A stretch of 63,962 nt of DNA, the filler included, from Stramenopiles sp. TOSAG23-6 (taxonomy: Eukaryota), in assembly GCA_900128565.1 (NCBI GenBank). It is 4 parts of 4 records of this genome, joined end to end, with 100 filler letters (N's around TTAATTAATTAA, not from the genome) between each part and the next. Parts side by side here need not be neighbours in the genome. Positions count along the whole stretch, not along the records: positions 16,175 to 32,221 come from LT636099.1; positions 32,322 to 48,318 come from LT636100.1; positions 48,419 to 63,962 come from LT636111.1; 1 more part is not named here. The stretch is one strand, 5' to 3'. Numbering within the stretch: position 1 is the first letter of the stretch; the number at the start of each line of letters is the position of its first letter. Positions 1 to 63,962 of this stretch are shown here, in pieces. The notes below the pieces were generated by a model that was given only the letters and a program-made list of their open reading frames with translations, was not told the origin of the DNA and did no database searches. The translations under genes and the position numbers were made by a program.

Positions 1-95
1 AATCTTGTAGGTAGTACTATTATGATTTTTTTTTTTTTTAATTTTTTTTTGTTTGAAATTTTGTACCTAACATTTTTTTTTTGTTTTTTTTTTTT

Positions 96-136
<41 letters not shown>

Positions 137-217
137 CATAGTAAATTTCGTACCTAACATAAAAAAAGCAAAAAAAAAAAAAAGTCAAAAAAAAAAAAAT
201 ATTTCTTTACTATACAT

Positions 218-414
218 GTACAATGCCTTTACGTTTAGTCTCGGGATGGAATTATCTTAATTTAGACTTATCAACATTACTCTTCTCCGCATTTGGTAAA
301 AAATACTATATATGTACAAATGTAACAATTGTCGCTGAGTGTGTCGTATCAAGAATATTTTTTCAAGAAAAAGTATACAGTGATGCTGAGCTTCCATCAA
401 TTCTACGATTATAA
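218..414 (+). CDS. CFAP20: Last exon of a CFAP20/BUG22-family flagellar protein (5' part missing)
   Basis: CTMPLRLVSGWNYLNLDL..AFG..Y..RIFFQEKVYSDAELP matches the CFAP20 C-terminus (CTMPMRLDxGWN..RxYFxDxLYSxxELP). Preceded by a family intron ending ...TATACAT at 217. Confidence 0.75.
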
Positions 415-540
415 ATAATTAAAAAAGTATACAGTGATGCTAAGCTGAACTATCATCAATTCTACGATTATAAGTAATTAAAAAAGTATACAGTGATGCT
501 GAGCTGAACTATCATCAATTATACAATTATAAATAATTAA
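367..540 (+). repeat. Three tandem ~57-60-nt copies of the CFAP20 3' end
   Basis: Unit aaaaaagtatacagtgatgct(g/a)agct...tcaatt(c/a)tac(g/a)attata(a/g)ataatt, repeated three times. Confidence 0.9.
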
Positions 541-860
541 AAACTCAATATATGTATATATTATATAGATTCTTTCAATATTAGATATACCTGATGGAAT
601 GAATGAATGATTCTCGCACAAACCTGCTCCTATATATATGAGTCTCTATGACATTGATCCAATCCGCAATGACGACGTCCCTACCTGGCACTATCTACAG
701 TGTAGTACTTGCGTACCAACGCCTCTTACTCAGTATAGACGCGCGCTTTAAAAAAAAAAATGAACCACAACTACAAACAAATCTGTCCCAACTCATGTGA
801 AGAGTGCAAAGGGACAATATCTTGATATATGCCAGTAAAATAGAAGTAGAACCGCAAAAA

Positions 861-1979
861 ATGTTTAAAAGTAGTGAAAAAGTAAATGAAATTACATGCA
901 CAAAAGATTTTTCAAAAATCTTTCATGAAAAAGATTCTCATACAAAGGTTATTCAAGCTACTGCACCCGGAAATCAAAACACTAAAATCTTGTCTTTTCC
1001 TTGCGCAAAACATAGTACTATAAAAAAACAAACATCTACTATACATTGTATTGAAAAAGATGAAAGAGTTAAAGAAAACAACACAGATAAAATCTTTCAT
1101 GATAAAATCTTTCATGAAAAAGATTCTCTTCGAGAGTCTTTTGCTTCTAATAAACCGGAAAAACAAAGCACTGATGGCTTATGCATACCAAAGACAGACA
1201 TTTTTTGTGTAAAACAACGGAATCTCAACGTTAGTAAGGATGATTCATCGATAGAACACAACAGTGATAAAATATTTCATGATAAAATCTTTCATGATAA
1301 AATCTTTCATGAAAAAGATTCTCTCAAAGATACTCCTGTAACTGTCATTCAGAAAAAGCAAAAGTGTTGTTCCCCTTGTTGTGCAAACTGTTCCTCAGGT
1401 AATATAACAAATTTAGAGCTTACAGAAGAAGAGTTGGAAGATCTTCGCTGCCTTCTCGATGTAGATGCAAAAGAGATGACTCATGAGAAACATACTCCTA
1501 GCATTTCTAGTATTTCTAATCCTCCTGGTGTTCTTAGAAATAATAATAATTACCCACCAAAGAAGTCGACAAAGAAGAGTACATCTACGAAAAAGGTGAC
1601 AGATGAAAACTCTTTAAACGTATCAAATAAAAAACGGAAATATAGAGGTCGATCGAAATGTCATTGGTGCAAAAAAAAAGATTGCAATTGCTGCCAGTGT
1701 TTCAATTGTGAAGCATGTGACCACTATCCCAAACCTTGTAAAAATCCAAGATATTCAAAACGGCGATCGTGCAACATGTGTAATAAAATCAAGTTTCGTT
1801 CTGGTTTGTGCAAAGCAAATATTCATACTTTGAAAAAACGAAACAAAAAAAACAATTTGAGAAAAACAATGAGTGAATTAAAAAGTCCCTTAAACTTTTT
1901 GCCTAGTTCACCGAGATTTCTTTGCTTTAATAGGCCTTCTGAAGTTGATACATTCATAAAAAAAAAAATTGCATTATAA
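861..1979 (+). CDS. Hypothetical Lys-rich protein with DKIFH(D/E)K repeats and a Cys-rich, possibly Zn-binding C-terminus
   Basis: Long ORF (first ATG 861), CxxC clusters, no recognised family. Mirror copy 14096-15214. Confidence 0.6.
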   Translation: MFKSSEKVNEITCTKDFSKIFHEKDSHTKVIQATAPGNQNTKILSFPCAKHSTIKKQTSTIHCIEKDERVKENNTDKIFHDKIFHEKDSLRESFASNKPEKQSTDGLCIPKTDIFCVKQRNLNVSKDDSSIEHNSDKIFHDKIFHDKIFHEKDSLKDTPVTVIQKKQKCCSPCCANCSSGNITNLELTEEELEDLRCLLDVDAKEMTHEKHTPSISSISNPPGVLRNNNNYPPKKSTKKSTSTKKVTDENSLNVSNKKRKYRGRSKCHWCKKKDCNCCQCFNCEACDHYPKPCKNPRYSKRRSCNMCNKIKFRSGLCKANIHTLKKRNKKNNLRKTMSELKSPLNFLPSSPRFLCFNRPSEVDTFIKKKIAL

Positions 1980-2317
1980 TTTAAAAAAGATAATTGAATT
2001 GAGTCATTCTGATAATTTTGATTTACAAAAAGAGAGAATTGTTTAAATAAAATAAATACCTTTTGTTTTGTTCAAACCCTAACCCTAGCCAATTTTTCAA
2101 TTCCCAAAAAAACATCTACCTTTTCAAAGTTTGAAATTTTGAATGCTACTACTACTGCGCATATTGCATATTACTACAATCGGTAATCGCTGTTATTTCC
2201 TCCGGTCGGCCGATAATTTGCTATCAAATCAAAACATTGATCGAAGTATAACATTTGATTTAAAAGAAGTATTATTTTCTATTGAATGAATTTATTTGGA
2301 GTGTATAACTATATAAC

Positions 2318-2731
2318 ATGTTCAATATGATACTACGATTGAATGTATTTCTAATACTAATCATTGTAGCCCATAGCGCTATAGAATTTACTCAAAAGCA
2401 CAAACAAGTTCACGTACAACCAAATAATACTTTTGTTCTATCAACAACCAAGAAACAAAACACGTTGTCTGCGAAAATTTCCCCCCAAGAGACAATAATC
2501 TCAAGAGTTAAAAAGGGAAAAGTAACACATCTTCGAAAACCGCTTCGATATAGAGTATTCAATTGTATCTTTTGTTCTAGAAAATCATCAACGACTGTAC
2601 ACGTTGAGTTCGAACCAGTAGATGAAGAGACAGTGCTACCTACTGTTATAACTTCAGACAATACCAAGGTGGGGGTGAAACCACCAAAGCAACCAAAACG
2701 ACTTGGTGTACCATCTCAACCAATACAATGA
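2318..2731 (+). CDS. Small hypothetical secreted protein
   Basis: 137-aa ORF with a hydrophobic N-terminal signal-like segment. Mirror copy 13344-13757. Confidence 0.5.
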   Translation: MFNMILRLNVFLILIIVAHSAIEFTQKHKQVHVQPNNTFVLSTTKKQNTLSAKISPQETIISRVKKGKVTHLRKPLRYRVFNCIFCSRKSSTTVHVEFEPVDEETVLPTVITSDNTKVGVKPPKQPKRLGVPSQPIQ

Positions 2732-3198
2732 GGCAACCAGTGAACTCATGATGATTTGCACATGTCACAAGAAGACTTGTAAAGAAGACAAAGAACTCCA
2801 TTTGAACAACTCCAAACAAGATTAGAAAACTCACAGAAGAAAACAATTTAATTAATAATGATGAGGGATGAGAATATTATAAATAAAAAAAACGAAAAAA
2901 CAAACAATACTACTTATAATATCGTATAATATATGATAATATATCGTATAATATCGTATAATATATGATAATACATACCCAGAATTCTGCCATTTATATT
3001 TCATGAAACTACAATAATTTACAGTTCACGCCAGCCAAGATCTAATACACACTCACTTACATCTGCCATTATTATATCAGAAATTCTTCTNTAATATAAT
3101 ATAATATAATATATAATCACCACAAAAATGTCTCACCTATTGCCACCTGAGTTTTCCAACTGTCAGGCTTCACGGGAATACATTTTTCTCTAAAAACT

Positions 3199-4922
3199 CT
3201 AAAAAAGTATGAATCGATAAATTTTACCTTGAGTATCATGAGGTCTTCGTGCAGTATATAATGGAAAACTTCTTTGGTTAAGGTATAGAGGAAATCTATC
3301 TACACCCTCTTGAAAATAGTATAACGCAATTCCATCTGCATTTCCATCATCGTATCGCAACGGTCTACCTCCTCCATCTGCCATGTAATCCTTTGCTTTT
3401 GCATCATTTGATATTTGAGAAATTGATTCAAATCCGAATAATTTACCATACTCTATTGGGACATCGCTCAGCAGTGGACCCAAAGCAACTTTTACATCCC
3501 ATATCGTTGATTTTTTTTGAATGTTGCATGCATAAAACTTGTTATTCCAGGAGGTCGTCACCACGATTGATGGAGGATGTGTTTCACTGTAAAAGTTTGG
3601 CTGTTTTTTACGGATAGTGATTACCTGTGCTTGTAAAACCTCTCTGCAATTCGTCACTTCTGCGTCGTGTTGTTCGTGCTCACCAACTAGTAAATTCTGA
3701 ATAAACATTTCACTATCATTGTTTCGCAAGAATCCTTCAAGCTCCTTTCCATATGAATGATTATGAATTGTTTTGGGGAAAAACTTACTTGTTGATTTAT
3801 CATTCATAATGTAATCAAAAAATCGTAATTGAAAGTTTGCCTGAAGATTGTTAAACTGACCTATATGATCAAATAATATTGTATCATCATCATTCTGATC
3901 GACATATTCCTGTCCATCTTTACGTGCAAGGTACCAGTCTTTCTCACCTACTGAGCCACCACTATTGAAACCATTATCAATAAAGTAAATTTCAATTCCT
4001 GTCCCTTGTGGTATGCATTTTGGAAAAATATTTGAAAAAAAATCTAAAAAAAATTGTTAGGTACAAAATTTCGTACGAAAAAAAAAACCAAAAAAAAAAA
4101 TTCGAATTTGAAAAAAAATAAAACATATATATCTAGTCGATCACGCAATGGTCGATCAGGTCTACTTGTGAGAATATATTCACCAACACACATGCCAAGA
4201 ATAAGAATTCGTGTTACCCTTGGGCTACGTGGAAGAAAGCCGTTAGGGTATGGACCAATCACATTTGGATCACTTAGAGGATTTGGATTTTGCGGATTTC
4301 CATCACCCTTACTTTCACCAAAAAAGGCAACAGGTTGTGGAGGAATTGGAGGAGCTTCGCGACGTTGAACTACTACAGGACCTGCTGCTACAACAACGTT
4401 TTGTTCAACACCAGGAACTTGACCAAAGGCGCCAAGTTGTTGTGGAGGAGCTTCACCCTTACTTTCACCATCATTAGCACCCCCATCGTTGCCTGCGCTG
4501 TCTCCATTATTAGCATCCCCAAAGGCGCCAAGTTGTTGTGGAGGAGCTTCACCAGCGGCGCTTATTAACCTCACGTAAATCTCTCCCAAGGTTTTATCCT
4601 CCAATCCGAGTGCTTCGAGTACTAACTTGAGCGCAATTTTTCCATCTTCCCCTGAGTTGTACCACTGTAACATCGTCTTAAAGCCGTCTTCAAAGGCTGA
4701 GCCTGGAAATAACAGTTCATTCTTCAAATGTTCGATGTCTTTCCTGCTGGCATTTTGAGACTTTAAATAGTCAACGAGACTCTCTGTTGAATCTAAAACA
4801 TCTCCTCGTTCCTTTCGATATCGTAGAAAAGGTGTAATGGAAGGTGTCAAGGCAGCTTCAATAATCAATACATATTGAGATAAAAGCAACATTGTACATG
4901 ATATACACTTGATTGTTTTCAT
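3199..4922 (-). CDS. Hypothetical secreted protein, 2 exons (intron 4013-4128)
   Basis: Signal-like N-terminus and EAPPQQLGAFG repeats. The 292-aa and 202-aa ORFs join in frame after removing an ATATGT..GCAT intron. 3' end uncertain. Confidence 0.65.
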
Positions 4923-5510
4923 GATTTGAGAGATTGTAAATATATATTTGTTTTCAATATAAAAATGGTAGAGTTTTTTTTAGCTTTATCGTGGGTGGGT
5001 AAAGTATATTTAGTTCCCTTGTCAGCTGATCAATTTATTATCCGATATTATCACTTTATAAAATTACGAAAATATTAATTTCTTCTTTTGCGTTTGTTTA
5101 GTTTGTTTCCTTGTAAATATTGTAGGATGTGTAACTCAGTTCCGTAGTATATATAACTAATAGTAAGTTAGTATTTGTTGTAATAACTAGTATTGTAGAC
5201 CACACGACGTTCTGCAAGAAAATATCACGTGATATCTTAAAAAAATTATAACCGCCCGTAAAAAATAACCGAAATTTTGATTCATCGTTATCTACTGTGG
5301 TGGAAAAAAATATTGGAACAAAACTGTTATTGTTTTTGAAAGCGCGTCATCATTTTACGCGTATGACCCAGGAACTCAGATTATAGAATATTCAGTAACT
5401 CATCTGATATTCAGATCATTCTTTCAACTCAACTACACAAACAACATTTGTGACGCGCGTGCGCATTAAAAAGGGTGTACAAAAAGACAAAAAGACAAAA
5501 AGACAAAACG

Positions 5511-7938
5511 ATGCAAATACAATCATCATCTATTCTTCTCCTTCTCTGCTTTATTGGCTATATTGGCTTTATTGCTACAGCTCCAACTGTTCATGGTATG
5601 AAAAAAGATGACCACTGGGTATATCACGTAAAACGATATGAGCGTGATTACGAAATTCCAATGTATGAAGCCATACACAACGGGGACGTACAACTGTTTC
5701 AAACTAAGCTTTTTCAAATGAAGAATGAAGACGATCTTTATTTGAGAAAGCAGATTGTTCCAAACTTGTTACGAAATTCAATATTGAATGGTTCTAGTGA
5801 AAACTGTATCGCCTGTATTCAACTTTTGATTCAAACTTTTCCATGGCTTCTTGAAGAGGAATTACTAAACACGCAAGGGGAACATGGAAAACAAACAAAA
5901 CCTTTAATACTTGCAATACATTCGAATTGTCTTTACACTGCTAAAACATTGATAAATCTAGGTGCAAAGATTCCAAAAGACACAAATACGTTTGAACCAT
6001 TATTTGCATCTATTTCAACGAATAATCTTGTAGGTAGTACTATTATGATTTTTTTTTTTTGTAATTTTTTTTTGTATGAAATTTTGTACCTAACATATTT
6101 TTTTTGATTTTTTTTTTTGAAATTTTTTTTTCACATGATAGATGGGGGTTACAAAATTTATTGATTCTGGTCTTCTTGAAGTGGCGATTAATTTCGCTGA
6201 TCCAACAAAAAATCTCGATACTCCGTTGATAACAGCAGTACGTTCAGGAAATGTTGAAATGGTTCAATTATTTGTAGAATATGGAGCAAATGTAAATGCT
6301 ATAAATACATATCATGAATCAGCTTTATTGCTAGCTGCTGGTACAAATAAAGTCGATATTGTCAATTATCTTTTATTTGAAGCAAACGCTACTGTTGTTG
6401 TGGAACGTCATGACCAACGACATATGTTTTATTTTTTTTTTAACAAAAAAATCGAATTTTTTTTTTTTTTGAAAATTTTGTACCTAACAAATTTCTTAAG
6501 ATTTTTTTTTGAAATATTTTTACAAAATACATTCGATCTAATCCCTCCACTCTATATCGCAAGTCAAAATGGATTTTCTGAAATTGTTCAATTATTAATC
6601 TCTGCTGGAGCTACAGTCGATATTCAGTATAATTGTGTGACTCCATTATTTATTGCAGCAGCAAATGGACATACACATTGTGTTGAAATTCTTTTGAATG
6701 CGACTAGTCAAGATAAAGTTGATTTCTCACATTCAAATTATATGTATGTTTTATTTTTTTTCAATTTTTTTTTTTTTTGGATTTCGTACGAAATTTTGTA
6801 CCTAACAAAAATTAAGTTTTTTTTTTGAAATATTTTTCCAAATTATATGAGTCCATTATATGTAGCCTCTAAAGAAGGACATTCTGAAGTAGTACAAAAA
6901 CTACTTACTGCAGGAGCTGATGTAAATCAAGTACATGATGACATGTATGTTTTTTTTAAATTTTAATTTTTTTTTTTTTTTTTTTAATTTTTTTTTTAAT
7001 TTTTTTTTTATTTTTTTTTTTTAATTTTTTTTTAAAATTTTTTTTTTTTTTTTTAATTTCAATGTTGTACCTAACAATATTTCTTGAAGTTTTGTTTTTG
7101 AAATAATTTTCCACAATACATGTATACTCCTGCTCATATTGCTATTCGTAAAGGTCATATTGATGTACTTGAAACCTTGATCAATTCTGGTGCAAATTTG
7201 TACAAAAGGGATGGATGTGGCCGTACGTTTTTTTTTTGTTTTCAGTTTCTAATTTGTGTTTTTTTTTTCGTACGAAATTTTGTACCTAACAAACAAAATG
7301 ACCAAAAAAAAAAAAAAAAAAATTTCACAATACATTGACTTTACTTCAAACTGCTACTAATGAGTCTTTGGATGAAGACATTTTAGACTACATACTACTT
7401 GAGGAGTCTTTAAATGAAGACATTACAGAATACTTACTTGATATTCTATGGGATTTGGAATATGGATCTGATAATGGAAAAGACGAACAAAAAGGTGATA
7501 CTGATGATGATGATGATGATGATATATGGCTTTTAGATGATCTTACTTCTGATGATGATGATGATGATATTTTAGATGATGATGCAGAAGATATTGAAAA
7601 TGATGAAAATAATTCGGATATACAACAACAACTTGCCAACAATGCGTTTCACAATGGTGCTCCAACAATTAGTACATTTTTACATGGTAATGATGTACAG
7701 TCTTTCGCTGTTGTTTCAAAACAAATGAATACAATAAGTGAATTTGAATTAAGTCAACGACGTGCAAAACGACTTAAAACCAATGCTATTCAAAATGGTC
7801 TTTCGTACTTAAATGGTAATGATACAAAATCTTTACGGTCGTTAGCTGTTGTTTCAAAACAAATGAATACAATAAGTGAGAAACGAATAAACGAAATAAG
7901 TGAATTTGAAAATGAAAATGAAGACTGGGGGACAGAAT
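5511..7938 (+). CDS. Signal peptide + ankyrin repeats + acidic tract + two F-box-like motifs; at least 6 exons
   Basis: TPLxxA ankyrin repeats are restored across introns 6030-6141, 6422-6532, 6744-6848, 6945-7121 and 7223-7335. A probable further donor at 7939 is cut by the palindrome centre. Confidence 0.85.
6030..6141 (+). mobile_element. Introner-like intron, GT-AG
   Basis: ctt|GTAGGT..gtacctaac..ttcacatgaTAG|atg. Confidence 0.85.
6422..6532 (+). mobile_element. Introner-like intron, AT-AT
   Basis: c|ATATGT..gtacctaac..caaaataCAT|tc; 111 nt, frame preserved. Confidence 0.7.
6744..6848 (+). mobile_element. Introner-like intron, GT-AT
   Basis: at|GTATGT..tccaaattaTAT|g gives VDFSHSNYMSPL with correct ankyrin spacing. 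An 11-nt direct repeat caaattatatg spans both junctions. Confidence 0.75.
6945..7121 (+). mobile_element. Introner-like intron, GT-AT
   Basis: at|GTATGT..ccacaataCAT|g; direct repeat acatgtat at both junctions. Confidence 0.8.
7223..7335 (+). mobile_element. Introner-like intron, GT-AT (junction cannot slide)
   Basis: ggc c|GTACGT..ttcacaataCAT|tg act gives KRDGCGLTLL. Confidence 0.8.
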
Positions 7939-7954
7939 GTATTTTTTTTTAATG

Positions 7955-7990
<36 letters not shown>

Positions 7991-8084
7991 AAATTTTTTT
8001 CCCAAAAAATTTTTTTAAAAAATTTTAAAAATTTTTTAAAAAATTTTTAAAATTTTTTAAAAAAATTTTTTGGGAAAAAAATTT

Positions 8085-8120
<36 letters not shown>

Positions 8121-8136
8121 CATTAAAAAAAAATAC

Positions 8137-10564
8137 ATTCTGTCCCCCAGTCTTCATTTTCATTTTCAAATTCACTTATTTCGTTTATTCGTTTCTCACT
8201 TATTGTATTCATTTGTTTTGAAACAACAGCTAACGACCGTAAAGATTTTGTATCATTACCATTTAAGTACGAAAGACCATTTTGAATAGCATTGGTTTTA
8301 AGTCGTTTTGCACGTCGTTGACTTAATTCAAATTCACTTATTGTATTCATTTGTTTTGAAACAACAGCGAAAGACTGTACATCATTACCATGTAAAAATG
8401 TACTAATTGTTGGAGCACCATTGTGAAACGCATTGTTGGCAAGTTGTTGTTGTATATCCGAATTATTTTCATCATTTTCAATATCTTCTGCATCATCATC
8501 TAAAATATCATCATCATCATCATCAGAAGTAAGATCATCTAAAAGCCATATATCATCATCATCATCATCATCAGTATCACCTTTTTGTTCGTCTTTTCCA
8601 TTATCAGATCCATATTCCAAATCCCATAGAATATCAAGTAAGTATTCTGTAATGTCTTCATTTAAAGACTCCTCAAGTAGTATGTAGTCTAAAATGTCTT
8701 CATCCAAAGACTCATTAGTAGCAGTTTGAAGTAAAGTCAATGTATTGTGAAATTTTTTTTTTTTTTTTTTTGGTCATTTTGTTTGTTAGGTACAAAATTT
8801 CGTACGAAAAAAAAAACACAAATTAGAAACTGAAAACAAAAAAAAAACGTACGGCCACATCCATCCCTTTTGTACAAATTTGCACCAGAATTGATCAAGG
8901 TTTCAAGTACATCAATATGACCTTTACGAATAGCAATATGAGCAGGAGTATACATGTATTGTGGAAAATTATTTCAAAAACAAAACTTCAAGAAATATTG
9001 TTAGGTACAACATTGAAATTAAAAAAAAAAAAAAAAATTTTAAAAAAAAATTAAAAAAAAAAAATAAAAAAAAAATTAAAAAAAAAATTAAAAAAAAAAA
9101 AAAAAAAATTAAAATTTAAAAAAAACATACATGTCATCATGTACTTGATTTACATCAGCTCCTGCAGTAAGTAGTTTTTGTACTACTTCAGAATGTCCTT
9201 CTTTAGAGGCTACATATAATGGACTCATATAATTTGGAAAAATATTTCAAAAAAAAAACTTAATTTTTGTTAGGTACAAAATTTCGTACGAAATCCAAAA
9301 AAAAAAAAAATTGAAAAAAAATAAAACATACATATAATTTGAATGTGAGAAATCAACTTTATCTTGACTAGTCGCATTCAAAAGAATTTCAACACAATGT
9401 GTATGTCCATTTGCTGCTGCAATAAATAATGGAGTCACACAATTATACTGAATATCGACTGTAGCTCCAGCAGAGATTAATAATTGAACAATTTCAGAAA
9501 ATCCATTTTGACTTGCGATATAGAGTGGAGGGATTAGATCGAATGTATTTTGTAAAAATATTTCAAAAAAAAATCTTAAGAAATTTGTTAGGTACAAAAT
9601 TTTCAAAAAAAAAAAAAATTCGATTTTTTTGTTAAAAAAAAAATAAAACATATGTCGTTGGTCATGACGTTCCACAACAACAGTAGCGTTTGCTTCAAAT
9701 AAAAGATAATTGACAATATCGACTTTATTTGTACCAGCAGCTAGCAATAAAGCTGATTCATGATATGTATTTATAGCATTTACATTTGCTCCATATTCTA
9801 CAAATAATTGAACCATTTCAACATTTCCTGAACGTACTGCTGTTATCAACGGAGTATCGAGATTTTTTGTTGGATCAGCGAAATTAATCGCCACTTCAAG
9901 AAGACCAGAATCAATAAATTTTGTAACCCCCATCTATCATGTGAAAAAAAAATTTCAAAAAAAAAAATCAAAAAAAATATGTTAGGTACAAAATTTCATA
10001 CAAAAAAAAATTACAAAAAAAAAAAATCATAATAGTACTACCTACAAGATTATTCGTTGAAATAGATGCAAATAATGGTTCAAACGTATTTGTGTCTTTT
10101 GGAATCTTTGCACCTAGATTTATCAATGTTTTAGCAGTGTAAAGACAATTCGAATGTATTGCAAGTATTAAAGGTTTTGTTTGTTTTCCATGTTCCCCTT
10201 GCGTGTTTAGTAATTCCTCTTCAAGAAGCCATGGAAAAGTTTGAATCAAAAGTTGAATACAGGCGATACAGTTTTCACTAGAACCATTCAATATTGAATT
10301 TCGTAACAAGTTTGGAACAATCTGCTTTCTCAAATAAAGATCGTCTTCATTCTTCATTTGAAAAAGCTTAGTTTGAAACAGTTGTACGTCCCCGTTGTGT
10401 ATGGCTTCATACATTGGAATTTCGTAATCACGCTCATATCGTTTTACGTGATATACCCAGTGGTCATCTTTTTTCATACCATGAACAGTTGGAGCTGTAG
10501 CAATAAAGCCAATATAGCCAATAAAGCAGAGAAGGAGAAGAATAGATGATGATTGTATTTGCAT
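8137..10564 (-). CDS. Mirror copy of the ankyrin gene at 5511-7938
   Basis: Exact reverse complement within the palindrome. Confidence 0.6.
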
Positions 10565-11152
10565 CGTTTTGTCTTTTTGTCTTTTTGTCTTTTTGTACAC
10601 CCTTTTTAATGCGCACGCGCGTCACAAATGTTGTTTGTGTAGTTGAGTTGAAAGAATGATCTGAATATCAGATGAGTTACTGAATATTCTATAATCTGAG
10701 TTCCTGGGTCATACGCGTAAAATGATGACGCGCTTTCAAAAACAATAACAGTTTTGTTCCAATATTTTTTTCCACCACAGTAGATAACGATGAATCAAAA
10801 TTTCGGTTATTTTTTACGGGCGGTTATAATTTTTTTAAGATATCACGTGATATTTTCTTGCAGAACGTCGTGTGGTCTACAATACTAGTTATTACAACAA
10901 ATACTAACTTACTATTAGTTATATATACTACGGAACTGAGTTACACATCCTACAATATTTACAAGGAAACAAACTAAACAAACGCAAAAGAAGAAATTAA
11001 TATTTTCGTAATTTTATAAAGTGATAATATCGGATAATAAATTGATCAGCTGACAAGGGAACTAAATATACTTTACCCACCCACGATAAAGCTAAAAAAA
11101 ACTCTACCATTTTTATATTGAAAACAAATATATATTTACAATCTCTCAAATC

Positions 11153-12876
11153 ATGAAAACAATCAAGTGTATATCATGTACAATGTTGCTTTTATCTCAA
11201 TATGTATTGATTATTGAAGCTGCCTTGACACCTTCCATTACACCTTTTCTACGATATCGAAAGGAACGAGGAGATGTTTTAGATTCAACAGAGAGTCTCG
11301 TTGACTATTTAAAGTCTCAAAATGCCAGCAGGAAAGACATCGAACATTTGAAGAATGAACTGTTATTTCCAGGCTCAGCCTTTGAAGACGGCTTTAAGAC
11401 GATGTTACAGTGGTACAACTCAGGGGAAGATGGAAAAATTGCGCTCAAGTTAGTACTCGAAGCACTCGGATTGGAGGATAAAACCTTGGGAGAGATTTAC
11501 GTGAGGTTAATAAGCGCCGCTGGTGAAGCTCCTCCACAACAACTTGGCGCCTTTGGGGATGCTAATAATGGAGACAGCGCAGGCAACGATGGGGGTGCTA
11601 ATGATGGTGAAAGTAAGGGTGAAGCTCCTCCACAACAACTTGGCGCCTTTGGTCAAGTTCCTGGTGTTGAACAAAACGTTGTTGTAGCAGCAGGTCCTGT
11701 AGTAGTTCAACGTCGCGAAGCTCCTCCAATTCCTCCACAACCTGTTGCCTTTTTTGGTGAAAGTAAGGGTGATGGAAATCCGCAAAATCCAAATCCTCTA
11801 AGTGATCCAAATGTGATTGGTCCATACCCTAACGGCTTTCTTCCACGTAGCCCAAGGGTAACACGAATTCTTATTCTTGGCATGTGTGTTGGTGAATATA
11901 TTCTCACAAGTAGACCTGATCGACCATTGCGTGATCGACTAGATATATATGTTTTATTTTTTTTCAAATTCGAATTTTTTTTTTTGGTTTTTTTTTTCGT
12001 ACGAAATTTTGTACCTAACAATTTTTTTTAGATTTTTTTTCAAATATTTTTCCAAAATGCATACCACAAGGGACAGGAATTGAAATTTACTTTATTGATA
12101 ATGGTTTCAATAGTGGTGGCTCAGTAGGTGAGAAAGACTGGTACCTTGCACGTAAAGATGGACAGGAATATGTCGATCAGAATGATGATGATACAATATT
12201 ATTTGATCATATAGGTCAGTTTAACAATCTTCAGGCAAACTTTCAATTACGATTTTTTGATTACATTATGAATGATAAATCAACAAGTAAGTTTTTCCCC
12301 AAAACAATTCATAATCATTCATATGGAAAGGAGCTTGAAGGATTCTTGCGAAACAATGATAGTGAAATGTTTATTCAGAATTTACTAGTTGGTGAGCACG
12401 AACAACACGACGCAGAAGTGACGAATTGCAGAGAGGTTTTACAAGCACAGGTAATCACTATCCGTAAAAAACAGCCAAACTTTTACAGTGAAACACATCC
12501 TCCATCAATCGTGGTGACGACCTCCTGGAATAACAAGTTTTATGCATGCAACATTCAAAAAAAATCAACGATATGGGATGTAAAAGTTGCTTTGGGTCCA
12601 CTGCTGAGCGATGTCCCAATAGAGTATGGTAAATTATTCGGATTTGAATCAATTTCTCAAATATCAAATGATGCAAAAGCAAAGGATTACATGGCAGATG
12701 GAGGAGGTAGACCGTTGCGATACGATGATGGAAATGCAGATGGAATTGCGTTATACTATTTTCAAGAGGGTGTAGATAGATTTCCTCTATACCTTAACCA
12801 AAGAAGTTTTCCATTATATACTGCACGAAGACCTCATGATACTCAAGGTAAAATTTATCGATTCATACTTTTTTAG
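11153..12876 (+). CDS. Mirror copy of the secreted protein at 3199-4922 (intron 11947-12062, AT-AT)
   Basis: gat at|ATATGT..tccaaaatGCAT|a cca joins the two frames. Confidence 0.6.
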
Positions 12877-13343
12877 AGTTTTTAGAGAAAAATGTATTCC
12901 CGTGAAGCCTGACAGTTGGAAAACTCAGGTGGCAATAGGTGAGACATTTTTGTGGTGATTATATATTATATTATATTATATTANAGAAGAATTTCTGATA
13001 TAATAATGGCAGATGTAAGTGAGTGTGTATTAGATCTTGGCTGGCGTGAACTGTAAATTATTGTAGTTTCATGAAATATAAATGGCAGAATTCTGGGTAT
13101 GTATTATCATATATTATACGATATTATACGATATATTATCATATATTATACGATATTATAAGTAGTATTGTTTGTTTTTTCGTTTTTTTTATTTATAATA
13201 TTCTCATCCCTCATCATTATTAATTAAATTGTTTTCTTCTGTGAGTTTTCTAATCTTGTTTGGAGTTGTTCAAATGGAGTTCTTTGTCTTCTTTACAAGT
13301 CTTCTTGTGACATGTGCAAATCATCATGAGTTCACTGGTTGCC

Positions 13344-13757
13344 TCATTGTATTGGTTGAGATGGTACACCAAGTCGTTTTGGTTGCTTTGGTGGTTTCAC
13401 CCCCACCTTGGTATTGTCTGAAGTTATAACAGTAGGTAGCACTGTCTCTTCATCTACTGGTTCGAACTCAACGTGTACAGTCGTTGATGATTTTCTAGAA
13501 CAAAAGATACAATTGAATACTCTATATCGAAGCGGTTTTCGAAGATGTGTTACTTTTCCCTTTTTAACTCTTGAGATTATTGTCTCTTGGGGGGAAATTT
13601 TCGCAGACAACGTGTTTTGTTTCTTGGTTGTTGATAGAACAAAAGTATTATTTGGTTGTACGTGAACTTGTTTGTGCTTTTGAGTAAATTCTATAGCGCT
13701 ATGGGCTACAATGATTAGTATTAGAAATACATTCAATCGTAGTATCATATTGAACAT
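13344..13757 (-). CDS. Mirror copy of 2318-2731
   Basis: Exact reverse complement. Confidence 0.4.
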   Translation of the reverse strand: MFNMILRLNVFLILIIVAHSAIEFTQKHKQVHVQPNNTFVLSTTKKQNTLSAKISPQETIISRVKKGKVTHLRKPLRYRVFNCIFCSRKSSTTVHVEFEPVDEETVLPTVITSDNTKVGVKPPKQPKRLGVPSQPIQ

Positions 13758-14095
13758 GTTATATAGTTATACACTCCAAATAAATTCATTCAATAGAAAA
13801 TAATACTTCTTTTAAATCAAATGTTATACTTCGATCAATGTTTTGATTTGATAGCAAATTATCGGCCGACCGGAGGAAATAACAGCGATTACCGATTGTA
13901 GTAATATGCAATATGCGCAGTAGTAGTAGCATTCAAAATTTCAAACTTTGAAAAGGTAGATGTTTTTTTGGGAATTGAAAAATTGGCTAGGGTTAGGGTT
14001 TGAACAAAACAAAAGGTATTTATTTTATTTAAACAATTCTCTCTTTTTGTAAATCAAAATTATCAGAATGACTCAATTCAATTATCTTTTTTAAA

Positions 14096-15214
14096 TTATA
14101 ATGCAATTTTTTTTTTTATGAATGTATCAACTTCAGAAGGCCTATTAAAGCAAAGAAATCTCGGTGAACTAGGCAAAAAGTTTAAGGGACTTTTTAATTC
14201 ACTCATTGTTTTTCTCAAATTGTTTTTTTTGTTTCGTTTTTTCAAAGTATGAATATTTGCTTTGCACAAACCAGAACGAAACTTGATTTTATTACACATG
14301 TTGCACGATCGCCGTTTTGAATATCTTGGATTTTTACAAGGTTTGGGATAGTGGTCACATGCTTCACAATTGAAACACTGGCAGCAATTGCAATCTTTTT
14401 TTTTGCACCAATGACATTTCGATCGACCTCTATATTTCCGTTTTTTATTTGATACGTTTAAAGAGTTTTCATCTGTCACCTTTTTCGTAGATGTACTCTT
14501 CTTTGTCGACTTCTTTGGTGGGTAATTATTATTATTTCTAAGAACACCAGGAGGATTAGAAATACTAGAAATGCTAGGAGTATGTTTCTCATGAGTCATC
14601 TCTTTTGCATCTACATCGAGAAGGCAGCGAAGATCTTCCAACTCTTCTTCTGTAAGCTCTAAATTTGTTATATTACCTGAGGAACAGTTTGCACAACAAG
14701 GGGAACAACACTTTTGCTTTTTCTGAATGACAGTTACAGGAGTATCTTTGAGAGAATCTTTTTCATGAAAGATTTTATCATGAAAGATTTTATCATGAAA
14801 TATTTTATCACTGTTGTGTTCTATCGATGAATCATCCTTACTAACGTTGAGATTCCGTTGTTTTACACAAAAAATGTCTGTCTTTGGTATGCATAAGCCA
14901 TCAGTGCTTTGTTTTTCCGGTTTATTAGAAGCAAAAGACTCTCGAAGAGAATCTTTTTCATGAAAGATTTTATCATGAAAGATTTTATCTGTGTTGTTTT
15001 CTTTAACTCTTTCATCTTTTTCAATACAATGTATAGTAGATGTTTGTTTTTTTATAGTACTATGTTTTGCGCAAGGAAAAGACAAGATTTTAGTGTTTTG
15101 ATTTCCGGGTGCAGTAGCTTGAATAACCTTTGTATGAGAATCTTTTTCATGAAAGATTTTTGAAAAATCTTTTGTGCATGTAATTTCATTTACTTTTTCA
15201 CTACTTTTAAACAT
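14096..15214 (-). CDS. Mirror copy of 861-1979
   Basis: Exact reverse complement. Confidence 0.5.
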   Translation of the reverse strand: MFKSSEKVNEITCTKDFSKIFHEKDSHTKVIQATAPGNQNTKILSFPCAKHSTIKKQTSTIHCIEKDERVKENNTDKIFHDKIFHEKDSLRESFASNKPEKQSTDGLCIPKTDIFCVKQRNLNVSKDDSSIEHNSDKIFHDKIFHDKIFHEKDSLKDTPVTVIQKKQKCCSPCCANCSSGNITNLELTEEELEDLRCLLDVDAKEMTHEKHTPSISSISNPPGVLRNNNNYPPKKSTKKSTSTKKVTDENSLNVSNKKRKYRGRSKCHWCKKKDCNCCQCFNCEACDHYPKPCKNPRYSKRRSCNMCNKIKFRSGLCKANIHTLKKRNKKNNLRKTMSELKSPLNFLPSSPRFLCFNRPSEVDTFIKKKIAL

Positions 15215-15660
15215 TTTTTGCGGTTCTACTTCTATTTTACTGGCATATATCAAGATATTGTCCCTTTGCACTCTTCACATGAGTTGGGACAGATTTGTTT
15301 GTAGTTGTGGTTCATTTTTTTTTTTAAAGCGCGCGTCTATACTGAGTAAGAGGCGTTGGTACGCAAGTACTACACTGTAGATAGTGCCAGGTAGGGACGT
15401 CGTCATTGCGGATTGGATCAATGTCATAGAGACTCATATATATAGGAGCAGGTTTGTGCGAGAATCATTCATTCATTCCATCAGGTATATCTAATATTGA
15501 AAGAATCTATATAATATATACATATATTGAGTTTTTAATTATTTATAATTGTATAATTGATGATAGTTCAGCTCAGCATCACTGTATACTTTTTTAATTA
15601 CTTATAATCGTAGAATTGATGATAGTTCAGCTTAGCATCACTGTATACTTTTTTAATTAT

Positions 15661-15857
15661 TTATAATCGTAGAATTGATGGAAGCTCAGCATCACTGTAT
15701 ACTTTTTCTTGAAAAAATATTCTTGATACGACACACTCAGCGACAATTGTTACATTTGTACATATATAGTATTTTTTACCAAATGCGGAGAAGAGTAATG
15801 TTGATAAGTCTAAATTAAGATAATTCCATCCCGAGACTAAACGTAAAGGCATTGTAC
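15661..15857 (-). CDS. CFAP20: Mirror copy of the CFAP20 last exon
   Basis: Exact reverse complement of 218-414. Confidence 0.55.
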
Positions 15858-15938
15858 ATGTATAGTAAAGAAATATTTTTTTTTTTTTGACTTTTTTTTT
15901 TTTTTGCTTTTTTTATGTTAGGTACGAAATTTACTATG

Positions 15939-15979
<41 letters not shown>

Positions 15980-16074
15980 AAAAAAAAAAAACAAAAAAAA
16001 AATGTTAGGTACAAAATTTCAAACAAAAAAAAATTAAAAAAAAAAAAAATCATAATAGTACTACCTACAAGATT

Positions 16075-16174
16075 NNNNNNNNNNNNNNNNNNNNNNNNNN
16101 NNNNNNNNNNNNNNNNNNTTAATTAATTAANNNNNNNNNNNNNNNNNNNNNNNNNNNNNNNNNNNNNNNNNNNN
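16075..16174. other. Artificial contig linker
   Basis: N44-TTAATTAATTAA-N44, with stops in all frames. Confidence 0.98.
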
Positions 16175-16227
16175 GGTACAAAATTTCGTACGAAAAAAAT
16201 TCGAATTTGAAAAAAAATAAAACATAC

Positions 16228-17427
16228 ATATAACTGACGAGTGACAGCTTTAGCAGCTTTATCACATAAAGCAGGTGACCGACAACCTAGATAAAAATAA
16301 AGTGTTGCTACTTCCAATACGACACCAGAATTTCTACTCATTAGCAAAGGTAATATAGCACGAAGTAGCAGTTTGTGATCTTCATTCATTGAATATTCAA
16401 CATCACTTATTTTGTTTTTCAATTTTTTAGTTGTTTTTCGTTTTTCAGTAATCAAGTCTTCACCATCACTGCTCTCACCTGATTGAGCATAAAATTCATT
16501 CAATGAAATTGGTTTTTTATATGGTATATTATGTGATGTTAAAAGGGCTGATTGGGGGACGTTAGAATTGGATGGAACTGTTAAAGGTGGCGGCTCGAGA
16601 AAGTGCAGACGTGCATGTATTGTGAAAAAATATTTCAAAAAAAAAATTAAATTTGTTAGGTACGAAATTTCGTACGAAAAAAAAAATAAATTAGAAATTC
16701 ATATAAAACGTGCATAACACAACAAGATATTCATTAGCAACATTTGGCTCCATTCGTCAAGATCTGCAACTAGCTGGCAAAGTTTCCGAAAATTTTGATG
16801 CAATAAATCATAACGATCAGGACATACTTCTACAAAAGCTGCTACAGCAGAGCTCAAAACCATTGGCTCTTTATCAGCTAACAACGTCTTTATAGATTCT
16901 ATTAGAACGTCTTTTTGGGATTGATCAAGTTTGAAAAGTTTGGCCACTCCATGAGCAGCAGTTTTTCTCACATATGCGGACGCATCTGTAACACATTGTT
17001 TTACAGCAATTAATTGAATTTGTATAATTTCGCGGACACGAATAGAAGTTAAAACACGTAAAGACAAGGCCCGTATAAGTTGATTAGAGTCTTTAAGGTC
17101 TTTTTGGTATGAATTAATACCCAATAACGCCATCTCCCGACACTGAATAGTCGAGTCAGCATATTGAACAATATACATATATGCCAAACGTTTCAACTCA
17201 ATAGATTTTGCAGATACAGTTTTGACGACAGAAGAAAAGAATTGTGAAACATCACGACCTTTAGATATTTGAGCAAGCAACCACTTCATCCCTTCAATTT
17301 TTTCCGCATCGCCAGAAGCACCAGCCTTACTATCTAGAAGCTTTTTTACCAGCCCAAAATTGATAGTCTCTTCAAAGAAATGTGACTCGCCAATGATGGA
17401 TTTAACACGAGCTTGAGCAGATGTCAT
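16228..17427 (-). CDS. AP3B: AP-3 complex beta subunit, N-terminal part (3' truncated)
   Basis: Adaptin N motifs: GRDVSQFF..VVK, LKRLAYMY, IRALSLRVL, YVRKTAAH, DHKLLL...LLMSRNSGVV. Intron 16615-16713; next donor at 16227. Confidence 0.92.
16615..16713 (-). mobile_element. Introner-like intron, GC-AT, with an 8-nt direct repeat
   Basis: tat|GCACGT..ttcacaataCAT|gca cgt restores LLCY-ARLHF. atgcacgt occurs at both junctions. Confidence 0.8.
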
Positions 17428-17766
17428 TGTTCACCAAAAGAATTTTTTATTGTATTATTATATCTCTATTTTTGCCAATCTCACTTGTCTCGAAAAAAAG
17501 AAAATTTTGTCATGACTCATTTTTGTTGGCCACACGAATAATATTGATGTTTCAATTTGCCTCGGTACCGGGTAACGTATTTTATACAATGCAAATGCAA
17601 ACGGCCAGTCAGCTCACATTACCAAGACTCTACTCGGCAATACTTATACGTATTATCTAAGCAAGTATACATAGAGTACTTGTTGGTAGAATAACATCAT
17701 TACCCACGGGCTTAAAATAGACAGTGTTATTATTTTTAAAATAGATTGCTTCACTCGGAAAAAGTA

Positions 17767-18294
17767 ATGGAAGATTCATTGACAAAGGAAAATACCACCA
17801 AAGATTCAGTCACGGTGGCAGCAGCAGCAGAAGAGCAGCCGACATATGCAAACGCTATGGCTGAGAACTGGGCAAAGAAAGGTGCAAACTCTTATTACTA
17901 TGCTCATAAAAATACCAATATTGGTGCAGGTGCAGAGAATAGCTATGGTGGAGGACCAAAATTAATTCATTCTCAGCCAAAGCAAAGTGTGCAGTCTGAG
18001 AAGAAAGCTAAGCTCATTTCTGGCTACTCTTGGGCAGATGGAAAGAAAACTGTCAAGGTTTACATAGAAATAGAGGGACTTGACGATGTTGCCGAAGACA
18101 AAATCGAAATAAATACAACTTCGACAAGTTTTTCTTTGGCCATACATATGCCCGATACTGACTACACTCTTCAACTGCAAGAACTATATGATGAAATTAA
18201 GGATTGTGTTGTGAAGAAGAAGAACGGCAATCGTTTAGTTTTAGTATTATCAAAGGTAAAAGAGTTTACCTGGTATGAATTAAAGAAAAATTGA
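17767..18294 (+). CDS. CS (p23/SGT1/CacyBP-like) domain co-chaperone
   Basis: ISGYSWADGKKTVKVYI..L..LYDEI..LxK..W.EL motif, plus an N-terminal NSYYYAH. Confidence 0.8.
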   Translation: MEDSLTKENTTKDSVTVAAAAEEQPTYANAMAENWAKKGANSYYYAHKNTNIGAGAENSYGGGPKLIHSQPKQSVQSEKKAKLISGYSWADGKKTVKVYIEIEGLDDVAEDKIEINTTSTSFSLAIHMPDTDYTLQLQELYDEIKDCVVKKKNGNRLVLVLSKVKEFTWYELKKN

Positions 18295-18624
18295 AAACAA
18301 AATGTGTGTCAATTTGGAAGTTGCATGTCTGCTTCATTTTTAAATAAAATTGAAAAAAAATACAGGAATTTTCGACCAAGTTTTAAATAAATGTATTACA
18401 GTTGTTGTATATGCAAAACAGCACCTAGTACAGTAGCTACTGTAGTTACATTTTTCTATCTCTCAATTAACATTTTGAGGTGGTTTGATATGACATAAAA
18501 TTTAGATTTGGATAATTATGCTTTTAATTGTTATTTTATTACGATTACATTTCCAAACGAACACAAGAATTCATACCATAAACTCGTACACTTCTTGCTT
18601 GAAATCAAGTATTAGTATAGTAAC

Positions 18625-20550
18625 TCACTGGCTTTGTTGAAAAGGCAGTTGCGACTTCGTCACATCACTTGCTGAATCGGTTGCATCACTACTATGAATA
18701 TTCGTCGGACTTAAAGGATTATTAAATGCAGCTGTTCCAGTTTGTTCAAAACCAGAGTTTGTATCAAAAAAGTTATTTGGATTCAAACGTGGCGGTTCAA
18801 CAGTAGTCATGACGACTTGCTTGCTAAGCCTAAGACCTAATGAATTTAAATTGTTCTGCTTTTGAACTCTTCCGTCCGATGTCAACACTTGAGCACTGTC
18901 AACGTCAGTATCAGAGGAATGCAAAGACGGTACATCTGGACTCGTCGGGGGAGAAACATTATTAAGTTTTGCTATCCTAATTGTAGAATCAGGAACATTA
19001 CCTAACGCGACAGATAATGATTTCTCATCTACAATACTAGAATCCGGGGATATAAAAGGTGAAGTATTTGAAGACGATCGATGTTGAAGGGGAAGTGAAC
19101 TATTGGATACAGTAAGTGCTACATCAGATGGCGCACCCTCCGTAACAATTCGTTCACTACTTCCAGGTGCAGTTGACGTATTATTCGAAATAGTAACAAT
19201 AAGAGGTGTACTAATTGCAGAAGTACTAAGCTCCTCCGCAGTATTTGGGGATTTGGATTCCGGTGTATTCGTTTGTGATTTATCTGGTGTAGTTGCAGCA
19301 GAAAGAACATGCTGCTGATCTTGCTGTTGTTGTTTAATTTGTTGTTGCAACTGCAATTGTTGCTGTTCTGTAGATTCAGCCAATGAAACTGCCTCAATAT
19401 CTGCAGGAGACAACTTATAACCAATTTCTTTGTATTCCTTTAATACGCGAAGCAATTTGTTTCGCTGAATTCTTGTACCCACTTGCATTTCATCTAAATC
19501 GTCCGCTTCTAAATCTTTAAGCATCGAACCATCAACTTCATCCGCCCGAAATTTTTCTATAAACGCGCTTAATTTATTCGCACGCAATATATTCACAACA
19601 ACTTCCATACCTAATTCTTCAAGCGGAACATTTTCTGAACTATCTTCTACCATATTATCAACTGAAGCGTTTGATGAACTTTTTGGTAAAGGCGGTGATA
19701 CTACTGCCGAGGGTTTTGATGATGTTGATGTGTCTACACTATTTATACTACCCACACTACTAACAACACTTCTATTTTTCTCCAATGCAATACCATTGCT
19801 AGCGTTTTTAGATACTAAAGATGGTTGTTTTGTTTGCGCATTTGGTATTTCTTGGGGGTTTTGTAAAATAACTGGTTGTGATTGAGTAGGAATAGAAGAA
19901 GCAGCTGAATTTCCTGTCAAATTCTGCGACAAAGAATCACTTATTTTTCCATTTAAGACAGAACCGTTTGTTGATTCAATAGAAGCATTTCTAGAAGAAG
20001 GCAAAAAAGACGTTGAATCATTTTTGATGACAATACCACGACGATTTTTGTTATCCTTGTACCCTTCTTCCCACAACGTCCGGAGTTGTCTGCGCATCTT
20101 CTTGGAGGTGAGATATTTGGCAGGCGTCGTTCCCCATTTCGTTTCAGCATCAAAATCTGCACCTTTCTTTATCAAAAACTCAGCTAATTCAAAATTTCCA
20201 TTTGAACAAGCAAAGTGAAGAGGGGTGGCTTTACTTACAGAGGCGGAGTTAACACTCGCGCCGTATTGTTCCACCAAAATCTTAACAATCGGTAAGTGGT
20301 CTTCCCGACTCGCCTCGTGTAACGGTTCGAAATTTGAGTTATCTGAGACACCTGGATCTGCACCTCGAACTAATAAAGCTTTAACGATTTCTGTATGACC
20401 TCGACTACACGCAATGTGAAGCGGGGTAAAACCAAAATCAGTGCTTATATTGACGTCGAAGTCGTCAACAAGGATCATCTGCTTCACTTTTTCTACGTCA
20501 TTATTTTCTACTGCGGCGAAAAAAGAGGAGCCTTTGTCAGACTCGTCCAT
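18625..20550 (-). CDS. Ankyrin repeat + SAM domain protein
   Basis: N-terminal GFTPLHIAC/ATPLHFAC repeats, a SAM motif (FRADEVDGSML..L..DL) and a low-complexity tail. Intronless. Confidence 0.85.
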   Translation of the reverse strand: MDESDKGSSFFAAVENNDVEKVKQMILVDDFDVNISTDFGFTPLHIACSRGHTEIVKALLVRGADPGVSDNSNFEPLHEASREDHLPIVKILVEQYGASVNSASVSKATPLHFACSNGNFELAEFLIKKGADFDAETKWGTTPAKYLTSKKMRRQLRTLWEEGYKDNKNRRGIVIKNDSTSFLPSSRNASIESTNGSVLNGKISDSLSQNLTGNSAASSIPTQSQPVILQNPQEIPNAQTKQPSLVSKNASNGIALEKNRSVVSSVGSINSVDTSTSSKPSAVVSPPLPKSSSNASVDNMVEDSSENVPLEELGMEVVVNILRANKLSAFIEKFRADEVDGSMLKDLEADDLDEMQVGTRIQRNKLLRVLKEYKEIGYKLSPADIEAVSLAESTEQQQLQLQQQIKQQQQDQQHVLSAATTPDKSQTNTPESKSPNTAEELSTSAISTPLIVTISNNTSTAPGSSERIVTEGAPSDVALTVSNSSLPLQHRSSSNTSPFISPDSSIVDEKSLSVALGNVPDSTIRIAKLNNVSPPTSPDVPSLHSSDTDVDSAQVLTSDGRVQKQNNLNSLGLRLSKQVVMTTVEPPRLNPNNFFDTNSGFEQTGTAAFNNPLSPTNIHSSDATDSASDVTKSQLPFQQSQ

Positions 20551-21061
20551 CGCAATTCACTGTCAAATAGACAGTATGTACTCTATAAATGTATTTTATG
20601 TCTATATCATTGATATATAATCCTTTCTTTTGTCGATTGAATGGCAGGGGGAATTGGTAGTGTGCTGGTTGTTAGAGATATGGATGTTAAGTACGGATAT
20701 TTGTATGAAAAAGTTTCAGAGGCGGTGGACTGCAAAAGCTCTGCGAGCAAATACAATAGCGGTTAGGTTTTGGATCCATGGAAGAAAATAATGACCCCTT
20801 GCGATTTTTCCTAGGTTTTACGTACAAAACAGTGTATAAAATTGCCAAGGGGTCTACAATTGATTCCGTTATAATTATCGCACCGGCTTAAACCAAAGGT
20901 ATATCTTAAACTGAACAAAACACGAAATCTGAAGGAAATGTCTCGCGCGTCAATCGTCTTGATATAAAAGATGAAAGAAGGCCAACCTTAGTACTCCACG
21001 ACACTAATAGTACCTAAATTGTCACTTCATTGGAATAGTGTTTCTCATACATTAGTATTGA

Positions 21062-23055
21062 ATGTCAAACAGGAAACGCAGTTCAAATAAAATGCTGCAT
21101 TCGAAATCGAATGAAACAAATATTCAGAAAACTACACCTAATGCGAGTAAGCGACGTCGTTTGACCTCAAAGAATGGAGAAAAACAAATACAAAGTGAAT
21201 CACCTAATCAGAAAAAAAACGTTCTTCGGTTTTCTTGGGAAGACGATTTCTATAATGATGTAACCCTAGTTTGTGGAGTTGAAGAAGATATATTGAGATG
21301 CTCACGAATCATGCTTGCAGGAGTTTCTCCTATATTTGATAGATTATTTCGTTCTGACTTCAAAGAGACAAGTTCTCAAGGAGAAGTTAGAGTTGTTGTG
21401 CCTCTTACTTCCGCTACAGTTGTGCGGTTTGCTCTTAATTTTATTTACGATCGTGTTATCGACAATAATCTTCTTGACCCAGATATGGTTAAATACATTG
21501 TTCCTCTTTATAATTTTTCTGAAATGTGGGAAATTCGAGGACTCTCAAAGTATATATGTTCCTTCTTTGATAAGGGTAAGAAAGTCAAATGGATCTCACA
21601 ATTTTTATCTGTTTTTCAAAGTGCGCGATTGAGTAATTTCGATAAACTTTGCGATGCAATAAATGGTATACTTCATGAAAATGCTTACATCGTATTTGTA
21701 CTGCGAGAGAAAAATATTGAAGTGGATCAAAAAATATTTGCATCAATATCACCAGAGGTGATGCTAGATTTAATGCACACAGTCTACAAGGGAAAAGATT
21801 CCTCTCGACCAATGCTTTGTGAGATTGATATTTTTCGCTCTATTATTCTTTGGACAAAGTCATGCATCAGTCAGTTAGAAAAAAAATGGGAAATTGACGA
21901 TAAAAACGACGAAAGTGACAAAGAAAATGAAAAGAAACTAAAAATTGAGGGGATTGGCACTACACAAATTGAGGGGAATGGCACCTCCCCGGTGATGAAT
22001 GTTCCAAGTGCCATCGCACTGAAAAAAACATCTCACACTTCGTCAAACATTTCAACGAAAAAGTTTGATCGAGCAGTGAAAATGCTGGAATTAATTGTAC
22101 GTTTTCTTAATCTAATCAATTTGATTTTTTTTTTTTGATGTCGTACGAAATTTCGTACCTAACGAATTTCGAATATAAAATATTTTTCACAGAACTTGAA
22201 CGTTCCAAATGGGTAATGTCGAATTTATCTTTGCAATGGTATCGCTTGGTACCTAATCTCATAAAGACAGAAATCGAACCTTGTAGACTTTGCTCGGATA
22301 ATTTATTAATAAAACTTTATCGCCAATCAAGTAGTATCACAGGCCATAGGAAGTTACAAATTTATCATCCAAAATCATATAAATCAACTCCGTATCAATC
22401 AAGTTCTACGGTTGCTAGGAATTTTAGGCGGGTTAGGGTTACAAATGGTGAAGAAGATGAAAGTGGTGGGGATCTCCCACGGCTTATTAGGGTTTTGAGT
22501 GAAGAAGATGAAAGTGAAGAAGATGAAAGTGAAGAAGATGAAAGTGAAGAAGAAGAAAGTGAAGAAGAAAGAAGTGAAGAAGAAGAAAGAAGTGAAGAAG
22601 AAAGTGAAGAAGACGTTAATACCTCTACTAAAACATCTAAAAGTTCAAAGAAAAAACTTGAAGTAAGAAAACATGAAACCTGTGTACCTACATCAACTGT
22701 ATCAGAGTATACATCCTACACAAAAAAAATATCTCCTGATGAAGATAAACTAGGTCTTACAACTTTTAAATCGGTCGATTTGAATGGTTTTGGAATATTA
22801 TTTCTAAAAGAGGATTCTGATGAATTAATTAAAAGGGGTGTTATGACTGCGTATGATGCAAAATCAGGAAGACATTTGGTTATATTTGAGTCAGGCCTTT
22901 CTTGTGGTTGGTATAATGTAGAGTTACTTATTAAGTGCAATACGAAGGAAGCTACTGTGTGTCTAACTCCAAATAGTATCAATACTATTTCAAAAAGTGT
23001 TGGTAAAACTATTAAAAAGTATATGAACATTATCAAGAGTGGGAGGGAAATGTGA
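21062..23055 (+). CDS. BTB/POZ(-BACK) domain protein, 2 exons
   Basis: DVTLVCG..CSRIMLAGVSPIFDRLF..F.E BTB motif. A family intron starts at 22097. Confidence 0.75.
22097..22197 (+). mobile_element. Introner-like intron, probable GT-TT
   Basis: att|GTACGT..ttcacagaaCTT|gaa. The nearby CAG (ending 22192) is out of phase with the donor. Confidence 0.55.
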
Positions 23056-23162
23056 TTTTATGATTGTTTATTGTTTATTTATATAAAAATTCAATAATAA
23101 TAATGATAAAGAGATTATACGCGAATATTAATTTATTATAATCATTATATACTAATTGTATT

Positions 23163-24880
23163 TCATTTGGAACGCCATAAATGTAAAGAACGGTCATAGA
23201 AAGAACAAGTAACAATTAATGGTTCTTTATCCTTGATATAATCTTCATGTTGCACCCAGTCAGCTCCGTAAACCATAGATGAATGCTGATTATGCCATGA
23301 AATATTACTTAATTGTACATTTGATGCATTTGATTCAAAGCGTTGTTCATTGCGCCCAACATCCAACGTATATGCACCACCTCGCATACATGCTGCTAAT
23401 AACATATTTTTTGCATTTGGAGACGGATTCCATTTCAAACGCCAGATGCCGCCGCATACTTTATCATTTGGAGGGAACCATCTAGAGATTGGTCCTTTTT
23501 GTATGGCTCGAGTATCCCAGAGCCTAACACATCCGTCATATGAGCCACTTGCTAGAACATTAGGGTAATATGGATGACTTTGTATCGTCGTGACACCTGC
23601 AGAATGTTCAGATATTGGTGCTTTTGCTTGAGGAGTTAAAAAGTCACAACGAAGATCCCAAGCAAATAAGTTGGAGTCATATTTTGTGAAAAANTATTTT
23701 TTTTTNGTAAAAAAAAATCGTTAGGTACAAAATTTTCTATGAAAAAAAAATGAAAGGAATGATGAAAACATACATCAGCACCAGAGAAAAGCACATTTGG
23801 TGAATGTGCGTCATATGCTGCAATCCACACTTCGGCTTCAGCTCCACCAGGATACCTATGAGCAGACCAACGTTTTTCTAAAGATATATCTTCACCTGGT
23901 CTACCCACCCTATAGAGTGCTAACTTACCATCTGATTGACTGGTAGCTACTTGAGGAGATATCGTCGGAGTTATTCTTGTCGACCAATCGAGTGATAGTA
24001 CATGTGGTATTGTAGAAGACATTTCACTACATGGTGCTGCATCACCCTTTGCAATTTCGTGTAAACCAGAATTGTTCACATTATTAGGATGAGTGAACGA
24101 AAATATCTGAAAGCAACCATCAGCTGTTACTACACCTAAAACAGCTCCTCCAGATGACACATCACCATGAAAGTTGGTATCATTATCGTCATTATTATCA
24201 TTATCAAGAGACATATAAAGTGGCTGAGGACTCCACTTTAAGTCAAATACAGCTGATAAATCCACATGGCCTTGTTGACGAAGTTTTGTAGCATCACTTT
24301 CCTTAGAAGCAAGGGTACATGTAGTATAATCTTTTCTACCATCTATTTTATAAGTATATATTTGCCCACTTTTTATACCAGTGGACTTATCCAAGTGATA
24401 CGAACCGACGACAGCGTATTCATTATATGTGTCAATCGGACACCACTCAATTGAATCAGCTTCCAAAGAAGTATTTTGCTTTTGAATTGCATCGGTGCTA
24501 GTCAGGGAAAACTCCTCAAAATTTATACCAGAAACAGGAAAAGAAGCAAATGGATCACGTAATTTACCATGATCACGTGCAAGTGACTGTGCACGCTGCT
24601 CAATTACAACAGTATTATCCTGAACAAGTGACTGTTGCTCAACTACAAGTGACTGTTGCTTAACTACAACAGTAGGTTCGCTACAGCCTGGTACATCTAT
24701 TTCCTCTAAAAACAACTCCTTTGATCTTACATCGGCAGCAATGTTTTCAACAAAGGCTGCTTCACTTTCACTTTGTCCTTCTTCAGCATAATCCGACTCG
24801 TTACACTCACTCTCAGACGAATCAGAAAAGTCAGAACCAAATAAAGTTGTTGATACACCAAGAGGAATACACTTTTCCAT
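23163..24880 (-). CDS. DPH7: Diphthine methyl ester acylhydrolase (WD40), 2 exons
   Basis: ADSIEWCP, EVWIAAYD, SGAD|DSNLFAWDLR, SMVYGADW and TCSFYD motifs. Confidence 0.88.
23679..23773 (-). mobile_element. Introner-like intron, GT-AT
   Basis: gat|GTATGT..ttcacaaaaTAT|gac restores the conserved SGxDD. Confidence 0.85.
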
Positions 24881-25634
24881 TATCCAAACTTAGTATACGC
24901 AAAGAATGTATAGTTCTACAACACCTATTTTCAAGTGTAGCTAGCTTTTCAGTGGCAAATGTAACTACTTGTCTTCAAGAAGTACTATCATCACTTAAAA
25001 TAGTTTACTGGTGGTTTATTATGTTATAGTCCAGTCAAGATTTAGATGTGGCCGTATACTATATACTGTAGTACTTAGCGGACATAGTAAAAGCGTGATT
25101 TATGCTGACTGTATATATACGTAGTATAAAACCCTAACCCTAGCTTTTTAGTTGACGATATATCAGCTGAAAAAACGAACGCCAATGGAGGGTAGAAAAA
25201 CAGTTCTAAGCATTCACAGGGATATCAAAAGGAGGAGGAGGATATAATGATAAATGCAGAGAACTGAAAAATTTCTTAGAACAATGCAAAAAAAGTATCC
25301 CCTTTGCTTTCAGTCAGTTGCCGATGAAACAAAGAAGAAAAAGCGTTTTGTATCTCCGTTTTTTGCGTTTTGTATCTCCGTTTTTACTCCAAATATTGAA
25401 AATTTTATAGAAAAAACTTAAAAAAAGAGATTGTTCAAATCGAGTACATTATTTTATTTTTTAGTAATGATATCATAAAGTACCATAAGACATCGTATAC
25501 GTATTACTTTATCTGAAGTATGTTCTTGTGCTGTATACAGTACTTATTCATTTAGTAAATAAAGAGCACGTGTAAAATAATTATGAGTTTTTGAATTATC
25601 AACGGAAGTTTCAATATACTTCACTTACATATGC

Positions 25635-25835
25635 CTAACCCATACCGCGCTGACGGCGTAATACTTTCTTAAAACATTTGTTCAAGGTTCGGAACTCAGA
25701 TTCGCAGCTACCTTTATCAAGTTTTTTATTTGTAATCTTTGTCGCGACACAATCTCCGTACACAACAATGTCTTTGGGACAAATAATCAACATTTGCGCA
25801 AAAACACGCCCAAATCGTGAGCGCTCACTAGCCAT
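25635..25835 (-). CDS. NDUFAF8: Twin-Cx9C protein, NDUFAF8-like complex I assembly factor
   Basis: C..IVVYGDCV...LDKGSCESEF..L.KCF. Confidence 0.7.
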   Translation of the reverse strand: MASERSRFGRVFAQMLIICPKDIVVYGDCVATKITNKKLDKGSCESEFRTLNKCFKKVLRRQRGMG

Positions 25836-26103
25836 TATCTTGTGATATGAGATTGCATATGAAATGTATCAAATGAATGTTTTATTGCATCGAGTTGTGC
25901 TGAAAAAAAAGGAAACAGTTGCTATGAGCTATAGTTGTTGTTTGTGAGGTATGATCGATGCTAATAGGCAAGACTTAGTCGAGTCACACGCGTGCCACGT
26001 GTCAGCGCTATGAGTCAACGACGTTTAATTAATACCTTCTTCATCTCGACGTGCTACTTTACAGTTAATAATCATCTTGTGAGTATCGACTGGATAAAGA
26101 GGA

Positions 26104-48945: not shown

Positions 48946-49722
48946 TTAGTTACTGCATACAGTAACTGCAACCGGTTGCGCAGTTACAGGTGCTTGTACC
49001 ATTTGAGATGGAGCAGCTTTTAGAGGAACTTGCGTAACTTGGACAGTACTTGTCGGAAGCTGGGCACGATAGATTTTTACTTGATTGTTTACGGGACTCA
49101 TTTTGTGACCAAAATATAAACCAACGATATACAAAATATTTGTCGCCATCAAAAACCACATTCCCTTTGCCGGGTTTGGGAAATGTCGTTCAACACCTTG
49201 CGTGTCTGAAAATACTGCATAAAGATTATTAGCGCCATAAAAGAAAACACCATTGGCAACTATGCAACATATTAGTGCACATCCAACGAATGTCCGAGGA
49301 TTTCCTTTATTGTTTCTTGTTGAAAGAAACCCAAATACGCATGTAGTAGCAGCCAAAAGAACGCCCATAATGTGAAAAGCGATAAAAACACATCCGAGAT
49401 CTTTCATCAATTCAAAAGCGACCAATAAATCATTTTGTGCCCCTGCTTCGTATCCTCCTCGCTCGGCCACCACAATTTGTGATTTAAGTAGTTTAATCAT
49501 GTCTGAATATGTCCCTACACCTGCAAATTCCTTCGACATTTCTTTCCATCCCAATTTGGGCCATAATTCTCCTTTCGCATCTTTAAAACTACCACCGCCG
49601 ACCATTTCTTTTTGTGAGAGACCAATGATATGCAACAGAAGACCAATACTGACTGCAGCTACAGCAATCCGGCTGAATCCGGATGGAAGTTGAAAGCTGG
49701 TTTTACTCTTTGTATTCATCAT
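48946..49722 (-). CDS. Four-TM (claudin-like topology) membrane protein
   Basis: Four hydrophobic segments and a Pro/Gln/Val-rich tail. Confidence 0.6.
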   Translation of the reverse strand: MMNTKSKTSFQLPSGFSRIAVAAVSIGLLLHIIGLSQKEMVGGGSFKDAKGELWPKLGWKEMSKEFAGVGTYSDMIKLLKSQIVVAERGGYEAGAQNDLLVAFELMKDLGCVFIAFHIMGVLLAATTCVFGFLSTRNNKGNPRTFVGCALICCIVANGVFFYGANNLYAVFSDTQGVERHFPNPAKGMWFLMATNILYIVGLYFGHKMSPVNNQVKIYRAQLPTSTVQVTQVPLKAAPSQMVQAPVTAQPVAVTVCSN

Positions 49723-50044
49723 TTTTGCTTGTTTTGTTTTATGCGCAATAAGAATTTGCAAATGTCGCAGTGAGAAATATACCTTTGGTACACTGACTAC
49801 GTATGAAAGAAGCTCGGTGGAAACACGCGCTGAACTCCGCTGAACTAACTATATAATAAATTACCGGGTATCCCACATTCCGGTCAAAAGTGACAAGCCG
49901 TCAGAACGCTCAACACTGTCAACAGTGTACACAGAATAGAACAATTTTGTAGCACTTGTGTAATAAAAAGTGTAATTGCCCTGCTTGTCATACTGTGCAG
50001 TTTGTGTATTATTCATTCTTTTAGGTGTGTGACTTTTAAGGTTG

Positions 50045-50254
50045 ATGGAATCCGCAAATCACAGTCAGGCATCTAGAACAAACTTGCACAGTCTTGCGGT
50101 AGAGATCTCAGAACTTGAGTCTGCTGAAAAAGGCAGTGCGGTATATGTTAAGAGACATAACTTTGGTCCATTTTTTCTTTGTAAGACGGGTGAGCTCTCC
50201 AACATCATCTCAGCAAAAAAGGCTGCGCTAGATATTGCAAAAGCGTCCTGCTAG
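50045..50254 (+). CDS. Small prefoldin-like protein resembling ASDURF
   Basis: EISELESAEKGSAVYVKRHNFGPFFL resembles ASDURF ([23 protein letters not shown]). It ends 14 nt before the next ATG. Confidence 0.55.
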   Translation: MESANHSQASRTNLHSLAVEISELESAEKGSAVYVKRHNFGPFFLCKTGELSNIISAKKAALDIAKASC

Positions 50255-50268
50255 ATACTACTACATAT

Positions 50269-51699
50269 ATGAGTGACGAGTTGTTTGTCTCGGCATTGCG
50301 AAGCAACCGCTTGTTACAAGTGACTCTAAGCAAACAACTTTCTAATATAGCTCTCACCAAGGCAAGCATCACTCGGGAACTTGATAGTATCCTTGCCAAG
50401 CCCAAGTTGGCTAATAAATGTAATACGCTCATATCACCAATTAATCATGCACACTATACTTGTCAACCAAATGGGGCAGCCGTCGCAAGTTGGCTATTTT
50501 CTCGTCCTGGACAAAGAAATTCTTCGTCGTACTTCAATATGGGACCAAAGTGTCGTGGGCCACGTATGAATGAAGATACAGAACGTGTTGTATACTCTTT
50601 AAATCTTCCTCACCGATATTTAAGAGAAAAAACACACTTAATAAGAGTCCCACATATACACTTTCGTTCGGACTGGACTGCGGCAGAAAATAAAGGCCTC
50701 GAAGATGGCATTCGCGTACACAACAAAAATTGGACTATCGTGAAGAAGCCGATTGCTTCCAACCACTCTATAGATAATATTGATACATGTGCTAAGTACA
50801 AGGACTTAAGTCTTTCATCTAGTATTTTAAATGACAAGCTGTCGATGCTGGAAAAAAATCCTCCTTTCGCGTTGTCTAACAGAACAGTCGCTGATGACAT
50901 TGACTGGGAGTGGCTCGCACGGAGGTATGTTCCGTCACGATCATCAAAGGCATGTAGAATTCAGTGGCAAAAGCTAAACCCTTCTTTGTCAACTTTACAT
51001 TGGTCAAATACGGAAGATGTTCAACTGCTGATTTGTTCTAAAAAACGTGGATTTCGTGATTGGCTAAATATTGCAGAAGATTTGAAGGTTGCAACGAAAA
51101 ATACCAAAGTGCGACATCCTATTGACTGCTATCAACGATATCTCCATTTAATCAATCGTGACTCAAAGGATAAACGTGGAAAAAATGTAAAAAGTGTTAG
51201 CACTAATATTGTTGGGATGAAACGAAAGAGATGGTCTCAGCAGGAAGATGCTGCATTAAAGCGCGGCATGGCTTTATACGGTGCAAATGGTAATGAATCG
51301 AACTCAATGTTGAAAGAATTCGAGTTCACCCCTACAAACTGGCAGTTGGTAGCAGCTTCTCAGCCAGAGCTTAAAGACCGTGACGCTACCAGTTGTCTTC
51401 ATCACTGGATTTCGTGTATTGATCCAACTATAAAATTTGGACCTTGGACCACCGATGAATCAATTCGATTGCTAGTGACTGCACAGGCATATTATCCATC
51501 TTCTCCTCAAATAAATGTATGTGATACTCCTTCAGAAGATATTCCCCCGGTAACAGTAGATACAGGGGAATGTGTAAAGAAGGATGTCAAGGATTCTATA
51601 AAACTAAACTATAAAGCTATATCTCAATATATTAAAGGTAGATCAGCGGGTAAATGCCGTGCAAAGTATCTAAAATTAAGAAAGCAGTTGAAACAATAA
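50269..51699 (+). CDS. Multi-Myb repeat protein, SNAPC4 (snRNA-activating complex)-like
   Basis: WTAAE..L, DWEWLA..RS..CRIQW, WSNTED..L, RWSQQED.AL, GPWTTDE.IRL and GRS..KCR.KY motifs. Confidence 0.7.
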   Translation: MSDELFVSALRSNRLLQVTLSKQLSNIALTKASITRELDSILAKPKLANKCNTLISPINHAHYTCQPNGAAVASWLFSRPGQRNSSSYFNMGPKCRGPRMNEDTERVVYSLNLPHRYLREKTHLIRVPHIHFRSDWTAAENKGLEDGIRVHNKNWTIVKKPIASNHSIDNIDTCAKYKDLSLSSSILNDKLSMLEKNPPFALSNRTVADDIDWEWLARRYVPSRSSKACRIQWQKLNPSLSTLHWSNTEDVQLLICSKKRGFRDWLNIAEDLKVATKNTKVRHPIDCYQRYLHLINRDSKDKRGKNVKSVSTNIVGMKRKRWSQQEDAALKRGMALYGANGNESNSMLKEFEFTPTNWQLVAASQPELKDRDATSCLHHWISCIDPTIKFGPWTTDESIRLLVTAQAYYPSSPQINVCDTPSEDIPPVTVDTGECVKKDVKDSIKLNYKAISQYIKGRSAGKCRAKYLKLRKQLKQ

Positions 51700-51797
51700 A
51701 TCAAGGCTGAACTTCTTACATTGTATTTGTAATTATTAAATAAGGAAACATATACCATTTCAATTTATCTTAAAACATTCATGGCTTATTTTTGTTT

Positions 51798-54083
51798 TTA
51801 AATACTGAAATCTTTTGATGTGTCTACCCTTCGAATCCCAAATACATCTACTACTGGTTTTGCTATGGGTATGGTAATACCAACATTTTCTGGTGTTACT
51901 ACATTAGTTCGCAAATGATGCATTTGTTCATACGCCTCTGTTGCACTATCTGGTGTTATGACGTTGATTCTTGACTGACCAACAGTAGAAAATGTTTCTC
52001 TTCCATAATGTGAATTTAACGGACTCATTAACCCTATAGCTTCCATAGAGCTATCGTCCACGTCCATACTTTGAGTATTATCTACAACTTCATCACTAGA
52101 AGTACCACTTAACTGGCGTTTATACTGAATTTCTAACGAGCTACTTTCATTCATAGTTGCATTTTTTCCGGCTGAACTAGTAGCAACGTTTTTCTTCATC
52201 ACATCAATGCGAGTAGGAAACATATTTCTCATATAAGGATTTGGTGCTTCATAAGTGAAACCACCAAACTTCTCAATTGATGAAGACTGTGGAGCATTTT
52301 GCAATACCCCGGATTTTGTTTTCATTGGTACTGGAATCGAAGATGGGTCAAGAAGCTGTTGACTCGTTTCGATATAATCCTGTAAATTGTTACATCTTGT
52401 ACTATTATCAGGTGAGAGAATAGGAAGAGACGTAAACTCTTGATCAAATTGTGATGTATCAAATATATCTTTTGTAGGAGGCTTCCATGGAGCATCCACT
52501 GTCCCAGCTAATAAACCTTCCCAATCAATGGGAGAAAAAAATGAATGGTCTTTAATCTCACTAACGTCACTATTCTCACCACAACCTAATCGATTAGTTG
52601 GATCTTTCGCTAATAAACCCTGTAGTAAAAGCACCGCAGAACTAGAAAGGTAACTCGGAAAACGGAGAGATGCCTCTCGTATTTTATTGAACATTTCTTG
52701 TCTCTCTTGAGAATAAAATGGGGGTAACCCAGTTAACATTTCATACAAAAGTGCACCCATACTCCACCAATCAACTGCACAGCCATGGCCTGTTCGATTT
52801 AAGATTTCTGGGGCAAGATACTCTGGCGTTCCACAAAAAGAGTGAGCTCCAAAAAGATTATCGTTAACGCCTTCTTTAGAAAGGCCAAAATCAGCAAGTC
52901 GTATGTGACCGTCTTGTGTAAAGAGAATGTTTTCAGGTTTTAAATCACGATAAACAACACCCAAACTATGCAAATGTTCAAGAGCCAAAAGTATTTCTGC
53001 AGTATAAAAACGGGAACGTAGTTCACTGAAGCGTCCTTCTTGGCCTAGATGGAAAAAGAGCTCACCACCACCACAATAGTCCAACACAAAATACAACTTT
53101 GTTTTATCCTGAAATGCATATTTAAGACCTACGATAAATGGATGTTCAATTTTTTCGAGTACAGATCGTTCGGTTCGAGTATGCTCAACTTGATTACGTT
53201 TAATAATGGTTTTTTTTACTAAAATTTTCATGGCGAATATATCTTGTGTATCCTTCTTTCGCACTTGAATTACTTTACCAAAACTACCCTTTCCCACGAC
53301 TTTAATCAAATGGAAATCCTTTAAATCAACTCTCTCCTTTTCAGTTGATGTCGTATTATTTCCTGTGAATTCAGCTGAATTTGTCGGTATTTTCCCATTT
53401 GAAGTACTTGCTATAGTGTTTTTCTTTTTTTGTAATTGACAAATTGAACTATCAGAAACATTACGCATATTTTCAGTATTTCTGTCGACATTCATGCAAG
53501 TTGTTGCTTCACGGCTGTTTCTAACTAAAGTTGGAGTCAAACGATTTGCACTTGGTAACTTTGAAGCGTTTTCCTTTTTTATTGTTTTACATTCGTCTAT
53601 AAAAGTGGCATTTTTCAACTTTGCAATAATATTTTCAGCGGCATTAGCGAAATTAACTGATTTCGAATCAGGTGTACATACAACTCCACTAAGCGACTTT
53701 GGCATGACATTCTTGTTTGAAAGAATAAATGTCGTGAAAAACTCCGAATGGAGTACTGAAGGAACTGATACAATAAGTCTTAGCCATTCATGTAGCTCAT
53801 CGCGTCTTTGACGCAAATGATCAGGTCCATCTGACTTACCAATTAATGTCTTAAGAACATGCTTTGGAGGACAACTCGGCAAAGAAGGTTGTGTATTCTT
53901 AATATGTGTATACAGTGAATAAAACTGAGAATACCGGCGGTAAACAACCCAGCCATTACTAGTGTTATCTTGGGCGTGCACGATATAGACAACATGTCTA
54001 TTTGAATTTCCAACTTCACCATAACCAACAATGTTTAAAGATATACCTGTCACTAATTTACTATGGTGTAAAGAGTGAAACAT
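51798..54083 (-). CDS. PX-domain AGC Ser/Thr kinase (SGK3/PKB-like)
   Basis: PX (VYRRYSQF..L); GKGSFGKV, YRDLKPEN, DFGLSK, FCGTPEYLAPE; hydrophobic motif FGGFTY. Confidence 0.93.
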   Translation of the reverse strand: MFHSLHHSKLVTGISLNIVGYGEVGNSNRHVVYIVHAQDNTSNGWVVYRRYSQFYSLYTHIKNTQPSLPSCPPKHVLKTLIGKSDGPDHLRQRRDELHEWLRLIVSVPSVLHSEFFTTFILSNKNVMPKSLSGVVCTPDSKSVNFANAAENIIAKLKNATFIDECKTIKKENASKLPSANRLTPTLVRNSREATTCMNVDRNTENMRNVSDSSICQLQKKKNTIASTSNGKIPTNSAEFTGNNTTSTEKERVDLKDFHLIKVVGKGSFGKVIQVRKKDTQDIFAMKILVKKTIIKRNQVEHTRTERSVLEKIEHPFIVGLKYAFQDKTKLYFVLDYCGGGELFFHLGQEGRFSELRSRFYTAEILLALEHLHSLGVVYRDLKPENILFTQDGHIRLADFGLSKEGVNDNLFGAHSFCGTPEYLAPEILNRTGHGCAVDWWSMGALLYEMLTGLPPFYSQERQEMFNKIREASLRFPSYLSSSAVLLLQGLLAKDPTNRLGCGENSDVSEIKDHSFFSPIDWEGLLAGTVDAPWKPPTKDIFDTSQFDQEFTSLPILSPDNSTRCNNLQDYIETSQQLLDPSSIPVPMKTKSGVLQNAPQSSSIEKFGGFTYEAPNPYMRNMFPTRIDVMKKNVATSSAGKNATMNESSSLEIQYKRQLSGTSSDEVVDNTQSMDVDDSSMEAIGLMSPLNSHYGRETFSTVGQSRINVITPDSATEAYEQMHHLRTNVVTPENVGITIPIAKPVVDVFGIRRVDTSKDFSI

Positions 54084-54847
54084 TATTGTCTAAACGTGGA
54101 AGAACTTTCAATTTTTTTCTATTTCTAGGTTGCTTGTATTTTTATTATACTTCTCCACCAAAATCGAAACACACAACGAAATTATGATATACAACAACAA
54201 CAGCAACGATGTTACTTCTTCAGCATGAAGCGATTGTGAAAATGCCGGTTTGCTTGTACAGTGTCTATTTTTAGCTTCACTTGGGACACAATCAGGAGTA
54301 CACAGTGTTGTCTAAATATGTCTAAGTTCGAGAGAGGAACGCGAAGTCGAAAAAGAATTTTTCTAAACTGTGCCAAAGCCCTAACCCTAACTTTCGCTTT
54401 CACTGCAGAATTTTCTTTGTAGAAAATTACTTTTTCTTCTTTTTCTACTACCAAAAAAATGGTACGAACAACACGATCACTCATTCTTGAAAGATCTCTC
54501 TCTATCCGAGCGAGATTATCTAAAATTTTAATCACATTTGATAAAAACAACCTTGCTGAGCAAACATTTTAGCTGTTACGTTCAATTCCGCGAGCGATTT
54601 AATGTTTTGACACTTATTTAAGCAACATTTACATCTGTGGATACGAAAAGTTGCGTTATTTTCAGTAGACAAGCTTGCCTATTTTTCGGAAAAGGTGTTA
54701 TTCGGAAAAGGTGTTACTTTGATTGTACTAGTTCCCCATGTTCACTTTGTAACTTTTATTCAACTTTTATAACTTTGAAATTTAAAAAAATATGTTGAAT
54801 AGGTAATAATCTCAACATATTCATTGAAAGAAAGAAGTTTAGTCACG

Positions 54848-55798
54848 ATGGCTACGGAAGGGTTTCCATGTAAACTGGGGTTGAAAAATGAAACACTATT
54901 GAACAGCCACGGCATGATCAACGCCGAAACAGAAATTTTGAGGGGTTCTAGGAGTTCTATAGTTCATAGTGAACCAAACGCTCTTGATGATTTTGGAAAA
55001 GTACTTGATTCAATACGAGGAAAAGAGGTGGTCGTATTTTTGGATTATGATGGGACACTTGCTCCAATTGTTGATAACCCAGACAAAGCATATATGACAG
55101 ACAAAATGAGAAAAACTGTTCAAACTGTAGCTTCAAAATTTACGACTGCTATTGTCACTGGAAGAGCAAAGGAGAAAGTTAAAAAGTTTGTAAATTTAGC
55201 AGGTATCGTATATGCGGGCAGTCATGGATTTGAAATTGAATGCCCAGATAATTTAGAATTAATTTACGCAAACGATTTTCTACCAATGCTGAAACAAGTC
55301 TTCTCGCAGTTAGAAGACTTAGTCAGTACAATCGAGGGTGCTACACTAGAAAACAACGTTTATTCTATTTCTGTTCATTATCGTTGTATATCTATTGAAA
55401 AATTTGATGATGTCAAAAGAATTGTGGACAACGTGGCTAAAAGGTTTCCTTTGCTAGAAATTAAGTCAGGTAAAAAGGTTTTTGAATTTCGGCCACGTGT
55501 CAAGTGGGGTAAAGGTAGGGCTGTAAAATGGTTACTCACGAAATTTGGTTTATCTAATCGAGCTGATATTATTCCCATATTCATTGGTGATGATGTGACT
55601 GATGAAGACGCCTTTAATTATCTCCTAGAACTCCCTTCAGAAGAGGAGCAAAATATAACCAAAGGTATAGGCATTATAGTGCGCGATGCAGAATCTTCAG
55701 ATAGAAAGACTATGGCTACTTATTCGTTACGTTCTACTGAAGAGGTAAGAAAGTTCCTGGATAAGTTGAATGCATCAAGTGTATCACGCCGTGTATAA
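54848..55798 (+). CDS. Trehalose-6-phosphate phosphatase (HAD)
   Basis: FLDYDGTLAPIV, YAGSHG, SVHYR, GKKVFEFRP and IGDDVTDEDAF motifs. Confidence 0.93.
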   Translation: MATEGFPCKLGLKNETLLNSHGMINAETEILRGSRSSIVHSEPNALDDFGKVLDSIRGKEVVVFLDYDGTLAPIVDNPDKAYMTDKMRKTVQTVASKFTTAIVTGRAKEKVKKFVNLAGIVYAGSHGFEIECPDNLELIYANDFLPMLKQVFSQLEDLVSTIEGATLENNVYSISVHYRCISIEKFDDVKRIVDNVAKRFPLLEIKSGKKVFEFRPRVKWGKGRAVKWLLTKFGLSNRADIIPIFIGDDVTDEDAFNYLLELPSEEEQNITKGIGIIVRDAESSDRKTMATYSLRSTEEVRKFLDKLNASSVSRRV

Positions 55799-55911
55799 TA
55801 CTTGGCCTTGACATGAGATATGTAAGAAGAAAGCAAGTTTTATAAAATAAAAAGTGTGAATGATTAGAAAATATTTCGAGGAACATATTATTGAGTTATT
55901 TATTATAAGCC

Positions 55912-56583
55912 TTATGGACGTACACCAGCTTTCATAATGCCCGGTTTGCCCATATATTGACGATAGTCGCGTCTTTGGCAAACACCAACAAATCCCTTTG
56001 AGGAAGTACCATGATTACTCGTAACCTTTTTACCCTTTGTGGTCCCAAGTGCGCTAAATCCCATAAGTTTTGCCATTTGCTCTTCTTCAGTTAATTCTTC
56101 AACTTTTACCTCTTCTATCTTCTGTGCAGTTATTTCGGCAGTCTGTTCATTGTGTTGGTTGTCATTGTTCTTCCTTCTACCAGGCTTACTGTCGTATCTT
56201 TCTCTGCTTCTGTTTCTGGTGTATCGGTCAGCACTCTCACGATGACGTCCGTTGTATCGGCCGCCGTTACGACTATCGTGGTCTCGCACATCGAATCCAC
56301 CTTCGGGGGATTTTCTTCCACTTCTGCTTCTGCTTCGACTGCGACTTCTGTTTCTACTTCGGCTTCTACGTCTGTTTCTACTTGTGCTTCTACTTCGGAA
56401 GCGGCCTCTACTTCGATTTCGGCTGCTACTTCTACTTCTTTGTCTGCTTTTGGTCCGATTATCACTTTCATCTATTCTTCTACGGGATATCCGATCACGC
56501 TTTGGATAATCATGTCTACTGGATTCACTCCCACGTTGTCTTTCACGTTCTAAATCAAGATTGGAACCACGACGACTCGACAT
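55912..56583 (-). CDS. SNRNP27: U4/U6.U5 tri-snRNP 27-kDa protein
   Basis: RS domain plus M..LMGF....TTKGK.V..N....R.YRQYM. Confidence 0.88.
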   Translation of the reverse strand: MSSRRGSNLDLERERQRGSESSRHDYPKRDRISRRRIDESDNRTKSRQRSRSSSRNRSRGRFRSRSTSRNRRRSRSRNRSRSRSRSRSGRKSPEGGFDVRDHDSRNGGRYNGRHRESADRYTRNRSRERYDSKPGRRKNNDNQHNEQTAEITAQKIEEVKVEELTEEEQMAKLMGFSALGTTKGKKVTSNHGTSSKGFVGVCQRRDYRQYMGKPGIMKAGVRP

Positions 56584-56851
56584 AACGCGAACTCAAAACC
56601 TTCACTTGATTTCTTTTTGAAACGAAATCTATAAGTCTCCCTGTGAGCTCCAAAATTTCAATAATATATTGTAAACAATTTTAGTATTAGAGATGTCAAC
56701 TACGTACCTGCTTGAGAGACCACGTAGTAAAATATAGGGTCTGATAATTATTAATCTAATATAGGTCAAACCGGCAAAGTTGTATTCTGGGACTTGGTGA
56801 TTGTTTCCAAATGCGGAAGCGGAACGAACAACAAGCGAATTTTGACCGAAG

Positions 56852-56879
56852 CTAACCCTAACCCTAACCCTAACCCTAA
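56852..56879 (+). repeat. Interstitial telomeric (CCCTAA)4 / telo-box in a divergent promoter
   Basis: ctaaccctaaccctaaccctaaccctaa. Confidence 0.8.
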
Positions 56880-57222
56880 GCCATTGGAACGATTTTGACT
56901 TTTTTACACGCGATGTGTATATCGCGATTTTGAGATTATTCGTCTTCGGCATATTATTTTATTAGGTATTAGGTATATTATATAGCCGTACTATCTCTAG
57001 CTAGGGCACCATCGACAACAACATTAGTAGATTCTTGCCTTCTCTTTACGTCTTCGAAGATTAACAATATATATGTACTGCTATCGGTGATGAAATTGTT
57101 ATCTTCTATGAATCGCAAGGCAACTATTGTAAATGTAGATATTCTCGCTACAAACATCAGGAACTCCTAAAACCCTCTCGACTGTTCTTTTAGACGCTTT
57201 TTGCGGTAGAACCTTATACAGA

Positions 57223-59804
57223 ATGTCCGGCTCAGTGGAAAGAGAAATATTGTTTAATTATCCTTCTTCTACACTTACGAAATGGATTGCACAACCTGGT
57301 ATTACTGTGAGCAAAGGGGATACACTCGCGCGCTGCCGCGGAAGTAGTAAGCGTTACACTGTTGTGGCACCTTGCCGAGGCGAAATAGTATCACACAGTG
57401 TAACTGAGGGTGCTTCACTAACACGAGGTTGCCGTGTCGCTATCTTCAAGGAGAAACAGTGTCTTCATACAATTTGTTACAGCGGTCTGTGTGCTACTTG
57501 TGGCGAGACGATGCCTAAAAAGGGAAACAGTGGAAGACTTTTGTCTTCCAAACAAACTTTGAGTGGCATAGGTTCTCAATCAAGTAGAAAAGGCACGATA
57601 GTCAATACTGGTGCTGGTCATGAACTTCTCGTGATGGGGTCGGAGGCAGCACATCTTCAAAGGGAAGCCGAAGCTCGTTTGATAAAAAAACGGCAACTTG
57701 TAGGTTTTCAAAATTGAATTTTTTACCTATTTTTTTTTTGTAGTAAATTTTGTACCTAACAAAGTTTTTACTTTAAAAAAATCACAATACATGCTTTGAT
57801 CTTAGATTTAGATAGCACAATAATAGAAAGTACAGTTGATACGTCAGCAATGGAGTTATTAGCTCCTCAACATGCTACATCATGGTTAAAAGCAGGCTTA
57901 GAACCCATAAAAATTTTACGTGTGGGTGGTATGCCCTACTATCTAAAATTGCGTCCAGGTGTTCGCGAGTTTCTTAATTTAGCCTCTAAAAAATTTGAAT
58001 TACACATTTACACACATGGCAATAGGCAGTATGCTGAAGAAATTCGAAAAGTTCTTGATCCTAAATGTACATTATTTAATGAACGTATTATTGCTCGCGA
58101 TGACGTCACTCAAGGGACAACACTTGGGAAAGATAGAGCTGATAAACCAGTATATCATAAAACACTTGAAAGACTTTTTCCACTTGATGATTCAATGGCT
58201 ATTATAATTGATGATCGTGCAGATGTTTGGCGGTTTGCTGAGAATGTCATTCAAGTTCTTCCATATCATTTCTTCAATTGTCTTCGTAGAATGAAAAACC
58301 TTTTTGATTCTCAAAAGAATGTTCAACCTAAAAATATTTCAAAAACAAATAGCTCAATTCCATTGGCGTCATATGCACCTCAACCAAAAAATATAGATAC
58401 TTCTAAACATCTCAAAAATGATAGTACTGTACTAGATGAACTTACACGAGATAAACATGTATGTTTGTTTATTTATATCATTTCAATTCATTTTTTTTTC
58501 GTAGTTAATTTTGTACCTAACGAAACAAAATCAAATTTTTGAAATATTTTCATACAAAACATGGTGATTTGGATCAATTGGAAAATTTGCTTGTAGTCAT
58601 TGAAAAAATACATAGTGAGTTTTATAGTGGATTTGATGAGAAAAAACATCAAGCAAAAAAAAATAGTAGAATAGAAGAATATAATATTGTAGGTACTAGG
58701 GAACTCACTCAACGACATCGTTGTACTGTTCTCCGTGGTGTACATATATCATTTAGTGGTGTATTTGAACTTTCTGATAATTTCCCTGAAAATCAAAAGA
58801 TTTGGAAAAATTGTGTTTCACTTGGAGCAAAGTGTAGTAAATCACTCACTGCACATACGACGCATCTGATTGCAAAACGATCACGAACAGCGAAAATTCA
58901 AAAGGCAACACAAATGCCTGGTGTATGGGTGGTCAATCCAAAATGGGCAGATGCAGCGTATTGGTGTTTGTCTTTTCCTGATGAGTCGAAATTTTTACTT
59001 CCTGGTATGGAAAGAATTTTACCAAAAGGAGGCATTACTGCTGCAAAAAAAATTCTTTGTGAAAGACAGTTAATGCTGAATGCATCTATAGCTAACGAGA
59101 CAAAAAATAGTTTTGATCGAAAGAGACGCCATAATGCAGATAATACACATGAGAAAGTCAAGCGAAGGCGTAATGTATCGTTTCATCAGGTTAATACTGT
59201 AAATTCTAAAAGTGGAAAAGTTGAACAAAAATATTGTGATGATGATGATGATTACCGATATAGTGATGAAGATGAAGGATTTGGGTATTGGGTCGACAAG
59301 AGTTCTAAAAAATGTGTACAACCTAATGCTAAAAACATTAATAATCAAGTTACAAATTCGAAATTTTCTAGTCGTTCAAACCATTTGGAAATAGAAGCTA
59401 ATGATAGTCTTGATTCTTGGACAAAAGATCAGTTACAACTATTCAAACCAAACACTCACACAGATAAGGATAATAATGATTTTCAACATGGTGATGGGAT
59501 AAATAGTAATAATAACATTTGTAGTGAAGAGGATAGTGATGACGATATTAGTGATGACGATGCTGATTTAGAAGCTGGTTTGTTCGAAACAGATAATGTA
59601 AGTGAATGTAAAGAAAAAGTTCCACTTGAAAATTCGTTACATCCCTCCTTAATACAGCCAATGACTCAAGCGAAACAGCGTATCAGTGCCGAAGAAATCT
59701 TGAAAAAGAGCTCTGAAAAATTCCCAGGTGGGCAAAAAATGATCCTTTCTAACAGTAAATCAACACCTATGCCTGATCCTACGAGTGATGATGATTTTTT
59801 TTAA
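57223..59804 (+). CDS. CTDP1: RNA Pol II CTD phosphatase FCP1, 3 exons
   Basis: Biotinyl-like N-domain, C.H....GLCA.CG, LILDLDSTI, KLRPG, IIDDR.DVW and BRCT. Introns 57700-57792 and 58459-58562. Confidence 0.92.
57700..57792 (+). mobile_element. Introner-like intron, GT-AT
   Basis: ctt|GTAGGT..atcacaataCAT|gct restores KRQL-ALILDLD. Confidence 0.85.
58459..58562 (+). mobile_element. Introner-like intron, GT-AT
   Basis: cat|GTATGT..tacaaaaCAT|ggt; aaacatg repeat at both junctions. Confidence 0.8.
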
Positions 59805-60293
59805 TTGGCCTAGATTAAAATATATGATAATATTAGAGGTGATTTCGAAATCAAATATTTTTTTTTTTTAGTTGAAATATTTTAAAGCGACGTAGACTTC
59901 AATAAAAAGGAATGTACACATTCATCTTTGTTTATTGGTTTTATTAGGTTCAATATTTTGAAGAATATTTCTCTTATTTGGATGATTCTTGGAACAAAGA
60001 TTACTTTCCCATTTATCATTGTTATTTGTTAGAAATATAATGGATACTGTTTTTTTCTTGAAATGTTGAATCTTGTTTGAAGAACCCATTATTTACTTAC
60101 CGTACTTATTAATTACTGTAGGAATTTCGAAAATTATTATAGCTCAATAAAAGCGTCTTAGTTAAAAGTGGTTCAAATGCACTCACTCATGATAAAGAGA
60201 TAATGGAAAATTGAGAATATTTTATTTTTCATATAAATTCAATTCATTGTATTTGATTCAATCAATTTATTCAATTTTTTTCATCAGTTTACA

Positions 60294-60920
60294 CTAAAGT
60301 TTTTTGTGATACTCTTTTTTGTGTGTCTTCCAATGTGATTTTTGACACTTCTTTGAACAATAACACACACATTTACACCCAGTACAAACGAATAATTTAC
60401 TATTATTGTCAACTTTACCACAATTTACACATTCTGAGTTGTCGTGTTCTATTATCATTTTTTTTAGTTTCTCTTCTGTTGTATCTGTTATCTGCTTTTT
60501 TGCTTTCTTGATCCACTTTGCTCCTAATTTATAATTTTTAGTGACACCCAGACCATCCAAATAAAATATACCAAGAGTAAGCTGTGCTGCCATGTGCCCT
60601 TGTTTTGCAGCTTTTGTATGCCATTCGATAGCAGTTTTATAACATTGAGTGACACCATAGCCATTCGCATAAAATGCACCAAGACTAAGCTGTGCTTCCA
60701 TGTGGCCTTGATTTGCAGCTTTTGTAAACCATTCAGCAGCAGTTTTATAACATTTATTGACACCCTCACCATTAAAATAACATTCACCAAGACTATGCTG
60801 TGCGTCCATATTGCCTTGTTTTGCAGCTTTTGTAAACCATTTTACAGCAGTTTTATAACATTTACTGACACCATCACCATTCTTCATATACGATAATCCA
60901 CGTAAATATTGTGCGTCCAT
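60294..60920 (-). CDS. Sel1-like repeats + MYND zinc finger (5' end apparently degenerate)
   Basis: AQ.SLG..Y.NG.GV..CYKTA..WFTKAA.QG repeats; C..C...C..C...YCS..CQ..HW..HK. Confidence 0.85.
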   Translation of the reverse strand: MDAQYLRGLSYMKNGDGVSKCYKTAVKWFTKAAKQGNMDAQHSLGECYFNGEGVNKCYKTAAEWFTKAANQGHMEAQLSLGAFYANGYGVTQCYKTAIEWHTKAAKQGHMAAQLTLGIFYLDGLGVTKNYKLGAKWIKKAKKQITDTTEEKLKKMIIEHDNSECVNCGKVDNNSKLFVCTGCKCVCYCSKKCQKSHWKTHKKEYHKKL

Positions 60921-61384
60921 TTTTTGTGGCCTTGATCTGCGGCTTTTGTATGTACTCGAATAAGAAGTGTTAGTCTTCTTAATTGAATGAATTATAGCAG
61001 GGTAGAGCGTAACGCGTTCTGATTAGTTTCTGAGTCAGTTAGATTAAAAAGAATGAAATTAATTCTCTTGAATTCTATTCTACGATTGGATGAAAGTGAA
61101 CACCACAAGATACGAGAGAAACTCTCATCTGTTTTCCTTGATTGAGCGACACGTTATAATTATCTTAATTCATCCTTCGATCGGAATTTTTTTTATTTCG
61201 TGCGAAATTTCAAATTGGATAAAATTTCGTGTTTTTTTTGATGAAAATAATATAAGAGTCAAAAAAACGCACTTGAGCAATGAAAAAAATTCATCTCTCA
61301 CCTTAGTTTTTAATTATCATTAGATTACTTAGTCTATATGACATTGTGTATTGTGAAGCGCCTGGGATGTGTCCTAAAAAGACA

Positions 61385-63195
61385 ATGAAGTTGCTATTCA
61401 TAGTACTCTTTGGTTTATCTGTCTCATCAGCCGAAGAATTATATTGTGGTGGAAAAAATTGCTATGAAATTTTGGGTGTCGAAGCAACAGCAACAACTCA
61501 GGAGATTAAAAGAGCTTACCGTAAACTATCGTTAGTGTGGCATCCTGATAAAAATCCAGGTGATGTCAAAGCTACTGAAAAGTTTTTGTTAATAAGTAGT
61601 GCAAACGAAGTCCTTTCGGATGATGAATCTCGACAAGACTATGATTATTATCTCAAACATCCTGACTCTGTGTTATACAACAACTTCCGTTATCACTATA
61701 GATTTGCCAAGAAAACAGATTTGCGTGTAGTTATTGCTGTATTTATTGTATTTGTTTCAGTTTTACAGTATATACTTTCAGTGCAAGACCGTGCAAGATT
61801 AATTCGCGTATTTCGTGGAAGTGACATTATTGTGCATCGAGCTCGTGTTCGCGCAGCAGAATTGATTCAGTCGAATAAAGAGAAGAAATGTAATGCAAGT
61901 AATAATTCAAATAATTTCCTTACGGAAGCTTTAGATCAATTAACAAATGAAGCTGATAATGCTGGGACCTTTCCAAATCCTTCATGGCGAAATGTCCTGA
62001 TTCCTCAACTTTTTTTGTTACCCATTACAATATACAATTATTTTCAAAATCTTAAAAAAAAAGATTTGGAGGTTGAAAAAGCCAAAGAATTTGATTTACA
62101 CATGCAAAAGGTAGAAGATAACGTACGCAGAGAACGCCAAAACTTTCAAAAACAAAAAATGACAAAACGCAGATTGAAGCATGAGCAGATTCGGCTCTCT
62201 AAACTTGAAAAAGAAAAACAAGCTGAAAGTCTCAGAATAAAAGTATGTTTTATTTTTTTTTTCACAAAAAAATCGAATTTATTTTCGTACGAAATTTTGT
62301 ACCTAACGATTTTTTTTGAAATATTTTTCCAAAATAAAAGCTGCAGAAAGAGAAATTCTCGAAAATGAAAGTCGGAAACAAATACGTGCTGCCAAGGTAA
62401 AGGCTATTCGTGTATGGCGGAAACGAATGATTATCCTAACAAGTAACCTTAACCCTATACAGAATGATATAAAAAATATCTCCGAAGATGACATTAATTT
62501 TCTAGCTAACCGAGTAGAAGTAAATATATTACAGAATATTTCAACATTGTCCCAACTACAAGCATTATTAGTTACTGAAAAACAATCCAAGGTGAAAGAA
62601 GATGCGGAGCTTCTTAGTCTTCGTATAGAAAGAGAAAAAAATGTAAAGGAAAAATTAAAAATACAAAAAATGCAAATGTCTCAATGGTCTGAGATGGAAA
62701 CAACATGTACGTTTTATTTTTTTTCAATTTCGAATTTATTTTTTTTTAATACGAAATTTTGTACCTAACAAAAAAAAATAAATTTTTTAAATATTTTTTT
62801 TCAATACATGTTTAGCCAAAGCAGTAGCTAGGTTTCCAGGAGGTACAGTGAAACGCTGGAGTAAAATTACGGATTACGTTAATAAACATTGTTCCTGTGA
62901 TAAAACTATAAAACAGTGTATGTTAAAATATAAGAAAAAATGGTCTGAACCCTCTCCTCCACAACGAGGAGTTCTCCAGCCTAATTCACTATTACCCAGT
63001 ACTAGCACCTGGTCAGTAGAGCAACAAAAACAATTAGAAATGGCTTTAAAGTTAGTAAAGAAAGGCAATAAAGTTTCTTGGGAAAATATAGCAGAAAACG
63101 TTGATGGCAAAAGTATCCAAGAATGTAAAAAACGTGTCAAGACAATTCGAAACAGAGTTATCGCTTCAAAGAGCCAACAGAGTGGGAACAAATAA
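61385..63195 (+). CDS. DnaJ protein with signal peptide, TM helix and two C-terminal SANT/Myb domains, 3 exons
   Basis: LYCG..NCYEILG, HPDKN, WSE..LAKA..RFPGGT..RW and WS.EQQK.LE.AL motifs. Introns 62243-62339 and 62707-62809. Confidence 0.88.
62243..62339 (+). mobile_element. Introner-like intron, probable GT-AA
   Basis: ata aaa|GTATGT..tccaaaataAAA|gct; aataaaag repeat at both junctions. Nearby AGs give frameshifts. Confidence 0.65.
62707..62809 (+). mobile_element. Introner-like intron, GT-AT
   Basis: aca t|GTACGT..tcaataCAT|gt tta; acatgt repeat at both junctions. Confidence 0.85.
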
Positions 63196-63296
63196 TCAAA
63201 TTATAGTAAAATGATATTTACACTTACAATAAAAAATATTATATTTTCTATTCTTTATAGATAATGCTANCATCACCATAACGTACAAAAACATCG

Positions 63297-63906
63297 TTAA
63301 AAGCAACAACAGCAAAACCAACTTTTTTCTGTAGGCTCATTATCCCTTGTGGAACGACTTCTTAATAAAAAAGAATCGCGATCTTCAAGATACTTCAATT
63401 GTTGCTCATTTACAATATCTTCTTCAATTACTTTGTCATTATTAAATTTATCTTGAGCATCTAAATTCACAACAATTTTCTCAACATCTTCTATTGAACA
63501 TTTATTACTTTCCCTAACCCTAACAGAACTATCCTCAACACTGTCAACAGTATCCCTTGGAATCCTAAAACTTTTAGGTGAATATTTATTTCTAAATATT
63601 GCAGGAAGTTCAGGCACATGTTTTGCGTTTATATCACATCGTAAATATCTATTGATCTCTTTTTCTTTGCCTATTTCTTCTAATTTTTCTTTTCTTAAAG
63701 GCTGAGTTAATGACTTATTCGAAATTTTTACTCCATGTTTTTTCGTATTCGTCGATGAATGACGAAACTGGTTCAATGTCACGATTTCGTGCAATATTGC
63801 TTCATTGCCATACTCTGACAAATAAATTATTTTTCGAGTTGTAGAAACAACAACCAAAATATCTGGAGAAGTTGCACCATACGTTTTCGTAACGGTCTTG
63901 ACAAAC
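63297..63906 (-). CDS. Last exon of a hypothetical protein ending in a WFCCCF lipidation-like motif
   Basis: Open frame downstream of a family intron end (~63907-63962). Confidence 0.55.
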
Positions 63907-63962
63907 TTGTATTTTGGAAAAATATTTCAAAAAAAAAAAACTTAAATTTGTTAGGTACAAAA

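What the first reader, a model, noticed from the sequence alone, without database searches (positions are those of the whole stretch)
6030..62809. Non-AG acceptor introns dominate: GT-AT is the majority class
Seen: of 28 junctions fixed by frame and conserved protein motifs (palindrome counted once), only 5 are GT-AG. The rest are 16 GT-AT, 2 AT-AT, 1 GC-AT, 2 probable GT-TT, 1 GT-AA and 1 GT-TG. They interrupt conserved genes (MTO1, FCP1, DPH7, AP3B, DEAD-box, SRD5A) on all four unrelated contigs and are always sense to the host gene. Donors look U2-type (GTAYGT) and a CTAAC branch-like motif lies ~30-55 nt upstream, but there is no polypyrimidine-AG. The cut instead falls at a fixed place in a 12-mer TYCAMAATAYAK. 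Some junctions (7223-7335, 57700-57792) cannot slide to AT-AC. Established: AG is near-universal, with known exceptions such as U12 introns (expanded in Physarum), Fritillaria and Amoebophrya. Inference: a spliceosome with relaxed or rewired 3' splice-site recognition. I do not recognise this GT-AT-dominated pattern as a described system.
Basis: partly seen in the sequence, partly recalled or inferred. Interest (0 to 1): 0.95.

Follow-up and report, generated by a model that had tools for sequence, protein, structure and literature searches.

The report
Introns ending in AT, not AG
In this marine protist genome nearly every intron is a copy of one ~100-base repeated element that starts with the usual GT but ends with AT instead of the near-universal AG, which would make it a rare case of a cell whose splicing machinery does not need AG.

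Summary
I could place 28 introns in the window. In the register that starts each intron at the conserved G/A-T, they are 17 GT-AT, 3 AT-AT, 1 GC-AT, 4 GT-AG, 2 GT-AA and 1 GT-TT (or GT-AG three bases on).

Twelve junctions are fixed to the residue by gap-free continuity with intron-free homologues or Pfam profiles. Eight are GT-AT and one is GC-AT; these lie in MTO1, FCP1, a DEAD-box helicase, SRD5A and AP3B. Three are GT-AG, all in MTO1. Several GT-AT junctions cannot slide to AT-AC. Nearby AGs are skipped.

Its parts are GTAYGTTTT, a GTACCTAAC branch box and a 3' box TTYCAMAATAYAT. All copies are sense to their genes, and contigs break inside them. An unrelated metagenome contig carries the same intron.

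A database protein identical to a window ORF labels the organism as a MAST-3 marine stramenopile. That assembly's own gene models force AG acceptors and delete conserved residues.

No direct RNA junction was obtained. The closest known systems are Fritillaria tunicates (3' AT is their commonest end) and introner transposons. I found no report for stramenopiles.

The parts
4013..4128 (-). intron, AT-AT (ATATGTTTTA...CCAAAATGCAT); mirrored at 11947-12062 (+) in the palindromic contig
   Evidence: nhmmer hit. A 116-nt length is the one that joins ORFs of 283 and 270 codons (end coordinate corrected).
6030..6141 (+). intron, GT-AG (GTAGGT...GATAG), same family
   Evidence: frames 192/228 codons
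6422..6532 (+). intron, AT-AT, not slidable
   Evidence: frames; frame only
6744..6848 (+). intron, GT-AT; 10-11 nt direct repeat at its two junctions
6945..7121 (+). intron, GT-AT (slides to AT-AC)
7223..7335 (+). intron, GT-AT, not slidable (ggcc|GT)
   Evidence: Frames 40/204; no slide. The joined product keeps ankyrin DxxGxTxLxxA spacing (consensus recalled).
16615..16713 (-). intron in AP3B, GC-AT; 8-nt repeat ATGCACGT at both junctions
   Evidence: LLCY|ARLHF is gap-free against P0128-P0136; sliding options
22097..22194 (+). intron, GT-AA or GT-CA; the AG at 22192 is out of frame; uncertain
23679..23773 (-). intron in a WD40 gene, GT-AT
   Evidence: frames 372/171
30370..30522 (+). intron in SRD5A, GT-AT; contains an unused first 3' box ending at 30450
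   Evidence: Steroid_dh profile ends at 127 in the upstream exon and resumes at 128 in residue 1 of the last exon
31486..31586 (-). intron in DEAD-box helicase, GT-AT, not slidable to AT-AC
   Evidence: frames 211/45; Helicase_C positions consistent across the junction
31243..31357 (-). intron in DEAD-box helicase, GT-AT, not slidable to AT-AC
   Evidence: Helicase_C profile 90|91 at the exon ends
30959..31053 (-). intron in DEAD-box helicase, GT-TT at the fixed box place, or GT-AG 3 nt further (both in frame)
35059..35359 (+). intron with an N run inside, GT...AT
   Evidence: nhmmer halves; sequence
35523..35640 (+). intron, AT-AT
   Evidence: frames 82/174 (start corrected)
38141..38391 (+). 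MTO1 intron, GT-AG (CATATAG|)
   Evidence: GVIH|VGRQTY against P0126
38944..39043 (+). MTO1 intron, GT-AT
   Evidence: THKIIN|DHLDELP has the same length as in P0126
39158..39342 (+). MTO1 intron, GT-AT
   Evidence: [12 protein letters not shown] against P0126; GIDA profile 285|286-287
39517..39693 (+). MTO1 intron, GT-AG
   Evidence: NVEY|DYVDP against P0126; GIDA 337|338
39775..39955 (+). two MTO1 introns collapsed by the assembly (exon of ~60 aa missing); 5' end GT, 3' end AT
   Evidence: P0126 and P0125 carry the missing exon. EPY|RMFTSR fixes the 3' cut after GTATAT, not at the CACAG 5 nt upstream.
40427..40586 (+). MTO1 intron, GT-AT; skips TTTTTTAG 7 nt upstream of the cut
   Evidence: SQDGVN|RTAFDIL has the same length as in P0126
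40918..41035 (+). MTO1 intron, GT-AG
   Evidence: LDFRKA-F-PFLRTED against P0126
43512..43612 (+). intron in a DUF4116 gene, GT-AT
   Evidence: frames 398/274
47792..47885 (+). intron, GT-AT, not slidable to AT-AC; degenerate branch box TTGAC
   Evidence: frames 239/86
57700..57792 (+). FCP1 intron, GT-AT, not slidable to AT-AC
   Evidence: RLIKKRQL|ALILDLDSTI is gap-free against three fungal FCP1
58459..58562 (+). FCP1 intron, GT-AT
   Evidence: Frames 233/413. It lies in a variable region, so it is not fixed by homology.
62243..62339 (+). intron in a DnaJ-Myb gene, GT-AA at the fixed box place; the AG one base further is out of frame (equivalent to TA-AG)
   Evidence: frame only
62707..62809 (+). 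intron in a DnaJ-Myb gene, GT-AT
   Evidence: frames 133/127
38716..38846 (+). 3' part of an MTO1 intron after an N run, ends ...CCAAAATACAT
   Evidence: AT+G gives the Met of PMSF, as in P0126
48419..48478 (+). 3' part of an intron at a contig start, ends ...AAAATATAT; other contig ends also break inside the element (32167-32221 -, 63908-63962 -, 16175-16227 -)

Best explanation
The window comes from an AT-rich marine stramenopile of the MAST-3 type. Its genes are interrupted by copies of one short (93-301 nt, median about 110) introner-like intron family.

Each copy carries four parts:
- a yeast-like 5' splice site, GTAYGTTTT;
- a branch box, GTACCTAAC, often preceded by the other arm of the palindrome GTACGAAATTTCGTAC;
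- an A/T-rich spacer;
- a 12-nt 3' box, TTYCAMAATAYAT.

The introns are removed from pre-mRNA, most likely by the major (U2-type) spliceosome. The 5' cut is before G of GTAYGT. The 3' cut is after the last base of the 3' box, 33-49 nt downstream of the branch A.

At the 3' end, position -2 is A in 25 of 28. Position -1 is free: T in 21, G in 4, A in 2 and never C. (The remaining intron, 31053-30959, ends TT at the box place, or AG three bases further on.) So the 3' site is chosen by box and distance, not by AG.

The family probably spread by insertion next to (Y)AT|G sites. The terminal YAT may be partly a copy of the target site, as in introners that co-opt their 3' site from a target-site duplication.

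Shown: the family, its anatomy, the junction positions implied by protein continuity, and the skipping of AGs.

Inferred: that removal is spliceosomal and U2-type, the box-and-distance rule, and the mode of spread.
For: Family. The alignment of 21 introns shows one shared architecture from end to end. A profile finds 46 hits. Contig ends lie inside the element. An unrelated metagenome contig, L001, carries the same intron in frame.

Junctions. Eight GT-AT, one GC-AT and three GT-AG junctions are fixed to the residue.

AG is not used. AGs lie 2-7 nt upstream of three cuts, at 22097, 39955 and 40586; homology excludes their use at 39955 and 40586, and frame alone at 22097-22194. At 62339 the AG is one base past the cut and out of frame.

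GT register. G1, T2 and A-2 are near-invariant only in this register. The -2 register gives a mix of AT-AC, AT-AT, CC-AC and others.

RNA-level, strand-specific removal. 27 of 28 introns are sense by the ORF test. The element is present at depths in the thousands in contigs of poly(A) metatranscriptomes from three studies, and the calls listed no letter differences at the intron ends that were covered.

Taxon. P0004, labelled GSMAST32, is identical to a window ORF apart from annotated gaps. The next-best hits are oomycetes, Blastocystis and other stramenopiles.

Target-copy hint. Direct repeats across the two junctions are longer in true pairs than in shuffled pairs (p = 0.00025, n = 23). The block -4..-1 gives p about 0.01 (n = 28).
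Against: No spliced RNA junction was seen. In the one read-laying run no contig bridging a predicted junction was among the 15 of 30 joints shown.

The register cannot be proved without cDNA or lariats. 8 of the 22 introns in the sliding table can be read as AT-AC, and protein data cannot tell GT-AT from a cut shifted equally on both sides.

Several rare classes rest on frame alone in a draft single-cell-type assembly: 3 AT-AT, 2 GT-AA and 1 GT-TT.

The target-duplication signal is weak position by position. Only position -3 stands out, and blocks -8..-5 and +1..+8 are not significant.

No consensus RNA fold was found.

No snRNA or splicing factor of the organism could be inspected.
Confidence: 0.7

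Rival explanations
1. The introns are AT-AC introns (U12-type, or the rare U2-type AT-AC class). The true cuts lie two bases upstream of those proposed, in front of the AT that precedes GTAYGT and after ...ATAC.
For: 17 of 28 upstream exons end in AT. 8 of the 22 introns in the sliding table give the same mRNA when read as AT-AC. A1/C-1 is a known compatible pair of intron ends (recalled).
Against: In that register, introns ending TAT become AT-AT: 6744, 23773, 38944 and 39775. Six introns cannot slide at all: 7223 (CC), 31586 (TC), 31357, 57700 and 35059 (TT), and 47792 (GT). Two of these, 57700-57792 and 31357-31243, are fixed to the residue; 31586-31486 is consistent with the Helicase_C profile on a weak match (E 0.15). 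The 5' site is not RTATCCTT. The branch box lies 33-49 nt from the 3' end, outside the short U12 range, which I recall as about 10-26 nt.
Confidence: 0.08
2. The elements are not spliceosomal. They are removed at the DNA level, like ciliate internal eliminated sequences bounded by short direct repeats, or by another RNA pathway, as proposed for euglenid nonconventional introns.
For: Short direct repeats (AT or CAT) bound most copies. The 3' end lacks AG. A 6-nt complementarity, AT|GTAT with ATACAT|, could bring the ends together (seen directly in the sequence).
Against: Every copy carries a GTAYGT donor and a CTAAC box at spliceosomal spacing. All copies are sense to the gene (27 of 28 by test), which DNA excision would not require. 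The element is abundant in RNA-library contigs. No conserved pairing was found.
Confidence: 0.05
3. It is an artefact or a set of dead genes: assembly or amplification errors put T where the genome has G, or the interrupted genes are pseudogenes and nothing is spliced there.
For: The assembly is poor. Contig 1 is a perfect 16,074-nt palindrome. One MTO1 exon is lost. N runs are frequent.
Against: The same T-ending box recurs in 21 of 28 introns on four contigs and on the independent contig L001. RNA-library contigs from three studies cover the elements without listed differences at the ends that are covered. Exons keep 63-83% identity to P0126 with exact spacing at every junction. That is not expected of pseudogenes, whose introns would add in-frame stops.
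Confidence: 0.03

Closest known systems
Non-canonical U2-type introns of Fritillariid tunicates (Fritillaria borealis, F. pellucida)
   Same: 3' AT is the commonest intron end there: 44% in F. pellucida and 34% in F. borealis. A YAY triplet often precedes the 5' site and almost always forms the last three intron bases. An origin from introner-type transposons is discussed (PMC13326754, sections 21 and 26 read; review PMC11282704, passages). In this window the intron ends YAT in 21 of 28 and the upstream exon ends YAT in 12 of 28, or AT in 17 of 28.
   Different: In Fritillaria the 5' ends are mostly non-GT (AG/AC and AG/AT classes) and the ends are very diverse. Here the 5' site is a strong GTAYGT in 24 of 28, there is a strong CTAAC box, and all introns belong to one sequence family with a 12-nt 3' box. 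The host here is a stramenopile protist, not a chordate. This would be an independent origin.
Introners (intron-generating transposable elements) of Micromonas, Aureococcus, Chrysochromulina, dinoflagellates and others
   Same: Many near-identical short introns sit in unrelated genes of an aquatic protist. In some families the element carries the 5' site and co-opts the 3' site from a 4-bp target-site duplication, for example Chrysochromulina (PMC9860276, passages). A weak repeat signal of that kind is seen here.
   Different: By the passages I read, the described families end in AG or AC. Surveys discard families with unfamiliar splice sites unless RNA supports them (PMC12130899, passage). 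Here the co-opted or carried end is AT. I found no clear terminal inverted repeats beyond 6 nt, no fixed-length duplication and no copy outside genes within the window.
U12-type (minor) introns, including the rare GT-AT and AT-AT variants and the Physarum expansion
   Same: Non-AG 3' ends, with tolerance at the last position. GT-AT is listed among rare U12-type borders (PMC1557818, search listing only).
   Different: The 5' site and the branch box here are not the U12 consensus. The branch-to-3' distance of 33-49 nt is too long.
Extended, fixed 3' intron motifs of intron-poor protists (Giardia and Trichomonas ACTAACACACAG; conserved branch-to-3' spacing)
   Same: A conserved 12-nt 3' terminal box and a narrow branch-to-3' distance (the motif is recalled; PMC2483917 was seen in a search listing only).
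   Different: Those boxes include the branch point and end in AG. Here the branch box is separate and the box ends in AT.

Membership tests
Major (U2-type) spliceosomal introns | 5' splice site GTRNGT-like, able to pair with U1 and U6 | tested here: met
   G1 in 24/28, T2 in 26/28, A3 in 26/28, G5 in 25/28 and T6 in 26/28
Major (U2-type) spliceosomal introns | branch motif CTRAY some 18-50 nt upstream of the 3' end | tested here: met
   A CTAAC/T or TTGAC box is found in 26 of 28. The distance is 33-49 nt in 24 of those 26; the outliers are 21 and 121.
Major (U2-type) spliceosomal introns | 3' end YAG | tested here: not met
   AG in 4 of 28 and AT in 21 of 28; nearby AGs are skipped
Major (U2-type) spliceosomal introns | precise removal from mRNA by U1/U2/U4/U5/U6 snRNPs through a lariat | not testable with these tools
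   Removal is implied by protein continuity. No spliced read was obtained. No genome is held in which to look for snRNAs.
Minor (U12-type) introns | 5' site RTATCCTT and branch site TCCTTAAC within about 10-26 nt of the 3' end (consensus recalled) | tested here: not met
   The 5' consensus is GTAYGTTTT. The branch box GTACCTAAC lies 33-49 nt away.
Introners / introner-like elements | many sequence-similar introns in unrelated genes | tested here: met
   alignment; 46 profile hits on four contigs; one more on L001
Introners / introner-like elements | target-site duplications and/or terminal inverted repeats | tested here: inconclusive
   The run-length test gives p = 0.00025. Position by position, only -3 is enriched and the block -4..-1 gives p about 0.01. 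The only inverted repeat is AT|GTAT with ATACAT|, seen by eye.
Introners / introner-like elements | copies outside genes, an autonomous partner, or presence/absence polymorphism | not tested
   The window holds only genic, sense copies. No genome was available.
Fritillaria-type non-canonical introns | YAY triplet before the 5' site and as the last three intron bases; 3' AT or AC | tested here: met
   The intron ends YAT in 21/28. The upstream exon ends YAT in 12/28 and AT in 17/28.
Fritillaria-type non-canonical introns | mostly non-GT 5' ends (AG/AC, AG/AT); larvacean tunicate host | tested here: not met
   GT starts 24/28. The best protein relatives are stramenopiles and the database label reads MAST3.
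Euglenid / diplonemid nonconventional introns | no conserved borders; extensive base pairing that brings the ends together | tested here: not met
   The borders are conserved. RNAalifold predicts 0 pairs on 15 introns.

The most novel reading that the evidence does not exclude
A free-living marine stramenopile lineage (MAST-3) has a major spliceosome for which YAT, not YAG, is the default 3' splice site. In this reading the site is picked by a 12-nt box at a set distance from the branch point and not by AG. The box would be carried by a single introner family that has colonised the genome, with the terminal AT partly copied from its insertion target. That would be the first protist, and the second lineage after Fritillaria, with mostly non-AG U2-type introns. 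It would have arisen independently while keeping textbook 5' and branch signals. It predicts changes in the second-step and 3'-site factors (U2AF35-like, Prp8, Slu7, Prp18, Prp22).
Probability: 0.55. Interest if true: 0.85.

Novelty: new variant of a known kind. Interest (0 to 1): 0.8.

Why it matters
The terminal AG is one of the most constant signals in eukaryotic gene expression. In the second catalytic step it is read by pairing with the 5' G and the branch A (recalled from spliceosome structures).

A genome in which three quarters of introns end in AT, yet keep a canonical GT and branch site, would be a natural experiment. It would show how much of that recognition can be replaced by a flanking box and a distance rule. 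It would also show how a transposon-like intron family can drag the splicing code with it.

There is a practical side too. The public gene models of this assembly force AG acceptors. At all four loci I checked they cut conserved residues out of proteins:
- P0004, a kinase;
- P0124 and P0125, MTO1;
- P0127, AP3B.

Gene counts and functional inferences for this lineage are therefore likely to be biased until the splice rule is used.

Tried and rejected
RNA test. One run search found six seawater metatranscriptome runs holding 5-13% of the sampled words of 50000-59900.
- Exons are covered thinly by 150-437-nt contigs.
- The intron element is covered at depths in the thousands, as a repeat.
- No contig bridging 57699/57793, 58458/58563, 62242/62340 or 62706/62810 was among the 15 of 30 joints shown.
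- One 195-nt contig starts 4 nt inside the end of intron 62707-62809 with two unmatched leading letters. That fits a spliced transcript, but it is too short to count.
- So there is no verdict on splicing from RNA.

Tunicate hypothesis. The Atlas search put the PX-kinase nearest to chordate SGK clusters, and the YAY pattern recalled Fritillaria. I rejected this once the word-based search gave a MAST3-labelled identical protein followed by stramenopile hits.

Conserved RNA structure. The palindrome beside the branch box suggested a hairpin, but RNAalifold gave 0 pairs.

More copies elsewhere. A 20-nt element pattern found only one JGI/GenBank metagenome contig, L001.

Same-species spliced proteins. 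None were found. The clusters of P0125, P0126 and P0127 are singletons, and no kinase hit above 80% other than the model of the same locus turned up.

Rfam gave no hit in the window.

I considered and dropped a linkage between the GTACGT or GTATGT donor type and the CACAAT or CAAAAT box type as a sign of subfamilies. A rough count by eye was not convincing.

Henriet et al. 2019 (Curr Biol) is not held; what I say about it is recalled or second-hand. Supplements of all papers were closed. A note on splice sites in the supplements of the MAST genome papers could exist.

Full report
Layout of the window. The window is four contigs of about 16 kb (1-16074, 16175-32221, 32322-48318, 48419-63962). 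They are joined by artificial spacers of N44-TTAATTAATTAA-N44. GC content is 0.22-0.41. Contig 1 is identical to its own reverse complement over all 16,074 bases, so it is an inverted-duplication artefact, and I counted its introns once. Rfam finds nothing at gathering score. No whole genome is held.

The repeated element. GTACCTAAC occurs 36 times against 0.21 expected.

Lining the sites up shows that these are not isolated motifs. Every intron is a copy of one stereotyped unit:
- GTAYGTTTT(A), then a T-run;
- often CAATTTCGAATTT, then another T-run;
- (C)GTACGAAATTTYGTAC-CTAAC;
- an A/T-rich spacer, often with GAAATATTTTT;
- C(C)A(A/C)AATAYAT.

A profile built from 13 clean copies finds 46 hits in the window. 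Four contig ends lie inside the element. That is what an assembler does at a high-copy repeat.

A scan of public metagenome contigs with a 20-nt piece of the element found a single contig, L001. L001 shares nothing else with the window. It carries ...AAACAT|GTATGTTTTAG...CGTACGAAATTTCGTACCTAAC...TTTTTCACAATACAT|GG... between two ORFs that join in phase 1.

Where the cuts are. I placed the 5' cut before G of GTAYGT and the 3' cut after the last base of the box. With those cuts, long ORFs continue in one phase across most introns. Frames alone cannot exclude an in-frame AG nearby, so I sought residue-level checks.

(a) MTO1. A 730-aa intron-free MTO1 from a JGI contig, P0126, is 63-83% identical to the exons. 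It was laid on the window with tblastn. Every junction gives the same length as P0126:
- THKIIN|DHLDELP (38944-39043);
- [12 protein letters not shown] (39158-39342);
- NVEY|DYVDP (39517-39693, GT-AG);
- SQDGVN|RTAFDIL (40427-40586);
- LDFRKA-F-PFLRTED (40918-41035, GT-AG);
- GVIH|VGRQTY (38141-38391, GT-AG).

The Pfam GIDA profile runs 252-285 | 287-337 | 338-364 over three consecutive exons.

The stretch 39775-39955 lacks an exon of about 60 residues. P0126 has it, and so does P0125, a second model from the same assembly. So two introns were merged by the assembler. P0125 ends that exon with ...EPY and then reads into GTACGT, while the window resumes with RMFTSR after ...GTATAT. This matches EPYRMFTSR in P0126 and excludes the CACAG five bases upstream.

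(b) FCP1. RLIKKRQL|ALILDLDSTI aligns without a gap to three fungal FCP1 proteins across 57700-57792.

(c) SRD5A. The Steroid_dh profile stops at position 127 on the last residue before 30370. It restarts at 128 on the first residue after 30522. So the first box, at 30450, is not the acceptor.

(d) DEAD-box helicase. The Helicase_C profile reads 50-90 up to the last residue before 31357 and 91-110 from the first residue after 31243. Across 31586-31486 the positions also add up.

(e) AP3B. LLCY|ARLHF aligns gap-free to P0128 (63% identical) and five others across 16713-16615.

Classes and register. The 28 window introns divide as follows.
- 17 GT-AT, counting the merged pair once.
- 3 AT-AT, which begin ATATGTTTTA.
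- 1 GC-AT.
- 4 GT-AG.
- 2 GT-AA. At 62243-62339 the AG one base further on is out of frame. 22097-22194 is uncertain.
- 1 GT-TT, which could equally be GT-AG three bases further on.

Because 17 of 28 upstream exons end in AT, 8 of the 22 introns in the sliding table give the same mRNA when read as AT-AC. That register fails elsewhere. Introns ending TAT become AT-AT, and six introns have no AT in front of the GT: 7223, 31586, 31357, 35059, 47792 and 57700. Two of these, 57700-57792 and 31357-31243, are fixed to the residue; 31586-31486 is consistent with the Helicase_C profile on a weak match (E 0.15). Only the GT register gives near-invariant G1, T2, A3, G5, T6 and A-2. I therefore accept GT-AT as the most economical reading. 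Only cDNA or lariats can prove the register.

AG is passed over. AGs lie 2-7 nt upstream of the cut in three introns. TTTTTTAG at 40579 and CACAG at 39950 are excluded by P0126. Further AGs lie close to the branch box. The spacer between branch box and 3' box is only about 50% T and is sometimes poly(A).

Orientation. 27 of 28 introns have longer sense than antisense flanking ORFs. The 28th precedes the short basic tail of the helicase. I saw no antisense or clearly intergenic copy in the window.

What organism. The Atlas search put the PX-kinase ORF near chordate SGKs, and the intron ends recalled Fritillaria. But the word-based search gave as best hit P0004, a EukProt entry labelled GSMAST32. 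After it came oomycetes, Blastocystis and other stramenopiles with the same PX-kinase architecture. P0004 is identical to the window ORF except for five gaps that remove conserved kinase segments. It is therefore a gene model of this very locus with false introns. The host is thus a MAST-3-type marine stramenopile, which fits the seawater metatranscriptomes that hold parts of it.

The other models from the same assembly are also wrong at these introns. P0124 and P0125 skip VIWLEPE by using an AG inside the exon. P0127 skips RLHFLEPPPLTV. The annotation evidently assumed AG.

RNA evidence. Exons are covered thinly by short contigs. The element is covered at depths of hundreds to thousands in poly(A) libraries from three studies. 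None of the 15 of 30 joints shown bridges a predicted junction. The call lists no letter differences at the covered intron ends. That argues weakly against an assembly error or editing to AG. One contig begins four bases inside the end of 62707-62809 with two unmatched letters. A spliced transcript would look like this, but it is too short to count.

How it probably works. These steps are inferred. The donor and branch box are those of a U2-type intron, and the strict sense orientation points to removal from RNA. The 3' cut lies 33-49 nt from the branch A in 24 of the 26 introns with a recognisable box. It always falls at the end of the 12-nt box. Position -2 is A in 25 of 28, while position -1 is T, G or A. 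So I propose that the box and the distance define the 3' site, not AG. The last base would then be tolerated opposite G1, or opposite A1 in the AT-AT copies. RNAalifold found no conserved structure.

Origin. The end-to-end similarity marks an introner-like family. Direct repeats spanning the two junctions are longer than in shuffled pairings (mean 3.5 against 2.2 nt; p = 0.00025, n = 23). The longest are 11, 8, 8 and 8 nt. Position by position, only -3 is enriched, and the block -4..-1 gives p about 0.01. This fits a short target-site duplication that supplies the terminal YAT, as in introners that co-opt their 3' site (PMC9860276, passages). It is not proven.

Comparison with what is known. 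The nearest described system is the Fritillaria lineage. There 3' AT is the commonest end and a YAY triplet marks both junctions (PMC13326754, sections 21 and 26). It differs in its mostly non-GT 5' ends, its diversity and its host. Introners are the nearest in origin. U12-type introns, euglenid and diplonemid nonconventional introns and ciliate-type DNA elimination each fail a defining feature (see the membership table).

Searches for GT-AT introns, MAST-3 with introns or splicing, and introners in stramenopiles found no report of this pattern. The main texts of two MAST genome papers and two introner surveys were searched for intron, splice and MAST terms, and none describes it. Supplements were closed and Henriet et al. 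2019 is not held, so a note there cannot be excluded.

Verdict. The finding is best filed as a new variant of a known kind: an independent, protist case of mostly non-AG, U2-like introns, carried by one introner-like family. It still awaits direct RNA proof.

Noticed in passing
window 1-16074: Contig 1 is a perfect palindrome, identical to its own reverse complement at 16,074 of 16,074 bases. This is most likely an amplification or assembly chimera, so its genes and introns appear twice.
   Followed up: yes
window 51798-54089 (-); 38141-41195 (+); 16177-17430 (-): Public gene models of the same assembly (P0004, P0124, P0125, P0127) cut false introns out of a continuous kinase ORF. They also force AG acceptors that delete conserved residues of MTO1 and AP3B.
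   Followed up: yes
window 39775-39955: An MTO1 exon of about 60 residues (GTTGYEE...EPY in P0126) is missing. Two introns seem to have been merged at their shared repeat. The exon is present in model P0125, so the assembly appears to hold a second copy of this region.
   Followed up: partly
window 31769-31786, 35730-35741, 40727-40738, 41197-41208, 54379-54390, 56856-56879, 63512-63523: Telomere-like (CCCTAA)n runs of two or more units stand inside or at the ends of genes. In MTO1 and the helicase gene they lie on the sense strand, where they encode N-P-N-P stretches. One overlaps the MTO1 stop codon.
   Followed up: no
window 30439-30450 versus 30511-30522: One intron carries two tandem branch-box plus 3'-box modules. 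Only the second restores the SRD5A C-terminus. The first lies about 23 nt from its branch A.
   Followed up: partly
window 26960-29104 (+), 42318-44437 (+), 54803-55798 (+): These are single-exon ORFs with MACPF, DUF4116-repeat and trehalose-phosphatase domains. The long intron-free ORFs show that intron density is uneven among genes.
   Followed up: no
L001 2380-2420 (-): Downstream of the family intron in L001 there is a conventional-looking donor, CCAAG|GTAAGT, followed by CCCTAA-like repeats. I did not determine whether it is an ordinary intron or the gene's end.
   Followed up: no

Follow-up and report, generated by a model that had tools for sequence, protein, structure and literature searches.

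The window, meaning the whole stretch of 63,962 nucleotides analysed, contains recognizable genes for AP-3 beta, a WD40 protein, a steroid reductase, a GidA/MTO1-like protein, a DUF4116 protein and an FCP1-like protein, together with the spliceosome gene SNRNP27. The sequence is AT-rich and eukaryotic, and the best protein label points to a MAST-3-like marine stramenopile as host. Positions 1–8037 are the reverse complement of 8038–16074 with 0 mismatches, forming a perfect palindrome of 16,074 bp, so the seven family copies in the mirror half are not independent.

Intron copies in the window

More than 30 related introns with a shared core had been described in the initial annotation, and recounting bears this out. 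The core motif gave 33 matches at ≤3 mismatches versus 0 in 100 shuffles; 12 of these fall in the palindrome, leaving 27 unique matches. A search with a family profile made from 16 copies placed the total at ∼35 unique intron loci, gap-cut halves included. Introns 36039, 39517 and 47462 are three more, divergent members with the family end boxes. Family copies adjoin 5 of 5 scaffold gaps. In an independent seawater DNA run (X3), 7,363 contigs were placed on 15.5 kb, with a depth of 265–11,659 in bins with family introns versus 3–9 in most other bins. For all counts of ends and flanks we used the 28 complete unique introns that could be delimited by reading frame. The copies are as follows (position, strand, description).

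1–210, +, two-core family intron at window start (profile search)
4013–4128, −, family intron, ATATGT 5′ end, GCAT 3′ end; exon end AT
6030–6141, +, family intron GT...AG; exon end TT
6422–6532, +, family intron, ATATGT 5′ end, ACAT 3′ end; exon end AC, no repeat
6744–6848, +, family intron GT...AT; junction repeat at least 9 nt
6945–7121, +, family intron GT...AT; 8-nt junction repeat, ACATGTAT
7223–7335, +, family intron GT...AT; exon end CC, no repeat
8038–16074, no strand, mirror image of 1–8037; its seven family copies are duplicates
16175–16231, −, 5′ half of a family copy, adjoins scaffold gap
16615–16713, −, AP-3 beta gene, family intron GC...AT; 8-nt repeat ATGCACGT
22097–22197, +, family intron GT...TT; exon end TT
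23679–23773, −, WD40 gene, family intron GT...AT
30370–30522, +, family intron GT...AT, internal duplication; Steroid_dh profile
30959–31053, −, family intron GT...TT; exon end TT
31243–31357, −, family intron GT...AT (TTTAT); exon end TT; Helicase_C profile
31486–31586, −, family intron GT...AT; exon end TC, no repeat
32166–32221, −, 3′ half of a family copy, adjoins scaffold gap
35059–35359, +, 5′ half and 3′ half flanking gap 35142–35276
35525–35640, +, family intron without GT (ATGTTTT start), GTAT end; exon end AT
36039–36212, +, divergent member GT...AT; exon end TT
38141–38391, +, long member GT...AG, degenerate tandem cores
38477–38846, +, 5′ half and 3′ half flanking gap 38550–38715; exon missing between
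38944–39043, +, GidA/MTO1-like gene, family intron GT...AT (ATATAT)
39158–39342, +, two-core family intron GT...AT; GIDA profile
39517–39693, +, divergent member GT...AG; GIDA profile
39775–39955, +, collapsed pair of family introns; GIDA profile
40427–40586, +, two-core family intron GT...AT
40918–41035, +, family intron GT...AG (ATACAG)
43512–43612, +, DUF4116 gene, family intron GTTTGT...ACAT
47462–47566, +, weakly related intron GT...AG
47792–47885, +, family intron GT...AT; exon end GT, partial repeat
48088–48478, +, family intron broken by gap 48319–48418; exon end TT
57700–57792, +, FCP1-like gene, family intron GTAGGT...ACAT; exon end TT
58459–58562, +, family intron GT...AT; 7-nt repeat
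62243–62339, +, family intron GT...AA; 8-nt repeat AATAAAAG
62707–62809, +, family intron GT...AT; 6-nt repeat ACATGT
63909–63962, −, 3′ half of a family copy at window end

It is hardly credible that these copies are artefacts of single-cell amplification or assembly, or segments removed by germline-type DNA elimination like ciliate IESs. The palindrome, collapsed introns and gaps are all present in the window, and GIDA positions 365–391 are missing at 39775–39955, indicating that an exon was lost in assembly; 2-nt direct repeats and short inverted ends also resemble IES boundaries. Against this, the same introns occur at the same loci in contigs from the independent run X3, reaching 24–60 nt into the introns. 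An unrelated metagenome contig (L001) carries one further family copy. The elements are also strand-specific, since T tracts accompany a 5′ splice site and a branch box.

Anatomy and excision

Intron lengths range from 93 to 251 nt (n = 28), with 21 of 28 within 93–118 nt; ∼95–115 nt had first been reported. The family alignment holds over the full intron length, with conservation concentrated in three boxes and spacers that vary in length and sequence. Each copy carries its own 5′ splice site (GTAYGTTTT), followed by a T-rich spacer, a 24-nt core closing with a branch-point-like GTACCTAAC box 33–48 nt before the 3′ end, and a 3′ box, GAAATATTTTTCMMAATAC. The core is tandemly duplicated inside some copies. 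The first two intron bases are GT in 24, AT in 3 and GC in 1; the last two are AT in 20, AG in 5, TT in 2 and AA in 1, such that 23 of 28 lack an AG end. The short terminal inverted repeat that had been noted, GTAY...RTAC, is present but measures 4 nt, or 6 nt counting AT. Predicted folding of the copies is weak (z from −2.8 to +1.2), and the ends are paired in 10 of 18 minimum-energy folds.

When the 5′ cut is placed before GTAYGT, the frame-compatible 3′ cut coincides with the family-aligned end, for which chance is 1 in 3 per intron. Pfam profile continuity sets the register in three GT...AT introns, where exons join at Steroid_dh positions 127/128 (30370–30522), at Helicase_C positions 90/91 (31243–31357) and contiguously at GIDA position 285, then 286–287 (39158–39342), and in one GT...AG intron (39517–39693, GIDA 337/338). 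For 48088–48478, exon phases fit an intron end of ATATAT. These sequence data show the length and register of excision. The excised unit would begin at the G of GTAYGT and end two bases past ATAC, which makes most copies GT...AT, a few GT...TT or GT...AA, and five AG. We infer that the spliceosome would do the cutting and would accept 3′ ends other than AG whose place is set by position. In eight introns with non-AG ends, an AG lies past the branch-like box but is passed over in favour of the boundary; in 22097–22197 an AG located 5 nt before the boundary is not in frame. AG-ending copies share the alignment register of the family (39517), which fits the proposal that they were canonised later but does not prove it. 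None of the RNA reads or contigs bridges any predicted junction. The single hint of splicing is a poly(A) RNA contig whose match begins 4 nt ahead of a predicted exon and is preceded by 2 letters that do not match.

A different register, in which both cuts fall two bases further upstream and yield AT...AC introns (ATGTAYGT...ATAC), is very unlikely. The first-base A and last-base C of an intron are a known compatible pair, the spliceosome is known to handle this class, and its acceptor, like that of the present family, is not AG. For 14 AT/AT copies AT...AC is a possible reading, and both registers give the same mRNA. However, the same alignment includes AG-ending members, whose cuts follow the GT...AG register, and a 2-base shift of 39517–39693 would produce a stop codon and break GIDA continuity. 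Copies with non-AT exon ends would begin with CC, TT, TC or GT. Note also that AT-AC introns (U12-type or U2-type) begin with ATATCC and have their branch 10–15 nt from the 3′ end, whereas here the 5′ end is GTAYGT and the branch-like box is not placed in a U12-like manner.

Flank repeats and mode of spread

Of the 28 upstream exons, 16 have AT as their last two bases (15 had been claimed), versus an ORF background of 0.090 (binomial p = 1.8e-10). At the final exon position T occurs in 23, C in 3, A in 2 and, as had been stated, G in none. Exon 2 begins with G in 21 of 28, and the AT exon end holds for AG-ending members too. Both of the last two intron bases copy the exon end in 16 of 23 introns versus 11.8 ± 1.2 under random 5′/3′ pairing (P = 0.0016). 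Summed repeat length is 88 versus 58.5 ± 4.5, a value reached in 0 of 20,000 permutations, and the AT/AT subset alone gives 70 versus 52.6 (P = 1e-4). The non-AT end pairs TT/TT (22097 and 30959–31053) and AA/AA (62243) are real and frame-compatible; informative cases number just three, and because their ends are identical, not complementary, they speak against a terminal helix being under selection. The long junction repeats quoted initially are present in all five cases.

Such locus-specific repeats support insertion with a short target duplication. The last two intron bases, at times more, would be a target-site-duplication copy of the upstream exon end, and removing the element plus one repeat copy would restore the coding sequence, as Pfam continuity bears out in the three GT...AT cases above. 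A classical target-site duplication has a fixed length, and here length varies from 0 to at least 9 nt. The full 2-nt repeat is absent or partial in 7 of 24 non-AG copies; the counter-examples already listed (6422, 7223 and 47792) are real and are joined by 31357, 31586, 57700 and 36039.

Pairwise identity of copies is 46–80% (median 0.64, maximum 0.80), which does not support a recent burst; the copies are old or fast-evolving. This low median is compatible with ordinary vertically inherited introns whose boxes are unusually long lineage-specific signals of a divergent spliceosome, with no mobile element, as are the restriction of conservation mostly to three boxes and the retention of end boxes even in the most divergent introns, 36039 and 47462. 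We consider that explanation quite unlikely. Non-homopolymer spacer strings of ≥12 nt outside the boxes are common to 16 of 300 pairs, whereas shuffled spacers give a mean of 1.27 pairs (maximum 4); the AP-3 beta and steroid-reductase genes have introns with one 22-nt string in common. Subfamily-specific strings of this kind in unrelated genes argue for spread by copying, not for shaping by splicing signals alone, and the locus-specific flank repeats and internal tandem duplications of the core also stand against inheritance. Moreover, alignment of the exon that abuts intron 16615–16713 to a relative (P0002, 61% identity) stops exactly at the last exon residue, and the ORF of P0002 continues without a stop beyond the intron site, although it seems to enter an intron at another place.

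All copies are sense-oriented relative to their host genes. The profile search of the window found no copy in antisense, and between genes it left a single core-like fragment of 25 nt. As for the autonomous transposase that the initial annotation suggested looking for, the 30 ORFs scanned in the window include no transposase, integrase or reverse transcriptase. This distribution, and the lack of both a transposase and a convincing inverted repeat, would suit RNA-mediated spread, in which excised intron RNA enters transcripts through reverse splicing or retroposition and no DNA transposase takes part. Exon-end AT/G would then be a preferred proto-splice site, not a duplication, and both the G of exon 2 and the AT before AG-ending members resemble splice-site context. 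RNA-mediated spread has reportedly been proposed for fungal introner-like elements, which are likewise sense-only, confined to genes and without a clear inverted repeat; those end canonically in GT...AG and are not known to carry flank repeats, unlike the present, mostly non-AG family with its flank repeats. We regard this mode as unlikely here, since exact reverse splicing would not be expected to give the locus-specific identity of exon and intron ends seen in the TT/TT, TT/TT and AA/AA pairs and in the 6–9-nt repeats. Furthermore, Micromonas introners likewise were reported as sense-only and genic until their nature as DNA elements was shown (10.1101/2022.06.06.494994).

Our preferred reading, to which we assign a probability of roughly 0.6, is a high-copy family of short (about 95–185 nt) spliceosomal introns that is introner-like and was spread by short-target-duplicating insertion. 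The genomic data show the family relationship, sense-only genic placement and locus-specific flank repeats. From these we infer spread by DNA insertion with target duplication. The family is multi-copy, as proposed, but its status as a transposon is unproven given the short inverted repeat, the orientation and intergenic data, the ORF scan and the copy identity above. The earlier observation is confirmed and its interpretation partly supported.

Comparison with known intron families

In our judgement the family is introner-like, and its acceptors are for the most part not AG. Introners are described from Micromonas pusilla, Aureococcus anophagefferens and many other, mostly marine, eukaryotes (10.1101/2022.06.06.494994, PMC12130899). 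As outlined in these surveys, they too form hundreds to thousands of related short introns in unrelated genes of marine protists, with short flank repeats, one splice boundary in or beside the duplicated target, and coding sequence restored by removal of the element plus one repeat. The surveyed families use GY...AG ends (10.1101/2022.06.06.494994, PMC12130899), unlike the 23 introns without AG here; the 2025 survey regarded a family as suspect when its splice sites were unfamiliar, and dropped it unless transcripts supported it (PMC12130899). The present family further differs from those described in its 4–6-nt inverted repeat, its flank repeat of variable length and its far greater divergence, and it appears to account for almost every intron of the window instead of a subset.

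Non-canonical introner elements of Amoebophrya, where the majority of introns are non-canonical, are similar in that direct repeats overlap the exon/intron boundary, ends are complementary, a transposase partner was not found, and standard gene prediction fails (PMC7789003). These elements carry 8–20-nt inverted repeats and 3–5-nt direct repeats, and their end dinucleotides are not conserved (PMC7789003). In the present family, by contrast, ends pair weakly, the 5′ GTAYGT and branch-like box are strongly conserved and the acceptor alone is odd; the host is a stramenopile, of a different supergroup lineage from the alveolate Amoebophrya. Ordinary gene-finding software misreads the family introns here too, and public gene models for the host organism are corrupted by them. 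In the public protein library, ten ORFs continue through family introns; 9 of them were looked up, and 7 of these are further gene models under the same assembly label.

Delimitation of the introns and the cutting register

The repeated introns are about 100 nt long and carry a donor box (GTAYGTTTT), a T-rich spacer, a 24-nt core ending in a branch-like GTACCTAAC box, and a 3′ box around ATAC. Introns were delimited by reading frame, with the 5′ cut set before the G of GTAYGT; three introns starting with ATATGT were handled separately. Once the 5′ cut precedes GTAYGT, the frame-compatible 3′ cut is the family-aligned 3′ end. Among 28 complete unique introns, the first dinucleotide is GT in 24, AT in three and GC in one, and the last is AT in 20, AG in five, TT in two and AA in one. 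The acceptor thus lacks AG in 23 of 28 introns, and the downstream exon begins with G in 21 of 28. In eight non-AG introns, an AG located between the branch-like box and the boundary is passed over; in 22097-22197, an AG near the boundary is out of frame. Four introns are crossed by gapless Pfam profiles, as listed below.

Introns with Pfam continuity
39158-39342, GT...AT intron; GIDA profile position 285, then 286-287, gapless
39517-39693, GT...AG intron; GIDA profile positions 337 and 338 joined, gapless
31243-31357, GT...AT intron; Helicase_C profile positions 90 and 91 joined, gapless
30370-30522, GT...AT intron; Steroid_dh profile positions 127 and 128 joined, gapless

Reading frames, together with Pfam continuity at these four positions, demand precise removal of the predicted family introns. 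In the AP-3 beta gene, the alignment to P0002, a relative at 61% identity, stops exactly at the last exon residue. The P0002 ORF runs on past the site of intron 16615-16713, and P0002 may be a transcript.

The GT...AT register was weighed against AT...AC. In the alignment, AG-ending members end at the column that holds the T of ...ACAT, and a two-base shift of 39517-39693 would create a stop codon, for which reason AT...AC was rejected for the AG-ending members. Both observations favor GT...AT; the two registers are otherwise indistinguishable in the 14 AT/AT copies. In U12-type introns, the donor is ATATCC or GTATCC, and the branch site is TCCTTAAC, at 10-15 nt from the acceptor. The family does not match this type, having the GTAYGTTTT donor and the GTACCTAAC box 33-48 nt from the 3′ end. 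Rfam searches at the gathering score returned no RNA family in the window, snRNAs included.

Two cores or two 3′ boxes (internal tandem duplications) were observed in introns 39158-39342, 40427-40586, 30370-30522 and 1-210. In intron 30370-30522, an identical ...CACAATACAT end occurs twice, at a distance of 62 nt, and the second alone is in frame.

Family size and descent by copying

The window is AT-rich (25-37% G+C), eukaryotic and densely packed with genes. These encode AP-3 beta, ankyrin/SAM, BTB, WD40, MACPF, steroid 5-alpha-reductase, DEAD-box helicase, GidA/MTO1, DUF4116, PX-kinase, trehalose-phosphatase, SNRNP27, FCP1/BRCT, Sel1/MYND and DnaJ proteins. The 24-nt core has 33 matches at three or fewer mismatches, compared with none in 100 shuffles; 12 of the 33 lie inside a palindrome, leaving 27 unique matches when the palindromic part is counted once. 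A profile built from a MAFFT alignment of 16 short copies, which are similar over their full length, detects ∼35 unique loci, halves cut by scaffold gaps included. The sequence-related intron family proposed in the initial annotation is therefore borne out. Introns 36039, 39517 and 47462 have only the end boxes in common with the family. All five scaffold gaps adjoin family copies, and both window ends also fall inside copies.

The palindrome comprises positions 1-8037, followed without a spacer by their exact reverse complement, 8038-16074; it doubles seven intron copies. This inverted duplication (1-16074) looks like an amplification product or assembly chimera, not biology.

Host genes of the copies are mutually unrelated (AP-3 beta, BTB, WD40, steroid reductase, DEAD-box helicase, DHHC, GidA/MTO1, DUF4116, phosphatase, FCP1, DnaJ and ankyrin proteins). 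The family thus shows the hallmark of introners, numerous related introns spread over unrelated genes; introners are the best-supported source of intron-gain bursts. The high similarity expected of a recent burst was not observed among the 16 copies: pairwise identity has a median of 0.64 and ranges from 0.46 to 0.80, with conservation mostly in the three boxes. Such a pattern would fit selection on splicing signals. Shared ancestry was assessed in the donor-core spacer, where a non-homopolymer string of at least 12 nt is common to 16 of 300 pairs (shuffles: mean 1.27, maximum 4). The longest common string is 22 nt, and the strings are subfamily-specific and occur in introns of unrelated genes. 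We conclude that the family multiplied by copying and that selection for splicing afterwards kept the boxes.

Related sequences were also sought outside the window. In an independent seawater DNA run (X3), 7,363 contigs fell on the 15.5 kb of 48419-63962, with a depth of 265-11,659 in family-intron bins versus 3-9 in most others; this depth does not measure copy number, though it reveals thousands of related pieces. The same run contains introns 57700, 58459 and 62707. A core scan of metagenome sequence found one locus, a copy on an unrelated contig (L001), and the core has no match in either the prokaryote genome collection or the viral collection. A profile of translated introns recovered 10 ORFs or representatives that read through family introns, too few for a large-scale flank test. 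Seven of the nine read-through ORFs that were looked up are other gene models under the same assembly label. An intron-peptide word search gave only four proteins.

Flank repeats and mode of spread

The upstream exon ends in AT in 16 of 28 introns (background 0.090, p = 1.8e-10) and never in G; the initial annotation had counted 15 of 28, likewise with none in G. Flank repeats were evaluated by comparing within-locus with random-pair matching, a logic taken from an introner survey (10.1101/2022.06.06.494994). In 16 of 23 non-AG introns, the dinucleotide that ends the exon is identical to the one that ends the intron, versus 11.8±1.2 after permutation (P = 0.0016). Summed junction repeat amounts to 88 nt versus 58.5±4.5 and was reached by none of 20,000 permutations; for the AT/AT subset alone it is 70 versus 52.6 (P = 1e-4). 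The initial annotation had named flank repeats no more frequent than composition predicts among the grounds for abandoning its reading; the repeats exceed random 5′/3′ pairings. The individual junction repeats, paired ends and counter-examples lacking a target-site duplication that it quoted are all present. Repeat length is not fixed, ranging from 0 to at least 9 nt, and the excess continues beyond 2 nt; the full 2-nt match is missing in seven of 24 copies. In 6744, 16713, 58459 and 62243, departures from the family consensus at one junction agree with the exon bases at the opposite junction. The flank pattern is a putative signature of target duplication or of microhomology at insertion.

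We also considered that a hairpin joining the intron ends might be the main constraint. The inverted repeat is GTAY...RTAC, 4 nt long or 6 nt with flanking AT, and its 5′ half is the donor itself. Of 18 minimum-energy folds, 10 include a terminal helix, and the z-scores are weak. The only three introns ending in neither AT nor AG (TT, TT and AA) follow exons ending in TT, TT and AA. These pairs are identical, not complementary, indicating that a terminal helix is not what is preserved, and the hairpin was rejected as the main constraint.

For the proposal that the family is a DNA transposon, the outcome was mixed. Locus-specific flank repeats speak for it, and the 4-6-nt inverted repeat, the variable repeat length and the lack of any antisense copy speak against a classical transposon. 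The suggested search for a transposase was negative: no transposase, integrase or reverse transcriptase was detected in the 30 window ORFs of at least 150 amino acids that were scanned. Every copy lies in the sense of its gene; on the opposite strand, the profile picks up short echoes of the quasi-palindromic core. Because this distribution is strictly sense and genic, RNA-mediated spread is the main rival. The flank statistics, on the other hand, best support spread by DNA insertion with a short duplication, which is the reading we favor as the probable one.

The only family trace outside introns is a 25-nt core-like fragment at 42176-42200, between two divergent genes; the near-palindromic core leaves its strand ambiguous. 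A GC-rich inverted repeat (∼42232-42268) adjoins it. A 5′-UTR intron at 42176-42342 (minus strand) was not supported, since there is no 3′ box and the unrelated GC-rich inverted repeat lies in between.

In the most likely mechanism, the element has its own donor, branch-like box and 3′ box and lies in coding sequence, with a preference for ...AT|G... sites. Excision from the pre-mRNA would start at the donor G and stop two bases beyond ATAC, one repeat copy being removed along with the element. The spliceosome would do the cutting and would place the acceptor by position, not by AG. An element of this kind, with 23 of 28 members non-AG, could spread without bringing or finding a canonical acceptor, which would also imply a spliceosome that chooses the 3′ site by position.

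A broader proposal is held tentatively, at somewhat less than even odds: the spliceosome of this lineage may need no AG, making a fixed cut two bases after ATAC, ∼40 nt past the GTACCTAAC branch site, at any two bases. AG-free positional cutting would be the consequence if nearly every intron goes back to one element with its 3′ boundary in the duplicated target dinucleotide. If so, GT...AT would be the majority intron class of the whole genome, and proteomes published for the lineage would contain systematic errors.

We classify the family as introner-like, with mostly non-AG acceptors. It works in the same way as the introners of Micromonas, Aureococcus and many marine protists. Unlike those introners, it is non-AG in 23 of 28, highly diverged, and seemingly accounts for nearly all introns locally. 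The non-canonical introner elements of Amoebophrya have 8-20-nt inverted repeats joining the ends, 3-5-nt direct repeats and no conserved end dinucleotides (PMC7789003). The family resembles these elements and likewise has direct repeats, but its inverted repeat reaches only 4-6 nt and most members keep the 5′ GT (24 of 28), placing it outside the Amoebophrya type in inverted-repeat length and in freedom of the end dinucleotides. No description of introners or unusual introns in MAST stramenopiles came up in a literature search. The passages searched in two MAST single-cell genomics papers say nothing about intron sequences or splice sites; the supplements of these papers may bear on the point.

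Transcript data, public gene models and assembly

Three metatranscriptome runs (X6, X7 and X8) were mapped to 48419-63962, which contains four of the introns. No junction-crossing contig was found in this region, where exon cover is thin. Note that most joints listed in the contig mapping of X3 and X6-X8 result from family copies aligning to one another. A single poly(A) RNA contig begins 4 nt before the predicted exon start at 62810, with two unmatched letters in front; X3 DNA contigs, unlike this one, reach 24-60 nt into introns. We regard the start of the poly(A) contig as a hint of splicing and nothing more. A search for transcript-derived proteins across junction 57700 gave no candidate of 49-158 amino acids.

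Summed depth in most family-intron bins is ∼1,000-2,900 in X7 and X8 and 3-37 in the poly(A) run X6. RNA depth ratios are confounded by other copies and other organisms and were not used as evidence. Intron sequence could be abundant in X7 and X8 because RNA remained unspliced, because excised introns are stable or because DNA was carried over.

A EukProt entry whose label, GSMAST32, hints at a MAST-3-like marine stramenopile matches the AP-3 beta exon best; it is a mis-spliced model of that very gene. In this model (P0001), 12 residues are lost after intron 16615-16713, and the sequence stops within the following intron. Among the public models compared (P0001 and P0121-P0130, from GSMAST32-labeled entries and two ENA contigs), some translate straight through family introns and others force GT...AG, so that real codons are deleted. 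Gene counts and protein sets of this uncultured lineage are consequently unreliable, and its annotation is where the family has its immediate practical consequence.

In the GidA/MTO1-like gene, GIDA positions 365-391 are missing at 39775-39955, the site of an apparent fusion of two family introns, and a further stretch is absent at 38477-38846, across gap 38550-38715. These exons were lost in assembly, and the repeated introns seem to cause collapses and gaps. The same gene has low-complexity coding insertions (40060-40290 and 40700-40760) with repeated NEENKQ units and an NPNPNN run; the latter reads like a telomere repeat at the DNA level. Short CCCTAA telomere-type runs also occur between genes (56857-56880, ∼2078, 25133, 41198 and 54380) and on L001 (∼2250-2330, minus-strand view), often just upstream of a gene start, and may be a promoter or boundary motif.

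Two further genes were recorded. The SNRNP27 gene (55912-56592, minus strand) is intron-less and encodes an RS-rich N-terminus; SNRNP27 is a U4/U6.U5 tri-snRNP protein and part of the spliceosome. An ORF at 41373-41981 (minus strand) combines a signal-peptide-like start with a Desulfoferrodoxin (superoxide reductase) domain. Because this domain is mostly prokaryotic, the ORF may represent a gene transfer.
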